Source of the DNA: an uncultured Fidelibacterota bacterium | GTDB taxonomy: Bacteria > Fidelibacterota > Marinisomatia > Marinisomatales > UBA1611 | Assembly (NCBI GenBank): GCA_902602795.1 | Contig: CACKSF010000001.1 | Coordinates: 5,601-69,600, forward strand | Length of the DNA stretch: 64,000 nucleotides | Direction: 5' to 3' | The notes under the pieces: generated by a model | Seen by the model: only the letters and a program-made list of their open reading frames with translations | What the model was told of the DNA's origin: nothing | Databases searched by the model: none | Made by a program: the position numbers and the translations under genes | Shown: positions 1-64,000 of the stretch, piece by piece | How the letters are laid out: every line of letters starts with the position of its first letter | How positions within the stretch are numbered: position 1 is the stretch's first letter

Positions 1-119
1 CTCTTAATGAAAATATTAAAAAATTTGAGTTAAAACATGGTGAGATAAAATTATCTAATCGCGAAGAAGGTTTTTCATCTTTTGGTGTAAAACCTCCAAA
101 AGATACATTACCAAATTGA
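1..119 (+). CDS. 3' end of an unidentified gene (5' part lies outside the window)
   Basis: Frame 3 is open from the window edge to TGA at 117-119 (...KFELKHGEIKLSNREEGFSSFGVKPPKDTLPN*). No recognisable motif. Confidence 0.3.
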   Translation, partial: LNENIKKFELKHGEIKLSNREEGFSSFGVKPPKDTLPN

Positions 120-139
120 TAATGTAGGGTTCTCTTTTA

Positions 140-718
140 TTATTCTATAAGCACCCAGTTTCTACCTTTTTTAATTTCATGCAACGTCACTTTTCCCCAT
201 ATAGTTAGCATTGATGAGGAAATAAAAAAACCAATAAAACCTCCAGCAATTACATCACCTGGGAAATGTACACCTACGTAAATTCGTGAAAAGGAGATAA
301 GAATTGCTAAAGTAATAAGAAATGCTTTGTATTTTTTATAAAAATATGATAGAACTACTGCTAATGAAAACATGTTTGCGGCATGATTGGATGGCATACT
401 CCATTTTCCGCCTTTGGATGTCAAAAGATTAACTCCTTCTAAGTTAAGATGTGACGGCCTTATCCGTTCAAAAAGGGGTTTTAATATTTGCGCGCAAATT
501 GCATCAGTAAAAGAAAGTGAAATAATTAATATTACAAGGGCTATTTTCCCTTTAGGTCCAGAAAAAAATCCAAGTAGAGAAATGAGAGCTATAATTGGAA
601 GCTTCCAATTATTTTTATTTGTTATGAATGGCATAAAAATATCAAATAAAGTATTTGAAAAATACTGATGAATCCATCTTATCAGATTCATATCTAAGGA
701 TTGGAAAAAATCAAGCAT
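140..718 (-). CDS. PAP2-family membrane phosphatase (phosphatidic acid / undecaprenyl-diphosphate phosphatase-like)
   Basis: Three PAP2 motifs: KPLFERIRP, PSNH, SRIYVGVHFPGD. Several TM helices. Confidence 0.8.
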   Translation of the reverse strand: MLDFFQSLDMNLIRWIHQYFSNTLFDIFMPFITNKNNWKLPIIALISLLGFFSGPKGKIALVILIISLSFTDAICAQILKPLFERIRPSHLNLEGVNLLTSKGGKWSMPSNHAANMFSLAVVLSYFYKKYKAFLITLAILISFSRIYVGVHFPGDVIAGGFIGFFISSSMLTIWGKVTLHEIKKGRNWVLIE

Positions 719-733
719 GCATAATCAAAATAA

Positions 734-1723
734 TTATAATCGAACTATAATTCTTCCAACCTGTTCGCCACGTAACATTTTTTTAATTTCTTCATCTAGA
801 GAACTTAGATCAATCATCTTGCATATATGATCCAAATTTTTTAGTCTCCAAAATGTTGAAAATTTATTCCAGATGTTATCCCTAATTGGTTTAGAGCATG
901 TAGCTGAATCAATGCCGATTAACCGATTTTTTCTTAAGATAAAAGGAAATACTGATGTCGTAAAATTTGCTCCTGCTACATTACCACACGCCGTGATAAT
1001 ACCATTATATTGCATACTTGCAAGCATCGATGATAGAATGTTTCCGCCCACAGCATCAATTGCTGCATCATAAACTCCATTATTCAGTGGTAACCTTGTA
1101 GAATCTATAAATTTTTTTCTATTGATAACTTTTGAGCTACCAAGGTCATAAAGATATTGCTCACTATTTTTTTTACCTGTTATGGTAGTCACCTTAGCTC
1201 CTAATAATGATAAAAGTTTAACTGCAAGGCTCCCCACTCCTCCAGTTGAACCGCTGACGATCACTTTCAAATTATTTATTGGAGTGTGATTATCAATCTC
1301 TTCTATACATAATCCAGCTGTTAATCCTGCCGTCCCAAGCATCATTGATTCTTTGGTAGAGAGAGAATCTGGACATCTCACTGCCCAGGAGCTTGGAATC
1401 TGAATATATTCAGCAAAACCGCCGCTTGTATTCATACCAAGGTCAAACCCAGTCACTATTACTCTATCATTGGCCTTAAAATTAGTCTTGTTTGACTTTA
1501 CAACGATTCCAGCTGCATCAATACCAGGTGTATGAGGATAAAATTTTGTGACACCTTTTGCACCTGAAGAAGATAGCGCATCTTTATAGTTTAAGGATGA
1601 ATATTCGACCTTTATCAAAAGGTCACCCTTTGGTAAATCGGAAAAGTTCTTCTGGGCAATTTTATTTTTAAAATCTCCATTATGATTTTGATATGTTTCA
1701 AATGCTTTGAATGTTTTTTTCAA
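734..1723 (-). CDS. YhdH/AcuI-type NADPH-dependent MDR oxidoreductase (acrylyl-CoA reductase family)
   Basis: YSSLNYKDALSSSGAKGVTKFYPHTPGIDAAG and GSTGGVGS nucleotide-binding motif; length 329 aa is typical of the YhdH subfamily. Confidence 0.75.
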   Translation of the reverse strand: MKKTFKAFETYQNHNGDFKNKIAQKNFSDLPKGDLLIKVEYSSLNYKDALSSSGAKGVTKFYPHTPGIDAAGIVVKSNKTNFKANDRVIVTGFDLGMNTSGGFAEYIQIPSSWAVRCPDSLSTKESMMLGTAGLTAGLCIEEIDNHTPINNLKVIVSGSTGGVGSLAVKLLSLLGAKVTTITGKKNSEQYLYDLGSSKVINRKKFIDSTRLPLNNGVYDAAIDAVGGNILSSMLASMQYNGIITACGNVAGANFTTSVFPFILRKNRLIGIDSATCSKPIRDNIWNKFSTFWRLKNLDHICKMIDLSSLDEEIKKMLRGEQVGRIIVRL

Positions 1724-1778
1724 TTTTTCTTTTAGATATTTCGAGATAATTAAAATAGGGAATTGGTTTTTAATGATT

Positions 1779-2927
1779 TTATTTTTTTGTCATGCCAAGA
1801 TGTTTACAAATGATGCTTAGCATAATTTCATCAGTACCGCCACCTATTGACATTAGCCGTCCATCTCTATATACCTTTGATAAAGGATTCTCCCATGTAA
1901 ATCCCATTCCTCCCCAATACTGTAAGCAAGCATCTGACACTTCTCTAATTAATTTCCCGCATTTAAATTTTGCCATTGATGCTAGATAGGTCATATCCTT
2001 ACCACTAACAAAATCTTCACATGCTCTGTAGATTAAAGATCTCAATGCTTCAATCTCTATTTGTAGTTCTGCTAATCTAAATTGTATAGCTTGATTATCA
2101 ATAATCCTCTTCCCAAATGCCATTCTCTCTTTGCAGAAGTTAATGGTCTGTTCAATACAATCATCTAAGATGATAAGAGAGCTTACAGATAAGAATATTC
2201 TTTCTTCTTGAAATTGTTGCATTTGCATAGTAAACCCTGCACCTTCTTCTCCAACCCTATATCGTATTGGTATTCGAACATTATCAAAGTATACTGGAGC
2301 AGTATCGGAAGTACGCAATCCAAGCTTATCTATTTTCTCTCCAACTTGGACTCCAGGTAATTTTGAGGGTATGATGACAAGTGATTTATTTTTGTGAGGT
2401 TCATCATTACTTGTGTTCAATAGTGTACAAAAGTAATCTGCTTGAGATGCATTAGTTATCCACATTTTTTGTCCATTTACGATATAATCACCTCCATCTT
2501 TTTTTGCAAATGTCCTCAGCGCAGCAACATCTGATCCTCCAGTATGTTCGCTTACAGCAATAGAGGTTACATAGTCGCCGGAAATAGCAGGAGTTAAAAA
2601 CTCATCTTTCAATTCTTTCGATCCGTATCTATCTAAAGCTGGAGTAGCCATATCAGTCTGAACTCCAGTACTGATAATAACTCCACTATCTAAGCCATAG
2701 CCTAATGCTTCAGCAAACACCATTCCATAACTATAATCTAAGCCCATGCCTCCATTATCTTGATTTTTAGTAATCCCGAGTAGATCAAGATCTCCCATCT
2801 TTTTGAACAATTCATGAGCAGGAAATCCTTCATTTTTTTCCCATTCATCTGCAAAAGGTTTTATCTCATTTGTAGCGAAATCTTTTACAGTATTAAATAG
2901 AGCTTTATGTTCATTATTAAATTTCAT
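1779..2927 (-). CDS. acyl-CoA dehydrogenase
   Basis: 382 aa with typical ACAD layout (..SEHTGGSDVAAL.., ..KMWITNA.., C-terminal YRDGRLMSIGGGTDEIM). Confidence 0.9.
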   Translation of the reverse strand: MKFNNEHKALFNTVKDFATNEIKPFADEWEKNEGFPAHELFKKMGDLDLLGITKNQDNGGMGLDYSYGMVFAEALGYGLDSGVIISTGVQTDMATPALDRYGSKELKDEFLTPAISGDYVTSIAVSEHTGGSDVAALRTFAKKDGGDYIVNGQKMWITNASQADYFCTLLNTSNDEPHKNKSLVIIPSKLPGVQVGEKIDKLGLRTSDTAPVYFDNVRIPIRYRVGEEGAGFTMQMQQFQEERIFLSVSSLIILDDCIEQTINFCKERMAFGKRIIDNQAIQFRLAELQIEIEALRSLIYRACEDFVSGKDMTYLASMAKFKCGKLIREVSDACLQYWGGMGFTWENPLSKVYRDGRLMSIGGGTDEIMLSIICKHLGMTKK

Positions 2928-2929
2928 TT

Positions 2930-3727
2930 CTAATCCTTTTTATTCCAAAATGGTTTTCTTTTTTCAAAGAAAGATGCAAACCCTTCACGTCCTTCTTCAT
3001 GTACAATACATTCAGAAAATAATTTAGCAGCATGCGCAGTATCAATATTATAGTTTGAATTAAGAAGGTTTTTTGTAACCGAAATTCCATTCGGAGAACA
3101 TTTTTTCACCTTTTTAATGATCTGCATTACTTCATAATCTAAGTCTTTTTTTTCTTTTACAACATAATCTGCCATTCCTATGAAGAATGCCTTATCTCCG
3201 CTGAATACTTCACCTAGTAGCATAAGTTTTTTCCCATTATTAAATCCCACTTTTTTAATTATGTAGGGTGCTATTTGAGCTGGTGTTAATCCTATCTTTG
3301 TTTCTGTTAAAGAATATTTTGCATTAGATGTGGATACTAAAAAATCAGTAGCACATGCTATGCCGACGGCACCTGCCATGCAAGCTCCTTCTACCACAGA
3401 AATAGTAACTTTAGATAAATTACTGATCTTAGTAAAAATTTCCCCAAATTTTATACTCATTTTCATTGCTTTATCACGAGTATTATTTTTTTCGGAAGCT
3501 ATATTTTGCATCCATTTCAGATCTGCTCCTGCGCAAAAAACGTTTCCTTTTCCACGAAAAATAACACCTCGAATAGATGGATTATTTTCAATTAAATCTA
3601 ACGTTTGAGAGATTTCTCCTATTAAAATTTTAGATAAAGAATTTCGTTTTTTAGGCCTATTGAACCATATTGTTAACCAATTATTACTCAAATCTAAAAT
3701 ACATTCTTTAGTTTTTGGTATTTTCAT
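2930..3727 (-). CDS. enoyl-CoA hydratase/isomerase (crotonase family)
   Basis: Crotonase oxyanion-hole region VFCAGADLK and EGACMAGAVG. C-terminus EGREGFASFFEKRKP. Confidence 0.85.
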   Translation of the reverse strand: MKIPKTKECILDLSNNWLTIWFNRPKKRNSLSKILIGEISQTLDLIENNPSIRGVIFRGKGNVFCAGADLKWMQNIASEKNNTRDKAMKMSIKFGEIFTKISNLSKVTISVVEGACMAGAVGIACATDFLVSTSNAKYSLTETKIGLTPAQIAPYIIKKVGFNNGKKLMLLGEVFSGDKAFFIGMADYVVKEKKDLDYEVMQIIKKVKKCSPNGISVTKNLLNSNYNIDTAHAAKLFSECIVHEEGREGFASFFEKRKPFWNKKD

Positions 3728-3729
3728 AA

Positions 3730-5529
3730 TTACTCTTTGTTCTCATTCTGAAATTGATCAAAGATTTTCTTTGTCACTGGAATAGGGTATTCTAAAATTT
3801 GTTGAGCATATGACTTTCCTTGAGGGTCAATATTAAAACTAGCCATTCCTCCTCCACCTAATGAATTTTTTAATAGAAAATTAAGACCATTGATACCAGG
3901 GAGAACCCATTTGAGGACATCTCCTTGAACTACATGGCTAAAAAATTGGGAAATAGTAGAAGGATTTAGTTCGTTGTCAATAAAATTAAAATAGTCTTTT
4001 TGTCTCGCTATTATTCCTATGTTTGCATGGTTACCTTTATCACCGCTTCTAGCATATGCCAAATTAATTAATGGAAGCAAATAGTCTTTCTTAGACAAAA
4101 TCTTTTTTGTTTTTGAGGAAAAACTTTCTTGTTCCCTCTTGGATTCTTCAGGAATATCATAAGGAATTGATACAACTTTTTTATTCATTATCATTTTTAT
4201 TTTTATTTGGTTCTTTGGCAAGAGAAAAGAAAATAAATGGATGGATGGTGATACTCTTGGACGTCCACCTAAATAATTAATAACACCAGCAGTCATTCCA
4301 GTAACGGCTTGCGCTAATTCTTTTGAGAAAATAATTAATGCTTGCTTAATTGGATGAGATGCTACAATTCTAAGTACAATTTCTTTAGTATTTACATCAT
4401 TTTTTTCGGGCCCATAGATAGAATTTGATCCAATGATATCAAAGGAAGAATTAGAAAAGTTCCCTATTTTATTTTCATTGAAAATTGAAGAACATTTTTT
4501 AATTACAGCATTCGCAATTACTTCTCCTTTTTTAAATGCATCTTTTCCTCCTATTACTAAAGTTCCGATTGCTCTATATCCATCCATATATGTTGCTGAA
4601 TTCTTATAATATTTGGTAGGGGGAAATCCTTTTGCACCTTTTACAGACACTAGATCTGGTCCGGTTTCTTCAATCTTTACTTCAGAAAAGTCGCAAATTA
4701 CATCAGGGAGAATATATTCCGATGGGTTTCCTATTTCGTAAAGAAGTTGTTCTGCCACTGTTCCAAATGTGACCATTCCACCAGTCCCTTTTGGCTTTGA
4801 AACAATGAAATTGCCATTCGAAAATACATCAACAAAAGGGAAGCCCATATTTTCAAATCCTTTAACTTTTTTCCAATCTGTATAATTACCTCCAGTACAT
4901 TGTGCTCCGCATTCAATAATATGTCCTGCGAGACTACCTGCAGATAGAAGATCATAATCAGAAATTTTCCAACGATATTCATGCATTAATGGTCCTAATA
5001 CTAAAGCACTATCAACGACTCGCCCTGTAATTACAATATCTGCACCTTCATCTAGAGCTTTGACTATTCCCGATGCCCCAAGGTATGCATTGATGCTAAT
5101 ACATGAATCAGGTAAAAATAAATTTTTTTCCATTTCTTTTATTTTTTGCTTTTGAAGGGTAGGCAGTTCTGATAAAATATCATCTCCTTCAATTATAGCG
5201 ATATTCAGCTTTAAACCAAGTTGTTTTGCTTCTTGCTTCAATGCCTGTTCACAAGAATGTGGATTTATTCCTCCAGCATTTGTAATTATTCTTATCTTTT
5301 GATTTTTGATATTTTTTAGAAGTGGTTTTATTTGATCTACAAAATCAATTGCATACCCCATTTTAGAGTTTTTTAATTTTGATCTAGCTAGTATTGACAT
5401 AGTAACTTCAGATAAAAAATCAAAAACTAAATAATCTAAGGATGCTTTATCTACAAGCTGTTTCGCAGCGGTTGATGTATCCCCCCAAAATCCTGAAGCA
5501 CATCCTATTCTAACTTTTTTATTATCCAT
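3730..5529 (-). CDS. atuA: AtuA-family protein (acyclic terpene utilisation, DUF1446)
   Basis: N-terminus VRIGCASGFWGDTSTAAKQLVDKASLDYLVFDFLSEVTMSILA closely follows the AtuA/DUF1446 signature. ~600 aa, as for Pseudomonas AtuA. Confidence 0.8.
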   Translation of the reverse strand: MDNKKVRIGCASGFWGDTSTAAKQLVDKASLDYLVFDFLSEVTMSILARSKLKNSKMGYAIDFVDQIKPLLKNIKNQKIRIITNAGGINPHSCEQALKQEAKQLGLKLNIAIIEGDDILSELPTLQKQKIKEMEKNLFLPDSCISINAYLGASGIVKALDEGADIVITGRVVDSALVLGPLMHEYRWKISDYDLLSAGSLAGHIIECGAQCTGGNYTDWKKVKGFENMGFPFVDVFSNGNFIVSKPKGTGGMVTFGTVAEQLLYEIGNPSEYILPDVICDFSEVKIEETGPDLVSVKGAKGFPPTKYYKNSATYMDGYRAIGTLVIGGKDAFKKGEVIANAVIKKCSSIFNENKIGNFSNSSFDIIGSNSIYGPEKNDVNTKEIVLRIVASHPIKQALIIFSKELAQAVTGMTAGVINYLGGRPRVSPSIHLFSFLLPKNQIKIKMIMNKKVVSIPYDIPEESKREQESFSSKTKKILSKKDYLLPLINLAYARSGDKGNHANIGIIARQKDYFNFIDNELNPSTISQFFSHVVQGDVLKWVLPGINGLNFLLKNSLGGGGMASFNIDPQGKSYAQQILEYPIPVTKKIFDQFQNENKE

Positions 5530-5531
5530 TT

Positions 5532-6533
5532 TCAGTTGTAAATGTTCGATATCTTTATGGATTTTCCAAGATGTTGCATTATGGCAGTTGCGGATTCTAT
5601 TTTATGAATAGTGTGAACACTTTTTCCTGCTGAGTAAAGATTTTGTGTATTTTTTAAATTTTTAGAATTATTTCTTTTTAAAAAGTATTTTGATTGGAAA
5701 AGAGACTTTAGATTTAAAAGCATTCTTGCTTTATGTTTAAATTTACTTTTTAGTAATTTTTTGAAAAGCCATGAATTATCTTTTTGAAAATTTTCTGATT
5801 TGATCACAGAAACGGGCACACCTGTCAACCTTGTTGTTGAAACAATATCTTTTTCTGAGGCATTCACAATAGCTGTTTTATAATCTTCGAGTGTATTACA
5901 CTCTATGGAAGCAACAAATCGTGTTCCCATTTGAACTCCATCAAATCCTATTTTTAGGGCTTTAGATAACTCAATCTCACTTCCAATGCCTCCTGCGCAA
6001 ATAAGCGGGAGACCTAAGTCATTTAGCTCTCCGTACATATTTTCCATAGAATGAGATCCAAGATGACCACCTGCTCGATTATTTACACAAATTAATCCAT
6101 CTACTCCAGAGTCAACTCCTTTTTTGGCAAAATGACGATCAGTTACATCATGATAAACAACACCCCCAGTTTGATGGACTCGTTTACATACCCAATCTGG
6201 TTTACCAAGAGAGGTAACAAAAAACCGTATATTTTCTTCAAGAGCAATATCAATCCAATCGGACATACGATCTAAATACTTTTTACTACCCTTTTCAATC
6301 AGGGCATTAAAACCAATAGGTTTGGTGGTTAAGGAACGAATATATTTTATTCCTTCTCTTAAATCATATCCATGAACAAAGGTGAGGCTTACAGGTTGTA
6401 CAATTGCAATCCCTCCACCTTCAGATGCCGCTGCCACCAGCTCAGGATTGGAGCAGGGATACATAGCACCACAAATGATTGGATATTTAGAACCAGTATG
6501 TTTTAAGAAGGTATTATCAGAATTCGGAATCAT
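5532..6533 (-). CDS. nitronate monooxygenase / FabK-like FMN oxidoreductase (NMO family)
   Basis: YPIICGAMYPCSNPELVAAASEGGGIAIVQ and GGIGS..GFDGVQMGTRF, typical of the NPD/NMO TIM-barrel. Confidence 0.75.
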   Translation of the reverse strand: MIPNSDNTFLKHTGSKYPIICGAMYPCSNPELVAAASEGGGIAIVQPVSLTFVHGYDLREGIKYIRSLTTKPIGFNALIEKGSKKYLDRMSDWIDIALEENIRFFVTSLGKPDWVCKRVHQTGGVVYHDVTDRHFAKKGVDSGVDGLICVNNRAGGHLGSHSMENMYGELNDLGLPLICAGGIGSEIELSKALKIGFDGVQMGTRFVASIECNTLEDYKTAIVNASEKDIVSTTRLTGVPVSVIKSENFQKDNSWLFKKLLKSKFKHKARMLLNLKSLFQSKYFLKRNNSKNLKNTQNLYSAGKSVHTIHKIESATAIMQHLGKSIKISNIYN

Positions 6534-6949
6534 AGTATTTTTACTAAAGAGTGTCCTTTCAATTTTAGGTCATCATCTTGATTCTTTACGCTTAACTCCA
6601 GTTCCAAATTCTTCTTTTTGTCATTTGTAAAAATTTTAACCACTTTAGCGCTACAGGTTAGTTTATCTCCTATATTTGTAATAGAAGAAAATTGAACATG
6701 GTACTCGAGTATTTGGCCTTGACTAAAATTATTTGTTAAAACTCTACCAAGATATCCCATGATAAGCATTCCATGGGCAATAACATCAGGAAGTCCTATT
6801 TCATTCACATAATCTGTATCTATATGTAAAGGATTGTGATCACCGGATGCACCAGCGTATAGTGCTAGGTTTGTTCTAGAGACTGGTTCTAATTTTAATT
6901 CAGGAAGGAATTCTCCAATACTAGCAGATTTATAATTCCAAATGTTCAT
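6530..6949 (-). CDS. MaoC-like (R)-specific enoyl-CoA hydratase, hot-dog fold
   Basis: YAGASGDHNPLHIDTDYV..GLPDVIAHGML hydratase-2 motif. 4-nt overlap with the downstream gene. Confidence 0.8.
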   Translation of the reverse strand: MNIWNYKSASIGEFLPELKLEPVSRTNLALYAGASGDHNPLHIDTDYVNEIGLPDVIAHGMLIMGYLGRVLTNNFSQGQILEYHVQFSSITNIGDKLTCSAKVVKIFTNDKKKNLELELSVKNQDDDLKLKGHSLVKIL

Positions 6950-6952
6950 AAT

Positions 6953-7390
6953 CTATCTTATTACTAATGTGGATAAAGATTCTGCTATTAACTTTTTATT
7001 TTGATTCAAAAATATAGATTCAAATTCTATAAACTGTAGAGTTCCATTTTTTTTGTCATACATGTCTTTAATTTTACTTTCCATTGTAATTTGGTCTCCC
7101 GCGAAAACGAGATGATGATACTTATAACTTTGGCTTGCGTGTAAAATATTTTTCATATCTATGGACAGGTCATGTAAATATTGATAAGGGTTTTTTTTCT
7201 CATGACTAACTGTAGTTAAAAATGTAAGGGGAGCAAGTAGGGAGGGGAAGCCCTTTTCTTTAGCGACATCTTCATCAAAATATACTGGGTCAGTTTGTCC
7301 AGTAGCTTTGGAAAAAAATTTCACTCTTTGTTTTTCTACATCAAAAATGATAGGCGGATAGCTTTTATTTATAAGAGATCTATTTAACAT
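6953..7390 (-). CDS. MaoC N-terminal-type dehydratase subunit (hot-dog fold partner)
   Basis: Hot-dog-like protein adjacent to the MaoC subunit (split two-subunit hydratase layout). I prefer the internal Met start (MLNRSLINK, 7390), which removes the 41-nt overlap given by the 7435 start. Confidence 0.6.
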   Translation of the reverse strand: MLNRSLINKSYPPIIFDVEKQRVKFFSKATGQTDPVYFDEDVAKEKGFPSLLAPLTFLTTVSHEKKNPYQYLHDLSIDMKNILHASQSYKYHHLVFAGDQITMESKIKDMYDKKNGTLQFIEFESIFLNQNKKLIAESLSTLVIR

Positions 7391-7394
7391 TAGA

Positions 7395-8618
7395 TTACAC
7401 TGAGCTAAAAAGTTTTTTAGTTTTGACCATTTCATTTAATAGCTTAGGCGGTGTAAATCTTTTACCATATCGCTCTGTTAATTCTAAAGAGCGATCTCTG
7501 AATTTTAATATTCCATAATCATTTACAAATTGCAACACGCCACCAGAATCGCTAGGGAATCCCAGTCCTAAAATACTTCCAGTATTTGCATCTTTAGCTG
7601 AGGTAATAATATTTTTTTCATAGCAAGTTATTGCCTCTAGTATTTGAGCAAATATTAGTCTATCAGCAATATCTTTTTCTGGTATCTCATCGGTCGAAAC
7701 TGGAAAGTAATTTTCAAGGTCTTCCCAGAGATGTTTTTTTTGATTTTTCGGATAGTTATAAAAACCACCATTTCCAGATCTTCCCTCACGATTTAAATTT
7801 GTGATCATTAACTCAATTACGTTCTCCCAAGTGCCTGTAGAATTATTCTTATCATATTTTAGTATTTGCTTTCTAATTCTTTCTATTAAAGCAATATTTA
7901 CTTCGTCACTTAATGCTAGTGGTCCAACTGGATATCCAGCTTTTTTACCTGCATTTTCAATTGAAGTTGCTTTAATTCCTTCACTTAACATTGCCATTCC
8001 TTCAAAAGGATATCTTATAAAGACTCTCGTAGTGTAAAACCCCGGACTATCATTTACAACAATAGGTGCTTTCCCAATTTGTAATGCAAAACTGAGAGCA
8101 TGACTAAGAGTTCCAGAGCTTGTTTTCTCCCCTTTTATTACTTCAACCAATTTCATCTTATGAACTGGAGAAAAAAAATGTAAACCGATAAAGTTTTGTG
8201 GATTGATTAGTTTGGAAGCTAAAATAGAAATAGGAATGGTAGATGTATTGGATGCTAAAAAACCGTTAGGATTCAAATATTCTTCTGCAGTTTTAAGTGC
8301 TTTAGTTTTGATATCTAAATCTTCGTATATAGCTTCAATAACAACCTTTTTAGTTTTTAGTTCTTCATAATTATTACTTACTTCAATCCGGCTTTTAATA
8401 TCAACTAATTCTTGTTTTGTGATAAAGCCATTTTTTAGATTTTTATCTAAAATTTGATAAATTTTTTGCAATCCCTTAGTTGCTTGATTTATAGTTAAAT
8501 CAAGCATTAACACCTTGAGACCTGAAATAGCTGCTACATATGCTATGCCATGGCCCATCAACCCAGATCCTAAAATACCTATGGAATCATTATTATTATT
8601 TTTTAATTTATTCATCAA
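7395..8618 (-). CDS. 3-hydroxyacyl-CoA dehydrogenase (NAD-binding)
   Basis: N-terminal Rossmann IGILGSGLMGHGIA, NTSTIPI, HFFSPVHKMKLVEV motifs. Confidence 0.85.
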   Translation of the reverse strand: MMNKLKNNNNDSIGILGSGLMGHGIAYVAAISGLKVLMLDLTINQATKGLQKIYQILDKNLKNGFITKQELVDIKSRIEVSNNYEELKTKKVVIEAIYEDLDIKTKALKTAEEYLNPNGFLASNTSTIPISILASKLINPQNFIGLHFFSPVHKMKLVEVIKGEKTSSGTLSHALSFALQIGKAPIVVNDSPGFYTTRVFIRYPFEGMAMLSEGIKATSIENAGKKAGYPVGPLALSDEVNIALIERIRKQILKYDKNNSTGTWENVIELMITNLNREGRSGNGGFYNYPKNQKKHLWEDLENYFPVSTDEIPEKDIADRLIFAQILEAITCYEKNIITSAKDANTGSILGLGFPSDSGGVLQFVNDYGILKFRDRSLELTERYGKRFTPPKLLNEMVKTKKLFSSV

Positions 8619-8648
8619 GTTCGTTAATTTTATAACATAGATTTACTT

Positions 8649-9026
8649 TTAATGTTTGAGTGTCTTTGCTATATCATTTTTTAAGGATTTTAGTTCTTTG
8701 ATTATAAAGTTTATTTCTTTTTTTTGATCTTCTAGTTGGAATAATCGATAAGAAATAGCTTCAAGAGCATTTTTTGATTGAATTTTTTGAGATGGATCTA
8801 CCTCGTATAAATCAAGATATGTCTTTATGTCTTTAAGAGAAAACCCTAATTTTTTTGCACGTAGAATAATTAATAAGCGAGCCCGGTCTTTATAATTGAA
8901 AATTCTAGTATTTCCTGCACGATTTGGCTTTACAAGGCCTTTTGACTCGTAAAATCTGATAGCCCGTTCAGTTATATCTAATTCTTTAGATAACTGTGGA
9001 ACGGTATATAAGGTATCTTTTAACAT
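8649..9026 (-). CDS. MerR-family transcriptional regulator (LiuR-like position, heading an acyl-CoA catabolic operon)
   Basis: N-terminal HTH YTVPQLSKELDITERAIRFYESKGLV plus C-terminal coiled coil. First gene of the co-directional cluster. Confidence 0.8.
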   Translation of the reverse strand: MLKDTLYTVPQLSKELDITERAIRFYESKGLVKPNRAGNTRIFNYKDRARLLIILRAKKLGFSLKDIKTYLDLYEVDPSQKIQSKNALEAISYRLFQLEDQKKEINFIIKELKSLKNDIAKTLKH

Positions 9027-9126
9027 ATTTACTCATAAGTAAAATACCTTACGTATAGGTTAGTTTCAACCTAAAGATATTTCGATTTGCTAAATATTGA
9101 AAAAAATTGGGCTGTTAAAAGTAGGG

Positions 9127-12100
9127 TCAAAAAGTTGTTGTAAATCGTAAAAGCGCGACTCTTCCAATGGATGGACCACCAATGATTTCTGTGTGTCTGT
9201 AATTCAATAAATTTGAAACGGTAAAATTTGCTTTTACAATATCATTAATTTTATATCCCAAGTGTAAATCAAGAACAGAATATGGTTGGATATTTCCAAA
9301 ATAAATTCCAGAGGACCATTTAAAACCGTCTACAAATCTTCCGTTAAGCGATGCGGTTAGTGGATATCTTCTAGGGTTGTATTGTACTTTCATTCCAGCT
9401 TTATGTCTCGGAGCATTAATTGGATCTACTGAGTTCGTAATCGGATTTAAAAATTCAGTCATGCCTAGGTAGGAATATGTTAAGTCCAGAGACCATTCCA
9501 AATTGATTAATCCTGTAAGGCTTGCATCAAATCCCCACATATTCACATTACCATAGTTTATATATCCCACAACTACAGGGGGAGTATAGCCAGGAAAAGT
9601 ATCCATAGCAGTAACACCTTCCAAACCATTTCTCCAATGGTTAAAAGATTCATCATAGTCATCGGAATCAATAATATTGTTGTTTACGATATTTTCAATT
9701 CTATTAATCGTTCCATCGTTATTGTAGTCTGTTTCCAGAACAGATTTTTCGACAACTATTGGTGTAATAAAAGTAACAGGGCTAACAAAGCTACTATAAT
9801 TACTAGTGTAAATATCAAGGGTACCAAATAATCTTTGGTTTAATCTACCTTTGTATCCAATCTCCCAAGATTTAACAATTTCAGGCCCAATTTCCGGTAA
9901 GTCTTTTACCTCCTGTCCATAAAAACCTTCAATTTTTGGATCGGTAGAAGGGTAGAAGAGGATCGAGTTTGCGGTATCAAGTGGTTCATACACCCCTTCT
10001 GTGGGTCTATAATAGTAGGGTGTCCCACTTTCATCACGAGGAAATACATACCCACCATCTGCACCCCTAGCATACACTTTAAATACAGATACTCTTGTTA
10101 CAAAAATATCTAAGAATAATGCTTGGTTTGTAGGTGTATTAAAAGCCGTTGCCCATGTAATTCTAAAATTTTGATTCTCTTTTGGTTTGTATGCAAGACC
10201 TATTTTAGGAGAGACCTGTAAACCATTTGTTTTGTCTAGGTTGAAGTTCCAGTTAAAAGGATTATATCCAGATCCGTAGTTTTGATTATTAAATTCGATA
10301 AAATTTGTTAATCGGTCATGAATATCTAACCGAGTAGCTTGGATAAGCTCGATTTTAGGATTCAGTTTCCAGTTTACTTGATAGTAAACACCGAACTCGT
10401 TCACAGTATATCGATTGTCTTCAGATGCTTCGTCAATACCTTCGTCAATATTTTCATCTACTTTCCCATCATTATCATCATCTAATCCATTCGCATAAAC
10501 AATGAAATTTTGCTCTCCGAGCCAATGCACACCAGGCTCAATAGTCTCTCCAGCGTCATATAGGCCATTGCTGTTGGAATCAACAAAGTCAGGGATACCA
10601 TTATTATTTAAGTCATTGTAGTCATCACTATCATAATCATTATCTAATTTATCTGCAATTGCTCCAAGAACAGAATCATTATAACTTGAATCATTAGGAG
10701 TACCGAATTGGGTTAAATTATCTGTATCCCATCTAGAATATCCCTCTCCATCATCATACCAAGTATTATCATTTTTATCATCAAAAACGTAGGGCGATCC
10801 GGCTTCTCCATTTCCATTGTTATCTCTTCTATCTAAAATATCTTTGTCAGATAAGATTGTCCCCCTTGTATCAGGCATAGTCAGAAAATAGTCTAAGCCC
10901 CAAACAAACCTAAAATCTCCATTTTTCCATTCATTTATATGTTGAAGTTGTGCGCTGAATTTTTTTGATCGATCGTAAATTACACTTCCAGTTGCTAGAT
11001 TCCTTGTAGGCCGATCCATATTACCAGAATAGCTTGAATTAAGATATGTTTGAAGGAAAAAGTTTTTGTATCTTGTCCTCGCTTGGTAGTAGCGATAAAC
11101 CCAGCCATCAGCTAAGTATCTAGCGATACCAGTGATATTTATATTCCTTGCCCATGCGTACCCATGAGATAAACTCATGGTTAAATCAGAATTTGGTTCC
11201 CAATCCATTCGTAGGTCATATCGATAATTGCGAACATTAAAATCTGGGAAATCATTGATTCCATCATTATTTGCATCCTTGTAAATATTCGTAAGATTAC
11301 CATATTGCATCCTAAAATCTTTCTCATCAAATTCATCCACACCAACTTCTCCCACACTGGGTGCACCATTACCATCTAAATCATTATTTTCAAACTGGTC
11401 CCATGTTTCAATGCTTACTCCATCTACGATTATAGTACTATTATTTAAGTTCTCAAAAGTCTCTCCATCCCAGACACCATTTCCTTCTCCATAGTCAGGT
11501 GCTATGTCACCTTCATCATCATAATCTCCATCCCCGTTCACATCCTCAGCTGGAATTCCATCCAGACCATAGTCTAGCAATACAGTTCCAAAAATGTAAC
11601 TTTCACCAACATCTTCATCGTAAACCCCATTTCCATTAAGATCAACAAAGGGTTCTTCTGAGACATTGTAGGCGTTCCCATAATTATCTTTATATAGTCC
11701 CCAATCATTATCATCATCTAATCCATTAGACCCCCAATTGTCATCGAAGATTCCATTGTTATTGGTATCAAATACGATTTTTCCATTAGAATCGTATGTG
11801 TAATCCCCAAAACCAAATTTGTGCCGGTCATCTACAATACTCCAATTAGAATCTGGAGTACTATAATTAGTTGTAACAGAACTTAAGTTGTCTAAATCAC
11901 TTACGACTCCAAATCTATCCAGCCAGGCACTTCCTAATTCATCTACTTCATCTATAAATCCATCTCCATCATTGTCCACTCCGTCGACCCACGCTTCTTC
12001 CTCATCATCAATTCCTATGTCAATTTGTTCATCAACGTACCCATCGCCATCATTATCTATGCCATCCGCATAATAATTTCCAATTTTTTCTTCAGTAACA

Positions 12101-13263
12101 AACCAAAGTACTGTTCCATTATCGAGCGTAAATCTGTGGAAAGGATCTGAAGAGGCTTCTGCAACCATTTCAGCAGTTATGGTTGGAGAGCCATCCTCAC
12201 CTCCAGATGCAGAAATTAAATCTCCCCAATAATTTCCAATCCAAGACTCATCCGAACCTGGAACTTCACTCATCATATCTTGACTAAAAATGGGATTATT
12301 ATCATTTTCAAGTGCCAAACGACCGCCACGGTCGAGCCTATCTTTTTTCAAATTTGGTCTTCCAATCATTGCTGGGTCATGACCCTCATATTCATCTTCG
12401 TTAATATGAGTCCAGTCCTGTCCTGATAAGGCGACCCCAGAGACTTTAAAGCCGATGTCTCCAAATTTATGCGCAGTGCGGAAAGTTAATTTTTTCAATA
12501 AATCTGTATTGCTTTGACTTAGCATCCCTCCCTGAATGTTTATACTAGTGCCTGTATTTCTAAGTGGAGAGGAGGTTACGATATTTAAAACACCACTGTG
12601 GGCATTGGGTCCATAAAGAGCAGAGGAAGGGCCAAGAACAACTTCAATTTGCTCAACGTCTTCAAAAGATACTGGTATAACATTGTATGCTGTTAACCTT
12701 AAGGATGGAACATTTGCCATCCTGCCATCGGTAAGTGTCAATAGTCTAGAACTAAAAGATGAATTAAAACCCCTTGCTGTCATATTGTAGCTATCTATTC
12801 CAGACTGGGTAAAATCAATTCCCTTTGTTCCTTTTAAATAATCACCTAGGTTTGTATTACTTTCTCTTCGAATTTCAGCTTTAGATATTACGGAAATTGC
12901 TGCAGGAGCATCTTCAACTCTTTCTCTTCTTCTAGAAGCAGTTACAACATAAGTTTCCATCTTTATTGCCTCAGGTATCATTTGAATGTCAATCTTAAGA
13001 TTCTCTTGATTTTGAAAGCTAAGTTTTTTCTCGTAGGATTTAAATCCTAAATAAGAAGCAGACAAAATATAGTCGCCCATTGGGATTTGATTTATTGAGT
13101 ACTTTCCATCTGTATTTGTAGCTGCTCCAAGAGGGGTACCTTTGAGTATTACATTTGCACCTATTAGTGGTGATCCGCTAGTAGAATCAGAGACTACTCC
13201 GTTTATGGATACACCAAAAACTATGGAAAAGAATACTTGAAGTATTAAAAAAAGTTTTAGCAT
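9127..13263 (-). CDS. giant TonB-dependent receptor (CarboxypepD_reg domain + plug + barrel) with acidic Ca-binding-loop insertions
   Basis: Signal peptide; GVVSDSTSGSPLIGANVILKGT..DGKYSI; plug (DAPAAISVISKAEI, LTDGRMANVP, IEVVLGPSSALYGPNAHSGVLNIVT). Barrel ends ..ALLRFTTTF. Many DxDxDG / DxNxNG loops lie between barrel segments. Confidence 0.85.
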   Translation of the reverse strand: MLKLFLILQVFFSIVFGVSINGVVSDSTSGSPLIGANVILKGTPLGAATNTDGKYSINQIPMGDYILSASYLGFKSYEKKLSFQNQENLKIDIQMIPEAIKMETYVVTASRRRERVEDAPAAISVISKAEIRRESNTNLGDYLKGTKGIDFTQSGIDSYNMTARGFNSSFSSRLLTLTDGRMANVPSLRLTAYNVIPVSFEDVEQIEVVLGPSSALYGPNAHSGVLNIVTSSPLRNTGTSINIQGGMLSQSNTDLLKKLTFRTAHKFGDIGFKVSGVALSGQDWTHINEDEYEGHDPAMIGRPNLKKDRLDRGGRLALENDNNPIFSQDMMSEVPGSDESWIGNYWGDLISASGGEDGSPTITAEMVAEASSDPFHRFTLDNGTVLWFVTEEKIGNYYADGIDNDGDGYVDEQIDIGIDDEEEAWVDGVDNDGDGFIDEVDELGSAWLDRFGVVSDLDNLSSVTTNYSTPDSNWSIVDDRHKFGFGDYTYDSNGKIVFDTNNNGIFDDNWGSNGLDDDNDWGLYKDNYGNAYNVSEEPFVDLNGNGVYDEDVGESYIFGTVLLDYGLDGIPAEDVNGDGDYDDEGDIAPDYGEGNGVWDGETFENLNNSTIIVDGVSIETWDQFENNDLDGNGAPSVGEVGVDEFDEKDFRMQYGNLTNIYKDANNDGINDFPDFNVRNYRYDLRMDWEPNSDLTMSLSHGYAWARNINITGIARYLADGWVYRYYQARTRYKNFFLQTYLNSSYSGNMDRPTRNLATGSVIYDRSKKFSAQLQHINEWKNGDFRFVWGLDYFLTMPDTRGTILSDKDILDRRDNNGNGEAGSPYVFDDKNDNTWYDDGEGYSRWDTDNLTQFGTPNDSSYNDSVLGAIADKLDNDYDSDDYNDLNNNGIPDFVDSNSNGLYDAGETIEPGVHWLGEQNFIVYANGLDDDNDGKVDENIDEGIDEASEDNRYTVNEFGVYYQVNWKLNPKIELIQATRLDIHDRLTNFIEFNNQNYGSGYNPFNWNFNLDKTNGLQVSPKIGLAYKPKENQNFRITWATAFNTPTNQALFLDIFVTRVSVFKVYARGADGGYVFPRDESGTPYYYRPTEGVYEPLDTANSILFYPSTDPKIEGFYGQEVKDLPEIGPEIVKSWEIGYKGRLNQRLFGTLDIYTSNYSSFVSPVTFITPIVVEKSVLETDYNNDGTINRIENIVNNNIIDSDDYDESFNHWRNGLEGVTAMDTFPGYTPPVVVGYINYGNVNMWGFDASLTGLINLEWSLDLTYSYLGMTEFLNPITNSVDPINAPRHKAGMKVQYNPRRYPLTASLNGRFVDGFKWSSGIYFGNIQPYSVLDLHLGYKINDIVKANFTVSNLLNYRHTEIIGGPSIGRVALLRFTTTF

Positions 13264-13274
13264 GTCTTGTCTAA

Positions 13275-13320
13275 TTACAAATTAAATAGCCTCAAAATTT
13301 TGAGGCTATTTAATTTGTAA
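13275..13320. promoter_or_regulatory. perfect 46-bp palindrome between the T9SS-cargo gene and the TonB-receptor gene
   Basis: TTACAAATTAAATAGCCTCAAAA|TTTTGAGGCTATTTAATTTGTAA; the 23-nt arms are exact reverse complements. Confidence 0.8.
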
Positions 13321-13338
13321 AGTAAGAATGATTTTATA

Positions 13339-15141
13339 TTATTTCAATAATAACATTTTACCTTTGGCGGTACGATTATCAGATCGTACTTCGTAAAAAT
13401 AAACTCCACTGGGAACTTTATTGCCACTCTGATCTTGTCCAATCCAAGAGATGTTATAGGTCCCAGCACTTAATTGACCATTTTGAATAGTGTTGATTTT
13501 TTCACCAAGAAGTGAATAAATAGTTACTTCAACATTAGAGTCACGCTCAGTTGAGAATTTTATTTTTGTTTCTGGGTTAAATGGATTTGGATAGTTGCCC
13601 ATTAATTCAAATGTACTTGCGATTGGAGCGGTTTCATCAAGTTCAACTAATGCTGAATTGACCCAAAAAGTATTAACTCTTTGCGTCGTATTATCAACTA
13701 TGCAACTATTATCAACTTCAAATACCAAACGACCTGTCCCATATTCAGGGTCAAAATCCCATCCAGAATCATCAACGCGACCATCATAAAACCCATCTTC
13801 ATCAATGCATGCTTGCTGAACACCTACTAATGCCATTGTAGGTCCTGCTTCTAAAATTGCATTACATTGTGCTTCGGTTGCACCTGATTGAAGACAAGCT
13901 AGGTAATCAGCATTTAGGCTCGCACCAACCTGACTGCCTATTAGTGCTGAAGTGTCTGCTCCAACATACACACTTGCAACTGAATCAGCAGCAGCATTTA
14001 AAGCATCTTCCAAGCCCATTCCTGCGCCTAATAAAGCTTGAAAAGTTCCAGTAAATCTTTGTCCAGCTTCTAAATAATTATACGTAAGAAAATATCCAGT
14101 AGGAGCTAATCCTTCATCGCCGCTAAAAGGTATACCATCTGCACCGGCAGGATCAAAAAGATAACCGTTGTAAGCCATTACAGTTCCTGAAGGTAAGGTG
14201 TCTCCAGAAATTGGATCAATTTCAAAAGAACTTGGATCTGTTGGGTCAACCGTATTTCCGCCTGCTCCAATAGCAGGAATAGAAAATGATTCACCAGATC
14301 CGGTCCACCCAAGATTATACCAAAGCATGGTGTCGGGATGTAGATATGCTAAGTAACCTTCTGTATTCGTAATTGTAACAGTATCTGCTGGAGATCCAAA
14401 AACACCAAAAAAGTCATTAAGCTGTCCATCATCATTTACACCCAGTCCACTAGCAGTACCATCGTGAGCTTCCCAGAAAATATCTAAATTTGTTGGTACA
14501 GTATGGTCAGCATCGGTGTAGTCAAGAGTTACTCGACCCCAGTTTTCCATATCTGTCCCAACCCCATAATCAACACCATATGTACCACCTGCTAGGTCAG
14601 CAGCACCAAATTGTGCAAAAACATCCGATAAGCTGATACCCCAACCCATGGAATATCTATTAGGATTATCAGGATGAGTAAACCCTGTTCCACCAGTCCA
14701 AGTACCATCTTCAGATACTGCAGGGAAAGTAGCATATGTGCTACAATTTTCTGCTTCTGTAGTGGGATAAGTACTGCCTTCATTTATTGTAAATGTTCCA
14801 TCGTCATTAAGGTCAACATTCATAGCTACTCCATATAAAGCTAATAATTCTGGGCTCACTAATGGGACTTGTACAACAGTAACTGTATCTCCAATTGCGT
14901 AAGTTTTTATGGTTCTAGTATATAAAGGAGCGCCAGTATAAAATGGACTAGTTGATTGAGGCCAAGAAACCGTTATGTCGTACGTGCCATCTGTAGAATC
15001 TTCTGGACTCTCAAATTCTCTGACTACATGTGTATATTCTACAAAAGCTCCAACACATTCCCAATTGGCTTGAATAGTTTGTGAAATTAAAAAAGGTGAG
15101 GAAAAAATAAGGGCAAAAAATATTTTTAACAATTTAGTCAT
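13339..15141 (-). CDS. secreted protein of unknown function with T9SS C-terminal sorting domain
   Basis: Signal peptide and a G/T/D-rich body with no motif I recognise. C-terminus NYPNPFNPETKIKFS...GVYFYEVRSDNRTAKGKMLLLK. Confidence 0.7.
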   Translation of the reverse strand: MTKLLKIFFALIFSSPFLISQTIQANWECVGAFVEYTHVVREFESPEDSTDGTYDITVSWPQSTSPFYTGAPLYTRTIKTYAIGDTVTVVQVPLVSPELLALYGVAMNVDLNDDGTFTINEGSTYPTTEAENCSTYATFPAVSEDGTWTGGTGFTHPDNPNRYSMGWGISLSDVFAQFGAADLAGGTYGVDYGVGTDMENWGRVTLDYTDADHTVPTNLDIFWEAHDGTASGLGVNDDGQLNDFFGVFGSPADTVTITNTEGYLAYLHPDTMLWYNLGWTGSGESFSIPAIGAGGNTVDPTDPSSFEIDPISGDTLPSGTVMAYNGYLFDPAGADGIPFSGDEGLAPTGYFLTYNYLEAGQRFTGTFQALLGAGMGLEDALNAAADSVASVYVGADTSALIGSQVGASLNADYLACLQSGATEAQCNAILEAGPTMALVGVQQACIDEDGFYDGRVDDSGWDFDPEYGTGRLVFEVDNSCIVDNTTQRVNTFWVNSALVELDETAPIASTFELMGNYPNPFNPETKIKFSTERDSNVEVTIYSLLGEKINTIQNGQLSAGTYNISWIGQDQSGNKVPSGVYFYEVRSDNRTAKGKMLLLK

Positions 15142-15445
15142 TAAAAAGCTCCATTTAATTTTGATTATTAATTTGGTTTAATGATTATAAACCCAAGTAG
15201 CTAGAAACTAACTCAAGATATTGTAAATCTCAAAGGATTTTCATTTCTTAGTTTTGTTTGCATTTCGAAAGCTTCTCTTTGCCCATAGTATATATAAGCA
15301 ATATAAAAAAATGATACTTCCAAAAATGAAAACAGACTCTAATATAATTCTTTTAACTAATTCATTCATCTTATTTGATGACCAGTCCGATAACTATTAA
15401 ATTGGTAAGTGATAAATTAAACAAATTTTTAGCATAATAAAAAAA

Positions 15446-16210
15446 ATGAAAATTGCAGTATTAGTAAAACAAGTTCCTGGTTCTGAATCAGCTCTTCCTT
15501 TAAACAATTACCAAAACTGGATAGAGGAGTCTTCTGTTACTTTTGTAATGAATCCTCCTGATAACTATGCTCTTGAGGAGGCGTTGCTTATCAAAGAAAG
15601 ATTAGATGAGGGTGAAGTCGTTATCGTTAGTATGGGTCCTGACCGTGTTCAGAAAGTGATTAGGGAAGGATTAGCAAAAGGTGCAGATAGGGGTATTCAT
15701 ATTAAAGAAAGCCCTGAGATAGTAAAGGATCCTCTCTTGATTGCTAAAAGTTTCACAACTGTTTTAAAAGAAGAAAACTTTGATTTAGTACTATCTGGCC
15801 TTCAATCGGATGATACTGGTATGGGACAAACTGGAGTACTGATAGGAGAAATGCTCGGTGCTTCTACTGCAACTCTTGCTATTGAAACTAGATTAGAAGG
15901 AGACCATATTAAGGTGAAAAGAGAACTAGAGGCGGGATGGTTTCAATGGGTTCAATTACCTCTCCCTGCTTCTATAAGTATTCAGTCAGGGTTAAATACA
16001 CCTCGATATCCTTCTTTGAAAGGAATCATGGGCGCCAAGAAAAAAGTAATTAAATGTATTTCCTCAGACTTAGCATCAAAACAAGCTCAGACTATTGATA
16101 AAATTTTTATTCCTCAAACGTCCAAACAAACAGAAGTAATAGAGGCAGATGTGGACGTTGCGGTTAGTCGAATTGTAGAAATTTTAAAATCTGAGATAAA
16201 GGTATTTTAA
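15446..16210 (+). CDS. etfB: electron transfer flavoprotein beta subunit
   Basis: MKIAVLVKQVP.., ..DLVLSGLQSDDTGMGQTG.., typical EtfB; followed by etfA. Confidence 0.9.
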   Translation: MKIAVLVKQVPGSESALPLNNYQNWIEESSVTFVMNPPDNYALEEALLIKERLDEGEVVIVSMGPDRVQKVIREGLAKGADRGIHIKESPEIVKDPLLIAKSFTTVLKEENFDLVLSGLQSDDTGMGQTGVLIGEMLGASTATLAIETRLEGDHIKVKRELEAGWFQWVQLPLPASISIQSGLNTPRYPSLKGIMGAKKKVIKCISSDLASKQAQTIDKIFIPQTSKQTEVIEADVDVAVSRIVEILKSEIKVF

Positions 16211-16214
16211 GTCC

Positions 16215-17159
16215 ATGGATATTTTAGTTGTTTTAGAAGATAGTCAGGGTTCTTTACATCGTTTGAGTAAAGAAGCTATAGTGGGTGCTCAAGAATTAGG
16301 TGGTAAAGTGGTCGCACTTGCAATTGGCAAGCATTGTGAACAAATTGCGAGTGAATGTTTATCTTTTGATCTTGAAAATGTCATTACGGTAAATCATGAA
16401 TTAGTTTCCACCTACAATGCGGATGGATACTCAAATATTGTTAAAACAATTATAGAAGCAAATTCTCCAAAAATAATAGTTACGGGGCATACTTACCAAA
16501 CTAGAGATTTTATGCCTCGCGTTAGTGCTGCCTTAGATATCCCTTTTATACCAGATATTATATCCTTTTCCGAGGGTAGCTTTGTGAAACAGGTTTTAAA
16601 TGCCAAGCTAAATGCAACTGCATCTTTTAGTACAGATCAAGTTATTCTGAGTTTCCAATCTGCTGCATTTACTGAAGAAAATATTACGCCAGGTTCTTGC
16701 TCTGCCAAGGCCTTTGATGTTAACCTGGACTCAAGTATTGTCCGTTCTAAAACAGAAGATCCTTTTCAGGAGGATGCCGGAGATGTTGATTTAGAAAGTG
16801 CTGAATTACTTGTTTCTGTTGGGAGAGGAATAGAAAAAGAAGAAAATATTCCAATGGCCTTTGAGCTTGCTAAGGTCTTAGGTGCTGAAGTGTCTGCGAG
16901 TAGGCCTGTTGTGGATTCTGGATGGATAGATTCTTTTCGTCAAGTGGGAAGTTCAGGAAGTAATGTTGCACCAAAGTTGTATTTTTCGCTCGGTATTTCT
17001 GGTGCTATTCAACACGTTGTAGGAATGAAAGGTGCCAAAGCTATTCTTGCGATCAATAAAGATAAAGATGCTCCAATATTTGAAATTGCTGATTATGCGG
17101 TTGTTGGAAATGTTCTCGAGATAGTCCCTAAGCTCACTGAAGCGCTAAAAAATCAATAG
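16215..17159 (+). CDS. etfA: electron transfer flavoprotein alpha subunit
   Basis: C-terminal FAD-binding region SRPVVDSGW....QVGSSG..V.PKLYFSLGISGAIQHVVGM. Confidence 0.9.
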   Translation: MDILVVLEDSQGSLHRLSKEAIVGAQELGGKVVALAIGKHCEQIASECLSFDLENVITVNHELVSTYNADGYSNIVKTIIEANSPKIIVTGHTYQTRDFMPRVSAALDIPFIPDIISFSEGSFVKQVLNAKLNATASFSTDQVILSFQSAAFTEENITPGSCSAKAFDVNLDSSIVRSKTEDPFQEDAGDVDLESAELLVSVGRGIEKEENIPMAFELAKVLGAEVSASRPVVDSGWIDSFRQVGSSGSNVAPKLYFSLGISGAIQHVVGMKGAKAILAINKDKDAPIFEIADYAVVGNVLEIVPKLTEALKNQ

Positions 17160-17291
17160 TACTTTTTTCTTCAACACACTACTTTAAAACGTAAATTAAA
17201 ATAAATATTACATGATATTCTTGACTTTTTCAAATACTTACGTTTACGTTATATATATAACTAAAACGTTAATAAAAATATAAGTAAAAAT

Positions 17292-19307
17292 TTGCTTACG
17301 GTTACTGAAAAAATAATTTTTATCGTCTTAACTGTTGCATGTCTCGGTGCATCCTTCTTCACCTTCACAAAAATGTTTCGTGTTATTGGATTAGGTAAAG
17401 ATCCCATTGATTGGAAGAAAGTTGCCCAGAATTGGAAAGTAGGTGTAGATACCTTTATTTCACAAAAAACACTTTTTAAGACTCGACCGGTTGTGGGGTT
17501 TATTCATGCTCTAGTTGCATGGGGGTTCTCATTATATCTGTTTGTCAATATTATAGATGTTTTGTACGGCCTAATTCCAAATTTTAAATTTCTTCCAAAC
17601 CATTTCTTAGGAGATATATATAGAATCTCTGTTGATATTTTTTCGGTATTGGTCCTTTTAGGTGTAATATACTTTTTGGCTAGGAGGTTTGTTTTAAAAG
17701 ATAAACGTTTGCAGATCAGTGCACCTGTTATGATTTCGAATTCTGCTTTAAAAGGTATGCGATTTGATTCTTTATTAGTTGGATCATTTATTTTAGTTCA
17801 TGTTGGATCCAGATTTTTATCTGCATCCTTTGAAATCGCCGGATCTCATTCAGACTGGTCTCAACCTGCAGCTAATTTGGTATCAAAAATTTGGATTGGA
17901 ATGGACCATGATACAATTTTAGTAATGGAGCATATTACATGGTGGCTTGCATTGGGGTTAATCTTGCTTTTTTTACCCTATTTTCCTTATTCAAAGCATG
18001 CACATCTTTTTATGGGTCCCATTAATATAATGGCCGCAGAGAAAAGAAAATCCATGGCTACTTTAGAAAAAATTGACTTTGAAGATGATAATATTGAACA
18101 ATTTGGAGCAGCTCAGATCCAGCATTTACCTCAGGCTCAATTGCTGGATGGATATGCATGTATCCAATGCAGTAGGTGTCAAGATGCATGCCCAGCTTAC
18201 GAGACGGGAAAAGAATTATCCCCATCTGCTCTTGAGATAAACAAACGCTATTTTTTCAATGAAAATTTAGATATTTTAGCAAAAGGTGAGTCTGTTGATA
18301 AAGCTTTAACCGATTGGATGTTAACGGAAGAGGCAGCTTGGAGTTGCACTACTTGCGGTTACTGTGTTGAGGTATGTCCAGTTGGAAATGAGCCGATGGT
18401 AGATATTTTACGAGCTAGGCAAGATTTAGTTATGATGGAATCCAAGTTTCCTGAGGAGGCTATGGAAACCTTTGAAAAAATGGAAAATTACGGTAACCCA
18501 TGGGGACTTTCTCCACAAGACAGAGAAGCATGGATGGATGGATATGGCGTCCCACTTATGCGCGAAAAGAAAAAAGTTGATGTCCTTTATTGGGCAGGAT
18601 GTAGTGGAGCATATGACAACAGAGGGAAAGAGATATCTCAATCGGTTGCAGATATATTAAACAAGGCGGAAATTGATTACGGATGTTTAGGCAATGAAGA
18701 GATGTGTACAGGAGACTCAGCCCGTAGGATTGGCAATGAGTATCTTTTTCAAACAATGGCAGAACAAAACAGGGAGACTTTTGATCAATATGAGTTTAAG
18801 AAAATTGTTACGCAATGTCCTCATTGTTTTAGCACTTTAAAAAATGATTATGCTGAGATGGGAATTGAGCTCGATGTTGTTCATCATTCTCAATTTATAG
18901 ACGAACTTATTCAAGAAAATAAAATCGAACCCCAGCCATGGGTAGATGAAGATGTAACTTTTCATGACCCATGCTACCTGGGTAGGCATAATAATGAGTA
19001 TGATGCCCCCCGAAGTGTTCTTCAATCTGTTCTTAGAGAGGGAAAGATTAAAGAGATGGAAAAGGCAAAATCAGAATCCTTTTGTTGCGGAGCAGGAGGT
19101 GGAAATATGTGGTATGAAATAAAAACAGGCGAAAGAATTAATCAGAATCGAGTAAAACAAGCGGTAAGTACCAAAGCAAATACTGTCGCTGCTGCTTGTA
19201 ATTTTTGTAATATTATGTTAGAAGACGGAGTCAAGACCACTCAGAATGAAGAAAATATAAAGGTGCTTGATATAGCTGAAATGGTTTCTCAAAGTTTATC
19301 TGAATAG
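17292..19307 (+). CDS. membrane-bound Fe-S oxidoreductase, EtfD/HdrD-like (putative ETF:quinone link)
   Basis: N-terminal multi-TM domain, two 4Fe-4S motifs (CIQCSRCQDACP, CTTCGYCVEVCP), cysteine-rich CCG-type regions (CPHCF, DPCYLGRH, FCCGAGGG). TTG start assumed; the next in-frame ATG is 28 codons in. Confidence 0.7.
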   Translation: MLTVTEKIIFIVLTVACLGASFFTFTKMFRVIGLGKDPIDWKKVAQNWKVGVDTFISQKTLFKTRPVVGFIHALVAWGFSLYLFVNIIDVLYGLIPNFKFLPNHFLGDIYRISVDIFSVLVLLGVIYFLARRFVLKDKRLQISAPVMISNSALKGMRFDSLLVGSFILVHVGSRFLSASFEIAGSHSDWSQPAANLVSKIWIGMDHDTILVMEHITWWLALGLILLFLPYFPYSKHAHLFMGPINIMAAEKRKSMATLEKIDFEDDNIEQFGAAQIQHLPQAQLLDGYACIQCSRCQDACPAYETGKELSPSALEINKRYFFNENLDILAKGESVDKALTDWMLTEEAAWSCTTCGYCVEVCPVGNEPMVDILRARQDLVMMESKFPEEAMETFEKMENYGNPWGLSPQDREAWMDGYGVPLMREKKKVDVLYWAGCSGAYDNRGKEISQSVADILNKAEIDYGCLGNEEMCTGDSARRIGNEYLFQTMAEQNRETFDQYEFKKIVTQCPHCFSTLKNDYAEMGIELDVVHHSQFIDELIQENKIEPQPWVDEDVTFHDPCYLGRHNNEYDAPRSVLQSVLREGKIKEMEKAKSESFCCGAGGGNMWYEIKTGERINQNRVKQAVSTKANTVAAACNFCNIMLEDGVKTTQNEENIKVLDIAEMVSQSLSE

Positions 19308-19309
19308 CA

Positions 19310-21370
19310 CTATTTTATTAGCATTATTTTTTTGACCAATCTATTTCCCACCTTTTTCAATTCTAAAAAATAAATTCCACTTTCCCATTCTGAACCATTG
19401 ATTTGGAAGGATTGAGGGCCTATTGTTTGTTTGTTTTCTACAAAAGAGTAAACCTGTTTCCCTTTTATATCATAAACAAAAATTTTAAGTGAAGAATTAT
19501 TGGAGGTGCTAAACTTGATATTTGTGATAGGATTAAATGGATTTGGGTAAACCTTGAAAAGAGCGAAATCTGATAAATCATTCTCCTCATTGATGAATGC
19601 AAAATCGCAATTGGTTGTGTCTTGAGAACCTAGATCCTCATAGCTGATGCAGATAGGATAAGGAGGGCAGAATAGGTTTGTATGGAGTCCTAGATATTCG
19701 ATATTGTTATAAATATTGCATATGCTTTCAGGAATATTTCCACTTAATTGATTTTCAAAAAGAGTCAAATGTACAAGGTTATTCATTTCATAAAAGATAT
19801 TAGGTACTTGTCCAGACAATTGATTGTTGTGTAAGTATAAATTTTCTAGATTGGCAAGGCTCCCCAATTCAACTGGTATTTCTCCTTCAAGAAAATTGTC
19901 TGACAAACTTAGTGTAGTAAGGTTAGTAAGATTGGCTATGGATTCGGGAATAGAGCCAGTGAGGTTGTTAAATCTAAGGTTAATGTAATTTAAATTGACT
20001 AAAGCACCAATCTCTGGATCTAAAGGACCAGATAAATTATTGTTAGATAGATCTAATTCAGTAGTATTAGCTATAGAGTAACAGTTATCCCAAAGGAGAA
20101 CCTCATCGCTATTACAACCAGATATAATTTCATTTTTAATGTAGCTTCCCCAATTACAAAGTTGCCCAATATCATCTATCCAATATTCTAAATTATTTTC
20201 CACATCGAATGGCGATCCGTTACAAATATCTACAGAAATCTCTGCTAATTCCCATTCATTTGGAATTATATGCCAATTCCATGGAGCGTTAAAATCACCA
20301 TTAGTTTGATTTAGAAATCCATTGATATGTAAAACTCTGTCTGTTTCAGGCAGTTCTAACTGGGCAGAACATTGGTCAATTAGCGATGAATTGTTTGTCG
20401 CTACTATGAAATTAGATTCATCGTTTTCTCCATGTATTCCAACAGTAAAAAGTACATAGCTACTGTCTATTACAGGATAACAGGAGCTAGTGTCGGTAGA
20501 AAATTCAGAAACAAAATTTTGCCACTTTTCGCCTACCATTCTTGATGGAAACCATGATGAGGAGTCTTTATTACTATCATAGCATTCCCAAGAACCTATG
20601 GTGTATGTATCTTGATTTCCTAGCCATCCGATACTATCAGAAAGTGAATTTAGTACAATTGGTTCAAAAAGATTGGTACTGTCTGGGATTCGGAGATTAA
20701 CTACTGTATTAAAGAAAGAATTCAAAAATGAATAGTCTGTTACAAGAGTATGTCCCACTCCTGGTTCCATTGCTAAGATCCATTTTGCCCCTTCTTGACG
20801 GTGGTTTAGAAATATATTTGTTAAATTTTCAATTCGATAATCAAGGTCATTTTCGCCAACAATCATGAGAGCGGGTACTTGAATGGCTAACTGAGCATTT
20901 GTAGTGTCATGATATCCACCTTTCTGGGTTATGAATCCAACTATTCTTTCTGGCTTCCATTTTGTAAAGTGATATGCAAACTGCCCCCCCCAAGAGTATC
21001 CATTAATAAAGAAAGGAATAAAAGAAAGCTCTTGATGTTGAGATAGTATTGCAAAAGAGTCCATTGCTGCTATAACTGCATCACCAATACCAGTATCCAT
21101 ATGCATATTAAAAATATGAGCACCCAAAAGTGCAAAGTTTTGTCCCTGTGCTAAATTTTGATATGCAGTATCTGTAACAATATCTCTTGAATCTCCATTA
21201 TTAGGATGCATGAACCAATATATGCCTCTTAGTGTATCGGTAGATTCATTTATCCAAATTCGAAAATCAGCGTAAGTATAATTAGCGGTATCATTTTCAG
21301 GGATAGAAAGATCAAATATTTCTGCTTTTATTGAAGTTGATAAAAAGAAAAAAATCAGTAATCTTTTCAT
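19310..21370 (-). CDS. secreted alpha/beta-hydrolase (esterase-like) fused to plant-type leucine-rich repeats and a T9SS sorting domain
   Basis: Signal peptide and an N-terminal hydrolase-like region (GYSWGGQFAY). About 6 LRRs of LxxLxLxxNxLSGxIP type (NNLSGPLDPEIGALVNLNYINLRFNNLTGSIPESIANLTNL...). C-terminus VYPNPFNPITNIKFS...GIYFLELKKVGNRLVKKIMLIK. Confidence 0.7.
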   Translation of the reverse strand: MKRLLIFFFLSTSIKAEIFDLSIPENDTANYTYADFRIWINESTDTLRGIYWFMHPNNGDSRDIVTDTAYQNLAQGQNFALLGAHIFNMHMDTGIGDAVIAAMDSFAILSQHQELSFIPFFINGYSWGGQFAYHFTKWKPERIVGFITQKGGYHDTTNAQLAIQVPALMIVGENDLDYRIENLTNIFLNHRQEGAKWILAMEPGVGHTLVTDYSFLNSFFNTVVNLRIPDSTNLFEPIVLNSLSDSIGWLGNQDTYTIGSWECYDSNKDSSSWFPSRMVGEKWQNFVSEFSTDTSSCYPVIDSSYVLFTVGIHGENDESNFIVATNNSSLIDQCSAQLELPETDRVLHINGFLNQTNGDFNAPWNWHIIPNEWELAEISVDICNGSPFDVENNLEYWIDDIGQLCNWGSYIKNEIISGCNSDEVLLWDNCYSIANTTELDLSNNNLSGPLDPEIGALVNLNYINLRFNNLTGSIPESIANLTNLTTLSLSDNFLEGEIPVELGSLANLENLYLHNNQLSGQVPNIFYEMNNLVHLTLFENQLSGNIPESICNIYNNIEYLGLHTNLFCPPYPICISYEDLGSQDTTNCDFAFINEENDLSDFALFKVYPNPFNPITNIKFSTSNNSSLKIFVYDIKGKQVYSFVENKQTIGPQSFQINGSEWESGIYFLELKKVGNRLVKKIMLIK

Positions 21371-21372
21371 AT

Positions 21373-22212
21373 TTAGTCTTTAAGGCCTATCTCCTTCAAC
21401 CTTTCATCTAAATATTTTCTGGCAGTGTAACGCTTAGATAGAATGATATCATCTCTCGGATGAAGAAATAATGGCATTGAGAAGCGACTTTTATTTTCGA
21501 TGTTATCACTGGGGTTCACAACACGGTGAGTGGTGGATGGGAAATATCCTCTAGAAATTTCTTGAAGCATATCACCTGAGTTGATTGCTAGAGATCCTGG
21601 ATCGCAACTTACATCATGCCAGTTACCATGAATGTCTTGGACTTGCAAGCCAGGTTCTGTGCCAGCAACGAGAAGAGTAATTAAATTTATATCTTCATGA
21701 GCTGCACCTCTAATTGCCTCTGGTTCTTCTGTACCATCTAACGGAGGATAGTGGATAATTCTTAATAAATGAGTTTTGCTATCAATTATCATGTCTGGTA
21801 GCGGAATGGAGAATAAGGATTTTATATGATCTGGAGTTTTGTCTTGGATCCAATGAAGTAAAGTAGAAGTAAGGGAAACAAGTCCTTTATAAAGTTTTTC
21901 GGTATTACTGCTTACGTCACTTGGAAGCCTTCCCCATGGATAAAAGTGATAAAATTCTTTAATGTCACTAATAGCTGCACCTTTAGCATTTTCTGTTCCA
22001 AGAGGGAAAAAGCCGTCCTGCTTTACAGAATCAAAAAGATACTTTTTTTTGTCATTTCCATTGAAAAATTTTTCCCACTCATTATATACATCATAAATAA
22101 GATTTAAATCTATTGGGTGGTTATTTAATACTCCAAAACCAGTCTGTTTAAGAGACTGGGTAAATTCTCGACTACTATTAGAATCTTTATAGTTTATGGT
22201 TCGGACATTCAT
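21373..22212 (-). CDS. 2-oxoglutarate/Fe(II)-dependent oxygenase (isopenicillin-N-synthase-like family)
   Basis: HEDINLITLL (HxD) and STTHRV (distal His/Arg) facial-triad motifs. Confidence 0.7.
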   Translation of the reverse strand: MNVRTINYKDSNSSREFTQSLKQTGFGVLNNHPIDLNLIYDVYNEWEKFFNGNDKKKYLFDSVKQDGFFPLGTENAKGAAISDIKEFYHFYPWGRLPSDVSSNTEKLYKGLVSLTSTLLHWIQDKTPDHIKSLFSIPLPDMIIDSKTHLLRIIHYPPLDGTEEPEAIRGAAHEDINLITLLVAGTEPGLQVQDIHGNWHDVSCDPGSLAINSGDMLQEISRGYFPSTTHRVVNPSDNIENKSRFSMPLFLHPRDDIILSKRYTARKYLDERLKEIGLKD

Positions 22213-22227
22213 ATCCGAAAATTAAGT

Positions 22228-22656
22228 TTAATCTTCCAAACTCGCCAATTGAATGCCTATCTCTTTTGATTTTTCAATGATACGCTTATCGCGATAGAAT
22301 TCATCATAATAAATTATTTTTATTCCAGCATTTGCGATTAATTTAAAACAGCTATAGCAGGGGGAGGCAGTTACATATATTTCAGATTGATCAATTTGTA
22401 TACCGTTTTTTGCAGCTTGCACTATAGAATTTGCTTCTGCGTGTGTGGTTCTAACGCAATGTCCATCGACCATTTCACATCCTGCTTCGTCACAGTGAGG
22501 AAGACCTTTTATACTTCCATTGTATCCTGTTGACAGTATAGTTTTTTCTCTAACAATGACAGCTCCAACATGTTTTCTATCACAGGTTGATCGCGTTGCA
22601 ACTTCACGAGCAATATTCATAAAATAATCTTTCCAACTGACTCGTGGATTTGACAT
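22228..22656 (-). CDS. dCMP deaminase (ComEB-type cytidine/deoxycytidylate deaminase)
   Basis: Zinc motifs HAEANSI and PCYSCFKL; 142 aa. Confidence 0.85.
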   Translation of the reverse strand: MSNPRVSWKDYFMNIAREVATRSTCDRKHVGAVIVREKTILSTGYNGSIKGLPHCDEAGCEMVDGHCVRTTHAEANSIVQAAKNGIQIDQSEIYVTASPCYSCFKLIANAGIKIIYYDEFYRDKRIIEKSKEIGIQLASLED

Positions 22657-22910
22657 TATTTTAATTCACTCCTATTGAAAATTTTCACTGCATAACGAGG
22701 CTCGCCATAATATATTTTATTTGCAAATTGGGAAACTTGAGATGCTAGAATTAAGTATGCCCAAGTAGGAACAGTAACACTGGCGCATCCTTTAATGATA
22801 ACTTTTTCACCATCATACTGTTTCATGTTATGATCTTTAACCATTTTCCGAAAAGATTTTTCACGTATAATCCCATTATCAAGAAAATCGTCTAGAAGAA
22901 TTGTTTTCAT
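22656..22910 (-). CDS. small conserved protein, DUF2480-like (suf-operon associated)
   Basis: REKSFRKMVKDHNMKQYDGEKVIIKGCASVTVPTWAYLIL resembles, from memory, the DUF2480 family found next to sufS in FCB genomes. Shorter than typical members. Confidence 0.45.
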   Translation of the reverse strand: MKTILLDDFLDNGIIREKSFRKMVKDHNMKQYDGEKVIIKGCASVTVPTWAYLILASQVSQFANKIYYGEPRYAVKIFNRSELK

Positions 22911-24115
22911 TTAAAGTGTGATATTATTTCATTCAAAGCTTGGCATAATTTATCAATATCTTGTTCATCGTTATATAAATAAGTACTCAAGCGAGCAGTA
23001 GCAGTTTCATTTAATTTTGATAGTAGTGGCTGCGCGCAGTGATGTCCAACTCTTATTGCTATATTATATTCATTTAGAAACTGTGCTAAATCATGAGGGT
23101 GTATGTCTTTAATATTAAAACTAATGACTCCAATTCGACTTTTTGCAGAGCCATGAATTTCTATATTCTTTATTTTATTTAATTGATGTAGACAATATTT
23201 AGTTAAATGCTCTTCATGATTTGTGATTTCATTCATACCAATAGCTTCTAAATAATCTACTGCAGCACCAAGACCAATTGCTTGAATAAAATTTGGAGTT
23301 CCTGCTTCAAATTTATATGGTGTATCATTCCATGTAGCGGTTGTCATTGTAACCTTATCAATCATTTCACCACCGCCCATAAATGGATCCATTTTTTCCA
23401 ATAACTCATATTTCCCCCAGAGAACACCACTTCCAGTAGGACCTAACATTTTATGTCCAGAAAAAGCGTAAAAATCACAGCCTAAATTTTTGACATCTAT
23501 TTTTTTATGAGCAGCACCCTGAGCACCATCCACTATGAAAGTAGCACCGCATTGATTAGCGAGAGAACTAATTTTTTTGATATTGTTAACTGTACCTAAT
23601 ACATTGGAAATATGAGTAATAGATACAATTTTGGTATTAGAATTAAATAGTTGATCTGAATGATTTAAATCTAATTCTCCATCTTTTGTAATAGGAATAT
23701 ATTGAATTCTGGAACCTGTTCTCTTCGCTAGTTGTTGCCAAGGAATAATATTGGAATGATGCTCCATTTCAGAAATAAGGATTTCATCTCCTGGATTAAT
23801 ATCATTCCCTAAAGAATATGCAAGTAAGTTAAGTGATTCAGTTGCGCCGCTAGTAAATATTATTTCCTTGTGAGAATTTGCACCGATGAATGCGGATATT
23901 TTTTCTCGAGCCCCTTCATACTTTTCTGTAGCTTTCGCACCAAGAGCATATAACGCTCTGTGTACATTGGCATTTGATTCGGTATACGAAGAGTTAATTG
24001 AGTCTAATACTGATTGAGGTTTTTGAGTTGTGGCTGCATTATCTAAATAGACTAAACTTGATTTTTCAAAAATTGGGAAATCAGATTTAATTTTGTTTGA
24101 TAATTGTGACATCAC
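22907..24115 (-). CDS. sufS: cysteine desulfurase, SufS type (class V aminotransferase)
   Basis: PLP-Lys motif FSGHKMLGPTGSGVL and active-site region RVGHHCAQPL; lies in the suf operon. Confidence 0.9.
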   Translation of the reverse strand: MMSQLSNKIKSDFPIFEKSSLVYLDNAATTQKPQSVLDSINSSYTESNANVHRALYALGAKATEKYEGAREKISAFIGANSHKEIIFTSGATESLNLLAYSLGNDINPGDEILISEMEHHSNIIPWQQLAKRTGSRIQYIPITKDGELDLNHSDQLFNSNTKIVSITHISNVLGTVNNIKKISSLANQCGATFIVDGAQGAAHKKIDVKNLGCDFYAFSGHKMLGPTGSGVLWGKYELLEKMDPFMGGGEMIDKVTMTTATWNDTPYKFEAGTPNFIQAIGLGAAVDYLEAIGMNEITNHEEHLTKYCLHQLNKIKNIEIHGSAKSRIGVISFNIKDIHPHDLAQFLNEYNIAIRVGHHCAQPLLSKLNETATARLSTYLYNDEQDIDKLCQALNEIISHFK

Positions 24116-24651
24116 ATCATGCCTAATTCTAATTGGGCTTCCTCACTCATCATATCTCTGTTCCACATCGGTTCCCAGACTAGATCAACCGAAACACTCT
24201 CGACATCTTTAAGTCCATTAATTTTTCTATCTACTTCATCAGCAATAACAGGTCCCATTCCACACCCTGGGGCTGTTAGTGTCATCTGTATCGCTACTTC
24301 TTTTCCTAATTGAGCATCCTTTATCTCAAGGTTATATATAAGTCCTAATTCAACAATATTGACTGGTATTTCAGGGTCATAACAGGTTTTTAACTGATCC
24401 CAAATTTGTTGTTCGAGATTACCTTTTACTTTGGTTGGCTCTTTTTCCTTTATGTCAATGCCTAAAGCATCGGCATTTTCTGATGCGATTTGGACCATAT
24501 TTCCATTCATAATGACCGTAAAATTTCCACCAAGAGCTTGAGTAATTCTGACTAGATTTCCTGCTAGTAATTTCACCTCATCTCCAGATGGGACCATATA
24601 TGCATCAACATCTCGTAAAAGTCTTATTGGTTCTTTTGGTATATTATTCAT
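24112..24651 (-). CDS. sufT: SufT-like Fe-S assembly protein (DUF59-containing)
   Basis: C-terminal DUF59 core CYDPEIPVNIVELGLIY...TLTAPGCGMG; ~180 aa; operon context. Confidence 0.7.
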   Translation of the reverse strand: MNNIPKEPIRLLRDVDAYMVPSGDEVKLLAGNLVRITQALGGNFTVIMNGNMVQIASENADALGIDIKEKEPTKVKGNLEQQIWDQLKTCYDPEIPVNIVELGLIYNLEIKDAQLGKEVAIQMTLTAPGCGMGPVIADEVDRKINGLKDVESVSVDLVWEPMWNRDMMSEEAQLELGMM

Positions 24652-25079
24652 TGTACTAGTTTATGAATCTTATCGACTGCACTTGAAAAACCATTATTCC
24701 TTTGGCTAGTCACAGACCCCTCCAATCCGATAGCTTGAAGAATATATTGGCTATTGACTGATAAAATTTCTTCAGATGTTTGATTATTAAATATTATTTC
24801 TAAAATCTGCAGAAGACCTTTTACGATTAGAGCATCAGAATCTGTGCGAAATGTATAAGTGTTGTTCTCATGGTTTTTTGCTACCACCCATGCTTGAGAA
24901 GAACAGCCATAAATTTTATTTAATTCTGTTTTATCATCCTGTTGAAGTGGTTTCTGGTCTTTTGCCATGTCCATTAATTGGAGAAATTTGTCTTTAGGAT
25001 TCTCGAAAATTTCAAATATTTCTCGAAGGCTCTTAAGCTTATTTTCTACACTTAAGGTTGAGTCTAATCTTCTATCCAT
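24648..25079 (-). CDS. sufE: sulfur acceptor SufE
   Basis: IYGCSSQAWV persulfide-Cys motif and DSDALIVKGLL. Confidence 0.8.
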   Translation of the reverse strand: MDRRLDSTLSVENKLKSLREIFEIFENPKDKFLQLMDMAKDQKPLQQDDKTELNKIYGCSSQAWVVAKNHENNTYTFRTDSDALIVKGLLQILEIIFNNQTSEEILSVNSQYILQAIGLEGSVTSQRNNGFSSAVDKIHKLVQ

Positions 25080-26320
25080 TTATCAAAATCACTTTTTATT
25101 ATGTTAACTATTTTTGGATTTTCTAATGACTCAAAAATTTCAGAGATAAAACCATGAATTAATATTGACTTTGCAGTTTTGTAATCGATTCCTCTAGACC
25201 GCAGATAAAATAGAGCATCTTGATCAATTTCACCAGTAGATGAACCATGAGAGCATTTTACGTCATCAGCATTTATCACTAATCGCGGATTGGAATTCAT
25301 TCGTGCATTTTTTGAAAGTAATATGTTTTTGTTTGATTGACTTGAATCTGTTTTTTGAGCATCTTTATGAACAATAACTTTTCCATTAAAGACTCCGGAA
25401 GAATAGTCTTTCAAAACAGTCTTAAAATTTTGGGAACTCATGCAATTCGGACTTTTATGATTAATCAAAATATGAGTGTCTAAGTGTTGATGATTTTTCG
25501 TTAAACATAAACCACTTAAATGACACTCAGCTCCCTGACCGTTTAAATCCGAATTTACCCCAACGGACCCTAGGCTAGATCCAAAACCAAAATGTGAGAG
25601 ATAATATTTTGAGTATTTTTCTTGTTTTAAGTGGATATTTCCTGAGTTAATGGCTTGATCTGAATCCTTTTGTAACCTAATGTGTTTACAGTGACTATTT
25701 TCTTTTAATGAAAGAATTGTAGTAGAATTTGAAAAATTTCCATTTCCAAAGCCAATATGATGTTCAACCAAAGAAACAGAACTAGATTTGCCAATGTCAA
25801 TATGAATTCTGGGAGATATCATTAGTTGATCTTTACCTGCATTAATAAAAACTAAAAGGATAGGAGATTTTATTTTTATATTATTCTCAACAACTAAAGA
25901 CATCCCGCTATCCATAAAGGCAGTGTTAAGTAAATCAAAAGGTGAAGCAGCTGATTGTGCGACTTTATTTTTAGGGTCATTATAATATTCTAGATTTTTG
26001 AATATTTCTACACCTTTTGGTAAAGTAGTTAAATGTTTTTGATAGTGACCATTATTAAAGACGATTTTGTAATTATCTCCAGTAAATGGTTCAGGATACT
26101 TAAAATTCTTATTCGGGGCGTCGGAAATTTCAGAAATGCGGAAAACATTCTTTTTCAATGCTGAAAAATTTGTAAAACGAAAATCATCCCAAGATTTTTT
26201 GGACAAATTTTTCTTTAAAAACTGTTCAAAAGCATTTTTTCTTTGAGAATTAAACTTTGTAGAAAAATAGTCTCTTGTTAAAAGTTTTTCAAATTCTGAC
26301 TGATAACTAGAAGTGTTCAT
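25064..26320 (-). CDS. sufD: Fe-S cluster assembly protein SufD
   Basis: SufB/D beta-helix C-terminal region (..ADDVKCSHGSSTGEIDQDALFYLRSRGI..), located after sufC. Confidence 0.85.
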   Translation of the reverse strand: MNTSSYQSEFEKLLTRDYFSTKFNSQRKNAFEQFLKKNLSKKSWDDFRFTNFSALKKNVFRISEISDAPNKNFKYPEPFTGDNYKIVFNNGHYQKHLTTLPKGVEIFKNLEYYNDPKNKVAQSAASPFDLLNTAFMDSGMSLVVENNIKIKSPILLVFINAGKDQLMISPRIHIDIGKSSSVSLVEHHIGFGNGNFSNSTTILSLKENSHCKHIRLQKDSDQAINSGNIHLKQEKYSKYYLSHFGFGSSLGSVGVNSDLNGQGAECHLSGLCLTKNHQHLDTHILINHKSPNCMSSQNFKTVLKDYSSGVFNGKVIVHKDAQKTDSSQSNKNILLSKNARMNSNPRLVINADDVKCSHGSSTGEIDQDALFYLRSRGIDYKTAKSILIHGFISEIFESLENPKIVNIIKSDFDKWIED

Positions 26321-27057
26321 TTTTCCAACCAGCCATACCCTTTTTCTTCTAATTTTAATGCAAGTTTTTTATCGCCAGATTTAACAATCTCTCCATCAAT
26401 TAGCACATGAACAATGTCTGGTTCTATATACTCTAATAACCTTTGATAGTGGGTAATAATTAAAAAAGAACGATCTGGAGATTTATATCTATTTACTCCA
26501 TCCGAAATGATTTTTAATGCATCAATATCTAGGCCTGAATCTGTTTCATCTAGAATTGATAGGCTAGGCTCTAATGTGAGCATTTGAAGAATCTCATTTC
26601 TTTTTTTTTCACCTCCAGAGAATCCATCATTAACAGCTCGTTGTAAATAAGAAGAGTCCATTTTAAGGTCTTGAAGTTTTTCTTTGATTATTTTTAAAAA
26701 CCTAGCAGCATCCAATTCTTTTTGGCCATTATATTTTCTTTTAGCATTTAATGCTGCCTTTAAAAAATAGGTATTGTTTACTCCAGGCATCACCACAGGG
26801 TACTGAAAGGACATAAAGATTCCATGAAGTGATCTTTTTTCGGGGTTCCATTCAGTTATAGATTCGTTTTTATATTTTATATCTCCTTGTGTTATTTCAT
26901 ACCCATCTTTACCAGTAATAATATTGGAGAGAGTACTTTTTCCAGATCCATTTTTTCCCATTATGGCGTGAATTTCACCAGGTTTAATGTTCAAGTTAAT
27001 ACCATTTAATATGAATTTATTTTCGACCTTGGCGTGAAGGTTTTTTATTTCTAACAT
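26317..27057 (-). CDS. sufC: Fe-S cluster assembly ATPase SufC
   Basis: Walker A GKNGSGKST, ABC signature FSGGEKKR, Walker B LSILDETDSGLD. Confidence 0.95.
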   Translation of the reverse strand: MLEIKNLHAKVENKFILNGINLNIKPGEIHAIMGKNGSGKSTLSNIITGKDGYEITQGDIKYKNESITEWNPEKRSLHGIFMSFQYPVVMPGVNNTYFLKAALNAKRKYNGQKELDAARFLKIIKEKLQDLKMDSSYLQRAVNDGFSGGEKKRNEILQMLTLEPSLSILDETDSGLDIDALKIISDGVNRYKSPDRSFLIITHYQRLLEYIEPDIVHVLIDGEIVKSGDKKLALKLEEKGYGWLEK

Positions 27058-27076
27058 TATTTTATAAGTTAAGGGG

Positions 27077-28522
27077 TTAGCCTACACTTCCTTCTAAGGT
27101 TACTTCCATTAATTTTGTAGCTTCAACAGCAAATTCCATCGGTAACTCATTAAAAACTTCTTTGCAAAATCCATTTACGATCATAGATACAGCATCATCG
27201 ATAGAGATACCTCTTTGCGAACAATAAAACAGTTGATCCTCGCCAATATTTGATGTTGTGGCTTCATGTTCCATTTTAGCGGTAGGGTTTTTTACCTCAA
27301 TATAGGGAAATGTGTGAGCACCGCATTTATCACCAATTAGAATCGAATCACATTGTGAAAAATTTCTTGAATTTTCTGCATTTTTCATAATCTTTACTTC
27401 TCCTCTGTAAGTTTGTTGCCCTTTACCTGCAGAGATGCCTTTGGATATGATAGTACTTTTAGTATTTTTCCCAATGTGAATCATTTTTGTACCTGTATCA
27501 GCCTGCTGGAAATTATTTGTAACGGCCACTGAATAGAATTCACCAACTGAATTATCACCTTTTAAAATACAAGAAGGATATTTCCATGTAATCGCTGATC
27601 CTGTTTCCACTTGTGTCCATGAGATTCTTGAGTTTTGTCCTAAACAGGTTCCTCTCTTCGTTACAAAATTATAAATACCACCTTTCCCAGTCTTAGGATC
27701 CCCTGGATACCAATTTTGAACCGTTGAATATTTTATAGTAGCATCTTTGTGTGCGACTAATTCTACAACTGCTGCATGTAATTGGTTCTCATCCCTCATC
27801 GGAGCTGTGCAACCCTCTAAATAACTTACGTGGCTGCCTTCATCGGCAATAATAAGGGTTCTTTCAAATTGTCCGGTTTTTGCTTCATTAATTCTAAAAT
27901 AAGTTGAGAGTTCCATAGGGCAACGCACCCCTTTTGGAATGTATACAAAAGAGCCATCTGTGAAAACAGCAGAATTCAGAGCAGCAAAGTAGTTATCTGA
28001 GCTAGGAATTACAGTACCTAGATATTTTTGGATTAATTTTGGATAGTTTTTTACAGCATCTGAAAAGCTACAAAAAACAACTCCTGCTTTTTTTAGTTCA
28101 TCTTTGAATGTTGTTGCTACAGATACACTGTCAAAAACTGCATCTACCGCTATCCCGTTCAACATTTTTTGTTCGTCAAGCGGGATGCCTAATTTATTGT
28201 AAGTTTCCAAAAGTTGAGGATCTACCTCATCTAGACTAGAAAGCTGTTTCTTTTTCGGTTCTGAAAAGTAGCTTATGGATTGATAATTAATTTCTGGATA
28301 AGAAATTTTACCCCAGCCAGGTTTTTTCATTTTTTTCCACCGTTTTAAAGATTTCAACCTCCAGTCTAAAAGCCATCTAGGTTCATCTTTCTTTTTAGAA
28401 ATGGTGCGAATTACATTTTCATTTAATCCAGGAGGAAGGGTTTCGGATTCAATGTCTGTCACAAAACCATATTCATAGTCTTTATTTAAATTTGATTCTA
28501 TTATTTGTTGTTCGTTTGACAT
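27077..28522 (-). CDS. sufB: Fe-S cluster assembly scaffold SufB
   Basis: Highly conserved SufB sequence (..[13 protein letters not shown].., ..[12 protein letters not shown].., ..[21 protein letters not shown]..). I prefer the Met start MSNEQQ (~28522) to the GTG at 28576, which overlaps sufA. Confidence 0.9.
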
Positions 28523-28545
28523 GTTTTCTCTTATAAAAATAATTT

Positions 28546-28935
28546 TTACGCTGAAAAACTGGTTCCGCAACCACACGTTCTTTCAGCATTAGGATTCGTA
28601 ATTTTAAAGCCACCGTTTAGAAGATCATCTGAATAATCAATTTTAACATCTTTAAGATATAGCCAGCTTTTAAGATCGCAAATGACCGTTAGCCCGTTAC
28701 TTTTGAAGACCTTATCAAATTCTTTTTGTTTTTCATCAAAATCCATTTTATACGTCATGCCTGAGCAACCACCACCCTCTACAGACATCCTTAGAAAGTA
28801 ATTTTCTTTATTGTCTGATTTCATGACGCCTTTAAGTCTTTTAACTGCATTTTTGGTAACAAAGATAGAGGCATTTTGAAATTCCTCTTGTTTGGATTTT
28901 ATTGATGCTTTTTGCTCATTTAGTGTGTTTTTCAT
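28546..28935 (-). CDS. sufA: IscA/SufA/HesB-type Fe-S carrier
   Basis: GGGCSGM and C-terminal CGCGTSFS cluster-ligand motifs. The ATG at 28935 forms an ATGA overlap with the upstream stop. Confidence 0.85.
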
Positions 28936-29288
28936 TCCCACTCCACATTAATTTTTTGATCATTACTTTTAGTTTTTACAGGATCATATCCTAATTTTTC
29001 TCTAGCATAATCGGTCATCATCTCTGGTGTCCAAGGAGGATCAAAAGTTACGGTTACTTCGATATTATTTATTTCTTTCAGCGCCTCAATTTTATTTTTG
29101 ATGTCACCTGCCATATGTTGTCCCATTGTACATCCAGGAGTAGTAAGCGACATGGTAATTTTTACATCTCTTTTATTATTTTTGGTGTTAGTAATATTAA
29201 TATCATATATTAAACCAAGATTCCATAAATCAATTGGTATTTCTGGGTCGTAGCATTGTTTAAGAATGTCTATTATTTTTGCTTTCAT
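28932..29288 (-). CDS. DUF59 (MIP18/PaaD-like) Fe-S assembly protein
   Basis: CYDPEIPIDLWNLGLIY...LTTPGCTMG; 118 aa. Confidence 0.75.
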   Translation of the reverse strand: MKAKIIDILKQCYDPEIPIDLWNLGLIYDINITNTKNNKRDVKITMSLTTPGCTMGQHMAGDIKNKIEALKEINNIEVTVTFDPPWTPEMMTDYAREKLGYDPVKTKSNDQKINVEWE

Positions 29289-29686
29289 TTGAACGTAATA
29301 TCTGCTAAGGTCATTTTATCAAACATAGAGCGAATACTGTTATTTATACGATTTATTGGCTCTCTAATAGTACATCCACTTAATTGTTCACAATTACTAT
29401 CAAAATAGCAATCTACGATTCCCATAGGACCCTCCATGATTTCAAAAAATTTTGTCATATTAATAGTGTTTGAATCTTTAGAAATTTTGTAACCGCCTTT
29501 CGGTCCTTTGACTGATAAAATAATATTTTCTTTCGATAGTTTCTGAAGAATTTTAGCAAGCAATTCTTTAGGAATTCCATACTCTGTAGACAAAGTCTTG
29601 GCAGAGCATAATTTACCCCGCTCATTTTGTTGAAGATGGCGAAGAGCTATTAGTGCATATTCAACTTTTCTGGTGATTTTTAACAT
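29285..29686 (-). CDS. Rrf2-family transcriptional regulator (IscR/SufR-like)
   Basis: MLKITRKVEYALIALRHL.. Rrf2 HTH start. C-terminal Cys residues (CYFDSNCEQLSGC) could ligate a cluster. Confidence 0.85.
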   Translation of the reverse strand: MLKITRKVEYALIALRHLQQNERGKLCSAKTLSTEYGIPKELLAKILQKLSKENIILSVKGPKGGYKISKDSNTINMTKFFEIMEGPMGIVDCYFDSNCEQLSGCTIREPINRINNSIRSMFDKMTLADITFK

Positions 29687-29768
29687 ATGTATTTATTAAT
29701 AATTCCATGTTATGGAAAAATATGAATATGAATCAAGTATATAATACGATGATTTTAGTCGTATATAA

Positions 29769-30806
29769 CTAAGTAACTTTTATAAGGGTTGAGTTTTTAT
29801 CAGAAATATGACCGATTATTTTCGCCTCAGGATAAATTGAGTCTACAAATATCTTTGCATCCTCTGGGTTTAAAGCTATCAGCAGTCCTCCAGATGTTTG
29901 AGCATCACAAGTTAAATATCTTTGCGTATTACTTAATTTGGAATCAAATGCTATATCATTTTTTAAATATTCAAAATTTCTTCTTGTTCCTCCTGGTATG
30001 ATACCAGATTCAGCCAAGGTATCCACGGAAGGGAGAAAGTCCAACTCAGAAAAATAAATTTCTGAAGAAACTTTACTGCCTTTACAAATTTCTGCTAAAT
30101 GTCCTAATAAACCAAACCCGGTAACATCAGTAACAGCATGAATATCAAACGGTTTCAGGCCGTCTGCTGCTTTTTTATTAAGCATAGACATATTTTTTAT
30201 TGCGATATTTATAATTTCGTCAGTTACAAGACCTTTTTTTATTGCTGTCGCTATAATTCCTGTACCAAGCGGTTTTGTTAGTACTAAAGAATCTCCAGGT
30301 CGTGCTCCTGAATTTTTCCACATTTTTGATTCTTGAACCTCGCCTGTTACTACCAAACCATATTTGGGTTCTTTGTCATCAACGGAATGTCCTCCAACAA
30401 TAGGTATACCAGCTTCATTAGCTTTATCTGCTCCTCCTTGTAGAATTTCCGTAAGCATTGCTTTTGGTAGATCATTTATAGGAAAGCCTGCTATATTAAG
30501 GGCAAACAGTGGTTTTGCTCCCATTGCGTATATATCAGATAGTGAATTTGCAGCTGCGATTTGTCCAAAGTCATAAGGGCTATCAACGACAGGGGTGAAG
30601 AAATCAACAGTTTGCACCAATAATTTCCCATCACTTAGTCTTACCGCAGCTGCATCATCGGACCCATGGAATCCAAGCACTACAGAATCATGATTTGGTT
30701 GTTTCAAATTCGCTAAAACTTCTGAAAGGTCACCCGGACCAATTTTACATGCTCAGCCAGATCCGTGACTAAGAGTCGTGAGTCTTATTTTTTCTCGATC
30801 ATTCAT
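29769..30806 (-). CDS. selD: selenide, water dikinase (selenophosphate synthetase), selenocysteine-containing form
   Basis: The ORF track starts at 30707, but the frame stays meaningful upstream to ATG 30806: MNDREKIRLTTLSHGSG-TGA-ACKIGPGDLSEVLANLKQPNHD. TGA (30753-30755) aligns with Cys17 of the E. coli HGAGCGCK motif. The rest is AIR-synthase-like SelD (DDAAAV, GHSVDD). Confidence 0.85.
30714..30747 (-). promoter_or_regulatory. candidate bacterial SECIS stem-loop downstream of the selD UGA
   Basis: mRNA UAAAAUU-GGUC-CGGGU-GACC-(UUUCAGA)-AGUUUUA. The apical loop starts 16 nt after the UGA and contains GGU. The stem is imperfect, so this is a hand-fold only. Confidence 0.4.
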
Positions 30807-30812
30807 GTCTTT

Positions 30813-32795
30813 TTAGCCTTCATCTTGGGCAAGTACAACAAACCCATCTTTTGAAGAAATATTAAAAAGGGTATTCTTATCTGGAATTAATTTAATCCCA
30901 AACATTTTCTCTTTATCTTTATGCTCTTTGTAAAGTTGCAATCCTAAAACTATCTCATTACGTAATTGAGCTGCCTGCATACATTCGCCATACTTTATAG
31001 TAATCGAACCAGAATCTGAAAAGTTAAAATAGTTGGAGGCAGGTTTTATATATATTTCACTACCGTCAGCATGGAATAAATCGTCGTAAACATCTAGAGC
31101 TAGTGGCTCCTCTGACACTTGGGCCATAATTTGTGAGACAAATTGATTTGATACCATGAAATCTTCAACCCCGCTGTTTAAAATAATATCTATGTTTTCA
31201 CTATCCATTACTTCCGTAATCAGTTTTGGCCAATCGTAATTCTGAGATTCAGTACCAACCTTCGCAAGCAGTATTTGTCTTATACGAATTAGCAACGATA
31301 TAACATAGGCATCCATTTCTTCTATGGTTGCTCCACCCGGAGAAAGGATAAGGATACTATCAAAACTTTGAGGATCTATATTTTCTAGATCTTTCAGTTC
31401 GTTAAAATCAATATCTTTTATATCTATTTTTATATCAGGATATCTATCTGCTAACGATTTTTTTGTGGTTTCCATGTCATTGGATAAGGACGATGCAAAC
31501 ACATTTATTTCGGAATTTTTCTGCAAATAGCTACAGAGTTTTTCAACAATTATTTTTGTCTTTGGTGTCCAGTTTAACAAAGCAACTCGTTGGGTGTGAA
31601 CATCTAATTGTACTTTTGGTATTGAATTAATGGTAGGAGTAAATACGGCCTCACTAAAATATTTAATTGTTGAATCATCTTCAGCAAAAATAATGAGTTC
31701 ATCATCAGAATTTATAGGTTTATCTTTTGCAGGGTTTAAAATGATTTTACCTTCGGAAGTGTGTATTCCCATTGGTGTGCTACTATGAAAGCGGTTTATG
31801 CTTTCTTCAAAAGTGAGGTTGCTAGACCAACCTTCATTTGGTTTGTAAAAATAGAATTCATTTCCATCAAAGCCAACCATATCACCGTAGACCACAGATA
31901 AGCCATTTCGACTAAGTGCTAATTGAGCTATCATTCGAGATAATACGCTTACTTCGTTTAAAGCCTTCACTGTCCCATTTGAAATATTTTGAGCAAGATC
32001 TCGATCTCGGTCTGAGTGTATCTCGCAAACTATGGGTGGATGTTCTTTACCTTCACACACTGCAATAATTGACATAATTGATTTTAAAACCAATGCATCA
32101 GCAAGGGTTTTTTCTTGTTCAGGTTGCCAACTTGCAGCGCTATTAATTATGATGATGGATTTGGCATTTTCTGCCATTACTTTTTTCAAATTATTAATAT
32201 TCGTAACAACACCAGACCTTGTTATTACTCGTGTAGTCTTAAAATCAAGAATATTATCGCGTATATAATTATCCATATTTTCTTTATCATCTTCTGCTAA
32301 AATAACTATTGCTGCATCTGGTTCTGAATCATTTGCCTCTATCAATTCTCGAATAATTTCTAAGATCCTATCGCCGAATCCTAAAATTAGCGTGTGATTA
32401 TTTTCAAGTACGATACTACGCCCTCTACGCAAATCATCTAACTTTGCTTCAAAAACGCTGGTGATAAATGCAACCATACTAGAAAACAGAATTAGTCCCA
32501 CCAAAACTCCTAAGATGGAACTGAGTTTTGCTAGCCAATTGCTGTCTCCATCTGTTTCTGCAGCAGATCCTTCCATTACAGCAACATAAACTCTCCATGG
32601 AATCTCTAGCCAACTATCCAAAGTATCGTCTGGAAAAAAAGAATTGGCTATCAATCTTACAAAAACCATAATAATGAAACCAATTAAGAAGGTAAGAAGC
32701 AGCGCCATAAAAATGGAGGAGCTTCCCCTAGACATGTAATTATCAATTGCATATCTAAGTCTTTGCTTTAGTGGATATTGTGGTATCTTTACCAT
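30813..32795 (-). CDS. Castor/Pollux-like putative ion channel with tandem RCK (TrkA-N-like) domains
   Basis: N-terminus RLRYAIDNYMSRGSSS followed by TM helices, then two Rossmann-like RCK regions (HTLILGFGDR.., ALLNWTPKTK..). Family call is from memory of bacterial Castor homologues. Confidence 0.55.
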   Translation of the reverse strand: MVKIPQYPLKQRLRYAIDNYMSRGSSSIFMALLLTFLIGFIIMVFVRLIANSFFPDDTLDSWLEIPWRVYVAVMEGSAAETDGDSNWLAKLSSILGVLVGLILFSSMVAFITSVFEAKLDDLRRGRSIVLENNHTLILGFGDRILEIIRELIEANDSEPDAAIVILAEDDKENMDNYIRDNILDFKTTRVITRSGVVTNINNLKKVMAENAKSIIIINSAASWQPEQEKTLADALVLKSIMSIIAVCEGKEHPPIVCEIHSDRDRDLAQNISNGTVKALNEVSVLSRMIAQLALSRNGLSVVYGDMVGFDGNEFYFYKPNEGWSSNLTFEESINRFHSSTPMGIHTSEGKIILNPAKDKPINSDDELIIFAEDDSTIKYFSEAVFTPTINSIPKVQLDVHTQRVALLNWTPKTKIIVEKLCSYLQKNSEINVFASSLSNDMETTKKSLADRYPDIKIDIKDIDFNELKDLENIDPQSFDSILILSPGGATIEEMDAYVISLLIRIRQILLAKVGTESQNYDWPKLITEVMDSENIDIILNSGVEDFMVSNQFVSQIMAQVSEEPLALDVYDDLFHADGSEIYIKPASNYFNFSDSGSITIKYGECMQAAQLRNEIVLGLQLYKEHKDKEKMFGIKLIPDKNTLFNISSKDGFVVLAQDEG

Positions 32796-33004
32796 ATCGA
32801 AAGTCTCTTAATCAGTTATTTAGCAGTCTTAAATCTTAAAAATAAAATAAGCAATAAGTGTAATTAATTTGTTTTTGGAATAAGGGGCACCTGCCTAAAT
32901 TCAAAAATAATAATTTTGGCAAAAAACTATTTTAAGGCAGATATTTAAAAATTTTTTTTAATCTGATTTTTTCTACAAAATAGATAATAAGGTATAAAAT
33001 AAAA

Positions 33005-34846
33005 ATGGGAAAAAATTTTAAAACAATTGATGAAGCTGTAATTAGGTTTGCTGGAGACTCTGGTGATGGAATGCAGCTAACCGGTGGACGTTTTACCGAA
33101 ACCACAGCCATTGTGGGTAATGATCTCAGTACACTCCCTGATTTTCCAGCTGAAATTCGCGCACCAGCAGGATCGTTGGCTGGCGTAAGTGCTTTTCAGC
33201 TTAAATTTTCATCAAAAGACATCCATACTCCAGGTGATAAACCGGATGTGTTGGTTGCTATGAATCCAGCTGCATTAAAAGTTCATCAGAAAGATGTAAT
33301 ACCAGGTGGAACTATTATAATGAACACAGATGCTTTTGTAAAAAAGAACCTTAATTTCGCTGGATATGATTCAAATCCAGCGGAAGATGGATCCTTAGAT
33401 GACTACTTTACTATTATTCCTATCGAAATGAATAAAATGGTGAAAGCAGCCTGTGAGGATCTTGACTTAAATGGGAAATTAGTTCTTCGAACCAAGAATT
33501 TCTTTGCATTGGGTGTATTATTTTACATGTATGATCGCCCTTTGGATGCAACTGAATCTTGGCTAAAGAAAAAATTTGCAGGCAAAGATGATATTATTGA
33601 AGCAAATACTAGAGCTATGAATGCTGGATATAATTATGCGGACACTACTGAGTTATTCACTACTAGGTTTAAAGTCGAAAAGGCATCTCTTCCACCTGGA
33701 ACATATAGAAATATTAATGGTAATTACGCAACTTCACTCGGCTTATTAGCTGCCGCAGAAAAGTCTGGTCTTGAATTATTTTTAGGAAGTTATCCAATAA
33801 CACCTGCTAGCGATATTTTACATACATTGTCCGCTTGGAAACACTTTGGTGTAAAAACTTTTCAAGCTGAGGATGAAATTGCTGGGGTAACCTCCGCTAT
33901 TGGAGCGGCTTATACTGGAAGTTTAGCTATAACAACTACATCCGGACCCGGTATAGCGTTGAAAGGTGAAGCCCTGGGCCTTGCAATTATGACTGAACTA
34001 CCTCTCGTAGTCATTAATGTGCAGAGAGGTGGGCCTAGTACAGGTTTACCTACCAAAACAGAACAATCAGATTTAAATCAAGCACTCTATGGACGAAATG
34101 GAGAGGCTCCAATGCCAGTAATCGCAGCATCTACTCCAGGTGACTGTTTTTTTGCTGCATATGAGGCTTGTAGAATTGCAGTAAAACATATGACTCCTGT
34201 TATGCTTCTTACTGATGGCTATTTAGCAAATGGTTCAGAACCTTGGAATATCCCAAATGTTGAAGAACTTGAAACATTTGAGGTGAAATTTGCTGAAAAA
34301 CCAAATGCTGATGGTGATTTTTTCCCATACCTTAGAGATGAAAAAACCTTAGCGAGGCCTTGGGCTATACCAGGAACGCCAGGTTTAGAGCATAGGGTTG
34401 GTGGTATTGAGACAGCTGAAAACACTGGGCATGTTAGCTATGATCCGGAAAACCATCATAATATGGTTGTTGCTAGGCAAGAAAAAGTAAATAAAGTACA
34501 GAATGATATTGCTCAGACCGAAGTTTTTGGTGAAGGTAGCGGTGATCTTCTCGTTTTAAGTTGGGGAGGCACATATGGTGCATGTCGTTCAGCGGTAGAG
34601 ACTCTTCAAGAAAATGGGAAAAAAGTTTCGCACGTTCATGTTAGATGGATTAGCCCTCTTCCAAAAGATTTAGGTGAAATTTTAATTCAATTTAAAAACA
34701 TATTAGTCCCTGAGATAAATCTGGGGCAATTTCTAAGATTAATTAGGTCAGAATACCTTGTTGATGCCAAAGGTCTAAATTTAGTTAGAGGTAGACCAAT
34801 TGGTGCAGCAACAATTGTAGAGGCCGTAAACAAAACATTGGGATAG
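33005..34846 (+). CDS. korA: 2-oxoglutarate/2-oxoacid:ferredoxin oxidoreductase alpha subunit (gamma-alpha fusion)
   Basis: N-terminus IRFAGDSGDGMQLTG (gamma-type), central GSYPITPASDIL and TTSGPGIALKGEALG. Confidence 0.85.
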   Translation: MGKNFKTIDEAVIRFAGDSGDGMQLTGGRFTETTAIVGNDLSTLPDFPAEIRAPAGSLAGVSAFQLKFSSKDIHTPGDKPDVLVAMNPAALKVHQKDVIPGGTIIMNTDAFVKKNLNFAGYDSNPAEDGSLDDYFTIIPIEMNKMVKAACEDLDLNGKLVLRTKNFFALGVLFYMYDRPLDATESWLKKKFAGKDDIIEANTRAMNAGYNYADTTELFTTRFKVEKASLPPGTYRNINGNYATSLGLLAAAEKSGLELFLGSYPITPASDILHTLSAWKHFGVKTFQAEDEIAGVTSAIGAAYTGSLAITTTSGPGIALKGEALGLAIMTELPLVVINVQRGGPSTGLPTKTEQSDLNQALYGRNGEAPMPVIAASTPGDCFFAAYEACRIAVKHMTPVMLLTDGYLANGSEPWNIPNVEELETFEVKFAEKPNADGDFFPYLRDEKTLARPWAIPGTPGLEHRVGGIETAENTGHVSYDPENHHNMVVARQEKVNKVQNDIAQTEVFGEGSGDLLVLSWGGTYGACRSAVETLQENGKKVSHVHVRWISPLPKDLGEILIQFKNILVPEINLGQFLRLIRSEYLVDAKGLNLVRGRPIGAATIVEAVNKTLG

Positions 34847-34849
34847 ATT

Positions 34850-35857
34850 ATGAGTGAAACACAAACTACACAACTTACAAAAAAAGACTTTGTATCCGAC
34901 CAGTCCGTTCGATGGTGTCCTGGATGTGGAGATTATGCTATACTTGCACAAGCTCAAAAACAGATGCCAACATTTGGAAGAAAAAAAGAAGATATTGTCT
35001 TTGTCTCAGGGATAGGATGCTCTAGTAGGTTCCCATATTATATGGACACGTATGGTTTTCATTCTATACATGGAAGAGCCCCAGCTGTAGCAACTGGAGT
35101 TAAGATTGCAAATCCAGAACTATCTGTTTGGGTTGTTACAGGTGATGGAGATGGTCTTTCTATAGGTGGAAACCATTTTATGCACGCTTTGAGAAGAAAT
35201 ATGGATTTAAATGTATTACTCTTTAATAATAGAATTTATGGATTGACTAAGGGGCAGTATTCTCCTACCTCAGAAGTGGGAAAGGTAACAAAAGCTACAC
35301 CATATGGATCAATTGATATTCCATTGAATCCACCATCACTAGCTCTAGGTGCACAAGCAACATTTGTTGCTCGAACAATTGATAGATGGCAAAAGCATCT
35401 AGCAGAAATGATGGATAGAGCATATAATCATGATGGAGGTTCTTTTATTGAAATATATCAAAATTGCAACATTTTTAATGATGGTGCTTTTGAAGAATAT
35501 ACTGGATCACAAAAACTTGATAATGTCATTGAATTAAAAAATGGACAGCCGATGCTTTTTGCTAAAGAAACAAAAGGTTTAAAACTAGAAGGGGCTAAAG
35601 CTGTTGTTGTGGATATGGAAAAGCACAGTTTAGATGAAATTTTAGTTCATGATGAAACTAATTTAGAATTAGCCCAAATTATATCAAACTGGACATCTAA
35701 TCCTGATCTTCCTGAACCTATAGGTGTAATATATTCCATTGATAAACCAACTTATAATCAGGATATGGTAGATCAAATTAAACATGCTAAAGATAAGAAA
35801 GGATCCGGGAAGGTACAGGATTTATTGAATGCTGGAGATACTTGGAAAGTAAGCTAG
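34850..35857 (+). CDS. korB: 2-oxoglutarate/2-oxoacid:ferredoxin oxidoreductase beta subunit (TPP-binding)
   Basis: WCPGCGDY, GIGCSSRFPYY, TGDGDGLSIGGNH TPP motif. Confidence 0.9.
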   Translation: MSETQTTQLTKKDFVSDQSVRWCPGCGDYAILAQAQKQMPTFGRKKEDIVFVSGIGCSSRFPYYMDTYGFHSIHGRAPAVATGVKIANPELSVWVVTGDGDGLSIGGNHFMHALRRNMDLNVLLFNNRIYGLTKGQYSPTSEVGKVTKATPYGSIDIPLNPPSLALGAQATFVARTIDRWQKHLAEMMDRAYNHDGGSFIEIYQNCNIFNDGAFEEYTGSQKLDNVIELKNGQPMLFAKETKGLKLEGAKAVVVDMEKHSLDEILVHDETNLELAQIISNWTSNPDLPEPIGVIYSIDKPTYNQDMVDQIKHAKDKKGSGKVQDLLNAGDTWKVS

Positions 35858-35860
35858 TTT

Positions 35861-37261
35861 ATGAAAACTCGTACCGAAAGGGATAGCATTGGTCCCATCG
35901 AAGTTCCTTCTGATAGGTATTATGGAGCACAAACCCAACGGTCTTTTGAGAATTTTAAAATAGGGAGTGAGCGCTTCCCAAGAGAATTCATTAGAGCGTA
36001 TGGATTGCTTAAGAAAGCAGCAGCCAAGGTCAATCATGACTTTGGGACTTTAGATACTAAGATTGCGGATGCAATTCATAGTGCTGCTGAAGAAGTTATT
36101 GATGGAAAATTAGACGATCATTTCCCGCTTGTTGTCTGGCAAACTGGCAGCGGCACTCAGACAAACATGAATTTTAATGAAGTTATTTCAAATAGGGCTA
36201 TTGAAATCCTTGGTGGTGAAATGGGCTCAAAAACTCCTGTACATCCAAATGATCATGTAAATATGAGTCAGTCTACAAATGATACCTTTCCTACTGCGAT
36301 AAATATTGCAGCCGTAGAAAGCATTCATAATCAATTGATTCCAGCATTACAGGATTTAAAAAGTGAGTTAAATGAAAAATCAATCGAGTATAATTCTATT
36401 GTTAAGTTAGGTCGTACGCATCTTCAGGATGCTACACCATTAAGTTTAGGGCAAGAATTTTCAGGATATGTTTCCGCTGTAGACCATGGTATTACTCGTG
36501 TTAAATCTTCATTGCATCATTGTTATGAGTTAGCAATGGGAGGAACGGCTGTAGGAACAGGAATAAATTCGGTAGATGGTTTTTCAGAAAACATAGCAGA
36601 AGAAATTTCAAAATTAACCAGTTTTCCTTTTAGAACTGCGGAAAATAAGTTTGAAGCTTTGGGTGGGCAAGATAGTATTGTGGAACTATCAGGTGTATTG
36701 AAAGTTGTAGCAGGATCTTTATATAAAATTGCAAATGATATAAGATGGTTAGCTAGTGGCCCAAGAAGTGGGATAGGTGAAATATCTTTGCCTGCAAATG
36801 AACCTGGGTCTTCAATCATGCCAGGAAAAATTAATCCTACCCAGTGTGAAGCTATGACCATGCTTTGTACTCAAGTTATTGGTAACGATATAACAATTAC
36901 TGTGGCTGGTGCTTCTGGAAATTTTGAGCTTAATGTTTATAGACCTGTGATTGCTTATAATATATTACAATCTTTAAAGCTACTTTCTGATGGATGCAGA
37001 TCCTTCACGAAAAATGCTATTATTGGTATAAAACCAAATCATGATAGGATTAATCATAATCTATATAACTCACTTATGTTAGTAACAGCATTAAACCCTC
37101 ATATTGGATACGATAATGCTGCTAGAGCTGCTAAAAAAGCATTTAATGATCAATCTAGCTTACGAGAGGCAGTCATTAAACTAGGCTTTTTATCTGCTGA
37201 AGATTTTGATAAATATGTAAATCCTGAGGAGATGATTCATCCAAAAAAAGTTACTAAATAA
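35861..37261 (+). CDS. fumC: class II fumarate hydratase
   Basis: [16 protein letters not shown] signature; [10 protein letters not shown]; 466 aa. Confidence 0.95.
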
Positions 37262-37354
37262 ATTATATTTAGATTTTTTTAAAAAATAATAAGCAAAATA
37301 AAACTTCTTTAAATGTTAAATAAGATAAGTCTTTATAAAAAAATTTAAGTTAAG

Positions 37355-39472
37355 GTGAGCAGCTTAAAAAAATATTTTTTATACAGTTCCATAGTTGTTT
37401 TTATAGGTCTATTATTGGTTTTTTCTAGCATATTATTCCTATCAAAGAATCTTCCATCAATAGAACAATTAGAAAACTATGATCCTGACTTAGTAACTCG
37501 TATTTATTCCTCCGATGGAAAGGTTTTAGATGAATTATTTGTTCAAAAAAGAGTATTTACAGAATTAAATGAAATCCCAGAACATATGCAACAGGCAGTA
37601 GTTTCTTCAGAGGATCGAAAATTTTATGACCATTGGGGCCTTTCTTTAAGGAGTGTTGCTAGAGCGATTATGATAAACACCCTTTCTTTAAGCTACAGGC
37701 AAGGTTTTTCTACATTAACTCAGCAATTAGCAAGGAACCTATATAAATCTGTTGGTTTTGAAGATAGTATTCTTAGAAAAGTTAAAGAAGTAATTACGGC
37801 AATTCAGATTGAAAGAACATATACAAAAGACGAAATTTTAGAAATGTATCTAAATACTGTACATTTTGGCCATGGGACGTACGGTGTTGAAGCAGCAACA
37901 AAAAGATTTTTTGGAAAAGAATCTAAATTACTTTCCATAGATGAATCAGCACTTTTAGTTGGCTTACTACCAGCACCAGCTAGTTATTCCCCCATTCATC
38001 ATCCAAACAGGTCATTAAGGCGTCGAAATACAGTTCTTCGTTTGATGAGAGATCAAAATTTTATAAATAAAATTCAATATCAGGAAGCAAGATCAAAAGA
38101 TCTAGAATCTGTACAAGAGTTTACTAAAAGAGGGAGTGCTCCTTACTTTACTGAATATGTGCGCAGACTACTAGAAAAAGAAGACACAGAACTCAATATA
38201 AATATTTACCGAGACGGTCTTAAAATTTTTACAACTTTGGATTCAAGGTTGCAGGAGATTGCAGAAGATGCGGTACTAAAAACTGTAATTGATGACCAAA
38301 ATAGATTAAATAAAAGATTATTTAATAATCGAGAAGAATTTGAAAATTTAGCATATCTTACCATCTACCCTGAAGATAGTATAAAAATGATGCTACAAGG
38401 AAAGGATATATTATATAAAGATTTAAGAGCTAAGTTATTAGTCCAATCAGCCTTTGTAGCTTTGGATCCAAACACCGGTGGAATATTAGCTATGGTTGGA
38501 GGCAGGCCTGATTATCATGATCAATATAACCGAGCAGTACAAGCTAAGCGACAGCCCGGATCTGTTTTTAAACCATTTGTATATACAACAGCAATAAACA
38601 ATGGTTACCCGGTAACAGAACAACTACTAAATCAGCCAGTAGTTTTAAACATCCAAAATATGGATGGAACCTGGGTGAAATGGAAACCTCAAAATTATGA
38701 TGGAAGTACAGGAGGATTAACAACATTTCGAGAAGGTTTAAGAAAGTCAATGAATCTTATTTCTGTTCGAATGGTTCAGCAAGATATAGCACCTGCAGAG
38801 CAGGTAAAACAAACTGCAAAAAGAATGGGAATAAATACCGATATAAGGGCAGTAGATGCAATTGCCTTAGGTACTTCTGAAGTATTTCCCATGGAAATGG
38901 TAGCTGCTTATTCAGCATTATCAAATAAAGGTGTTTATTCAAAACCATTTGCTATTACAAAAATTGAAGATCGCTACGGTAATGTAATAAAAGATTATTT
39001 TCCTGAAAGAAGCGAAGTATTAAGCGAAGAAACAGCATATTTGATGACAAATATGATGCAGACAGTAATGGATAGAGGGACTGGGGGAAGTGCCCGTTGG
39101 AAATATAAATTTAATAGACCTGCAGCAGGTAAAACCGGAACAACACAAGGATGGAGTGACGCCTGGTTTGTTGGCTTTACACCTCAGATTGCAGCTGGCT
39201 GTTGGTTTGGAGTTGATGATTTCAAAGTTCCGCTAGGTCCGGGACAGGATGGAAGTAAAGCAGCACTACCCGCATGGGCAAGGTTTATGAAGGCTGCTCA
39301 TGATACACTTGAAATGCCAATTGAAAAATTTGAGAAACCGTCTGGAATCATAGATTTTACAATTTGTAATATAACAAAGAAAGTTCCAAGGCCAGCATGC
39401 CCAGTCGAGAAAGAAATTTATAAAGAAGGTACCGAGCCCACTCAAAATTGTAAATTACACAGGACTATTTAA
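37355..39472 (+). CDS. mrcA: bifunctional penicillin-binding protein 1A (glycosyltransferase 51 + transpeptidase)
   Basis: GT51 motifs EDRKFYDHWG and RQGFSTLTQQLARN. Transpeptidase motifs SVFKP (SxxK) and KTGTT. GTG start. Confidence 0.9.
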   Translation: MSSLKKYFLYSSIVVFIGLLLVFSSILFLSKNLPSIEQLENYDPDLVTRIYSSDGKVLDELFVQKRVFTELNEIPEHMQQAVVSSEDRKFYDHWGLSLRSVARAIMINTLSLSYRQGFSTLTQQLARNLYKSVGFEDSILRKVKEVITAIQIERTYTKDEILEMYLNTVHFGHGTYGVEAATKRFFGKESKLLSIDESALLVGLLPAPASYSPIHHPNRSLRRRNTVLRLMRDQNFINKIQYQEARSKDLESVQEFTKRGSAPYFTEYVRRLLEKEDTELNINIYRDGLKIFTTLDSRLQEIAEDAVLKTVIDDQNRLNKRLFNNREEFENLAYLTIYPEDSIKMMLQGKDILYKDLRAKLLVQSAFVALDPNTGGILAMVGGRPDYHDQYNRAVQAKRQPGSVFKPFVYTTAINNGYPVTEQLLNQPVVLNIQNMDGTWVKWKPQNYDGSTGGLTTFREGLRKSMNLISVRMVQQDIAPAEQVKQTAKRMGINTDIRAVDAIALGTSEVFPMEMVAAYSALSNKGVYSKPFAITKIEDRYGNVIKDYFPERSEVLSEETAYLMTNMMQTVMDRGTGGSARWKYKFNRPAAGKTGTTQGWSDAWFVGFTPQIAAGCWFGVDDFKVPLGPGQDGSKAALPAWARFMKAAHDTLEMPIEKFEKPSGIIDFTICNITKKVPRPACPVEKEIYKEGTEPTQNCKLHRTI

Positions 39473-39494
39473 ATTTATGTTTTAGAACTGCTCT

Positions 39495-40748
39495 CTATCT
39501 ATGAACCTTGATGGTATTTAAAAGTAATTCTGATGCTGAATCAAGTTTTTTGGAATTTGCGTTGAATGCTCTATAAATAGGACTACCTTTTTTAATTGTA
39601 TCACCAGGTTTTACAAAAAATTCTATTCCAGCAGTATTATCTAATCTCTCCAACTTTTCTTTTTTACCACATCCTAGTTCAATTAATGACCAGCCGATTT
39701 TTTCTGTGTCCATATAAATTATGGTTCCATTTTTAGTTGATCGGATTATTTTTTCATATTTTGGAATGATATTATTTTCAAATTGTTTTAAGCAGCCATT
39801 CTGAAGAGCAATCATTTTTTGGAAAAATTCAAATGCCTTACCTGTTTCTATAATTGTATTAAAAATTTCTTTTGACTCTTGTTTGTCTTTTGCTTTTCCT
39901 GCTTGAATTAATAAGCATGAACATAATTCAAAGGTATTGTTTATCAGATCTTGAGGACCGTTTCCTTTCAAACAATCTATTGCTTCAGTTATTTCACAAC
40001 CCAATCCTGCATATCTTCCAAGAGGTTGATTCATATCTGAATAAATAATATCTATTTTTATCCCGTAAGATATGGCTACCTTTTTAATAAGTATACTCAA
40101 TTCTAAAGCATCATTCTTTGTTTTCATAAATGCTCCATTTCCAACTTTTATGTCCATAACAAGCCCCATAATCCCCTCAGCAATTTTTTTACTCATTATT
40201 GAACTGCAGATAATTGGTATAGAAGGAACAGTTGCTGTCTGATTTCGCAATGCATAAATCTTATTATCAGCAGGGCAAATATTTTTGGATTGAGAAATAA
40301 TAGCACAACCTATATTTTCAACCCAACTTCTAAATTTATCAAGTGATGGAGTAACATTTATGCCTGGTATTGCCTCAAGCTTATCTATTGTCCCTCCAGT
40401 ATATTCAAGTCCTCTTCCTGCAATCATTGGTATTCGGATACCTGCAGCAGCCATAATTGGAGCTAAAATAATCGATGTTTTATCTCCAATCCCTCCGGTT
40501 GAATGTTTATCTGCGATGAAAAAATTAGATTTTTCAAATTTAACAACTTGGCCAGAATGAACCATTTCATCAACAAGAATTAATAATTCTTTTTCAGTCA
40601 TCCCGTTAAAATAAATTGCCATTAATAAGGCTGACATTTGTGCATCAGATATGTCGCCCCTTAAATATTTTGTAATAAACCAAGATAAATCATTGGATTT
40701 AAGTTCTTTTCCATTCCTTTTTCTTGCTATAATGTCTGATGGTATCAT
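39495..40748 (-). CDS. deoA: thymidine / pyrimidine-nucleoside phosphorylase
   Basis: KHSTGGIGDKTS phosphate-binding motif and SGRGLEYTGGTIDKLE-like region (AGRGLEYTGGTIDKLE). Confidence 0.9.
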   Translation of the reverse strand: MIPSDIIARKRNGKELKSNDLSWFITKYLRGDISDAQMSALLMAIYFNGMTEKELLILVDEMVHSGQVVKFEKSNFFIADKHSTGGIGDKTSIILAPIMAAAGIRIPMIAGRGLEYTGGTIDKLEAIPGINVTPSLDKFRSWVENIGCAIISQSKNICPADNKIYALRNQTATVPSIPIICSSIMSKKIAEGIMGLVMDIKVGNGAFMKTKNDALELSILIKKVAISYGIKIDIIYSDMNQPLGRYAGLGCEITEAIDCLKGNGPQDLINNTFELCSCLLIQAGKAKDKQESKEIFNTIIETGKAFEFFQKMIALQNGCLKQFENNIIPKYEKIIRSTKNGTIIYMDTEKIGWSLIELGCGKKEKLERLDNTAGIEFFVKPGDTIKKGSPIYRAFNANSKKLDSASELLLNTIKVHR

Positions 40749-42109
40749 TAGTTTGTTTTGTTTTTTAAAAAATTAAAAAGCGGAATTGGCGCTCTTTCTC
40801 GAATTGCATATAGTACTAAGTATAATGCAATAATTAATAAAAATCCGTTTGGAGCCCACATTCCCATTTCTGGGCTGACATGATTTCTATCTGCAAGTTC
40901 CTCTCCTGTAATTAAAAGAATATAATATAATAAAAAAAATCCAAAACTTAATGCAGTGCTTATTGCAAACCCCCCTCTTTTTGCCATTACCCCTAAAGGT
41001 GCTCCTAAAAGAACAAACAGAATACATGCAAAAGGTATTGAAAACTTTTTATGGGCTTCCACTTTGTACTTATTTTTCCCTTTATGATAGCTTTTTATAA
41101 GGTTAAAATCATTTTTTAGTTGCCTTTCTAAGCTCTTAAGTTGTCGCTCTTTTTTATTTAATTGATTAACTGTGCTGAATGAGTTTTTTTTCAACGAATC
41201 TTTTACAATTGAAATAGTTAATAATCCGTCATTTATATCTTTTGGTAATATACTGTCTCCAGTAGTTCTATAAAATGCACCTTTTATTCTTTTGTTTACA
41301 ATTTCAAGTTTTGTATTGTATTTTTTTATTTTGTTCATAATCATAGGTATAGTCATTTCTCTATCCGTTCTGTTTGAAGAATCTCTACGGTTTAAAAGAA
41401 TATTTTCCGCAGGAATTAAAATCCTGTGGGTATCAAATAAGATTCTTCGATAATTCATATAATCTTTATTTTCAATCTCATGTATTTCACCATTACTTAA
41501 TGTCAATAAAAAAGCATTTGAAAGAGTAGAAAGATTTCCTTTTTTTGCGTAGATACTTGTTTGAGATTCAGTTTTTCCTTTAGAAAAAATTCTAACATTT
41601 ATTAAAGTTGAGTCCTTTTTATCACTTATGATCATATTGTAATTAGGAATGTTATCAAGAAAAACTCCAGGTTCGATATTGACATCGGGCATTTTTTTAT
41701 AAATATCTCCTGAAAGTAAACGAGCTTTAAAATTCATTTCCGGTAAAACATAATTATTGAAGATAATTAGTAAAAAAGCAATACTTAATCCAAAAATAAG
41801 TGGAGGGCTAAGGATTGAAATAAAACTAATGCCAGAAGATCTTAAAGCATTAATTTCATTGTCTTCAGAAAGTCTACCAAATGTTGTTAATGTTGCAAGC
41901 AACATGGCCATTGGTATTGAAAGAGCAATAATCCATGCTAAATTAAAAAATAAATACTCGATGATTATAGATATTTCTAGCCCCTTTCCTAAAAAGCGAT
42001 CTATCGCCCTCAATAAAAAGTTCACAAATAAGATAAACGTAATAATTAGTAATGAGATCAAAAATGGTGAGGAAATTTCTCGAAAGAGGTATTTTGTGAT
42101 GAGTCGCAT
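40748..42109 (-). CDS. LptF/LptG-family (YjgP/YjgQ) permease
   Basis: MRLITKYLFREISSPFL start, 3+3 TM layout around a large periplasmic domain. Confidence 0.75.
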   Translation of the reverse strand: MRLITKYLFREISSPFLISLLIITFILFVNFLLRAIDRFLGKGLEISIIIEYLFFNLAWIIALSIPMAMLLATLTTFGRLSEDNEINALRSSGISFISILSPPLIFGLSIAFLLIIFNNYVLPEMNFKARLLSGDIYKKMPDVNIEPGVFLDNIPNYNMIISDKKDSTLINVRIFSKGKTESQTSIYAKKGNLSTLSNAFLLTLSNGEIHEIENKDYMNYRRILFDTHRILIPAENILLNRRDSSNRTDREMTIPMIMNKIKKYNTKLEIVNKRIKGAFYRTTGDSILPKDINDGLLTISIVKDSLKKNSFSTVNQLNKKERQLKSLERQLKNDFNLIKSYHKGKNKYKVEAHKKFSIPFACILFVLLGAPLGVMAKRGGFAISTALSFGFFLLYYILLITGEELADRNHVSPEMGMWAPNGFLLIIALYLVLYAIRERAPIPLFNFLKNKTN

Positions 42110-42237
42110 AAAGGAATTTAATACAATAAAATATATTAGATATTTAAGAATAAATGTTTAATTAAAAAGTCTTCAAATAAGAGTTTAATTATTTTAAATT
42201 AACATTTGTTTTAGTTAAAAATAATCTTGGTTCTTAT

Positions 42238-42314
42238 GGTGGGTGTAGCTCAGCTGGTTAGAGCACCTGGTTGTGGCCCAGGAGGCCGTGGGTTCAAGTC
42301 CCATCACTCACCCA
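42238..42314 (+). tRNA. tRNA-His (GTG)
   Basis: Hand-folded cloverleaf: G-1 + GTGGGTG acceptor, anticodon arm CCTGG-TTGTGGC-CCAGG, T-arm GTGGG-TTCAAGT-CCCAT. Confidence 0.85.
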
Positions 42315-42322
42315 GATAATTT

Positions 42323-42397
42323 CGGGGTATAGCGTAGTCCGGTTAACGCGCCTGCTTTGGGAGCAGGAGATCGGGAGTTCAAATCTCTCTACCCCGA
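42323..42397 (+). tRNA. tRNA-Pro (TGG)
   Basis: Acceptor CGGGGTA/TACCCCG, anticodon arm CCTGC-TTTGGGA-GCAGG, T-arm GGGAG-TTCAAAT-CTCTC. Confidence 0.9.
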
Positions 42398-42399
42398 CA
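42355..42399 (+). repeat. attL core (inside the intact tRNA-Pro)
   Basis: CTTTGGGAGCAGGAGATCGGGAGTTCAAATCTCTCTACCCCGACA. Confidence 0.8.
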
Positions 42400-42426
42400 C
42401 TCGAGAATGCCAAATATCTCTCGACA

Positions 42427-42455
42427 AAAGCCCTGCTAGTAAGCGGGGCTTTTAC
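42427..42455 (+). terminator. rho-independent terminator after tRNA-Pro
   Basis: AAAGCCCTGC-TAGTAA-GCGGGGCTTTT hairpin plus T tract. Confidence 0.6.
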
Positions 42456-42490
42456 TTTCAATGATTATCAATCTTTATCATTAATAGCCA

Positions 42491-42520
42491 AAAACGGGAC
42501 AAAAAAAACGGGACAAAAGG
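42491..42520 (+). repeat. tandem direct repeat AAAACGGGACAAAA x2 next to attL (possible arm-type recombinase sites)
   Basis: aaaacgggacaaaa-a-aaaacgggacaaaa. The GGGACAAAAG core recurs in repeat family B. Confidence 0.5.
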
Positions 42521-42735
42521 GCACCCCGCGAGTTGGGTCCCATCTACCCATAATTCCATTGGGACTCCTACAGAGGTTATTATAATATTTTCTTTAATCA
42601 TTATTTTAGCTACATTCAAATATCATCAGGAGTGGTTTCATATTTGAAACCCACCAACCGAGCCCAGATAAATCATGGTCACGGTGGTTAGAGCCTTAAA
42701 CGCTAGATGTGCCCAGGAAAATGGGAAACATGATT

Positions 42736-42775
42736 AGCCGCCTGATGTGCGGCTTTTTTCGTTTATAGACCTACC
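42736..42775 (+). repeat. junction repeat A, diverged copy (A0)
   Basis: AGCCGC-CTGATGT-GCGGCTTTTTTCGTTTATAGACCTACC: hairpin, T tract and GTTT..TAG box in the same layout as the A family. Confidence 0.45.
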
Positions 42776-42808
42776 TAATGTGTTAACTAAAATAAAAGGA
42801 GACACATC

Positions 42809-43063
42809 ATGTCAAAAAATAAAAAACAACAATTAAAGGATATTAAGACTGAAGAATTAGATGTTAATGGTAATCCAATAGACCCTAATAGAGAATACAT
42901 TGGAAATAAAGTTAAAGTACCGATGGCATCTTTAAATTCATCTATTTATAAAACACCCACTACTATAATACTCAAAGGAAAACCAATAACGTCAGACAAA
43001 AAGAAGAAAGCAAAGTTACTTGAATTCATAAGTAGAGCCCCCATTAGTTTTGATTCAGAATAG
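42809..43063 (+). CDS. hypothetical lysine-rich protein
   Basis: ORF preceded by a strong SD (AAAGGAGA-N6-ATG). No motif recognised. Confidence 0.5.
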   Translation: MSKNKKQQLKDIKTEELDVNGNPIDPNREYIGNKVKVPMASLNSSIYKTPTTIILKGKPITSDKKKKAKLLEFISRAPISFDSE

Positions 43064-43240
43064 AGAAACTGTTGCCAGTTTATTCTTCAAGAGAACTGGC
43101 GTACCCTATCAGAACTGGATTCAGGCATGGGCAGTGACAAAACTGCAAAAACAAAAAGGAGGGGATACAAAATGTCATTGTAATAAGTCATCACGCCTTA
43201 CCAGAAAAGATGAATAGAAAACGTGATTTTGTTGTGCAAG

Positions 43241-43289
43241 AAGCCCCACATTAGTGGGGTTTTTTTTTGTGGGATGATGGGTAGATTTG
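43241..43289 (+). repeat. junction repeat A1
   Basis: AAGCCCCACATTAGTGGGGTTTTTTTTTGTGGGATGATGGGTAGATTTG. Confidence 0.85.
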
Positions 43290-43363
43290 AACTTTAAGTA
43301 TTTTTTATTTAAGTATAATTTAACTATTATTAAATAATATTTAACCAAAATAGATTATAAAAT

Positions 43364-43858
43364 ATGATTAAACATTTACTATTACTTCTATTCATTGGAT
43401 TAGCTTGGGGGCAAGAAGACTTAGTAATTAAGAAAGCTGAAAGTAGCATTAAATTGAAAAATGGTCAAAAACTAATTATCAGATATACTAATGTGGAATC
43501 AAATGTAGTCCTTATCACTGAAGGAGAGTTTAAAAGCGTTGATAACGACTTTTTGATGATTAGTACTGAAAATGTAATTGCTGAAAAAATATCTCTACCA
43601 TCAATAACAAAGATTACTGTTCCATCAAAAATTCCAGCCAATATAAGTTTTATAAAAGGCTCTTGCTCTGGGGCTGGAATTGGTTTGATATTAATTGGTA
43701 TAATGGCTTATAACGACCCACTTAATTCTATAGCTGCACCTGGTTTTGCAATGGTGGGGGCTTTTTTAGGTGGTTTAGTAAGTTATATTGCTCCAAAATT
43801 TAGGAAAACTAAAGGCTACTTAATTCAAAATGATGAGTGGAAAATAGTAAATGACTAA
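43364..43858 (+). CDS. signal-peptide protein with C-terminal glycine-zipper membrane anchor
   Basis: MIKHLLLLLFIGLAWGQ signal; C-terminus GSCSGAGIGLILIGIMAY...VGAFLGGLVSYIA. Confidence 0.6.
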   Translation: MIKHLLLLLFIGLAWGQEDLVIKKAESSIKLKNGQKLIIRYTNVESNVVLITEGEFKSVDNDFLMISTENVIAEKISLPSITKITVPSKIPANISFIKGSCSGAGIGLILIGIMAYNDPLNSIAAPGFAMVGAFLGGLVSYIAPKFRKTKGYLIQNDEWKIVND

Positions 43859-44768
43859 ATACCTTATACTATCAATATTCATTGGGTTGGCTTGGGGGCA
43901 AGATTTCAATCAGAAAGGCTACTTAAGAAATTTAGAAGCATCAATTTGCATGAGCCATTGTGGTGCATATTACCTTGAGGACGAATTAGGATATTTTCTT
44001 AATTACATATCTGATGAAAATGATTCATTAAATTTAGAATATTATTTAAATAGATTCGTAAATATTGAGGGAGATTCAATTTCTTGTACCGAATGCATTG
44101 GCATTGATGTAATAAGAATTGATATTTCAAATGATTGTGATTTACCAGTTGATTGTTTTGCTCACCCCTGTTCAACAAGTAACTGTTTTTCTCATCCAAC
44201 TGCTGAATGTATCCCAAATTATTGTGGAGGCTGTTGGTCAGACTACTACTTAGATAGTGAATTAATAGAGTGTGAAGTTCCTGAAGGATGTATTGATTTA
44301 ACAGGAGTTGATTTCGGTGAATGTGAGATGGCTCTTGGCATCGGTTGGGTTAATAATAGCTGTGAATATATTTCAGGATGCGATTGGATTGTAGACAATG
44401 TGGATTTTAGTGAAGCCTTTTTTTCTTCTATGGATAGTTGTCAACAAACCTGTATGGTTTTACATAATGATGAAGACCCTTTATTTCCTAGCCATTATTA
44501 TATCTATAATAATTATCCAAACCCATTTAATCCTTTTACTACAATAAGATACTACTTACCAGAAGATAGGTTAGTAATTATCACGGTTTATGACTTGCTT
44601 GGAAATGTCATTAAACATTTAGCTGATGAGGTTCAAAGTTCTGGTTACAAATCAATCCAATGGAATGCTACAAACAATCAAGGCCAGCCAGTATCAGCAG
44701 GAGTATATCTCTACAGCATTGAGGCGGGAGAGTTCAGACAAATTAAAAAGATGATATTATTGAAATAG
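43851..44768 (+). CDS. cysteine-rich secreted protein with T9SS sorting domain
   Basis: Signal MTKYLILSIFIGLAWGQ, more than 20 Cys, C-terminus NYPNPFNPFTTIRYYL...GVYLYSIEAGEFRQIKKMILLK. 8-nt overlap with the upstream gene. Confidence 0.75.
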   Translation: MTKYLILSIFIGLAWGQDFNQKGYLRNLEASICMSHCGAYYLEDELGYFLNYISDENDSLNLEYYLNRFVNIEGDSISCTECIGIDVIRIDISNDCDLPVDCFAHPCSTSNCFSHPTAECIPNYCGGCWSDYYLDSELIECEVPEGCIDLTGVDFGECEMALGIGWVNNSCEYISGCDWIVDNVDFSEAFFSSMDSCQQTCMVLHNDEDPLFPSHYYIYNNYPNPFNPFTTIRYYLPEDRLVIITVYDLLGNVIKHLADEVQSSGYKSIQWNATNNQGQPVSAGVYLYSIEAGEFRQIKKMILLK

Positions 44769-44786
44769 AATTAGCTATATGCATTC

Positions 44787-44836
44787 AAGCCCCGCATATG
44801 TGGGGTTTTTTGTTTGTGGGATGATGGGTATATTTA
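44787..44836 (+). repeat. junction repeat A2
   Basis: AAGCCCCGCATATGTGGGGTTTTTTGTTTGTGGGATGATGGGTATATTTA. Confidence 0.85.
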
Positions 44837-44839
44837 TGG

Positions 44840-44950
44840 ATGGGATACGGGAGAACATTAGAAGAAAAAATAATTATTGGAGTTTTTTTAATAGGGATGT
44901 TAGCTTGGTGGGCTTACAACGAATATAAGATAGATAACCCAGATGAATAA
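44840..44950 (+). CDS. possible 36-aa single-TM peptide
   Basis: MGYGRTLEEKIIIGVFLIGMLAWWAYNEYKIDNPDE. Starts 4 nt after the A2 box, and its stop overlaps the next ATG (ATGAATAA). Below the ORF-track length cutoff. Confidence 0.35.
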   Translation: MGYGRTLEEKIIIGVFLIGMLAWWAYNEYKIDNPDE

Positions 44951-45191
44951 GCACTTAACATTATTAATGTTTTTCTTTTTAGCTTTTTGGAGTTGTGCCT
45001 CAACCAGCGATGACGCATTAAGGCAACAAGAGAATTTTATAAATAATCATCCTACTTGGAAAGGTAATTCATTTAATTTTGAGAAACGAAAGCCCGAATT
45101 AAACGCTCTTGAAATAATTGAAAAAATTAATAAAGAAAAGAAAATGGACGCTAAAATAGATTCAATCATTTTAAACCAAAGCAAACAATAA
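44943..45191 (+). CDS. small putative lipoprotein
   Basis: MNKHLTLLMFFFLAFWSC signal with Cys; no other motif. Confidence 0.5.
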   Translation: MNKHLTLLMFFFLAFWSCASTSDDALRQQENFINNHPTWKGNSFNFEKRKPELNALEIIEKINKEKKMDAKIDSIILNQSKQ

Positions 45192-45196
45192 TTATT

Positions 45197-45256
45197 TAAG
45201 CTGATACGTCCAGTATAGTGTACTTCTGTCCTTTTAAGACATAAGGGACAAAAGAA
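45197..45256 (+). repeat. repeat B1
   Basis: TAAGCTGATACGTCCAGTATAGTGTACTTCTGTCCTTTTAAGACATAAGGGACAAAAGAA; ~85% identical to B2 at 53779-53839. Confidence 0.75.
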
Positions 45257-45377
45257 ATAAACGCCCCCCTATGCCACCTTCTCAAAGTAGTAGGGGTAGT
45301 ATTATATCTCAAAGATAACTTTCCCCTATAAAAAGGATTTTAAAAAACAATATTTATGGAGAAATGAAAGAAATGAT

Positions 45378-45521
45378 ATGCTAAGAAATCATTTCCAAAA
45401 GAAAGGAAAAGTCTTTTTATATACTAACGCTGAACTTAATGAATTATTATCTGATGCAGATAATAATGATGAAGATTATGATACTATAAATGGTAATGAT
45501 TGGGGTGATGATTGGGAATAA
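45378..45521 (+). CDS. possible 47-aa acidic peptide
   Basis: MLRNHFQKKGKVFLYTNAELNELLSDADNNDEDYDTINGNDWGDDWE; ORF only, no homology evidence. Confidence 0.25.
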   Translation: MLRNHFQKKGKVFLYTNAELNELLSDADNNDEDYDTINGNDWGDDWE

Positions 45522-45872
45522 TAAGATGGGTATTTAAAAATCTTAAAAGATGTATTATATATTTTTAATTAAAATGAAATTTTAACCTTTATACATATAC
45601 CCCTCCCATTATAAACCAAAACAAAGTCCATACGCTCAAAGAATGCGTTTATAGTAAGTTAAATCTGATATTTATTCTCAACTTCCCCGACCCTCTCTTC
45701 TACCTTAAAATAAAATAATATCATTTTTTTTTCTTCATCTGTGAGTTGCAAATGATATAGTGTTTAGGTTTATATTTACTAGCCCAGTCTAACAATATCA
45801 GGTTAGAAAGAAGATGGAACAAGAGATGATTAATCGCACTCGAATAGGGTGTGAATAAAAAAGGCTATAAAG

Positions 45873-46115
45873 ATGAAACTAGGCAACAATTTCCTTATAT
45901 CCATAATGGAGAGACTCGATAGAATTGAGTCATAAATAAATAATCCAAAAGCAAATTCTCGCAAATTATTATCTATTAAAGATATTATTGATTTCTCTGG
46001 AATATCTGATCCCACCATAAGACGATCAATAAAAAGAGGGACACTAAAGGCATATAAGAAAGAAGGGAAGAAGTTGTTTCGAAGAGCAGATGTAGAAAAC
46101 TGGCTCAAAGAATAA
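45873..46115 (+). pseudogene. Xis/AlpA-type helix-turn-helix (HTH_17-like) gene interrupted by an in-frame TAA
   Basis: After TAA at 45933-45935 the same frame reads INNPKANSRKLLSIKDIIDFSGISDPTIRRSIKRGTLKAYKKEGKKLFRRADVENWLKE*, an excisionase-like HTH. There is no ATG/GTG/TTG after the stop. TAATG overlap with the primase gene. Confidence 0.5.
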
Positions 46116-46345
46116 TGGACTATCAACATTTTTTTGAGAATTTAGTGGGCGTTAAAAAAATCAAATGGTCAGGCAAACAAGGCACTGGATGCTGTCTTTT
46201 GCCTGATCACGATGATAGAAATCCGTCATTCTCATTCAACATTGAGACAGGTCAAAACTTCTGTCATTCTTGTGGTTGGAAAGGCAACGCATACACACTT
46301 GCCAAAGAGCTAAATATGGACAACCCTTGCCATATACTCAAATAA
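46115..46345 (+). CDS. CHC2 zinc-finger module of a DnaG-type primase
   Basis: CLLPDHDDRNPSFSFNIETGQNFCHSCGWKGNAYTL = CxxxH...CxxC zf-CHC2. Confidence 0.7.
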   Translation: MDYQHFFENLVGVKKIKWSGKQGTGCCLLPDHDDRNPSFSFNIETGQNFCHSCGWKGNAYTLAKELNMDNPCHILK

Positions 46346-46418
46346 TTGCAAATCTATCAAGCACAAGCCTAATAACACTATTAAAAGCCATTCTAGAGAC
46401 ATAGATGAGGTAGGAATC

Positions 46419-47012
46419 ATGAAGATGTATGAAGAACTAAAAGAAAGGTACGGAAACAGGATAAAACTCGGAGATAATTACAAGGATAAATACGTCGGAA
46501 AAAGTGATAAAGATGAGGCTGTTTTCATTTATCCAAAAGGCATCAAGATTCATAAGAAGTACTGGATTAAAGAAGCATCAATAGACACTTCTAATCAAAT
46601 CTTTATGATGGATGAATTGTTAGGTTTTGATAATTCTAAGCCACTCTACTTATTTGAAGGTGAAAAGGATGCTATAGCCTCAAAATTACAAGGAGTATCA
46701 TTCTTTTGCGGTGCTACTTCTATCCCAAAAAATATAGATGCTTTGTATGAGTTTGATGAAGTCGTACTCATATACGATAATGATGAAGCAGGTGTAAATG
46801 GTGCTAAAAAGGTAGCTGAACGGATTAAATCAGAATCACCAACAACCAAAGTACTAATTGCTCAATGGGATTCATCACTTCCAAAAGGATATGATGTTTA
46901 TGATGATGGTAAAAAGACTGGATTCGCCAAGGTAGATGAAGCCATTGCAAATACAATTATATATGATTTAAAAATACCAACAGAATTAGAAGGATTTACA
47001 ATTATGACATGA
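46419..47012 (+). CDS. Toprim-domain primase module
   Basis: LYLFEGEKDAIA (catalytic Glu) and VLIYDNDEAGVNGAKK (DxD). Ends at a TGA that is in frame with the following P-loop segment. Confidence 0.7.
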   Translation: MKMYEELKERYGNRIKLGDNYKDKYVGKSDKDEAVFIYPKGIKIHKKYWIKEASIDTSNQIFMMDELLGFDNSKPLYLFEGEKDAIASKLQGVSFFCGATSIPKNIDALYEFDEVVLIYDNDEAGVNGAKKVAERIKSESPTTKVLIAQWDSSLPKGYDVYDDGKKTGFAKVDEAIANTIIYDLKIPTELEGFTIMT

Positions 47013-47974
47013 AAAAAAGCAAGTAATACCGTTCCTAAACCAACAGAATGGATAATAGAAAATGTATTGCCTAAGGGATTTAATTCGTGTCTTGCAGGAA
47101 CGACTGGAAGTAAGAAATCTATGTGGGCAATCCAATTAGGTTTGTCAGTTGCGAATGGGAAAAAGACTTTTGTGGAAACCGTATCAAAGGTGGAAGTAGA
47201 AAGGTGTTATTTATTGATACGGAGATAGGGCAAGATGAATTACTTCGCAGGTATCACAAAATAAAAAGCAAAATAGATTGGAAAGGTGATGACAATATCA
47301 TAATGATGTCTAAAGGCGGAACAACGATGGACATTTGGGAACAAACAGAAAAAATGATTCAGGCGTATAGACCCGAAGTAGTCATCATTGATAGTATGTA
47401 TAATGCCACAAGTGTTTCAGATTTCTCCAAATCAACTGGGATGAGCAAGGTAACAGATGCTCTTGCTACTCTTAAAGATAAATACGGAGTTACTATTTTA
47501 ATTATTGCTCATTTCAATAAAGGTAATGATGAACAGGTAACTCATATAGATAGGATACAAGGTTCTGCAGTTTTCAAGAACTCTATTGAATTTCAAATAT
47601 GTATGATACAGACTAACATTGATGATTTCAATATCTTCCAAGTACAAAAGACTAGAGGAGTTCCTTTTGACAGATCTTACATTGGTCTTAAGTGGGATGA
47701 TTTTTGGTTTACTACAAAAGGTATCATTGAAGATATATCTGATTACCTTGTGACTGAACATAAGAAAAAAAAGTGGACTTCTGTATTGGAAGATTTGCCT
47801 GACAGGTTTGATACAAAGGATTGGCTGAATGTTTTTAATAGCAAGTTTGAGATGTCAGAAAGAACTGGAAAAGTTTGGCTTAAAGAGGTTAGTAGAACCC
47901 AAATGGTAGATAAGATTTCTCACGGAGTTTATGAGAAGAAACTTAAACTAATTGAAGAGAATGAAATTGATTAA
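47013..47974 (+). pseudogene. RepA/DnaB-like P-loop helicase (AAA_25-like), frameshifted
   Basis: Walker A segment ..CLAGTTGSKKSMWAIQLGLSVANGKK lies in the Toprim frame (47013-~47165). The remainder (VLFIDTEIGQDELLRRY.., VVIIDSMY Walker B, IIAHFNKG) lies in the frame of ORF 47123-47974. The shift maps to the gggAAAAAg run near 47158-47163. Confidence 0.65.
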
Positions 47975-48277
47975 TTGGTGGAGAGGTGTACTTCACTATT
48001 GCACTTTCTCTCTATTTATGATTGAAAGTGAAGATAGTGAAGATAATGAAGTATAGTTCTCTACTAATTAAACAGGAGATTAATAAGATATGCTGATAAA
48101 TAGGATAGAAACAGGCGGTGATGACTAAAGGCAGAGTGGACAACCGAGATGTTTGTTGGGGGTCTAAGGAGGAAAACCACTCTACCTCATTATCAAGTCT
48201 TCTATACTGCAAGACCAAGCATCTTTTAATATTAGGCATTTTAGAGCATCCTAACATTGACACCCATCACAAGGACT

Positions 48278-48472
48278 TTATATTGATTGGGAAGAGAAGA
48301 ATTTTAGTATCAGAACAAGTGGGTCAATTTTTCCAGTCATAATCATGTATACAAAAATAGAAATAGCTATGAGGATGATAAACATGCCTAAACATCCTAT
48401 GGCGAATAGTTTACTGATTTGGTTAATGGAGTATCTAACGAACTCGAAAAATATGGAAAGCCATTTAGACAT
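48278..48472 (-). CDS. small membrane protein
   Basis: 64 aa with a hydrophobic core LFAIGCLGMFIILIAISIFVYMIM. Confidence 0.4.
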   Translation of the reverse strand: MSKWLSIFFEFVRYSINQISKLFAIGCLGMFIILIAISIFVYMIMTGKIDPLVLILKFFSSQSI

Positions 48473-48495
48473 AGGATGCCTGGATGATTAATTAC

Positions 48496-48639
48496 TTATA
48501 CATCGTATGCAAAACCAAGACCACATAAGGCTACAATAATTGCATATCTATAGCTACCGCTATCTATTGATCTTTGCAGAGTCATTCCAAATAGGATTGC
48601 AAACATGAGTATACCCATCAATCTCCATCTTGGCAACAT
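48496..48639 (-). CDS. possible 47-aa membrane peptide
   Basis: MLPRWRLMGILMFAILFGMTLQRSIDSGSYRYAIIVALCGLGFAYDV. Fills the gap between co-directional small TM genes; below the ORF-track cutoff. Confidence 0.3.
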   Translation of the reverse strand: MLPRWRLMGILMFAILFGMTLQRSIDSGSYRYAIIVALCGLGFAYDV

Positions 48640-48669
48640 CCTTCTTTTTTTTAACCAATCAATCATTAA

Positions 48670-49017
48670 TTATTGGTCTCTAAAAAGTTTAAACCCAACA
48701 ATACTAAATGTGATATTGAATATTGCTATAATACCAAGCCAATTTGTTTTTTCACCTTTTTTTGTTGGTTTACTGAAAAGTAATGGAAGCCCAACTTTGG
48801 TTCGTTCGATACCTTTTTCTTTTTTTAATTCTCCAGCCCATTTGTACCAATCTTTATCATTATCAAAATCAACATTTGACTTTTCATATTCCCAATCTAT
48901 TTCACTGGTATCCAACCATTTATGTACTGGACTAAATCCTAGTCCAAAAACAGTTATCAGGAAGACCAAAACAGAACCAGTCCCAACCATAACTAATAAT
49001 TTTTGTTTGTCATTCAT
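48670..49017 (-). CDS. two-TM membrane protein
   Basis: 115 aa with N- and C-terminal TM helices around a charged loop. Confidence 0.5.
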   Translation of the reverse strand: MNDKQKLLVMVGTGSVLVFLITVFGLGFSPVHKWLDTSEIDWEYEKSNVDFDNDKDWYKWAGELKKEKGIERTKVGLPLLFSKPTKKGEKTNWLGIIAIFNITFSIVGFKLFRDQ

Positions 49018-49025
49018 AATTAAAA

Positions 49026-49325
49026 TTAATAATTATCTTTCCTTCTTGTCAGAGTACCTATCCAGGCATGAAAGTTTTTCTTGTTCGCATCAGAATAATA
49101 ATAATAAACAGCTACCAATAATATGCTTAATGGTATCGTAAAGACTAAAAACATTAGAAGAAGTACATTCGCAATGTCTTGTTCAGATTTATTTTTAAGT
49201 AATTTTGGAATCCCTGCTTCGCCTCTTTCATATTTTCCCCAATCTTTTAAAAATTGTTTTCTTTTTACCCAACCAAGGCATAGGACTATAATAAATAAAA
49301 TGATGGTAAATGGTGATAATTCCAT
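49026..49325 (-). CDS. two-TM membrane protein
   Basis: 99 aa with TM helices FTIILFIIVLCLGWV and VLLLMFLVFTIPLSILLVAVYYYY. Confidence 0.5.
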   Translation of the reverse strand: MELSPFTIILFIIVLCLGWVKRKQFLKDWGKYERGEAGIPKLLKNKSEQDIANVLLLMFLVFTIPLSILLVAVYYYYSDANKKNFHAWIGTLTRRKDNY

Positions 49326-49385
49326 TAACTAATTTAAGATATTTAACAATAGGTTCTTGTAACACATATACTACAGGAGTAATTT

Positions 49386-49622
49386 ATGAGTATGAGTGAA
49401 GTTAATAAAGGTGGAAGACCTAGAGAAGAACCCACCAATGTACGCAGTGTTAGATTGCCCAACAGGATTTGGAAATTGGTACAAAAGGCATCGAAAGGCA
49501 GTCGTTCAGTCAATGAATATATTCAAACAATAATTGAGAATGATTTGATTAAACGGAAAATGCTAAAGAAGTCAGAACGGAAAAAACTATCCTCTAAAAC
49601 CTCTACGAAAAGGAGTCAGTAA
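49386..49622 (+). CDS. ribbon-helix-helix (CopG/Arc-like) DNA-binding protein
   Basis: GGRPREEPTNVRSVRLPNRIWKLVQKAS....SVNEYIQTIIENDL fits a beta-alpha-alpha RHH pattern. SD AGGAG is present; TAATG overlap with the integrase. Confidence 0.5.
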   Translation: MSMSEVNKGGRPREEPTNVRSVRLPNRIWKLVQKASKGSRSVNEYIQTIIENDLIKRKMLKKSERKKLSSKTSTKRSQ

Positions 49623-50734
49623 TGGCGATACTTAAAACTCGTAGAGATAAATGGTATGAAAGAGTGATATGGTTTGTAAATGGTAAGTTTATCGAAAAAC
49701 AAATACCATTAAGAACCTCATCAAAAGTAACTGCAAGAGAGAGAATTGCAGAGGTCAAAAAGGTAGAAGGAGATATTAAACAAGGGATGGAGTTTTCATT
49801 CCCTTGGCTATCCAATTTTGCAAAGACCAAAGTAAAACGGTTCACCATTAAAGAAGCAGTTGATCAATGGTTATTAAAACGGAAGGGTAAAGTTGCGAAT
49901 TCTACATTGGATTTGAATGAGGATGGTTTGAATTATTTTCTCAAGTTCATGGGCAATGCAAATCCTATCGAAACAATCTCAACAAGTAATGTGGAACAAT
50001 TCATTGATTGGTTGGAAGGAAGGGGTTTAAGCAAGGCAAGTATTAATATACATTTACGAACTATAAAATCGATGTTTAGGTATTATCTAAATGTTGGTAG
50101 ACTGACTTCAGTTCCTCATATCCAACAATTGAGGATTCCAAAAACAGAACCTATCTACATCACAGATAATGAGTTTCAATCCATAATGGAATTAGATTGG
50201 TTAGATGATTTTTACAAGCTTGTATTCCTTTTATATCGTGAGACTGGAATGAGACTAAACGAGCATATGATTTCAGTACTTGATGGAGATTGGGTTGACA
50301 TACCTAATACATCCAAAGGTAAGGTAGGAAGAAACACCCAATTAGATAGACCAATGCAATCCATCTTCAATGAATTGAAAGAATGGTTAAGCAGTGGTTA
50401 TGGTTCAAGGCTTAAGACACCTGATGACCATATCAGTAAGATGTTTAAGAAAGCCTTAAGAAGTATAGGTGCAGATGAAAGTAAACATTTCCATTCACTT
50501 CGGCATACATTTGCAGTAAGAAGATTGATACAAGGAACATAAATATATGATTTAAAATTGTTGATGGGTCATAGTTCAGTCACAACTACTGAAGTCTATT
50601 CAAATATGAATCTTAAACGAGTGTCTCAAGGTTTTCCAACCATAGTCACAAGATATGTAAATATGACTAAAATTGGAAATTTGGACACAAAAACCTTGGA
50701 CACAATAGCATTACCAATGACCTATGTGACGTAA
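49622..50734 (+). pseudogene. tyrosine recombinase/integrase with an in-frame TAA before the catalytic Tyr region
   Basis: YRETGMRLNE (Arg I) and HSLRHTFAVRRLIQGT (HxxR), then TAA at 50540-50542. The same frame continues IYDLKLLMGHSSVTTTEVYSNM (His, Tyr nucleophile) to the stop at 50732-50734. Confidence 0.8.
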
Positions 50735-50763
50735 TAAATTAGGTTACAGCTTCCAAGCGGATA

Positions 50764-50808
50764 CTTTGGGAGCAGGAGATCGGGAGTTCAAATCTTTCTA
50801 CCCCGACA
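50764..50808 (+). repeat. attR core (orphan 3' half of tRNA-Pro)
   Basis: CTTTGGGAGCAGGAGATCGGGAGTTCAAATCTTTCTACCCCGACA (one C>T difference). No 5' tRNA half precedes it. Confidence 0.8.
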
Positions 50809-50835
50809 ATGAGGCAACACACTTGTCTCTTCAGA

Positions 50836-50870
50836 AAAGCCTCGTCAAACGATGAGGCTTCTTTGTTTTC
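50836..50870 (+). terminator. terminator after the orphan tRNA-Pro 3' half
   Basis: AAAAGCCTCGTC-AAAC-GATGAGGCTTCTTTGTTTT. Confidence 0.55.
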
Positions 50871-50910
50871 ATACTTAGTAATAAATGTTCATTAATACCC
50901 GTTTGGGGGA

Positions 50911-50992
50911 CACACCCTATGGGCGTATGGCATTTTAGGAATGAACGTAAATCCTCATTCCACGCAAAGTATTTGAAAAGAAAGTCCTTGGA
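50911..50992 (+). repeat. repeat C1 (long form)
   Basis: CACACCCTATGGGCGTATGGCATTTTAGGAATGAACGTAAATCCTCATTCCACGCAAAGTATTTGAAAAGAAAGTCCTTGG; shares its core with C2-C4. Confidence 0.7.
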
Positions 50993-51035
50993 GTAAGTTT
51001 AAATATTCTAATAATCTATTAACAAGGCCTTTACT

Positions 51036-51701
51036 TTATGGTGCTTCCCAAATAATTGGATATATAGATTCACCAAAGATACCTACGCTACGAGAATAGA
51101 AGATTTTTAAATCTTTACTAGAAAAAGGATTCTTTTGAGATTCTCCGTCAAGTGTATTGCCAAAATAATTGGAGCCATACTGTTCAATCGACTTTTTGTG
51201 CCTAATTACTCTTATTGGGTGCACATCTGCTTTTAAGGCTGCTATTATGTCGGAATCTGCATCTCCGTAATATAAATCAAGCTTTAAAGAAGTCATTTTA
51301 CGGTGTTTAGTAGTATGTTTGATGCCATCTATTTTTTCATTTGGACAGAAAAATAAATTTTTATTTTTCTCTATTTTCAAATCAAGTTTTTTAGATAAAA
51401 AGCGTGCTAAAGTTTCTCCATTTTCTCCTGATCTTGCTGTTATAAAAAAAAGGTTATGTCCATTTTCTGAAAAATAGTTTATTAGCTCTACCGTTGGTTC
51501 TATAAAAACTGATAATTTTTCATCTTGTTCATTAACCCAGCTATAATCAATTGGGTTTTTTTTATTTTGAGGTATATTTTGAAAAACATCTCTAGAAAAT
51601 AATATTGTATCATCAATATCAAATCCTACATTTAATATGCCTGAACTTGCTAAAGAGAGTGATTTTATAAATGTTATTATAATTAATAGTTTTGAATACA
51701 T
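51036..51701 (-). CDS. class B acid phosphatase (AphA-like, HAD superfamily)
   Basis: Signal peptide; GFDIDDTILFS (DDDD motif I), FFITARS, YYGDADSDI, matching the AphA layout. Confidence 0.75.
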   Translation of the reverse strand: MYSKLLIIITFIKSLSLASSGILNVGFDIDDTILFSRDVFQNIPQNKKNPIDYSWVNEQDEKLSVFIEPTVELINYFSENGHNLFFITARSGENGETLARFLSKKLDLKIEKNKNLFFCPNEKIDGIKHTTKHRKMTSLKLDLYYGDADSDIIAALKADVHPIRVIRHKKSIEQYGSNYFGNTLDGESQKNPFSSKDLKIFYSRSVGIFGESIYPIIWEAP

Positions 51702-51808
51702 ATAGTTAAAAGGTTTATTTAAGGGTTAGTAATTACTTAAAAAGACACAAAATTATCTTTAACAAATTAAAATAAAAGCTAATCTTTCTACTCAAAAATT
51801 ATTAGTAC

Positions 51809-52027
51809 CTAATAAAGATTATTTTCTCTTTCATAATCGTTAAGCATTGCTAGAAGGTTCATAATAAAACTTTCATATTGCTTTAGGCGTATAGATAATT
51901 TGTCGCCTGTATCTTTTTTTAATTTATAATCCTTTTTAAGTGATTTATTTTCTTGCAAAATGTCAGCTTCAAAAATTGGTTTGTTGAGAATATTATTAAC
52001 AGAGTCATTGAAGTTGTCTTTATCCAA
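51809..52027 (-). CDS. small coiled-coil protein, unknown function
   Basis: 72-aa ORF, charged/helical; no motif. Confidence 0.35.
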   Translation of the reverse strand: MDKDNFNDSVNNILNKPIFEADILQENKSLKKDYKLKKDTGDKLSIRLKQYESFIMNLLAMLNDYERENNLY

Positions 52028-52103
52028 TGATTACTTTATTGTATGGATATGTGATTGGTAACATAGTTAAATCCTGTTGGCCAGAAGAGGAATAGGCATC
52101 ATC

Positions 52104-52152
52104 AAGCCCCACATTCGTGCGGTTTTTTGTTTGTGGGATGATTAGTAGATTA
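52104..52152 (+). repeat. junction repeat A3
   Basis: AAGCCCCACATTCGTGCGGTTTTTTGTTTGTGGGATGATTAGTAGATTA. Confidence 0.8.
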
Positions 52153-52235
52153 ATTTATTTACTTATTGCTAATTTACTTGAACTTAATTATTATTCATAT
52201 TTACTTAACTATTATTAATTAATCACCATTTACAA

Positions 52236-52760
52236 ATGCGCAAATATATATTCTTACTTTTAATTACTGGAACCGTTTGGGCACAAACGGGTTTAGATAA
52301 ATTAGTTTTTAAAAGGGGTGCTTATTATCAAGGAAAATATGCAAACACCGATAATAAAATTACATACTTATTTGAACCACAGGCAGTTTTGGATGCAAAA
52401 AAAGATGCAAAAAAATGGATAGCTTACCCACTATTAGTAGGACTTACATTCGCCTCATCAATATATGGTACTATGACGATTGCCAGAGAAGAGCCTTGGG
52501 AAAGCCTCCCAGCAATGATAGGAATTAGCACTGCTAGTTTAGCTTTACCATACATTAGTTTAAATAATTCTGATAAAAACCAAATTGAAAAACTAAGTAA
52601 GCAAGTTTATGATATTGAATTATATAAAGAAACTTTTTCGGAAGAATTCATAAAAAATAATATCATAGGTTTAGGTCTGTTAGGTTTGGCTGCTGCTGGA
52701 GGATATATTTATTTTATTTCAACTTTTACTTTGAATGATGACTTTTATTTCGGACCGTAG
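52236..52760 (+). CDS. signal-peptide protein with C-terminal multi-TM region
   Basis: MRKYIFLLLITGTVWAQ signal and three hydrophobic segments. Same architecture class as 43364-43858. Confidence 0.55.
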   Translation: MRKYIFLLLITGTVWAQTGLDKLVFKRGAYYQGKYANTDNKITYLFEPQAVLDAKKDAKKWIAYPLLVGLTFASSIYGTMTIAREEPWESLPAMIGISTASLALPYISLNNSDKNQIEKLSKQVYDIELYKETFSEEFIKNNIIGLGLLGLAAAGGYIYFISTFTLNDDFYFGP

Positions 52761-52775
52761 TGCAGTTATTTGGTC

Positions 52776-52824
52776 AGCCCTATATTTGTGCGGCTTTTTG
52801 TTTGTTGGGTGATGGGTAGATTTG
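52776..52824 (+). repeat. junction repeat A4
   Basis: CAGCCCTATATTTGTGCGGCTTTTTGTTTGTTGGGTGATGGGTAGATTTG. Confidence 0.8.
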
Positions 52825-52975
52825 GATATGCTTTTCTACTATACAAAATTAATATATTATCTATGGGCTTTGGTATTACCCTTATTATATTTTATTTTTC
52901 AAATAATGGATTAGGTTCCTATTATTTCTATCTTAATCAATAATATATATAAAAAAACAATAGTATAAATGACAC

Positions 52976-53698
52976 ATGATTAAGTTGTTTAAATACATTT
53001 CTATATCAATAGTTACATTTTATCTTATTTATAGTTCCAATGTATTCGCTGGCAAAATCCTTAAATACGACTTAAAAAAGCAAGAGAGTTTACATGATAA
53101 TTCTGTTTTGTTTTTCATGCATGGATGGGGATCAAGTAAAAAAAAATGGTATAAAGAAATAATTTCTGAATTTGGAGATGATTTTACTATTGTGATTTTG
53201 CAAGCACCCTATAGGATGGGGTGGTTTCCTGGGAAATTTAGTTGGTATGAATGGCAAATAGTTGATGGCGATACTATATTTAATCAGGAACAGATTAATT
53301 TTAGTTCCCAAAGCGTTTTACAAACAATAGATCACATTATTAGAAAACAAAATTTGGATATTAAAAACGTTTTTATTGGTGGTCAAAGCCAAGGAGCTAT
53401 AATAGCATGCAAATTAGCTTCTGAGCATCCAGAATCTATGCGAGGATTTTTTGTGCATAATGGAAGGCTTCCAGTAGTATTCAATCCTGTTAACAGTGAT
53501 AGTTTTTCAAAATTACATGGACTTATATTAAATGGGAAATATGATAAGGTACTGCCTCCTAAATATGCTAAAAGCATAGTTAATAAATTTAAAAATCTTG
53601 GTGTGAATATAGATTCAATATCACCAGAGATTGGACATGGGATGCCAAAGGAGTCTTGGAGAATGATTCAAGAATGGATTAACTCAATTATAAGGTAA
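52976..53698 (+). CDS. secreted alpha/beta hydrolase (phospholipase/carboxylesterase family)
   Basis: FMHGWGSS, nucleophile elbow GGQSQGA, C-terminal IGHGMP (His). Confidence 0.7.
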   Translation: MIKLFKYISISIVTFYLIYSSNVFAGKILKYDLKKQESLHDNSVLFFMHGWGSSKKKWYKEIISEFGDDFTIVILQAPYRMGWFPGKFSWYEWQIVDGDTIFNQEQINFSSQSVLQTIDHIIRKQNLDIKNVFIGGQSQGAIIACKLASEHPESMRGFFVHNGRLPVVFNPVNSDSFSKLHGLILNGKYDKVLPPKYAKSIVNKFKNLGVNIDSISPEIGHGMPKESWRMIQEWINSIIR

Positions 53699-53778
53699 TT
53701 AATTTTAATGGTGAGTTTGTTGATACCAAGAAGATGCTATTGTTTAAATAAATATGTAAGTAAGTCTACAGGTTAGTT

Positions 53779-53839
53779 TAAGCAGGTACGTTCAGTATAA
53801 TGTCCTTCTGTCCTTTTAGTACTTGAAGGGACAAAAGAA
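53779..53839 (+). repeat. repeat B2
   Basis: TAAGCAGGTACGTTCAGTATAATGTCCTTCTGTCCTTTTAGTACTTGAAGGGACAAAAGAA. Confidence 0.75.
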
Positions 53840-53846
53840 CAACTTT

Positions 53847-53897
53847 CTACACACATATTCGTTGGGTTTTTTGTTTGTGGAATGATGGGTATATTTT
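53847..53897 (+). repeat. junction repeat A5 (eroded hairpin)
   Basis: CTACACACATATTCGTTGGGTTTTTTGTTTGTGGAATGATGGGTATATTTTG. Confidence 0.75.
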
Positions 53898-53900
53898 GAT

Positions 53901-54134
53901 ATGAGAGGAGAATTAAAATTCTTAGCAGGGTTTGCTATTGGCATAGCAATAGGCGCAGCAACTGATAATTTAGGTATAGGAATTGGTATCGGTATTGCTT
54001 TTGGTTCTGCATTATCCCAAACTAAAAACGAACAGAAGAGTATTAAATCAGATTCAAGTGAAGAGGATATATTAATTGATTTCAACCACATGAATAGAAG
54101 AAAAAGAAAAGCCAAGAATGATGAAAAAGAGTAG
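53901..54134 (+). CDS. small glycine-zipper membrane protein
   Basis: FLAGFAIGIAIGAATDNLGIGIGIGIAFGSAL followed by a charged tail. The ATG lies 3 nt after the A5 box. Confidence 0.55.
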   Translation: MRGELKFLAGFAIGIAIGAATDNLGIGIGIGIAFGSALSQTKNEQKSIKSDSSEEDILIDFNHMNRRKRKAKNDEKE

Positions 54135-54180
54135 AGCCCCATATTCGTGGAGTTTTTTTTTGTGAGATGATGGTTAAATC
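54134..54180 (+). repeat. junction repeat A6
   Basis: AGAGCCCCATATTCGTGGAGTTTTTTTTTGTGAGATGATGGTTAAATC. Confidence 0.75.
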
Positions 54181-54410
54181 TATTGATGCCTTGAATTAAA
54201 AATTCATAATTGTTTCCAGAGCTATTAAACTTATTATCTTCAAAAATTTCTAAAACCTTAATTTATTATTTAACAATATTTAATTTATAATTAATTTAAA
54301 TCAATGTTAACTTTATCTTTATTAATAATTAACAGCGAATTTATCAATATTTTATGTTCATTATTTTTAGGTATAATGGATCATAAATATTTTACCTTGT
54401 TATATATATT

Positions 54411-56057
54411 TTGAGTAATCAAAGATACAATTCCCTTGATGGTATGCGAGGCATATTGATGCTTTTGGGTGTTTACTTTCATTTAGCAATCAATTATATT
54501 GGAGAACCGCCAGGTGGGCATCCATTCTTTGGATTGTTCATGTACTTATGTCATTACTTTAGGATGCATGCTTTTTTCCTTGTGTCTGGTTTTTTTGGAG
54601 CTCTTCTCGTAAATCGAAGGGGAGCAAAAGAAATGATAAAAAACCGAATTAATAGAGTTCTTTATCCTTTATTAGCGCTTTCATATCCTATTTGGCTTTT
54701 CGTTGTATTCAGTGGTGACTTTTCGCTAAATCGGCAACAAGGTAACAACATAACTAACTCAATTATTTCAGGATTGTGGGTTTTTGTTGAAACCCCTACT
54801 AATTTGATTCCTGAGACTACTATGCACTTATGGTTTTTGAGTTTGTTATTCGGGATGTCTTTGCTAGGATATTTTTTCAGTAAGTATTCATTCGTTAGTG
54901 TGGATATTTTTAAAATCTTCGTTAAGAATATTTTTGAAAAACCCTGGTTGGGAACATTTTCATTTTGTTTTTTTTATGGATTATTACTTGCCATATTAGA
55001 TATTCAAGAAGCGCAAGGTGATGAAGGAGTAGGCTACTCTAGTTGGGTTTGGTTCATTAAACCTAGTGCTATCAAAACTTTTATTGCATTTGGATTTTTC
55101 TATCTAGTAGGATGGAAAATGTATTATTGCAGAGAACAATTAAATAGCTTAAGCGTTAAAAAATATTTGAAAATCTTTGCTGTACTCTTCCTTCTCATTT
55201 TTCCAGGATTTACAACATTGCTGTTTAAAATAGGAGGTTATAGTCAGTTCGAAATATTTAATGAGTTTTGGAGCCAAGAAAAAAGGGAAGTTACGTTTAA
55301 TGTGGACATGTCTCCTTTTGATTTTACACAGTTTGCGGATAGTTCTAAATTTAAAGGAGTTTATTTAAATGGTAGTTTTAATGGTTGGTGTGGAGAATGT
55401 GATAATAAAATGGATGACGTGGATGGTGATAATATTTTTTCTAAAACTATTTTACTCAATCCTGGATCTCATAACTTTGTATTTTCGGTAAATGGTTGGG
55501 ATGGTTTTCACAAAGGTGATCGAAGAGGAATAGGAGAAAAGTGGGTGTCTCCGGGTGATAAAGGGTTTGAATGTGATAAAGACCCTAATTCTGATAATGA
55601 TAATTCATATGAAATTAGATTAATAAATGAGGACTTAATCTTAGAACCAATTTGTTGGAAAGAATGTACTGATTGTGATGGAAATTATATTTCTAAAATT
55701 GATGTAAATAGACCTTGGCCTCCGTTTGAAAGGATTGTAATTGAAAAAGGTTTTATTTTCGCAATGAACTTTTTAGTTCCCTCTACAGTTATGTTGATTA
55801 TGACTCTGTTTATTCGATTTTGTGGTCAACCCTCAAAAAGGCTTCGTTACATTAGCGACTCATCGTATTGGGTTTATGTAATCCATTTACCTTTAGTCTT
55901 TTTTATTCCTGCCTTTTTTCATCAAAGTGAAATGAACTTATTAATTAAGTTTATAATTAATTCTGTAATAGTTACAGCAGTATGTTATTTATCTTATCAC
56001 TTTTTAGTAAGGAAAACATTTATTGGCAAGTTTCTTAATGGAAGAAAATTTGATTAG
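54411..56057 (+). CDS. acyltransferase-3 family membrane protein with an inserted carbohydrate-binding-like beta domain
   Basis: N-terminus YNSLDGMRGILMLLGVYFH (acyltransferase_3), ~8 TM helices, a soluble insertion EVTFNVDMS...GVYLNGSFNGWCGEC..DGDNIFSKTILLNPGSHNFVFSVNGWDG, then more TM helices. TTG start. Confidence 0.65.
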   Translation: MSNQRYNSLDGMRGILMLLGVYFHLAINYIGEPPGGHPFFGLFMYLCHYFRMHAFFLVSGFFGALLVNRRGAKEMIKNRINRVLYPLLALSYPIWLFVVFSGDFSLNRQQGNNITNSIISGLWVFVETPTNLIPETTMHLWFLSLLFGMSLLGYFFSKYSFVSVDIFKIFVKNIFEKPWLGTFSFCFFYGLLLAILDIQEAQGDEGVGYSSWVWFIKPSAIKTFIAFGFFYLVGWKMYYCREQLNSLSVKKYLKIFAVLFLLIFPGFTTLLFKIGGYSQFEIFNEFWSQEKREVTFNVDMSPFDFTQFADSSKFKGVYLNGSFNGWCGECDNKMDDVDGDNIFSKTILLNPGSHNFVFSVNGWDGFHKGDRRGIGEKWVSPGDKGFECDKDPNSDNDNSYEIRLINEDLILEPICWKECTDCDGNYISKIDVNRPWPPFERIVIEKGFIFAMNFLVPSTVMLIMTLFIRFCGQPSKRLRYISDSSYWVYVIHLPLVFFIPAFFHQSEMNLLIKFIINSVIVTAVCYLSYHFLVRKTFIGKFLNGRKFD

Positions 56058-56153
56058 ATGTAAAATGTATATTTTACAAATAAATCTAAAATTAATAACG
56101 ATAGATGATGTTCAATTAGTCTGATTTCTAAACTGCCATCATCTTATATTTTA

Positions 56154-56198
56154 TTAATCCTCATTCCCTACAAAGTATTTGAAAAGAAAATCCAAAGT
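56154..56198 (+). repeat. repeat C2
   Basis: TTAATCCTCATTCCCTACAAAGTATTTGAAAAGAAAATCCAAAG. Confidence 0.7.
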
Positions 56199-56206
56199 TT
56201 TTAATT

Positions 56207-56228
56207 CTTGTGGCGATGGTTAGATTTA
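56207..56228 (+). repeat. junction repeat A, right half only
   Basis: TTGTGGCGATGGTTAGATTTAA directly after C2. Confidence 0.6.
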
Positions 56229-56274
56229 AATATGAAAAACACAAAGTTAGTAATAGGAGTAGTAGAATTTTTAT

Positions 56275-56320
56275 AAGCCCCACATTCGTGGGGTTTTTTG
56301 GGAGGATGATGGTTAAATTA
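56275..56320 (+). repeat. junction repeat A7
   Basis: AAGCCCCACATTCGTGGGGTTTTTTGGGAGGATGATGGTTAAATTA. Confidence 0.8.
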
Positions 56321-56336
56321 AAATTATCTGGTCATT

Positions 56337-56610
56337 ATGAAAAAACTTATCATTAATTATATTTTCATTACTTTTTGCTTGTAACGGTTCTAAACTTGTT
56401 AATGTATTAAATTTTGTTGAAAGAGGGGGATTGACCTATTACTATAAATATTATTTTTTTAAAGAACACGATGTATAGATCTCCAAAATTTCTTTAGCAG
56501 AAAAGCTATTAAGTATTGGCTAACGGGTGAAGTTCAGCTGGAAGGAATATTTAAAAATGGGAACACCGAGGGGACATCGAAATATTGTTCTCTGAGGAGC
56601 GAAATAAGGG
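56337..56610 (+). pseudogene. decayed YwqK/MORN-variant-repeat lipoprotein gene
   Basis: MKKLIINYIF.. signal, then a frame change to ..LLFACNGSKLVNVLNFVERGGLTYYYK.., stops, then ..LTGEVQLEGIFKNGNTEGTSKY in another frame. Confidence 0.4.
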
Positions 56611-56632
56611 TTCGAATCTCTTCCACTCCGCA
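56606..56632 (+). other. orphan tRNA-like 3' fragment (T-arm + acceptor 3' strand)
   Basis: AAGGG-TTCGAAT-CTCTT-CCACTCC-G; no matching 5' acceptor or anticodon arm upstream. Confidence 0.5.
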
Positions 56633-56845
56633 CCCTATTTTATAGGTTTCCGCTCTAAAAACTGATCATCATTACATTTTTGATTCTCATTTACTTTATG
56701 AGAATCTATTTTAATCGGGAAAATTGCGACCCTCCTTCTTTTTCGACATTTTCGAGGACTTAGATATAAACAGAAAAACTAATCCAAATTCATAAGTCAG
56801 ATAATGCACATCAAGGAGTTTTTTTATTTTTGAGAAAAAGAAAAT

Positions 56846-57379
56846 CTATTTTATAAAAGAAGGATTATTTTCATCAGATTTTATCCAATCATTTACCCAT
56901 GTTGGTAATTTAGCCTTTGGGATATTAAAATTAAAAATCTTTGAGGCTTCTACAGATTTAATCAATTTACCATTTTTAACGACCCCTGTCCTTGCTAATA
57001 AAGTTGAAGTAATTTGATTTTTAACAATGAATTTATGTAGATAATATGTCCACTTATCATCTACATAAATGATTTTTGTTGTCATTTTAAATTTTTCACC
57101 AAATGGAATTCTGTAACGATACTTAATTGAAGCCCCAGCGACGGTAAAATAGATTTTATTTTTTTTTGCTGTACTAAAAAAACCCGTTCTAAAACCGTGA
57201 TTAAATCTTCCTATATCAGCTAGAGTTTGGTAGCGACCATTATTTATTTCCAAATATGGATCTATGTCTGAAATACCACATCTCATTGAAAGAGAAGTCT
57301 CATCTTCAATTTTTACTTTTTTTGTAAACCTTGATGCAAAATAAGCTTGTAATAGAATGAAAAATGGATAATTAAACAT
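56846..57379 (-). CDS. hot-dog-fold acyl-CoA thioesterase-like protein
   Basis: ..RCGISDIDPYLEINNGRYQTLADIGRFNHGFRTG..FTVAGASIKYRYRIPFGEKF resembles the 4HBT_2 thioesterase family. I prefer the Met start at 57379 to 57463. Confidence 0.55.
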   Translation of the reverse strand: MFNYPFFILLQAYFASRFTKKVKIEDETSLSMRCGISDIDPYLEINNGRYQTLADIGRFNHGFRTGFFSTAKKNKIYFTVAGASIKYRYRIPFGEKFKMTTKIIYVDDKWTYYLHKFIVKNQITSTLLARTGVVKNGKLIKSVEASKIFNFNIPKAKLPTWVNDWIKSDENNPSFIK

Positions 57380-57564
57380 TTTTTTGTTTTTGAAAATTAA
57401 TTTAAAATTTAAAGTATTTATTGATATTGGTATTAATATTACAAAAACACAAAATACTTTCATTAAATATTAAAGAAAATAAATAGTATTAATAAAATAA
57501 AAATTAAAAAGTCAATTTAGGGGAAACTAGGTATTTTATTTAAATAGAAATATCTTTGTGTATC

Positions 57565-57614
57565 AAGCCCCATATTCGTGTAGTTTTTTATTTGTAGGTT
57601 GATGGGTAAATTTT
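57565..57614 (+). repeat. junction repeat A8
   Basis: AAGCCCCATATTCGTGTAGTTTTTTATTTGTAGGTTGATGGGTAAATTTT. Confidence 0.75.
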
Positions 57615-57626
57615 AAAGTGCTTTTT

Positions 57627-59021
57627 ATGCAAAAAAACATGCCATTATTTATATTTTTTGTATTTTCCAATTATTTAATGGCTGAATGTTCAGATCTTGA
57701 TTCATTACAATGCGTCCAGTATCCTGAGTATTGTAGTTGGGATCAAAATCTTCATCAGTGTCGGGACGTTACTGTTGATACATTGGGTTTTAATTACGAT
57801 TGCATTCCATTTAATGACTTTAGCTCAATTCCTATAAATACTACTGATTACGCTGAAATGTGTATCGATTATGTTGGATTACCTCCCAGTGTTGATTGTG
57901 GAGAAGGTGTACCTATTCCTGTTTATGTTGATGGCATATCTATGAATGTTGATCAACCACAAGGAGAATGCGATCATCCAGATTTCAAGGGTGGTTGTTT
58001 CGTTGGCTCTAGAGTTGGAAGGGTGCAAGGTATAGATATTGATGGTGAGCATATGCCTGAAGTCATTTGGGTATATTTTTGTCGTTCTGCTGGTCAGGAA
58101 TATTTCAATGAATATGGCATTGTTTCTGTACAAATGATAGGATATAATACAGAAACAGGAGCAACTTGTTTTTTTGAGTCACCAGACGCTGTTGGTGATA
58201 TGATTCAGTCAGAATATTTAGAATTTGATGAAAATGGTTTATTAGATGGAGAATTGCCTGGTTATGGTAATCCTTGGTTTGATGAGGCATGGCATTCCCC
58301 GGCTGTTTCTCAAGCAAATTGTATATCTTGTCATACAAGCGACCCTTTTGTTCATGACCCTTGGATTGACCAAGCTAAATTACCAAGTGACCCTACACAA
58401 ACAGTGGTTCCTAAACTGGAATCTTCAGATTTACTATATTTTGCGGTTGGAGGATATGGAAGCCAATGGGATAACAGAAGCATACATGTTGAGGGCAATC
58501 AATGTTTGAGTTGTCACAGATCCAATATGATACTTGCTTATGAAAACTTTGAAGCTTTAGGTCATGTAATGATAAATGATTTTATGCCACCACATCAACC
58601 AGGGGCCCTTTCTGATGACTATAACGAACTTATTCAATGCTGGATTAATGGACCAGAAAATACAGATGGATGCGATTGGATAATTCCTCCGGGAGGAGAT
58701 TGTGAAACTCAGGTGCTATCTATCCAAAACGATCATATCAGAAATAATTTCTTTCTCCATCAAAATTATCCAAACCCATTTAATCCTTTTACTATTTTAC
58801 GATACGACTTACTAGAAGATGGGTTAGTAAATATCACTGTTTACGATATACTTGGCAATGTAATTAATCAGTTGGTAAATGAGGTTCAACATTCTGGCTA
58901 TAAGTCCATTCAATGGAATGCAACCAATAATCAAGGTCAGCCTGTATCTGCAGGAGTCTATTTATATACTATAGAAGCAGGAGATTTTAGACAGACCAAG
59001 AAGATGATATTGTTAAAATAG
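57627..59021 (+). CDS. secreted di-haem c-type cytochrome-like protein with T9SS sorting domain
   Basis: Signal MQKNMPLFIFFVFSNYLMA; two CxxCH motifs (NCISCHTSDPF, QCLSCHRSN). C-terminus NYPNPFNPFTILRYDL...GVYLYTIEAGDFRQTKKMILLK. Confidence 0.7.
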   Translation: MQKNMPLFIFFVFSNYLMAECSDLDSLQCVQYPEYCSWDQNLHQCRDVTVDTLGFNYDCIPFNDFSSIPINTTDYAEMCIDYVGLPPSVDCGEGVPIPVYVDGISMNVDQPQGECDHPDFKGGCFVGSRVGRVQGIDIDGEHMPEVIWVYFCRSAGQEYFNEYGIVSVQMIGYNTETGATCFFESPDAVGDMIQSEYLEFDENGLLDGELPGYGNPWFDEAWHSPAVSQANCISCHTSDPFVHDPWIDQAKLPSDPTQTVVPKLESSDLLYFAVGGYGSQWDNRSIHVEGNQCLSCHRSNMILAYENFEALGHVMINDFMPPHQPGALSDDYNELIQCWINGPENTDGCDWIIPPGGDCETQVLSIQNDHIRNNFFLHQNYPNPFNPFTILRYDLLEDGLVNITVYDILGNVINQLVNEVQHSGYKSIQWNATNNQGQPVSAGVYLYTIEAGDFRQTKKMILLK

Positions 59022-59034
59022 AAATATTTTAAAC

Positions 59035-59140
59035 GCAAAACTCTATATTAGTGTTTTTTTGTTTGTGTTAATCTTAATTCCTCAAAAAGTATTTAAAAGA
59101 AAGTCCAAGGTTTGTTGTTTGTGGTATGATTTGTATATTT
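59035..59140 (+). repeat. junction repeat A9 split by repeat C3
   Basis: GCAAAACTCTATATTAGTGTTTTTTTGTTTGTG | TTAATCTTAATTCCTCAAAAAGTATTTAAAAGAAAGTCCAAGGTTTGTT | GTTTGTGGTATGATTTGTATATTT. GTTTGTG is present on both sides of C3 (59068-59116). Confidence 0.75.
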
Positions 59141-59150
59141 TTGTTGAAAA

Positions 59151-59636
59151 ATGTTTAATAAACTTAAGGTGAAGGAATTATCTATGCAAAAAATAAGTAT
59201 AATTATACTAATCTCAACTTTTCTTTTTGGAAGTGATATTAATAAAATAAAAGAAACAATTCATTCCAATTGGGATAAAGTAGCACAAAAAAATGTTACT
59301 GGTTTAATTCATCCTGATGGTAGTTGGATGGCAAATTCTGAAGGAGGATTTTGGAATTTTCAGACAGTGCAAGATAATAAAACATTGATAGAGGATTCGC
59401 CAAATACTTTAAATCTTAAAGCACACCATATCCATGTAGATTTTTATGGATCAAAAAAAGATTTGGCATATGCTGTGTATTATTTATCAGGAAGTATCGA
59501 AAGAGAGGGAAAAGTTATGATTTCAAATTATCGAACTCGTGCATCCAATTTATTAAAAAAAGAGAAGGGTAAATGGCTTACTGTCGGTGCTCATTATAGC
59601 CCTATGCACTCTGGATCTGGTGTAAAATTCGATTAA
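59151..59636 (+). CDS. secreted NTF2/SnoaL-like (DUF4440-like) protein
   Basis: Signal peptide (the true start may be MQKIS at 59184). Alpha+beta cone-like pattern ending ..KEKGKWLTVGAHYSP. Weak family call. Confidence 0.45.
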   Translation: MFNKLKVKELSMQKISIIILISTFLFGSDINKIKETIHSNWDKVAQKNVTGLIHPDGSWMANSEGGFWNFQTVQDNKTLIEDSPNTLNLKAHHIHVDFYGSKKDLAYAVYYLSGSIEREGKVMISNYRTRASNLLKKEKGKWLTVGAHYSPMHSGSGVKFD

Positions 59637-59660
59637 AATATTAAAAAGTAAACACAAAAT

Positions 59661-59712
59661 AAAAACCCCGCATTCGCGGGGTTTTTTGTTAGTGGAATGA
59701 TTGTTAGATTTG
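59661..59712 (+). repeat. junction repeat A10 (perfect hairpin with compensatory changes)
   Basis: AAAAACCCCGCATTCGCGGGGTTTTTTGTTAGTGGAATGATTGTTAGATTTG. Confidence 0.8.
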
Positions 59713-59715
59713 ATA

Positions 59716-60990
59716 ATGAATGAGTCGATAAATATTTTTACTCAAAGATTCAACGATATAAAAATTGAAAACGAGTATTTAGATTTTAAATGGCCGCGAA
59801 TTTGGCCTTATCTTAAAGCTTTTCTATTTTTAACTTTGCTAATTAAAGCATTCGTTATGTTTGAAGACATAAAATTACTTGGATTACAAACACCTTATAT
59901 AATCTATCACATCTTTGATCTTATAATATTTGTTGTTTTCATGTTTATAATATCCAACAATAATAAAAAGAAATACCACCAGATATATATGAGCTTATCT
60001 TGGATAGGATTTATGAATATTGGTACCTGGACATATTACTTTTCACCATTTGATTTTCCTCCAGGAGAAGGAGTAGTAATCACATGCATAATTCTTCCAC
60101 TAACTATTTACCCTTTTCATTTAGTGAACGGGGTTATTTCTGCGTTATTTACATCAATTCCAATTATGGTAATGTTAATTCAAAAGGGAATGATGACCAA
60201 TGATCAAATTACATACCTATTTATTTTGCCTTTAATTTTTATTTTATTTGCCAAAATCAATTTCGAGAATAGATCGAGGAAAGATTTTATTAAAAGCTTG
60301 AAGCTTGATTCGAATAGAAAATTAATGAGACAAACACTAAAACGTTATTTTGGTGAAAATCTAACCAAAAAAATTCTGCACAATCAGGGAGATCTTAAAG
60401 GAGACAACATCTGGATTTCAATATCGTTCACTGATATTTCATCATATTCTACCATTATTGAACACATGTCCCCAGAAATGGTTGTAAGGTTTTTAAATGA
60501 ATATTTCTCTGCTATGCATGACGTTATAGATAAATATAAAGGTCAAATTGTAAACTATATTGGTGATTCGGTTATGGTAGTTTTTGGAGCTCCAAAAAAG
60601 GTAGAGGATCATGAAATAATGTCATTGAAATGTGCTATTGAAATGAGAGAAAAATTAGAAAAATTGAACAGGATTTGGGATGAAACAGAGTTTTCAAGAT
60701 TTTGGAAAAATCATGGTATTGAAAAAATAACTGCGCGCACTGGAATCCATACAGGTAGTGTAATTGCTGGAAATATTGGAAGCGATAGGATGTTACAGTA
60801 TAGTACTATTGGGGATACGGTCAATGTTGCTTCAAGATTAGAGCAGGCCAATAAAGATTTTGAATCTGATATTGCTTTTAGCCATGAAATTTACAATGCC
60901 TTAAACCAAAAATTACATTCAAAAGCTATTTTCCTTGGAGAAATAAAATTAAAAGGGAGAGAAAATGCTACAAAAGTATATTCAGTTTAG
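59716..60990 (+). CDS. membrane-anchored class III adenylate/guanylate cyclase
   Basis: About 6 N-terminal TM helices. Cyclase domain ISISFTDISSYS (metal Asp), NYIGDSVMVVFGAP, RTGIHTGSVIAGNIG, YSTIGDTVNVASRLE. The ATG lies 3 nt after the A10 box; the ORF-track TTG at 59701 lies inside the repeat. Confidence 0.85.
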   Translation: MNESINIFTQRFNDIKIENEYLDFKWPRIWPYLKAFLFLTLLIKAFVMFEDIKLLGLQTPYIIYHIFDLIIFVVFMFIISNNNKKKYHQIYMSLSWIGFMNIGTWTYYFSPFDFPPGEGVVITCIILPLTIYPFHLVNGVISALFTSIPIMVMLIQKGMMTNDQITYLFILPLIFILFAKINFENRSRKDFIKSLKLDSNRKLMRQTLKRYFGENLTKKILHNQGDLKGDNIWISISFTDISSYSTIIEHMSPEMVVRFLNEYFSAMHDVIDKYKGQIVNYIGDSVMVVFGAPKKVEDHEIMSLKCAIEMREKLEKLNRIWDETEFSRFWKNHGIEKITARTGIHTGSVIAGNIGSDRMLQYSTIGDTVNVASRLEQANKDFESDIAFSHEIYNALNQKLHSKAIFLGEIKLKGRENATKVYSV

Positions 60991-61353
60991 ATTATCTAAA
61001 AAAATATAAGAGATTTTTACAAGAATAATTATATAGGAGATGGATTTTTTTTTATAGGACCTCCCATAAATCATTTAATGAGATTAACAACATTATTGTT
61101 CATGGTATTATTATCTTAGTGCTAGACTAATAAAGTAAATCACTTTGAAGTAACAACATAAATTGAAAGTCTATTTTTGACCATGTTAAATCTTGTAGTG
61201 ATGGAGGTATTGAGTTGATCACCGATAATGTATGGGGTAATTAATCAAAAGTTTAAAAGTTAAAACATATTAATTATGACTAAATCCTACAGATCTAAAA
61301 TTTTAATTTTACACCTGTGCCCTATTTTAGGGAAGCATAAAGATTTATAGACC

Positions 61354-61408
61354 AAATACTTTCCATTTATTTGTGAAGTTTTTTGTTTATGAGATGATTG
61401 GTAAGTTT
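61354..61408 (+). repeat. junction repeat A11 (degenerate)
   Basis: AAATACTTTCCATTTATTTGTGAAGTTTTTTGTTTATGAGATGATTGGTAAGTTTT. Confidence 0.6.
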
Positions 61409-61646
61409 TACTTTTAGTTACAATTTCTCTTTCCCGATAGTAATTTTTCCAATGATCGAAACCTTCAGAGCCTATGTTAGAAAGCATATTAAATACTTTT
61501 TTTATATTGCCCTCATATTAGCTATAAAGGAATGGGCAGATTTGTTTAGAGGTGATGAGTTAGATTTATTGAGGTTGATAGGAAACAGTGCGTTAGCATT
61601 TTATTTTTGGGGTTTATCAGTAGGAAAATTTGAATTTAGAGAATAA
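61398..61646 (+). CDS. small two-TM membrane protein
   Basis: The true start is probably the internal Met (MIETFRAYV..). TM helices YFFYIALILAI and ALAFYFWGLSV. Confidence 0.4.
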   Translation: MVSFTFSYNFSFPIVIFPMIETFRAYVRKHIKYFFYIALILAIKEWADLFRGDELDLLRLIGNSALAFYFWGLSVGKFEFRE

Positions 61647-61655
61647 TATTTTAAA

Positions 61656-61931
61656 ATGATTAAAAAAGAATTATCAAATAGATTTAAAAGTCAAATTTGT
61701 TTGGGGTTAGCGTTATTGTTAATAGTTTTGAATTTTATTAGCTCTTTTATTTTAATTGATCCTTATGAGGCCATTAAAGATAATAGCCTTCCATTCATAG
61801 GTGCATTTTTAGGAAGTTATGCCCACTATAGAAAAAAAGATAAAAGCGAGGATTTCACAACTAAAGAAAGACTAATTGGTCTTTTTATAGTTTTTATTTT
61901 AAGTGTTTTATATTTTCAGTTAGTGGGATAA
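61656..61931 (+). CDS. small three-TM membrane protein
   Basis: ICLGLALLLIVLNFISSFILI, LPFIGAFLGSYA, LIGLFIVFILSVLYF. Confidence 0.5.
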   Translation: MIKKELSNRFKSQICLGLALLLIVLNFISSFILIDPYEAIKDNSLPFIGAFLGSYAHYRKKDKSEDFTTKERLIGLFIVFILSVLYFQLVG

Positions 61932-62309
61932 GAAAAAAAGAGATTAGAGCTTCACTACCGTATTATCCCAACGATCTCTGAGGTACCCTTTTTAAAGAAA
62001 TTTTATTGATGGGGAAAATATATAAGACGCGGTTATAAAAAGATATTCCCCCACTAAGCTCTAAAAGTCTTTCTACAAACCTTAGATACATAATTCCATA
62101 CTTTATTCTTAAGCGTTCTTACATGCAATATCTTTTTCATCATTGCAGGAGTAATAAATTTGTTTTCTTTGATAGAGGTGTTTTTTGCAAATATTAAATA
62201 AAGTAATGTTAATGTAGTCATATATTTAAAATTGCGAAATATTCCCCATATTTTTCAAAATGAATGTACCATTTGCTACTTTAAGTAAATGAGGTAAAGG
62301 TGCTAATAA

Positions 62310-62346
62310 CCAAGTGAATAGTTTTCTTGGATTTTTTTGTTTGTGT
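62310..62346 (+). repeat. junction repeat A12, left half ending at GTTTGTG
   Basis: CCAAGTGAATAGTTTTCTTGGATTTTTTTGTTTGTG, followed directly by C4. Confidence 0.65.
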
Positions 62347-62395
62347 TAATTCACACCCTATACACAAAGTATTTGAAAGGATAATTCGAAGTTTC
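62347..62395 (+). repeat. repeat C4 (short form)
   Basis: TTAATTCACACCCTATACACAAAGTATTTGAAAGGATAATTCGAAGTTTC. Joins the CACACCCTAT and CAAAGTATTTGAAA segments that are 41 nt apart in C1. Confidence 0.65.
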
Positions 62396-62568
62396 TTTTA
62401 TATAAAGAATGTTTAGCAGATTTTATTTATTTTTTGTCAAAGGCTGAATACAATTCAAATTTAATCAATTGAATAGATATAATTATTAATCCTCTACTTA
62501 AAATTTAGGCGCGAGTTGCGTATGTATGTGGCACAAGTGTTATAGAGTAAATTTATCAACACTTTATT

Positions 62569-63213
62569 TTATGCGACATGCTTAAAATAGTTTAATGTCA
62601 TTCCGCTTAGAACTGGGATTGTAACATTGTCAATTCCAAAAGTTTGCACCAATTCTGCCATTGTAAGAATGAAAGCAATAATTAAAATTGATATTATGCT
62701 TAGCTCAATACCTAAAATAAAAATGAATAAATATGATATAATGACTGTTGTTATAAAGAAAGATAAACTTCCCCCTAGAGATTTTTTTTGCCCGAAGACT
62801 ATGATTTCTTTATATTTGTAATATTTACCAATAATGCTAGCAATTGAGTCAGAAAATCCGCCAACTAACATACCGTAAATGAATGCAGTTTTATCTAATG
62901 GAAGAAAGCAATAAGTAGCAATTAAAACCCCAATCGGATAGGCCTCGGCACCGAATGTAGTTCTATCTACTGAATGAATTGATTTAAAAATATTCCTATA
63001 CTTTGTGAAAGAAGTGATTATCACAAATATAAAACAAATCAAATATATTTCTGAATTACTTAAAGTATATGGGAAAGTACATACAGTAACACAAGAAGCT
63101 ATATGAACAATCTTTCTGCTGTTGTTGGAGTCTAATAAGAATTGGTGCTTTATAAAATCAGTTACTACGAAGAGGAAAATCAGTAGTAAGATATAAATAG
63201 TTATTATTAGCAT
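62569..63213 (-). CDS. CTP-transferase-1 family membrane protein (CdsA / dolichol- or phytol-kinase-like)
   Basis: Multi-TM; GGFSDSIASIIGKYYKYK....KKSLGGSLSFF matches the D-x-x-A-x-x-x-G...KS-x-x-G motif of the family. Confidence 0.55.
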   Translation of the reverse strand: MLIITIYILLLIFLFVVTDFIKHQFLLDSNNSRKIVHIASCVTVCTFPYTLSNSEIYLICFIFVIITSFTKYRNIFKSIHSVDRTTFGAEAYPIGVLIATYCFLPLDKTAFIYGMLVGGFSDSIASIIGKYYKYKEIIVFGQKKSLGGSLSFFITTVIISYLFIFILGIELSIISILIIAFILTMAELVQTFGIDNVTIPVLSGMTLNYFKHVA

Positions 63214-64000
63214 ATATCAAATTCATATGATGCATAGGACCTAAATAATGTTACATCTGGATTGGGCATATTTTTAACCCTATTATCATCCTTAACAAGC
63301 GCATATATTATTTTAGTATATTTTGAATCAATAGCATCTGCATGCATTTGATATACTATAGCATTAGCTATTCCCATTTTTTGATATTCTGGAAGAATGC
63401 CAATTGTTTTAAAAATCAAGGTATTTACATCGTTTTCTATATAATTGCAAAAACCAATTAGTTTTTGATTCAAATGTATTGTATCAAAAAACATTTTAGG
63501 ATTCATATTGTTCTTGAAAGAAAATAAATTTAAAAAATATTCTTTTGATATTTTATTATATCCCCAATTTTTAGCAAATATTATTTCAATAATTCTAAAT
63601 AATTCAATCGATAGATTTCTATCAATTGATTTCCAATGTTTGATTACCAATCCCATATTTTTGTGTTTATCAAAGTAAGGTTTAGAGATTTTCATAATAT
63701 TATTAAAGTTTGTCCTATATCCGGAAGAATATGTTATGATATTTTTAGGACAATGAACTTTCATAAATTGATGATCTTCCTTATTGCTAAAAAACTCCCC
63801 TTTAAAAAAGGAACTTCCATCGGATTTTGAAATAAATCTATATGGGAAAAATGTAGTACCGTGAACTGGTCCTCTTAGGCGTTTAATCTTCATTTTTTTA
63901 CAAGTTTGAATAATCTCCTTCCATAAATTTGAATCATTTTTATAATTATTAAAAGTAGTGTACCCAAAATAGGCTTCTGAAGATTTTTTTTTGGGGGACA
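63207..64000 (-). CDS. GNAT-like acetyltransferase-domain protein (5' end outside the window)
   Basis: IGILPEYQKMGIANAIVYQM is acetyl-CoA motif-A-like. The frame stays open upstream of the 63893 Met to the window edge (..SPKKKSSEAYFGYTTFNNYKNDSNLWKEIIQTCKKM..). Confidence 0.5.
   Translation of the reverse strand, partial: SPKKKSSEAYFGYTTFNNYKNDSNLWKEIIQTCKKMKIKRLRGPVHGTTFFPYRFISKSDGSSFFKGEFFSNKEDHQFMKVHCPKNIITYSSGYRTNFNNIMKISKPYFDKHKNMGLVIKHWKSIDRNLSIELFRIIEIIFAKNWGYNKISKEYFLNLFSFKNNMNPKMFFDTIHLNQKLIGFCNYIENDVNTLIFKTIGILPEYQKMGIANAIVYQMHADAIDSKYTKIIYALVKDDNRVKNMPNPDVTLFRSYASYEFDIC

Follow-up and report, generated by a model that had tools for sequence, protein, structure and literature searches.

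The selD gene on the minus strand of the window, by which we mean the whole 64,000-nucleotide stretch of DNA analysed here, is very probably a selenoprotein gene whose start has been mis-called because of a selenocysteine (Sec) TGA codon. Translation would start at ATG 30806, and the UGA at codon 18 would be read as Sec to give the full 345-residue product. The inserted residue would lie in the glycine-rich N-terminal loop, G-S-G-U-A-C-K, at the position where Escherichia coli SelD has Cys17. If decoding resembles that of selenoprotein mRNAs characterised in other bacteria, SelB-GTP-Sec-tRNA(Sec) would be recruited by an mRNA hairpin just after the UGA; in the window clade, this recruiting element would be GGUC-CGGGU-GACC, the sole conserved candidate, 12 nt past the UGA. 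The organism is a low-GC marine member of the Marinimicrobia (SAR406), and the GC content of the window is 33%. That selD is a selenoprotein gene had been proposed in an earlier note, and the proposal is borne out by family alignments, by the alternation of TGA and Cys codons among homologues, by purifying selection upstream of the TGA and by the ordinary role of TGA as a terminator in other genes of the window.

Reading frame and identity of the selD product

The features of the coding sequence, with the evidence for each, are as follows.

29769..30806, minus strand: full-length selD coding sequence (translation; TIGR00476/NF002098; Pfam AIRS and AIRS_C; alignment with 3u0o)
30756..30806, minus strand: N-terminal 17 codons (MNDREKIRLTTLSHGSG), absent from the open reading frame (ORF) track (translation; synonymous excess)
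30753..30755, minus strand: in-frame TGA, codon 18, the catalytic Cys/Sec site of the G-x-G-[C/U]-x-C-K loop (alignment with Cys17; TGA/TGY alternation)
30705..30707, minus strand: TTG taken as the start by the ORF track, an internal Leu34 (codon 34) (ORF list compared with the translation)

Conceptual translation of the minus-strand frame from ATG 30806 to TAG 29771-29769 gives 345 codons and a stop, with a single internal TGA. The 17 sense codons (MNDREKIRLTTLSHGSG) are followed by the TGA at 30755-30753 and then by ACKIGPGDLSEVLANLKQ..., in the same frame through to the TAG. The start region reads, on the minus strand, GAAGGC TAA AAAGAC ATG AAT GAT CGA GAA AAA ATA AGA CTC ACG ACT CTT AGT CAC GGA TCT GGC TGA, and the sequence continues after the TGA with GCA TGT AAA ATT GGT CCG GGT GAC CTT TCA GAA GTT TTA GCG AAT TTG AAA. 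The corresponding entry in the ORF list (29769..30707) has a TTG start, encodes 312 residues and is 33 codons short. The earlier note had placed the start at ATG 30806 and the in-frame TGA at 30753-30755, and had recognised the called start at 30707 as an internal TTG Leu codon; these coordinates and this reading are correct.

For profile and structure searches, Cys was substituted for U at the TGA. The NCBIfam selD model TIGR00476 matches residues 8-316 with a score of 398.6 bits, above its cutoff of 125, residue 8 falling on model position 1, and NF002098 matches the conceptual protein with 381.8 bits against a cutoff of 299. The AIR-synthase-related domains PF00586 and PF02769 span residues 50-157 and 169-339, respectively. 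Residues 5-316 align with E. coli SelD (3u0o) with an E value of 6e-79, and the TGA falls on the first Cys of SHGAGCGCKISP, which is Cys17; the earlier note had placed it at the first Cys of the E. coli HGAGCGCK loop. The pairing around this position is lshgsgCackigp with YSHGAGCGCKISP, so that HGSG-U-ACK of the window SelD lies opposite HGAG-C-GCK of the E. coli protein. Similarly, SSGCAAKVGPGDL of chain 2yye aligns with GSG[U]ACKIGPGDL, its Cys being opposite the TGA. The protein of PDB entries 2yye and 2zod is Aquifex aeolicus SelD, a further example of the Sec form. The glycine-rich N-terminal loop with the catalytic Cys/Sec and Lys residues (G-x-G-[C/U]-x-x-K) is present in the window SelD.

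Alignment of the 345-residue conceptual protein with SelD families, a check proposed in the earlier note, carries the equivalog models as well as 3u0o and 2yye through the TGA. The 33 codons missing from the ORF track resemble SelD N-termini, with the family models entering at residue 8 and 3u0o at residue 5. Because the SelD models and the solved structures align across the upstream codons, we conclude that the 17 codons before the TGA encode a genuine SelD N-terminus. Judged by these alignments, the product is a full-length selenide, water dikinase (SelD) of 345 residues, for which ATP-dependent selenophosphate synthesis activity is predicted.

Codon 18 in homologous genes

The nearest SelD relatives were compared in a set of 80 genome loci, consisting of 24 Marinimicrobia-type loci, among them two Fidelibacterota copies and some unclassified metagenome-assembled genomes (MAGs), and 56 others. 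The closest are from the Candidatus Neomarinimicrobiota/Marinimicrobia MAGs TMED6 (85% identity) and MED648 (84%). TGA is found at codon 18 in all 24 Marinimicrobia-type loci, in the conserved context [ST]-x-G-[SAG]-G-TGA-A-[CS]-K-[IL]-G, and it is kept in 9/9 further window-clade copies from metagenomes (Tara and other marine assemblies), giving 33 TGA copies in all. The TGA-bearing copies span 53-95% protein identity. At the aligned codon, each of the 56 other homologues, from Bacteroidales, Lentimicrobiaceae, Saprospiraceae, Paenibacillaceae and further groups, has TGT or TGC, encoding Cys. Such a split is far outside what chance would produce.

Protein databases give a different picture of this residue. 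The full-length, 345-residue relatives fetched from a collection of 5.8 billion proteins, down to 62% identity, all have 'W' at residue 18, and other close SelD relatives in the collection are shortened to 279-315 residues. Three of the 'W' homologues were traced to their contigs (the 345-residue P0001, P0002 and P0017 are among the W forms); the DNA has TGA, and translation with table 11 fails to give the database entry. It follows that the 'W' is an artefact of gene calling with code 4 on short contigs. An exact look-up of the shortened SelD of the window returned no record. Taken together, the conservation of the TGA, its alternation with Cys codons, the artefactual origin of the 'W' and the coding signal upstream argue strongly against a sequencing error, a pseudogene or an internal start.

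RNA structure downstream of the UGA

Two features were delineated in the RNA that follows the UGA.

30723..30752, minus strand: zone of suppressed synonymous change, codons 19-28 (GCA TGT AAA ATT GGT CCG GGT GAC CTT TCA), containing the hairpin (synonymous fractions)
30728..30740, minus strand: candidate minimal SECIS hairpin, GGUC-CGGGU-GACC (minimum free energy (MFE) fold; RNAalifold consensus)

The hairpin lies 12 nt after the UGA and consists of a 5' arm (30740-30737), a loop (30736-30732) and a 3' arm (30731-30728). When 28 distinct Sec-type sequences were analysed with RNAalifold, the 4-bp element GGUC-N5-GACC was the only one returned; its pairs are 98% kept over these sequences, with zero covariation. 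GGUC-CGGGU-GACC is invariant in 13/13 window-clade copies. The stability of the window hairpin is calculated to be -4.2 kcal/mol with a z-score of about 0, and a 71-nt segment surrounding the TGA has an MFE fold (z +0.57) no better than that of shuffled sequence. In L216, one locus of the window clade, the hairpin is lengthened to 7 bp by two substitutions beside the stem, with a stability of -7.7 kcal/mol and a z-score of -2.5.

There is nevertheless some evidence that the hairpin region is selected at the RNA level, to which the lengthened stem of L216 also contributes. Among six clade members, the fraction of synonymous differences is 0.23 in codons 19-28 and 0.46 in the rest of selD (Fisher p about 1e-8, the pairs being non-independent), and codons 20-27 (TGT AAA ATT GGT CCG GGT GAC CTT) are almost invariant among the six genes, whose products share 68-88% identity. 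The hairpin region contains the fixed rare codons CCG and GAC, which make up 7% of Pro and 20% of Asp codons, respectively, in the window; under the codon usage of the window, the joint probability of the codon choices in this region is about 0.002. This inference is weakened by a control: of four Cys-type selD genes from Paenibacillaceae, three share the peptide (KIGPADL) and also the nucleotides GGTCCGGCGGAC(C/T). The presence of the same nucleotides in these Cys-type genes indicates that the hairpin nucleotides are not exclusive to Sec forms, and their conservation could simply follow from the coding requirement or be the fossil of an earlier Sec form.

The earlier note had drawn a longer stem-loop (30714-30747) as a possible SECIS, with the caution that the hand-folded stem was imperfect. 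This proposal is supported in part, since of the drawn structure only the apical 4-bp stem and its CGGGU loop are conserved. The lower stem, UAAAA/UUUUA (30747-30743 with 30718-30714), is not: it is 82% paired over the 28 sequences, one pair is broken in half of them, and in the clade members L214 and L219-L222 one or two of the five pairs are broken. L216 likewise lacks it, and shuffled sequence folds equally stably. The mixed RNA evidence justifies the caution. The distance to the TGA also requires correction; the stem-loop had been said to start 16 nt downstream, and position 30747 is in fact 6 nt after the TGA, while the 5' arm of the apical stem ends at 16 nt and its loop begins at +17. 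Two other structures were considered and rejected. An outer GCUGAG/UUUUAGC helix suggested by the MFE fold is not maintained in L214, L216 and L219-L222 and has no advantage in stability over shuffled sequence, and an 8-bp hairpin enclosing the UGA (30773-30752) is not conserved. A covariance-model search near 30700-30760 had also been suggested; a gathering-threshold Rfam scan of the whole window and a permissive scan of 30600-30850 returned no SECIS family, the matches being two tRNAs, a SAM-I/IV riboswitch and noise.

Outside the window clade, Sec-type selD genes have a second hairpin, GCYCAR-GUN-YUGRGY, directly after the first, at +28, and always with GU in its loop. Compensatory double changes occur at two of its six pairs, CG/UA in 10 versus 9 sequences and AU/GC in 11 versus 10. 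Among the four covarying columns, one is synonymous (an Ala third base) and one is a silent CUG/UUG change (a Leu first base); the CG/UA pair couples the Ala third base to a Gly/Ser replacement. The tandem two-hairpin structure of these other Marinimicrobia has calculated stabilities of -14 to -17.5 kcal/mol, with z-scores of -2 to -4. In this lineage, therefore, the covarying second hairpin makes selection on mRNA structure after the selD UGA demonstrable. A second hairpin in the window was rejected, since just 3/6 pairs can form; the window-clade peptide at this site is DLSEVLA, compared with DLAQVLG/S in other Marinimicrobia. The window clade keeps only the proximal 4-bp hairpin, whereas other Marinimicrobia have two in tandem.

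Overall, we regard GGUC-CGGGU-GACC, with moderate confidence, as the most likely SelB-binding element in the window clade, a candidate only; its assignment as the SECIS of the window selD is plausible, not proven.

Selenocysteine machinery

ARAGORN identified only tRNA-His and tRNA-Pro in the 64-kb window, and tRNA-Sec was not found there, in the selD loci with their 10-kb flanks or in any other Marinimicrobia locus examined, contigs bearing selA and selB included. In tblastn searches with E. coli SelA and SelB, no homologues were detected in the window or in any of the 80 selD loci, flanks of 10 kb included. When metagenomes were scanned with the SelA PLP motif, GDKLLGGPQAG, back-translated with a bias to low GC, two marine contigs emerged, L138 and L113, both with 36% GC and the gene order selA-selB-mutS. 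A search with SelA from L138 retrieved NCBI proteins named L-seryl-tRNA(Sec) selenium transferase and labelled Candidatus Marinimicrobia / Neomarinimicrobiota bacterium (MBC8214571.1, MBL7023262.1, MDP6936008.1 and others). The contigs encoding this SelA family share the gene order MFS - GAF/HD - SelA - SelB - MutS - YicC, and their SelB has PF09106 and PF09107, winged-helix domains that are specific to this protein. Two of the contigs with this arrangement, CACPKV01, from a GORG single-cell genome, and MDTB01, have 29% GC and tetranucleotide correlations of 0.96-0.97 with the window. Among the contigs looked up, no single MAG was found to hold both the selD TGA and selA/selB; the carriers CACPKV01, MDTB01, JACNGG01, JBPMFW01 and Ga0072503 lie outside the set of selD-locus MAGs. 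From the selA-selB-mutS contigs with Marinimicrobia labels we conclude that the phylum has SelA and SelB, its low-GC members included, and we infer that selA, selB and selC are present in the window's own genome.

The UGA might instead be read without SelB or a SECIS, for example by a near-cognate tRNA-Cys or tRNA-Trp, to give a SelD with Cys or Trp at residue 18 in a true orphan-SelD lineage. This would agree with the absence of sel genes and tRNA-Sec from the window and the vicinity of selD, with the minimal and thermodynamically weak SECIS candidate of the window clade, and with the appearance of three SAR406 single-cell genomes on a published list of 'orphan SelD' organisms (Peng et al. 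2016, PMC5029168). Single-cell genomes are, however, incomplete, and selA-selB loci encoding SelB-specific domains occur in Marinimicrobia-labelled MAGs and on low-GC contigs resembling the window. A need for Cys alone would favour mutation to TGY, as seen in the 56 homologues, yet TGA is retained in 33/33 copies of the lineage, and the synonymous sites after the UGA are constrained. We consider decoding of this kind very unlikely. It is similarly improbable that low-GC surface SAR406 lack SelA, SelB and tRNA-Sec altogether and decode the conserved UGA non-canonically; a milder form of this idea would have canonical SelB acting on a minimal, 13-nt SECIS, the distal hairpin having been lost.

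Translation upstream of the TGA

In codons 7-17, comparison of the window with 28 relatives yields 153 synonymous and 46 nonsynonymous codon differences, and this synonymous excess indicates that the stretch before the TGA is translated in this frame. It supports the view that the 17 upstream codons are under purifying selection at the protein level. The TAA of the upstream gene (30815-30813) is separated from the selD ATG (30806-30804) by 6 nt.

These data bear on the possibility that the TGA is a true stop and that the product either starts at TTG 30707 or GTG 30680, without the N-terminal loop, or is that of a pseudogene. The ORF track and public gene callers do indeed give products of 303-312 residues. 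The 17 upstream codons are nevertheless in frame, conserved as protein across the phylum and changed mostly synonymously, and they align with the SelD family model at its positions 1-10. Initiation at an internal codon would put 105-132 nt between selD and the upstream gene, compared with 6 nt for the ATG. Moreover, the callers choose a different internal start in relatives (GTG, 303 residues), and from this variation we conclude that the truncated starts are arbitrary. A shortened product would have neither the Cys/Sec nor the Lys residue of the catalytic loop, residues that mutagenesis of the E. coli enzyme reportedly showed to be essential. A true stop at codon 18 is, on this evidence, highly improbable.

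Genetic code and other in-frame TGA codons

In a simple gene map, TGA terminates 10 of the 63 genes of the window. Read-through past these stops adds 3-19 senseless residues, except in a broken gene for a primase-helicase, part of a degraded mobile element, where 71 are added. Among the genes of the window, selD alone has a frame that makes sense on the upstream side of a TGA. The codon is an ordinary stop in the window, and this speaks strongly against codes 4 and 25. Genome-wide use of TGA as a sense codon (Trp in table 4, Gly in table 25) is scarcely credible: many database entries do show W at codon 18, from gene callers on short contigs, but no other window gene needs read-through, and the homologues have Cys at this codon, never Trp or Gly.

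The window and the 80 loci, about 1.2 Mb in all, were scanned for other selenoprotein genes by seeking TGA codons flanked on either side by conserved protein, with an alternation of U and C. The scan recovered selD (24 U / 56 C) and no other credible selenoprotein gene, the remaining matches being off-frame or antisense translations of conserved genes. The earlier note had suggested that further selenoprotein genes might be split in this way; in the window and the 80 loci, conservation across the TGA singles out selD alone. The TGA at 47010-47012, between Toprim and AAA_25 domains, was rejected as a Sec codon, as the primase-helicase frame there is in four pieces, separated by stops and a frameshift. 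This gene is a pseudogene in a decayed integrative/mobile element.

Genomic context

The gene upstream of selD encodes a 660-residue Castor/Pollux-RCK channel-like protein. Downstream, on the same strand, are rrf2, a SufT-like gene, sufA, sufB, sufC, sufD, sufE, sufT and sufS. The order of the channel gene and korAB upstream, selD and then suf is kept in 11/24 Sec-type loci, across 53-95% SelD identity; in three more, selD stands beside suf genes, but the channel gene is missing or the suf order is different. SufS-type cysteine desulfurases act on selenocysteine and can supply selenium to SelD in vitro, and for this reason the adjacency of selD and suf might be functional.

Comparison with known systems

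According to the account in a preprint (bioRxiv 10.64898/2026.04.03.716425), Sec-containing SelD was first described in Haemophilus influenzae and Methanococcus jannaschii (Guimaraes et al. 1996). The window SelD is of the same family as these bacterial and archaeal Sec forms and has its UGA at the same position of the catalytic loop; in both, the product would help to make the selenium donor on which its own synthesis depends. It differs from the class represented by H. influenzae, M. jannaschii and Aquifex in belonging to another phylum (Marinimicrobia/SAR406), with a low-GC genome, and in its loop motif, U-A-C-K in place of U-A-A-K.

The window hairpin resembles the SECIS of the E. coli fdhF type in lying directly 3' of the UGA within the coding sequence, in having G and U in the apical loop, and in the spacing between UGA and minimal stem, about 11-12 nt. 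It is much shorter than the fdhF-type element of about 40 nt, with a stem of 4 bp and a loop of 5 nt, and it is without the conserved lower stem or the bulged U.

Among the selenoprotein families of the marine GOS survey, SelD ranked second in abundance, 357 Sec forms being counted in 40 samples (Zhang and Gladyshev 2008, PMC2398784), and in Actinomarina, a streamlined low-GC marine bacterium, a Sec-form selD is missed by ordinary gene callers (bioRxiv 10.64898/2026.04.03.716425). The closed genomes of Actinomarina were shown to contain selA, selB and selC as well, whereas for the window genome we infer the machinery. The GOS and Actinomarina sequences were not assigned to SAR406 in those studies, and our literature search retrieved no paper assigning a Sec-form SelD to Marinimicrobia/SAR406, the sole mention being the orphan-SelD listing. 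Next to orphan selD genes, Peng et al. (2016) described genes for an ABC ATPase and a cysteine desulfurase, which agrees with the suf operon downstream of selD in the window. Unlike the orphan-SelD organisms, the window has a selD that is itself very probably a selenoprotein gene, and its phylum has selA-selB loci; the orphan status of SAR406 is for these reasons more likely to stem from incomplete genomes than from a new selenium trait.

Significance

Sec-containing SelD is an established class, and the present case is a re-annotation that leaves knowledge of Sec decoding unchanged. The correct annotation of this gene would be a selD of 345 codons with Sec at residue 18, rather than 312 or 303. 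Public protein collections carry the Marinimicrobia-type SelD in two wrong forms, one shortened and the other with a false Trp that arises from code-4 calls. As selD marks the organism as a likely user of selenocysteine, UGA-containing genes elsewhere in the genome may likewise be split.

Beyond the re-annotation, the analysis adds two modest points. One is a likely explanation of the SAR406 orphan-SelD entries; our results suggest that SAR406 was listed in this way because the Sec codon was missed in genomes that are incomplete. The other is a difference within the phylum in the structure that follows the UGA. The contrast between one hairpin and two is a warning for SECIS-based predictors, and the window clade, set against the rest of the phylum, would constitute a small natural experiment on the minimal SECIS for bacterial SelB.

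Hairpins around the UGA codon

The proximal hairpin (GGUC-CGGGU-GACC), which begins 12 nt after the UGA and is the SECIS candidate of the window gene, has a counterpart in genes of the Cys type. In Cohnella and Paenibacillus, such selD genes read GGTCCGGCGGAC(C/T) at the same site (L043 10037-10090, L053 10049-10102 and L054 10040-10093); the stretch may be a relic SECIS or a by-product of the coding sequence. Its presence there weakens the proximal hairpin as proof of SECIS function.

Further along, 28 nt past the UGA, a second hairpin begins in most Marinimicrobia selD genes. Its sequence is GCYCAR-GUN-YUGRGY; two of its pairs show compensatory changes and its loop contains GU. It spans columns 43-57 of alignment A1 in L003-L017, L020, L023, L028, L059 and L080. 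The hairpin has been lost in the window clade (the window, L001, L002, L018 and L214-L222); the equivalent stretch of the window is 30711-30725.

The UGA of the window gene itself lies inside a hairpin whose 8-bp stem, CUUAGUCA/UGGCUGAG, closes a loop of 6 nt (30752-30773, minus strand; −7.9 kcal/mol, z −1.9). This hairpin is probably fortuitous, being conserved in neither L214 nor L216.

Variants and database forms of SelD

In two Marinimicrobia selD genes (L012 1202 and L013 10052), U-A-S-K replaces U-A-C-K, so the second Cys of the loop is dispensable where Sec is present. A Fidelibacterota MAG contig, L020, has two selD copies, at 3404 and 10052, some 6.6 kb apart, each with a TGA codon and near-identical hairpins downstream.

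In public protein collections, this SelD family is misrepresented in two ways. Some entries are cut short by an internal start; others have the full length but a false Trp at residue 18, introduced where genes on short contigs were called under code 4. The entries concerned are P0001, P0002, P0017-P0024, P0043, P0048, P0062, P0079 and P0085.

Other features of the window

A decayed integrative element is found at 46115-47974 (+), with 49386-50542 and tRNA-His/tRNA-Pro genes at 42239-42398. Its primase-helicase gene is broken into four pieces, given in the first four rows; the last row is a separate gene.

46115-46345, +, CHC2 zinc ribbon
46419-47012, +, Toprim, with a TGA at its end
47013-47228, +, N-terminal part of AAA_25, in the same frame as the Toprim piece
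47123-47974, +, C-terminal part of AAA_25, in a different frame
49622-50542, tyrosine integrase of the element

Just past the tRNA genes is a SAM-I/IV riboswitch (42618-42741, +; 49.5 bits against a gathering score of 41.1). The 84-aa ORF downstream of it (42809-43063) has no Pfam match. Towards the window end, GC content drops to 28-31%.

Sec machinery and the selD neighbourhood

The selA and selB genes of the Marinimicrobia type share a 4-nt overlap, and mutS always follows them (L138 5104-8369, L113 44-3309, L202-L213 and L223); no tRNA-Sec gene was found in these loci. Upstream, many contigs encode a GAF/HD-domain protein and an MFS transporter.

A complete suf operon lies directly downstream of selD in the window, within a region (22907-32795, minus strand) that covers both flanks of selD.

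downstream of selD: rrf2, a SufT-like gene, sufA, sufB, sufC, sufD, sufE, sufT, sufS
opposite flank of selD: Castor/Pollux-RCK channel gene and divergent korAB

Of the 24 Marinimicrobia loci of the Sec type, 14 keep selD beside the suf genes, and 11 of the 14 retain the full order; loci with this neighbourhood include L001-L006, L014-L017, L020, L023 and L028. Orphan selD genes have been described with 'ABC ATPase + cysteine desulfurase' as neighbours (Peng et al. 2016, PMC5029168), and the suf genes beside Marinimicrobia selD agree with that description.

Follow-up and report, generated by a model that had tools for sequence, protein, structure and literature searches.

Hackl et al. (bioRxiv 10.1101/2020.12.28.424599) described tycheposons in Prochlorococcus and comparable elements in further marine bacteria. 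According to the part of that preprint drawn on here, they share with the element family studied below a size of about 10 kb, a tRNA target, a tyrosine recombinase, an excisionase, a primase/helicase module and cargo, with a full tRNA at one end and a partial tRNA at the other. In both, tandem integrations push older material into an island, degenerate remnants with fragmented integrases occur, and genes flow between cargo and island. Tandem accretion at a tRNA, one of two possibilities raised in the original prediction for our locus, is thus already the published tycheposon model (bioRxiv 10.1101/2020.12.28.424599). The same part of the preprint names Alpha-, Gamma-, and Deltaproteobacteria and cyanobacteria as hosts, not Marinimicrobia; it defines the integrase as inward-facing, whereas in our element and all its relatives it faces outward and reads into attR; and no cassette junction modules like the D1 modules described below were found in it.

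P4-like satellites, integrase-primase islands, and PICI-type satellites also combine an AlpA/Xis-type HTH protein, a primase-helicase and a tyrosine integrase, as here, and likewise integrate at tRNA ends and have a variable cargo or defence slot. Capsid-redirecting, packaging, and helper-interaction genes, which are features of phage satellites, were not detected in our element. Integrons resemble the locus in their one-directional arrays of small cassettes, a recurring hairpin site and a tyrosine recombinase gene nearby. In our element, by contrast, the recombinase gene is located at the distal end and its target is a tRNA. The recurring site has no resemblance to the att core and combines a T-run terminator with a promoter-like box; each cassette therefore appears to be self-expressed. 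An IntI identity for the recombinase was rejected (56 bits with the NCBIfam integron-integrase model vs. a cut-off of 265).

The window, that is, the whole stretch of 64,000 nucleotides analyzed, carries at 42400-50763 an element of a tRNA-targeting family that is common in marine Marinimicrobia (SAR406); no description of this family was found in the literature searched. As far as the cited part of the preprint allows comparison, the element is tycheposon-like, and its cargo cassettes are of the same kind as those of the neighboring variable island. We consider, with a probability of roughly 0.85, that it is an immobilised element inserted in tRNA-Pro, which decayed after integration at a site that has been used serially. 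The target site and the element ends are as follows.

42239-42313: tRNA-His (ARAGORN and Rfam)
42323-42398, + strand: complete tRNA-Pro(TGG), the integration target (ARAGORN; Rfam RF00005, 69.4 bits)
42355-42399, + strand: attL core, the 45-nt 3′ part of tRNA-Pro from the anticodon loop to the 3′ end
42400-42560, + strand: left arm P′(a), comprising a spacer, a hairpin terminator at about 42425-42452, an AT-rich region and paired direct repeats
42495-42504 and 42509-42518, + strand: the two left-arm direct repeats, CGGGACAAAA
50681-50706, + strand: right arm (P), two direct TTGGACACA repeats 15 nt apart
50764-50808, + strand: attR core, a tRNA-Pro 3′ fragment with a single mismatch at 50786
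50809-50987, + strand: post-attR flank P′(b), with a terminator at 50837-50860, a single GGGGGACAC repeat left at about 50905, and a D7 module (50950-50987)

ARAGORN and Rfam agreed that tRNA-His sits just upstream of tRNA-Pro(TGG). The 3′ 45 nt of tRNA-Pro recurred at 50764-50808 without the 5′ half, as had been predicted, and the mismatch is a C to T change in the 3′ strand of the T stem. A 34-nt sub-pattern of the 45-mer, with up to three mismatches allowed, occurred in two places only (0 expected from 100 shuffles), and a local-alignment scan found no third copy. Because neither program called a tRNA at 50.7 kb, the second copy is a 3′ fragment and not part of a second complete gene. Homologous but diverged terminator hairpins follow both copies, and the repeat can be loosely extended to 85 nt at 79% identity (repeat family D5), in agreement with the related hairpins first read there.

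The motif GGGACA[AC]A occurred only seven times in 64 kb, two of them in P′(a), which could be aligned with other tRNA flanks and was 74% identical to the flank behind the integrase of contig L022. The integrase gene contains the right-arm repeats at its 3′ end, where they encode the peptide LDTKTLDT; GGACACA had five occurrences in 64 kb, three of them flanking attR, and an equivalent of the right-arm repeat with an xDTxxxDT peptide was found in all relatives. These arm repeats are putative integrase-binding sites. Over 240 nt, P′(b) was 89% identical to positions 49-288 of L023, the left arm of a sister element, which retains both arm repeats where P′(b) has one. P′(b) appears to be a former tRNA flank that was displaced. 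Since this displaced flank is itself an element-type left arm, the site would have been used before; no older attR core or second integrase remnant was present in the 13 kb downstream of attR. Arm-type repeats were seen on every tRNA flank examined, even on those of L002 and L014, where the adjoining 1-1.5 kb showed no integrase. Instead of being the footprint of earlier elements, the repeats could therefore be native to these tRNA loci.

The LptF/G-like permease is the core gene adjoining the tRNAs, and is 67%-93% identical in Marinimicrobia MAGs and related metagenome contigs, which identifies the host as a member of Marinimicrobia (SAR406). In the closest relative genome (L008, permease 93% identical), the complete tRNA-Pro is joined directly to a flank of the P′(b) type, not P′(a), through 33 nt at the contig end. 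This linkage of tRNA-Pro to the post-attR flank speaks against the segment being ancestral. Neither a circular (attP) junction nor a long empty-site contig was found. Among 12 LptF contigs of close relatives (L001-L004 and L008-L015), two (L002 and L014) read more than about 35 nt beyond tRNA-Pro, four ended at or just after it, and six in or before the tRNA pair. On the TARA scaffold L006, two elements lie in tandem with a tRNA-Pro fragment between them, so that tandem accretion at the tRNA, supported as a mechanism, is directly visible. The predicted integrative element shows every component of a site-specific insertion into the 3′ portion of tRNA-Pro.

Among proteins from public genomes and metagenomes, the integrase family had 650 matches; the intact ones are about 370 aa long, with up to 90% identity. 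The layout shared by relatives includes a partial repeat of tRNA-Pro or tRNA-Arg, and GGnACA repeats in pairs on both sides of the core. L007, whose called genes are apparently intact, has both att sites at tRNA-Arg(CCG), with a 71-nt repeat (89% identity) 10.5 kb apart. Its integrase stops 25 nt short of attR, both sides have arm repeats, and the cargo includes a T9SS protein adjoining attL. In L006, L021, and L022, the integrase is followed by a tRNA fragment and then by a left-arm-type flank. A collection of 2.9 million viral contigs held no close relatives, and there is therefore no evidence of packaging or current mobility for the family.

In the model that we propose, three parts would make up the attP of the circular element: a right arm in the integrase 3′ end, 45 nt copied from the 3′ part of tRNA-Pro, and a left arm that has a terminator of its own. 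Each arm bears two direct GGnACA repeats. The element's tyrosine integrase would recombine attP with the chromosomal tRNA-Pro at a presumed crossover point, so that element DNA completes the tRNA again and the former 3′ end, together with its flank, is carried 8.4 kb downstream. Between left and right arm, the element has the cargo slot, xis, the primase-helicase, the small membrane ORFs, the Arc-like gene and the integrase, in this order; in the window, the cargo slot holds a SAM-riboswitch unit and secreted-protein cassettes, each closed by a 50-nt terminator/promoter-like module. After integration, five mutations knocked out the three mobility genes, so that the cargo is now fixed in the island, itself probably built at least partly by serial integrations. 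The backbone contains the following genes.

45873-46113, + strand: xis (HTH_17 excisionase) pseudogene with an in-frame TAA at 45933-45935 (Pfam HTH_17, E = 8.7e-11)
46115-47974, + strand: primase-helicase pseudogene, zf-CHC2 + Toprim + AAA_25 (Pfam)
48278-49325, − strand: four small hydrophobic ORFs of 64, 56, 115, and 99 aa (ORF list)
49386-49622, + strand: 78-aa Arc/RHH-like gene, its end overlapping the integrase start (PHROG 6506 Arc-like repressor, E = 3e-4)
49622-50737, + strand: tyrosine integrase pseudogene, facing outward to attR (Pfam Phage_integrase)

Pfam recovered the Xis-like HTH, zf-CHC2, Toprim, P-loop helicase (AAA_25), and integrase domains predicted for the interior. The xis pseudogene also matched a PHROG excisionase family and aligns colinearly with xis in L023 and L024, which is intact there and encodes 83 aa. 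In relatives, the primase-helicase is a single ORF of 620-630 aa (P0121: 84% identity, 100% coverage); tblastn showed the window copy broken over three frames, and at the nucleotide level the lesions are a 20-nt deletion after 46332, a TGA at 47010-47012 (GGA in L023) and a 1-nt deletion after 47158. In the integrase, a TAA at 50540-50542 replaces a Ser of the relatives, so that the second His box and the catalytic Tyr lie beyond the stop. Its frame does end close before the second 45-mer, at a measured distance of 26 nt instead of the 30 nt first given. The five lesions inactivate xis, primase-helicase, and integrase, leaving a dead remnant. This decay, visible against the intact relatives, had been missed in the first reading. 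The four small membrane-protein genes were found on the opposite strand as expected; they had no PHROG matches, and nothing in L023 matched window 48666-49330, so that the two ORFs at 48670-49325 lack a counterpart there. The gene called RHH is present, and its position is taken by a gene of 76 aa in L006, in L017, and on the P0040 contig; the window gene had no Pfam match, and its RHH identity is tentative.

Ahead of the backbone, the cargo spans 42.4-45.9 kb.

42618-42741, + strand: SAM-I/IV riboswitch aptamer, the first cargo unit (Rfam RF01725, 49.5 bits vs. a gathering score of 41.1)
42736-42762, + strand: riboswitch terminator
42809-43063, + strand: 84-aa ORF downstream of the riboswitch (ORF list)
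43238-43290, + strand: junction module D1, copy 1: hairpin GCCCCAC-ATTA-GTGGGGT, T run, then TTTGTGGGATGATGGGTAGATTTG
43364-43858, + strand: 164-aa gene (ORF list)
43851-44768, + strand: 305-aa secreted protein with a T9SS C-terminal sorting domain (Pfam Por_Secre_tail, FlgD_ig)
44785-44837, + strand: junction module D1, copy 2
44943-45191, + strand: 82-aa ORF (ORF list)
45195-45260, + strand: intergenic module D8, after the 82-aa ORF

The 84-aa ORF had no Pfam match and 21 representative homologues among 1.84 billion proteins, and the 164-aa and 305-aa genes have matching signal peptides. The junction repeat is a 50-nt unit of a terminator and a Bacteroidetes-type promoter-like sequence, which may act as a promoter; within the DNA sampled it was confined to these elements and islands. 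As predicted, the cassette family near attL continues beyond attR: two junction repeats lie in the element and nine more between 52.1 and 61.4 kb, all on the + strand, with none at 1-42 kb of the window.

The element may have delivered this particular cargo. It is possible, if less likely, that the cassettes at 42.4-45.9 kb were instead acquired once the element was in place, through exchange with the downstream island (homologous recombination or gene conversion) that used the shared junction modules as portable homology. The T9SS domain with its D1 (44494-44773) is 79% identical in nucleotides to island positions 58747-59026 (family D2), and D8 recurs at 53777-53842 (76%) as well as in L021 (5215-5274, 87%). 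Such similarity between cargo and island is compatible with either route. D1 modules are 88%-96% conserved between unrelated flanks on both sides, the pattern expected for exchange at the modules, and the sister L023 has a backbone with about 90% nucleotide identity next to a wholly different cargo and left arm. However, identities of only 76%-79% to the island indicate that such a conversion was not recent. On the question raised in the original prediction, whether relatives carry such repeats next to their att site, those with att sites of their own do have junction-module cassettes in the same slot: between attL and xis in the apparently intact L007, right after the left arm in L023, and upstream of the backbone in L022 and L017. 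Members of the family thus normally carry such cassettes.

A composite of two serial integrations is unlikely. Here the left arm and cargo (42.4-45.86 kb) would belong to one element, whose own backbone was lost, and the backbone (45.86-50.76 kb) to another, the middle tRNA fragment having been deleted or eroded. Tandem arrays do occur (L006), arm and backbone pairings vary (this backbone goes with P′(b) in L023 and with P′(a) in the window), and about 600 nt of almost non-coding DNA separate D8 from xis. But there is no trace of a third core or second integrase between 45.2 and 45.9 kb, and the order of left arm, cargo, xis, replication genes, and integrase is that of L007.

That the element is still functional, its stops and frameshifts being assembly errors or bypassed by readthrough or recoding, is very improbable. 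At the protein level, the helicase part shares 96% identity with an intact relative, which points to recent decay, and one stop is a TGA aligned to Gly. Consistent recoding is contradicted, however, by the three stops, which take the place of Leu in xis, Gly in primase-helicase, and Ser in integrase. The five independent lesions are of four kinds within 3.3 kb; sequencing error is unlikely, given a 20-nt deletion among them and no broken ORF in the core genes of the upstream 42 kb.

It can scarcely be credited that no insertion took place and that the second 45-mer is the relic of a local duplication of the tRNA region, with ancestral chromosome in between: a full empty site was not found and the flanks of the two 45-mers are homologous over about 175 nt, but an integrase of a tRNA-targeting family ends beside the fragment with arm repeats on both sides, the same arrangement occurs at other tRNAs in relatives, L008 connects tRNA-Pro to the distal flank, and the relatives' contigs mostly break at or before the tRNA pair.

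Restriction-modification, Mrr-, and ResIII-type genes were also carried by relatives of the element.

The 3′-terminal 45 nt of the tRNA-Pro region (42355-42399) recurred 8409 nt away at 50764-50808 with a single mismatch, a C→T change that weakens the T stem. A 34-nt sub-pattern of this att core, with up to three mismatches, matched these two sites alone in the window and nothing in 100 shuffles, and a local-alignment scan of both strands of the window found no third copy. No tRNA was called at the second repeat by ARAGORN or Rfam; a complete tRNA is present at one end only, and the second 45-mer does not belong to a second complete tRNA gene. The terminators after both core copies are homologous and diverged, with a loose similarity of ~175 nt. 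The original prediction of a one-mismatch 45-bp tRNA-Pro repeat lacking a second 5′ half, followed at both copies by related but diverged hairpins, was borne out by ARAGORN, Rfam, and the pattern scan. It had also placed a tyrosine integrase gene 30 nt before the second copy; the gene does adjoin this copy, although the gap is 26 nt.

Features of the tRNA-Pro locus and of the element (42400-50763), in order
42239-42313: tRNA-His (ARAGORN and Rfam)
42323-42398: tRNA-Pro(TGG) (ARAGORN and Rfam)
First unit of the interior: left arm, with a terminator and two CGGGACAAAA repeats
42618-43063: SAM-I/IV riboswitch (49.5 bits vs. a gathering score of 41.1) with its own terminator, then an 84-aa ORF
Between the 84-aa ORF and the 164-aa gene: a copy of the recurring intergenic module D1
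Cargo genes of 164 aa and then 305 aa, the 305-aa product with a type IX secretion sorting tail
Second D1 copy, then an 82-aa ORF, then the conserved intergenic unit D8
xis (HTH_17)
Primase-helicase region (zf-CHC2, Toprim, AAA_25)
On the strand opposite to the neighbouring genes: small hydrophobic ORFs, four in number
78-aa Arc-like gene, ahead of the integrase
Tyrosine integrase, reading toward the second repeat and ending 26 nt before it

A ribosome-binding site also precedes the 84-aa ORF, which had no family assignment; a search of 1.84 billion proteins gave only 21 representative homologues. It is unusual for a metabolite riboswitch to be mobile-element cargo. The small membrane ORFs of 115 and 99 aa (48666-49330) have no counterpart in the 90%-identical backbone of a sister element (contig L023), and the stretch between the helicase and the Arc-like gene appears to be a second variable slot.

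The element integrase has Pfam Phage_integrase and SAM-like domains, and its R, HxLRH, GH, and Y positions align with those of intact relatives. Its close relatives are all ~370 aa, and in the window a TAA replaces a Ser present in six of the seven aligned relatives; this stop comes after the HxLRH box and ahead of the GH...Y catalytic end with its catalytic Tyr. The primase-helicase of relatives is a single ORF of ~624 aa, the best of which (protein P0121) shows 84% identity along its full length. In the window it is split over three frames, and comparison with the L023 DNA showed a 20-nt deletion after 46332, a GGA→TGA change at 47010-47012, and a 1-nt deletion after 47158. The window xis is colinear with an 83-aa L023 gene and has a TAA at 45933-45935. 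We take these lesions as real because there are five of them, of four kinds, within 3.3 kb, yet the 42 kb of core genes upstream are without breaks; the cargo ORFs are also open. Stop-codon recoding was ruled out, as three different residues (Leu, Gly, and Ser) stand opposite the three stops, which are accompanied by two frameshifts. Judged from these alignments, the backbone (xis, primase-helicase, small membrane ORFs, Arc-like gene, and integrase) has been inactivated and the cargo kept, and the window copy is predicted to be unable to excise.

The alternative to insertion is that the segment is ancestral at this locus. Twelve contigs of close relatives carrying the LptF/G-like permease gene beside the tRNAs (L001-L004, L008-L015) were examined, and only two of the 12 (L002 and L014) read more than ~35 nt past tRNA-Pro, for 1.0-1.5 kb. 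Three (L001, L003, L008) reach tRNA-Pro and stop there or shortly beyond it, L012 and L015 break off within tRNA-His, and the remaining contigs do not reach the tRNA pair. Such breaks are what a population-variable locus does to short-read assemblies, and they suggest that the tRNA-His/tRNA-Pro locus is hypervariable in natural populations. The closest relative, L008 (93% protein identity in the permease), has a complete tRNA-Pro followed by 33 nt and the contig end. These 33 nt are identical to the L023 flank and are of the type that follows attR in the window, not of the attL flank type, so that the L008 junction would be, over its 33 nt, the one predicted for a genome without the element. 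L002 and L014 have other left-arm-type flanks and then unrelated secreted-protein genes. Scans of genomes and metagenomes with the LptF/G-like protein did not yield an empty site, since nearly every contig breaks off at the tRNAs or short of them; the site was likewise not reached from the acid phosphatase gene beyond attR, where the closest contig extends 21 nt beyond the gene, and in more distant genomes this gene lies in a tRNA-Arg(CCG) island. No attP contig (circular form) was found. The insertion reading of the original prediction is supported, with the amendment that the five lesions make this element an immobilised remnant. It is a tRNA-targeting tyrosine-integrase integrative element, real but immobilised.

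SAR406 (Marinimicrobia) are plentiful in the ocean interior, and almost all that is known of them comes from fragmented MAGs. The window shows in full one of the break points at which contigs of relatives stop, as a tRNA-seeded island headed by a dead element.

MAGs of Marinimicrobia (SAR406, Ca. Neomarinimicrobiota) and related metagenome contigs carry the LptF/G-like permease gene at 67-93% identity; an exact look-up of the protein from the window gave no record. Database searches gave 650 relatives of the integrase and 165 of the primase-helicase, mostly from marine metagenomes, and the common layout in their contigs is cargo, HTH_17, replication gene(s), a 76-aa gene, integrase, and a tRNA fragment. 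This fragment at the element end is of tRNA-Pro in L006 and L021 and of tRNA-Arg in L022. Both ends are present in L007 (GCA_902606675.1), where a 71-nt repeat, 89% identical and at a distance of 10.5 kb, matches tRNA-Arg(CCG) and the called genes are apparently intact; between attL and xis, a 652-aa T9SS protein and an Mrr/ResIII helicase are among its cargo. Restriction-modification genes are among the cargo of other relatives. In L017, a more distant relative at 58% identity (5447-6632; also L018-L020), the integrase 3′ end overlaps a complete tRNA-Arg(TCT), not a fragment; its identity segment or att geometry would be unlike the type in the window.

The element integrase is only "Xer-like", falling below every NCBIfam cut-off; among PDB entries, an archaeal XerC-like protein matches it best (E = 1.6e-10). 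In viral contigs, scans with the integrase, the helicase, the exact att core, and alignments returned only phage integrases 22-28% identical. A phage satellite (P4-like or PICI) differs in that the element has no PHROG or Pfam matches for packaging, capsid size control, or helper sensing; DUF5681 occurs in some relatives only. A literature search did not find a description of such elements in Marinimicrobia.

The flank that follows attR in the window (50762-50986) matches L023 49-288 at 89% identity, with one of the two arm repeats lost. In L023 this stretch is preceded by a partial tRNA-Pro core and followed by the recurring modules D7 and D1, two cargo genes, and a backbone 90% nucleotide-identical to that of the window. 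From this match, the DNA displaced by the window element is the left arm of a sister element. The tandem accretion at the tRNA that had been proposed was seen directly in L006 (1-11809), an array of two elements parted by a tRNA-Pro fragment. The first runs from primase-helicase to integrase; after the fragment come a left arm, D1, a 1275-aa DEAD/ResIII helicase gene, and a backbone (HTH_17, DUF5681) that ends in another integrase of this family. In the 13 kb downstream of attR, neither an older core nor a remnant of an integrase was found, and the rest of the window likewise gave no integrase or helicase remnant. A candidate integrase/helicase remnant at 60.8-61.2 kb was rejected, the matches being weak, non-significant, and in or beside an adenylate cyclase gene. 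If these 13 kb came from earlier elements, their backbones are gone.

The acid phosphatase (51036-51701) and thioesterase (56846-57463) beyond attR have homologues in L032, a 1.07-Mb contig of a more distant SAR406 (1400-15200), downstream of FolD and tRNA-Arg(CCG). Their order and orientation with respect to the tRNA are as in the window, and a 58-nt remnant of the Arc-like gene lies close by. This arrangement indicates that the DNA downstream of the window attR is island material, not fixed core, and that lineages differ in the tRNA to which these island genes are attached.

Every att core has on each side two direct GGnACA repeats, 14-15 nt apart. The left-arm pair lies ~100 nt beyond the core, behind a terminator. 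The right-arm pair (50681-50706) is inside the integrase 3′ end and encodes an xDTxxxDT peptide conserved in all relatives, so that a constraint at the DNA level is written into the protein C-terminus. Three of the five GGACACA words in the 64-kb window flank attR, and two of the seven GGGACA[AC]A words are in the attL flank. By their position and conservation, the repeats are putative arm-type binding sites for the integrase N-terminal domain.

The nearest published counterpart is the tycheposon model of Prochlorococcus, which involves tRNA-seeded islands, tandem integrations, fragmented integrases, and gene flow between cargo and island (10.1101/2020.12.28.424599). Within that description, the window and the L006 array share integration at a tRNA gene with partial tRNA repeats, tandem copies, and remnants; an excisionase and a primase/helicase with cargo are also shared, a match of gene type only. 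The definition given there wants an inward-facing integrase, from a tyrosine recombinase clade specific to tycheposons, whereas here it faces outward, as it does in L006, L007, L021, and L022. We therefore call the element tycheposon-like and not a tycheposon, though it works like one. The window and the related contigs indicate that tycheposon-style island building takes place in SAR406 too, via a distinct family with an outward-facing integrase.

The portable D1 junction module is the most unusual feature of the element. D1, the junction repeat of the original prediction, spans ~50 nt and reads AAGCCCCACATTCGTGGGG-TTTTTTG-TTTGTGGGATGATGGGTAGATTTGG. Eleven copies, all on the + strand, lie between 43.2 and 61.4 kb of the window (43238-61410); none was found in window 1-42 kb or in ~107 kb of core-side DNA of relatives. 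In the DNA sampled, its occurrence is limited to islands and elements. In relatives (L006, L007, L017-L023) every copy shares the strand of the integrase, whether in a cargo slot or beyond attR, and D1 is 88-96% identical between contigs with unrelated flanking genes.

D1 sites in contigs of relatives
L006: 4222
L007: 18432
L017: 445, 6693
L021: 6122, 8511, 9444
L022: 2977, 4234, 5395
L023: 301

The 7-bp hairpin of D1 reads as an intrinsic terminator, one copy of which has a compensatory CCCCGC/GCGGGG change. The T run supplies TTTG, and a perfect TAnnTTTG box follows, which is the -33/-7 promoter pattern of Bacteroidetes (PMC7366714). In many copies the box is followed by an ATG at a distance of 4-8 nt, which points to very short leaders or none. 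Marinimicrobia are placed in the FCB group, and their use of this promoter type is an assumption from that placement. D1 would therein combine a terminator with a putative Bacteroidetes-type promoter. A sigma-70 promoter scan (103 sites vs. 102 expected) was uninformative in this organism. D7 (CATTCCnCnCAAAGTAnTnnAAAGAAAGTC) comes next after several of the left arms and can take the place of the D1 hairpin. Copies of D7 deep in the island were considered as old left-arm footprints; this was rejected, as D7 there replaces the hairpin of a D1-type junction.

An integron differs from the element in its integrase. The NCBIfam integron-integrase models score the element integrase at 56 and 46 bits vs. 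cut-offs of 265 and 435, and by this comparison the element is not an integron. At the cassette boundaries, homology has sharp limits at D1, whose hairpin of 7 bp, T run, and TAnnTTTG box read as a terminator plus a putative promoter.

Between a 174-aa island gene (52236-52760) and a cargo gene of the L017/L018 element, identity is 40%; D1 follows each, and the next genes differ. The junction modules looked for beside the att sites of relatives were indeed present, in cargo slots and beyond attR (L006, L007, L017-L023). Together with the cargo gene related to one of the island, this shows that elements of the family routinely carry such cassettes, and that cargo and island draw on one gene pool. 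Of the two routes first proposed, delivery by the elements gains from this routine carriage, and the present cargo fits either delivery or later recombination. We consider it improbable that D1, with its D7 variant, is the exchange site of a SAR406 cassette system in which self-expressed cassettes are swapped between tRNA-targeting elements and islands. If true, genes would be shuffled here in an integron-like way with no integron integrase involved, and this would account for the 88-96% identity of D1 across hosts whose integrases share no more than 58-79% identity. The att core, the arm repeats, and the portable 50-nt module offer handles for finding islands and for testing expression and mobility.

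A third conserved intergenic unit, D8, occurs at 45195-45260 and 53777-53842 of the window and at 5215-5274 of L021, with 76-87% identity. Its GTCC...GGGAC hairpin contains the arm-like word GGGACAAAA.

Follow-up and report, generated by a model that had tools for sequence, protein, structure and literature searches.

A repeat between accessory genes

Why does one sequence of ~60 bases recur, always in the same orientation, between unrelated accessory genes of a marine Marinimicrobia (SAR406) genome, and what does it do there? We followed this repeat, R, through a 64,000-nucleotide stretch of the genome (the window) and through related MAGs and SAGs. In the window, R occurs as 10 full copies, two promoter-side halves, and two hairpin-side halves, all on the + strand and all between 43.2 and 62.3 kb. 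The sequence-only reading of this DNA had described a co-oriented repeat family, and the searches bear it out: nhmmer, with a profile built from the window's own copies, finds the 10 full copies at E = 1e-9 to 3e-17, and a degenerate 27-nt R pattern matches 7 times, with 0.00 matches expected from shuffled sequence. No repeat had been seen by eye in the first 42 kb, and a search of the whole 64 kb with the 24-nt core of the promoter side, in which as many as 7 substitutions were allowed, gives the same picture, with 12 matches, all on the + strand at 43265–61385, and none in 1–42000 or on the − strand. This is a contrast of 12 promoter cores in 18 kb with 0 in 42 kb of core sequence, where the genes are of core type (e.g., PBP1A, LptF/G, and nucleoside phosphorylase) and the conserved R block is absent upstream of them. 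Across the 64-kb window R is thus clustered and not uniformly scattered in the manner of REP-like elements.

The island begins where it had been placed, at tRNA-His (42239–42313) and tRNA-Pro(TGG) (42323–42398, + strand), the latter being its left anchor, and the layout of repeat, ORF, repeat, ORF had also been described correctly. The right end holds as well, at ~62.4 kb beside genes that are conserved in metagenomic relatives, although the cdsA-like identity proposed for that border finds no Pfam or NCBIfam match. The exact 50-nt consensus given earlier has no match in the window within 3 mismatches because the window copies have diverged; they agree with a lineage-wide 60-nt consensus at 35–52 of 60 positions. 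A supposed diverged copy at 42736 was rejected: the stem at that position is the terminator of a SAM-I/IV riboswitch (RF01725; 42618–42741, + strand; 49.5 bits vs a gathering score of 41.1) and does not belong to the R family.

Copy 1 (43237–43295, + strand, as are all that follow; nhmmer E = 1.4e-16) consists of the hairpin AAGCCCCACATTAGTGGGG, a T-run, and a promoter-like block that extends to TAGATTTG; the position at which other copies carry a start codon has no ATG here, and the next ORF begins at 43364. Copy 2 (44782–44842), a profile match that is also a terminator-like site in the terminator scan, comes after the stop codon of a T9SS-tailed ORF (43851–44768), and its fixed-position ATG opens a 36-codon ORF. 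Copy 3 (52100–52158; profile match) has genes on the opposite strand upstream of it and an ORF from 52236 after it, and in the MAG locus L099 the gene downstream of this copy is preceded by a second repeat, box C, and not by the hairpin of copy 3. The fixed-position ATG of copy 4 (52775–52831) opens a 28-codon ORF, which is followed by an esterase ORF at 52976, and that of copy 5 (53843–53904; ATG at 53901), a copy with a decayed hairpin, opens a 77-aa ORF. Copy 6 (54130–54189) lies upstream of an Acyl_transf_3 gene (54411–56057), and a promoter-side half (B-half; 56204–56234), directly 3′ of box C, has an ATG at 56232 that opens a 14-codon ORF. Copy 7 (56272–56323) has a 3-nt deletion in GTTTGTG and is followed by a truncated ORF with a lipoprotein-like signal peptide, and copy 8 (57561–57621), again with a decayed hairpin, has a fixed-position GTG that opens a 467-aa T9SS-tailed ORF. 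Next comes a split copy, in which a hairpin-side half with T-run and GTTTGTG (59034–59067) is broken by box C, after which a promoter-side half (59109–59140) stands upstream of a SnoaL-like ORF (59151). The fixed-position ATG (59716) of copy 9 (59660–59719) opens a 424-aa cyclase, and in copy 10 (61356–61414; nhmmer E = 1.3e-9) both hairpin and box are degenerate. The last hairpin-side half with T-run and GTTTGTG (62310–62342) is joined to box C where the variable region ends on the right. The sequence-only reading had described the incomplete copies correctly: a half copy at 56207, a split one at 59035/59117, and a truncated one at 62310.

The hairpin half of R

The 5′ part of R is a GC-rich hairpin followed by a T-run. 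The stem is perfect, GC-rich, and 8–9 bp long with a 4-nt loop, and the T-run leads into an unstructured conserved block. The mean MFE of hairpins that end at the T-run is −8.9 kcal/mol, compared with −3.7 in shuffled sequence, the consensus hairpin folds at −17 kcal/mol, and the stem varies by compensatory changes (CCCCAC/GTGGGG, CCCCGC/GCGGGG, and CCCCGG/CCGGGG), the second of which is present in copy 9. Upstream of 103 of 129 copies lies the end of a co-oriented ORF that is 60 codons or longer, and the median distance from stop codon to hairpin is 25 nt. In its sequence features, a GC-rich hairpin and T-run shortly after a stop codon, R matches an intrinsic (Rho-independent) terminator, and some copies are picked out by a consensus terminator scan. 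About 29% of R copies are without a good hairpin, and copies 3 and 8 come after genes on the opposite strand, so that their hairpins cannot terminate those genes.

The promoter-like and start-codon half of R

The T-run runs on into an almost invariant block of ~35 nt, TTTTTTGTTTGTGGGATGATGGGTAGATTTGGAT, and then ATG; the consensus from 150 anchored copies reads ...GGGGTTTTTTGTTTGTGGGATGATGGGTAGATTTGGATATG. We collected the loci with a pattern inside the conserved block, so the conservation of the block is partly by construction, but the ATG position falls outside that pattern. The start stands at a fixed position, exactly 3 nt after TAGATTTG, and is ATG in 95 of the 150 copies and GTG in 7 more. 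ORFs that begin at the fixed ATG have a median length of 91 codons, and at least 30 codons are open in 71% of cases vs 8.9% in the other two frames.

Within R, TTTG and TAnnTTTG are both present and conserved, with TTTG 16 nt upstream of the box, a gap that brings it ~3–4 nt closer than in the Bacteroides consensus. TAnnTTTG is the primary-sigma box of Bacteroidetes (PMC7366714), in whose promoters TTTG is near −33. In Flavobacterium psychrophilum the box occupies −12 to −5 relative to the transcription start (PMC9723704), so the predicted transcription start of R coincides to within 1 nt with the A of the ATG and, with the box only 3 nt before the start codon, leaderless mRNAs are predicted. 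We read TTTTTTGTTTGTGGGATGATGGGTAGATTTGGAT as a putative Bacteroidetes/FCB-type promoter in which TAnnTTTG is at ~−7 and TTTG precedes it; the core genes of this window do not clearly show the TAnnTTTG box. From sequence we infer that R would act as both terminator and promoter and that transcription from it would be leaderless.

Conservation of the spacer GTGGGATGATGGG and of the hairpin loop between species goes far beyond the needs of a promoter or terminator and suggests either an extra constraint or recent spread. R might be conserved only as the operator or promoter of one regulon, its tandem TGGGATGA/TGGGTAGA being recognized by a dedicated sigma factor or regulator, and have no role in recombination; the mosaic of genes would then have come from integrative elements at tRNA genes together with illegitimate recombination that chanced on short intergenic regions. 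The spacer does hold an 8-nt imperfect direct repeat, absence of the block from core genes fits a regulon, and R occupies nearly all of the intergenic space, so that any intergenic breakpoint would fall within it. Illegitimate events do occur, e.g., at the T9SS tail fragment that follows the esterase (53710–53755, repeat family D5). We nonetheless consider this explanation, mosaic included, to be unlikely, since the cargo of the cassettes, with 80 Pfam families among 105 proteins, is functionally too mixed to form one obvious regulon, the hairpin sequence is common across species down to its loop although regulation needs no such sharing, and identical modules in front of unrelated genes require a copying process anyway.

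Arrays of R across the lineage

R is common to dozens of species-level genomes. The R profile finds at least 269 copies in at least 114 loci (contig stretches), almost all of them in Marinimicrobia MAGs/SAGs, with a median identity to the 60-nt consensus of 48/60, and R has no match in viral contigs (IMG/VR); the context of R is a bacterial chromosome with tRNAs, PBP1A, and LptF/G. Among the matches listed, adjacent R pairs are co-oriented in 151 of 155 cases and neighboring copies have a median spacing of 927 bp. The proteins encoded downstream of R form 82 clusters among 129.

R is short, abundant, lineage-specific, intergenic, and equipped with a hairpin, and in these respects it resembles a selfish miniature repeat of the REP/BIME, MITE, or Correia type, which would insert between genes and carry its terminator and promoter signals incidentally. 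Such a repeat would not be expected to keep the co-orientation just given, nor to hold the start codon of the downstream gene, as R does in about two thirds of copies, nor to consist of a hairpin half and a promoter half with separate histories, each tied to its own flanking gene (see below). On these three points, REP/BIME or MITE membership was rejected. R also has no terminal inverted repeats, and no copies lie in or beside the core genes of the window, and we regard a selfish repeat as very improbable.

Exchange of cassettes at R

Comparison between genomes answers a question that the sequence-only reading had raised, namely whether variation is at the level of cassettes: related genomes differ by R-bounded cassettes. 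The internal ends of homology blocks between genomes fall inside R in 101 of 196 cases (52%), and R makes up 2.9% of the sequence. Cassettes of the window recur at 80–93% identity in other MAGs with different neighbors; that of copy 9 is 89% identical to its counterpart in L008, and that at 53854–54170 is 91% identical to L072, where the neighbors are different. The same between-genome comparison shows that the hairpin and the upstream gene are inherited together (identity 0.7–1.0 vs 0.3–0.5 for random R pairs), whereas no such link of the hairpin to the downstream gene was found; it is the part of R starting at the last G of the box that goes with the downstream gene. The compared sequences thus point to a real swapping of single genes between genomes at R. 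Because one joint separates unrelated genes in many Marinimicrobia genomes, we propose that the joint also acts as the place where cassettes are joined. Within a locus, R copies are exactly identical over short runs only (median 15 nt, maximum 38), which is marginal for RecA-type recombination.

Box C accompanies R at several of these borders. Copy 1 of box C (50946–50994; repeat families D8/D11) lies downstream of a partial tRNA-Pro; copy 2 (56153–56203) follows the acyltransferase, a linkage that is the same in L018 and L124 at 93.5% identity; copy 3 (59065–59113) is the one within the split R; and copy 4 (62343–62398) stands at the border with the conserved genes, where homology with metagenomic relatives starts at 62373–62396. 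All four are on the + strand. In five metagenomic relatives, box C is found at the edge of the variable region. One form of junction, hairpin, T-run, and GTTTGTG and then box C, occurs three times, at 59034 and 62310 in the window and at 1240 in L018, where GTTTATG replaces GTTTGTG.

These three like-formed junctions, together with the position of box C at the edge in the five relatives, are what might be seen if the invariant joint were the recombination site of a dedicated cassette-capture system, integron-like in function but with another site and enzyme, and box C were its primary or border site. The arrays are co-oriented and single-gene, conservation of the joint between species exceeds what a promoter needs, exact homology is short for RecA, and the inferred cassette limits coincide with a transcript unit that runs from the predicted start to the U-tract, all of which would suit such a system. 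However, in 118 related loci, with 8 kb searched around each match, no recombinase recurs near the arrays, the integrase family of the window is present in only 2, and one serine recombinase was seen once, as cargo. The joint, by eye, is without the dyad symmetry of tyrosine-recombinase core sites, the fixed ATG and TAnnTTTG would already lend the block an expression function, and linkage fades over ~15 nt and not at one visible point, at the low resolution of this comparison. A dedicated capture system accordingly seems quite improbable to us.

Comparison with integrons, mobile promoters, and phage regulatory cassettes

Co-oriented arrays of mostly single accessory genes, a recurring site, and content that varies between strains are features that R shares with integrons and CALINs. 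A complete integron requires IntI, and a CALIN is a cluster of attC sites without an integrase; attC sites are imperfect inverted repeats with extrahelical bases and the core sites R″ (RYYYAAC) and R′ (GTTRRRY), and most integron cassettes lack a promoter of their own and depend for expression on a shared one, Pc. There is no IntI in the window, as had been noted earlier, its only integrase scoring 40.1 bits against a TIGR02249 cut-off of 265 and 35.9 bits against an NF011946 cut-off of 435. R has neither an attC-type imperfect palindrome nor R″/R′ core sites, and here too the sequence-only reading was right: R is a perfect stem with an unstructured block, and the nearest candidate core site, GTTTGTG, does not fit GTTRRRY. 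Unlike integron cassettes, each R cassette has its own predicted promoter block, TTTG...TAnnTTTG, with the ATG 3 nt downstream. With no IntI, no attC-type structure, and a promoter-like block for each cassette, the integron or CALIN reading is left with no positive support. The other suggestion made for this locus, a lineage-specific portable terminator/promoter module, is the one that the evidence favors, with an ATG 3 nt after TAnnTTTG in 95/150 copies and a hairpin with T-run a median of 25 nt after the stop codon.

R also resembles the putative mobile promoters, described as families of conserved 50–100-nt upstream sequences with at least ~80% identity that precede non-homologous genes (Matus-Garcia et al. 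2012, PMC3488235). The likeness is in conserved upstream sequence before non-homologous genes, within and between genomes, and R is such a sequence in length (50–100 nt), identity (~80%), and non-homology of the genes that follow. The category is descriptive and implies no arrays, fused terminator, fixed start codon, or cassette exchange, whereas R forms co-oriented arrays across dozens of species-level genomes; Marinimicrobia were not reported there, to judge from the abstract of that paper.

Promoter-early stem-loops (PeSLs) are mobile regulatory cassettes of T4-type phages (Arbiol et al. 2010, PMC2839356; Comeau et al. 2014, PMC4122927). Like R, a PeSL is a short composite of promoter and stem-loop terminator that fills the interval between the stop codon of one gene and the start codon of the next, PeSLs are concentrated in hyperplastic regions before non-essential genes, often of unknown function, and insertions, deletions, and replacements between related genomes break at the motif. 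The two differ in that PeSLs are in phage genomes and R is in a bacterial chromosome, and in that a PeSL has a sigma-70 promoter with −35 and −10 elements and a Shine-Dalgarno sequence, whereas in R only 3 nt separate the TAnnTTTG box from the ATG, which would leave no leader and no Shine-Dalgarno sequence. Among PeSLs, the place of the stem-loop within the promoter varies; the R hairpin invariably precedes the promoter, and the two have the T-run in common. For PeSLs, experiments have shown promoter and terminator activity as well as mini-circles formed between motifs; for R, promoter and terminator activity are predicted from sequence.

On balance, we think it probable that R is a chromosomal, leaderless analogue of the phage PeSL regulatory cassettes and bounds exchangeable single-gene cassettes. 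R would make each accessory gene its own transcription unit, with the 5′ part acting as an intrinsic terminator for the upstream gene and the promoter block giving a leaderless mRNA whose 5′ end is the A of the ATG or lies no more than 1 nt from it. Recombination inside the joint would then add, remove, and reshuffle single genes in flexible islands. As to mechanism, we infer by analogy with the PeSL cassettes of T4-type phages that this recombination is most likely driven by homology. Homology-driven exchange leaves unexplained the first fusion of unrelated genes to the module at the start codon.

An integrative element at tRNA-Pro

The only integrase in the window belongs to a decayed element (45195–50756, + strand) inserted at tRNA-Pro. 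Its primase-helicase is split into three ORFs (46115–47974), an Arc-like ORF follows at 49386–49622, and the tyrosine integrase (49622–50734), which has an in-frame TAA at 50540–50542, adjoins a duplicated tRNA-Pro 3′ half (50757–50808, + strand), an att-type direct repeat (repeat family D4, 79% over 85 nt). The closest comparison is with the tycheposons and tRNA-linked genomic islands of Prochlorococcus (bioRxiv 10.1101/2020.12.28.424599). Like these, the island that holds the 45.2–50.8 kb element has a tRNA at its start and a partial tRNA repeat inside, with an inward-facing tyrosine integrase at one end beside a small replication module, and with cargo, and decayed elements pile up into an island. 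In layout, the element is tycheposon-like, with integrase and primase-helicase both disrupted. R-like repeats are no defining feature of tycheposons, and the comparison explains how the island is fed, not what R is. Integrative elements that target tRNAs, such as this one, would bring in R-bounded cassettes as cargo and so feed the island; the R-bounded cassettes at 43.2–45.2 kb are indeed flanked by tRNA-Pro and its duplicated 3′ half, an interval that also holds the remnant of the integrase and primase-helicase.

A co-oriented repeat between accessory genes

A direct-repeat search of the window recovered R, the repeat that lies between accessory genes of the variable island, as a family of 53-nt copies at 43.2–61.4 kb. 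A profile made from the window's copies picks out 10 complete copies, each of them on the + strand, at E = 1e-9 to 3e-17; within 1–42 kb it has no match comparable to R. A degenerate 27-nt pattern had seven matches in the window where 0.00 were expected, and the 24-nt promoter-side core of R occurs 12 times at up to seven substitutions, always on the + strand (43265–61385); two further hairpin-side halves are found at 59034 and 62310. The repeat array described in the sequence-only reading is largely real. The copy claimed at 42736 is not R, but the terminator of a SAM-I/IV riboswitch (RF01725, 42618–42741, 49.5 bits with a gathering score of 41.1). The literal 50-nt consensus proposed in the same reading has zero matches in the window at up to three mismatches because the window's copies are fairly diverged, with 35–52 of 60 positions agreeing with the lineage consensus; the profile and the degenerate pattern were used in its place. 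A search of 41–64 kb against Rfam, with E up to 1, gave no family for R or for the second repeat of the island, box C, and only weak terminator-like matches.

R joins a terminator-like hairpin to a promoter-like block and a start codon

The consensus of 150 anchored copies of R, taken from the window and related genomes, is CATCAAGCCCCACATTCGTGGGGTTTTTTGTTTGTGGGATGATGGGTAGATTTGGATATG. The 5′ part is a GC-rich hairpin running into a T-run, with a mean folding energy of −8.9 kcal/mol versus −3.7 kcal/mol for shuffled sequence. The energy is −8 kcal/mol or lower in 58% of copies, and −17 kcal/mol for the consensus. The stem varies in a compensatory manner (CCCCAC/GTGGGG, CCCCGC/GCGGGG, and CCCCGG/CCGGGG), and upstream of the hairpin, 103 of 129 copies have the end of a co-oriented ORF with 60 or more codons, at a median distance of 25 nt. 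The anatomy of the 5′ part is that of an intrinsic terminator, and we would expect it to act as one.

The 3′ part is a near-invariant block in which TTTG is followed, 16 nt on, by TAGATTTG, with the spacer GTGGGATGATGGG. TAGATTTG agrees with TAnnTTTG, the box of the Bacteroidetes primary sigma factor (PMC7366714). An ATG is located exactly 3 nt past the box in 95 of the 150 copies and a GTG in 7 further copies, and the position of the start codon was outside the pattern by which the R loci were collected. ORFs that begin at this ATG have a median length of 91 codons, and 71% of them reach at least 30 codons, versus 8.9% for the other two frames. The start codon is therefore part of R. In Flavobacterium psychrophilum, the box is at −12 to −5 from the transcription start (PMC9723704), and the same spacing applied to R puts the predicted start no more than 1 nt from the A of the ATG, so that the mRNA would be leaderless. 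Promoter activity and this transcription start are what we infer from the arrangement of the block. R leads us to predict leaderless mRNAs as a class for a group whose studied relatives rarely have them: 5′ UTRs of less than 10 nt make up 3.7% in Bacteroides thetaiotaomicron (PMC7366714), and leaderless mRNAs 5.5% in F. psychrophilum (PMC9723704).

We reject a generic housekeeping promoter as the nature of the block: the core genes of 1–42 kb have neither the block nor an ATG-adjacent box upstream. The spacer of the block and the loop of the hairpin are conserved between species beyond what their presumed functions need.

R is found across Marinimicrobia in front of diverse accessory genes

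SAR406/Marinimicrobia are abundant in the ocean and uncultured, and little is understood of how they gain and express flexible genes. A pattern scan for R with one genome per species gave at least 118 stretches, and nearly all of those listed are from MAGs and SAGs of Candidatus Neomarinimicrobiota/Marinimicrobia. The few exceptions among them are short contigs, or chance matches with no profile match; short non-Marinimicrobia contigs that bear R are probably mis-binned. A profile search of the listed stretches found at least 269 copies in at least 114 loci, and among the loci listed, neighbouring copies are co-oriented in 151 of 155 pairs with a median spacing of 927 bp. The window's cassettes are 80–93% identical in nucleotide sequence to those of MAG MED648 and others, and from this and the sources of the listed stretches we take the window to be of Marinimicrobia origin. 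On many long contigs among the matches listed, R is confined to the first or last 8 kb, which fits with assembly breaks at variable islands. We found no account of R in Marinimicrobia in the literature.

In the window, the cassettes encode two T9SS-tailed proteins, small membrane proteins, an esterase, an acyltransferase, a SnoaL-like protein, and a nucleotide cyclase, with a HAD phosphatase and a thioesterase on the reverse strand. Over all collected loci, 105 R-linked ORFs represent 80 Pfam families, the commonest being T9SS sorting domains (12), GNAT acetyltransferases (7), cyclases (5), MAPEG (4), and sulfotransferases (3); by sequence, R-linked ORFs form 82 clusters among 129. One conserved module of ~60 nt fronts accessory genes of at least 80 protein families in dozens of species-level genomes.

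A serine recombinase occurs once among the 105 ORFs. It is a 551-aa protein with a Resolvase domain, encoded beside tRNA-Asp (85–174) at 124–1776 (−) of the related locus L110; its gene begins at R's fixed ATG, so it is predicted to be expressed from the module itself. In the window, directly after the esterase stop, 53710–53755 holds the last ~13 codons and stop of a T9SS C-terminal sorting domain (family D5), and it looks as if the esterase has replaced most of a T9SS-tailed gene. After the seventh copy of R, 56327–56640 has a truncated lipoprotein-like signal peptide ORF and then a stretch ending GGGTTCGAATCTCTTCCACTCCGCACC; this stretch (~56560–56630) resembles a tRNA 3′ end by eye but is called by neither ARAGORN nor Rfam.

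Gene content changes at R

Of the internal ends of homology blocks between genomes, 101 of 196 fall inside R, which is 2.9% of the sequence. R takes up the greater part of each short intergenic region, so this count demonstrates a gene-by-gene break of synteny at these junctions, and not that R is chemically special. The 77-aa ORF at 53854–54170 is 91% identical to its counterpart in locus L072, where the neighbours are different, and the cyclase cassette is 89% identical to that of locus L008, in which the same integrase and partial tRNA-Pro are followed by cassettes in another order. In metagenome contig L124, the ORF82 cassette (44943–45193) adjoins the right-hand core gene. Locus L126 has an additional R and a 38-aa gene at the place of the window's box C, and in locus L121 the acyltransferase is at most 1.1 kb from the core gene, compared with 6.2 kb of cassettes between them in the window. 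In no metagenomic relative with the right-hand core gene as anchor does the window's left flank appear, which prevents a reconstruction of the ancestral empty site.

A per-position linkage test was applied to pairs of R copies with only one flanking gene in common. In the 17 pairs that share only the upstream gene, hairpin identity is 0.7–1.0, versus 0.3–0.5 for random pairs of R, and it has dropped to the background level where the box ends. With only the downstream gene in common (54 pairs), identity is at background across the hairpin and climbs from the last G of the box. The travelling unit is therefore GAT-ATG, the ORF, and the hairpin that follows it, with the junction within the invariant block T6-GTTTGTGGGATGATGGGTAGATTT, where resolution of the crossover is low because the block hardly varies.

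The reading best supported by these results is that R is a portable terminator-promoter-start module with exchange at its conserved joint. Each accessory gene would be an independent, probably leaderless, transcription unit, for which R supplies stop signal, promoter, and leaderless start at the place where gene content changes. The sequence-only reading had offered a portable terminator/promoter module as its alternative, and R's anatomy and fixed start codon argue for it. R would also be a compact natural expression cassette for bacteria of the FCB group and, if confirmed, a sequence tag by which flexible islands, as well as assembly breaks, could be recognized in MAGs of Marinimicrobia.

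Homology-driven exchange of cassettes over evolutionary time is plausible. R copies of one locus share only short runs of exact identity (median 15 nt, maximum 38 nt). The short identity, the excess conservation, and the first fusion of unrelated genes to the module at their ATG, which homology-driven exchange does not explain, keep two rivals alive. One is a putative dedicated mechanism, site-specific or of capture, acting on R, which we consider improbable; the other, that R is purely the mark of a regulon, we regard as unlikely.

The closest described system to the portable module is the promoter-early stem-loop (PeSL) of T4-type phages, a composite promoter/stem-loop motif of hyperplastic regions. 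PeSLs are the sites of insertions, deletions, and replacements that distinguish related phages, and they form mini-circles (PMC2839356, PMC4122927). Unlike PeSLs, R is chromosomal, is common to many species of one bacterial phylum, is based on the TAnnTTTG box, and is joined to a start codon with no leader. The R pattern had 0 matches in IMG/VR viral contigs, and a PeSL-like phage origin is unsupported given this result. If confirmed, R would extend to bacterial chromosomes a principle of mobile regulatory cassettes so far seen in T4-type phages. R also agrees with the descriptive class of putative mobile promoters (PMC3488235).

Box C and the right border

Box C is ~48 nt long (AATCCTCATTCCCCGCAAAGTATTTGAAAAGAAAGTCC and then a T-run) and is found in the window at 50946, 56153, 59065, and 62343, as well as in many related loci. 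In other genomes, it often stands immediately before the promoter block in place of the hairpin; in the window, hairpin, T-run, and GTTTGTG directly precede it twice. A diverged box C is the right edge of the variable region in five metagenomic relatives, where homology to the window starts at 62373–62396. A non-coding stretch of ~170 nt (62398–62568), which separates box C from the 3′ end of a 214-aa gene, is ~80–85% conserved in six metagenomic relatives.

As a long shot, the invariant ~30-nt joint could be the site of a putative dedicated Marinimicrobia gene-capture mechanism, with cassettes as leaderless transcript units from start codon to terminator U-tract, and box C as array border or primary site. 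Were this true, it would be a second, integron-independent way to capture single genes and express them at once.

In contig L124 (CENJ01163849), the reverse complement of 9687–11517 carries the acyltransferase, box C, and promoter half of window 54402–56235. This block is beyond the conserved genes that close the window's island, on their other side, which suggests a second variable region just past the window's right end.

The tRNA-Pro element and its integrase

The region begins at tRNA-His/tRNA-Pro, and the 3′ half of tRNA-Pro is duplicated at 50757–50808. Just before this repeat is a tyrosine integrase gene (49622–50734, +) with an in-frame TAA at 50540–50542 (context IQGT, stop, IYDLKLLMGHSSVTTTEVY); the homologue in L008 is intact and reads through, and the window's gene is either a pseudogene or carries a sequencing error. 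Upstream are an Arc-like ORF and a primase-helicase (46115–47974, +) whose zinc-finger, Toprim, and helicase (AAA_25) parts are spread over three consecutive ORFs, which suggests that the replication module has decayed. The tRNA-Pro element is a decayed integrative element, of the type from which tRNA-linked islands of Prochlorococcus are built (bioRxiv 10.1101/2020.12.28.424599). Its limits include two R-bounded cassettes (43.2–45.2 kb), and thus such elements can carry R cassettes.

The integrase is ruled out as the array's recombinase: it is tied to the tRNA-Pro repeat, has the in-frame stop, is not IntI-like, and has family members near only 2 of the 118 listed R loci. It scores 40 bits against the integron-integrase profile, with a cut-off of 265, and R matches integrons or CALINs in no defining feature testable here; the integron-like interpretation first given to the array is unsupported. 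With 15 tRNA genes in 620 kb of R-bearing loci, enrichment is also too weak for a general association of R arrays with tRNAs.

The SAM-I/IV riboswitch (42618–42741, +) is just 3′ of tRNA-Pro, within the limits of the element, and precedes an 84-aa ORF (42809–43063) with no Pfam match; this stretch has a 78%-identical counterpart in MAG locus L087. Short GGGACA-type repeats and a 66-nt repeat (family D10, 76% identity) are located at 42490–42530, 45195–45260, 50895–50925, and 53777–53842, near the tRNA-Pro repeat and at two places within the island, and also in L001, L008, L064, and L079. Successive integrations may have left them behind as arm-type integrase sites.
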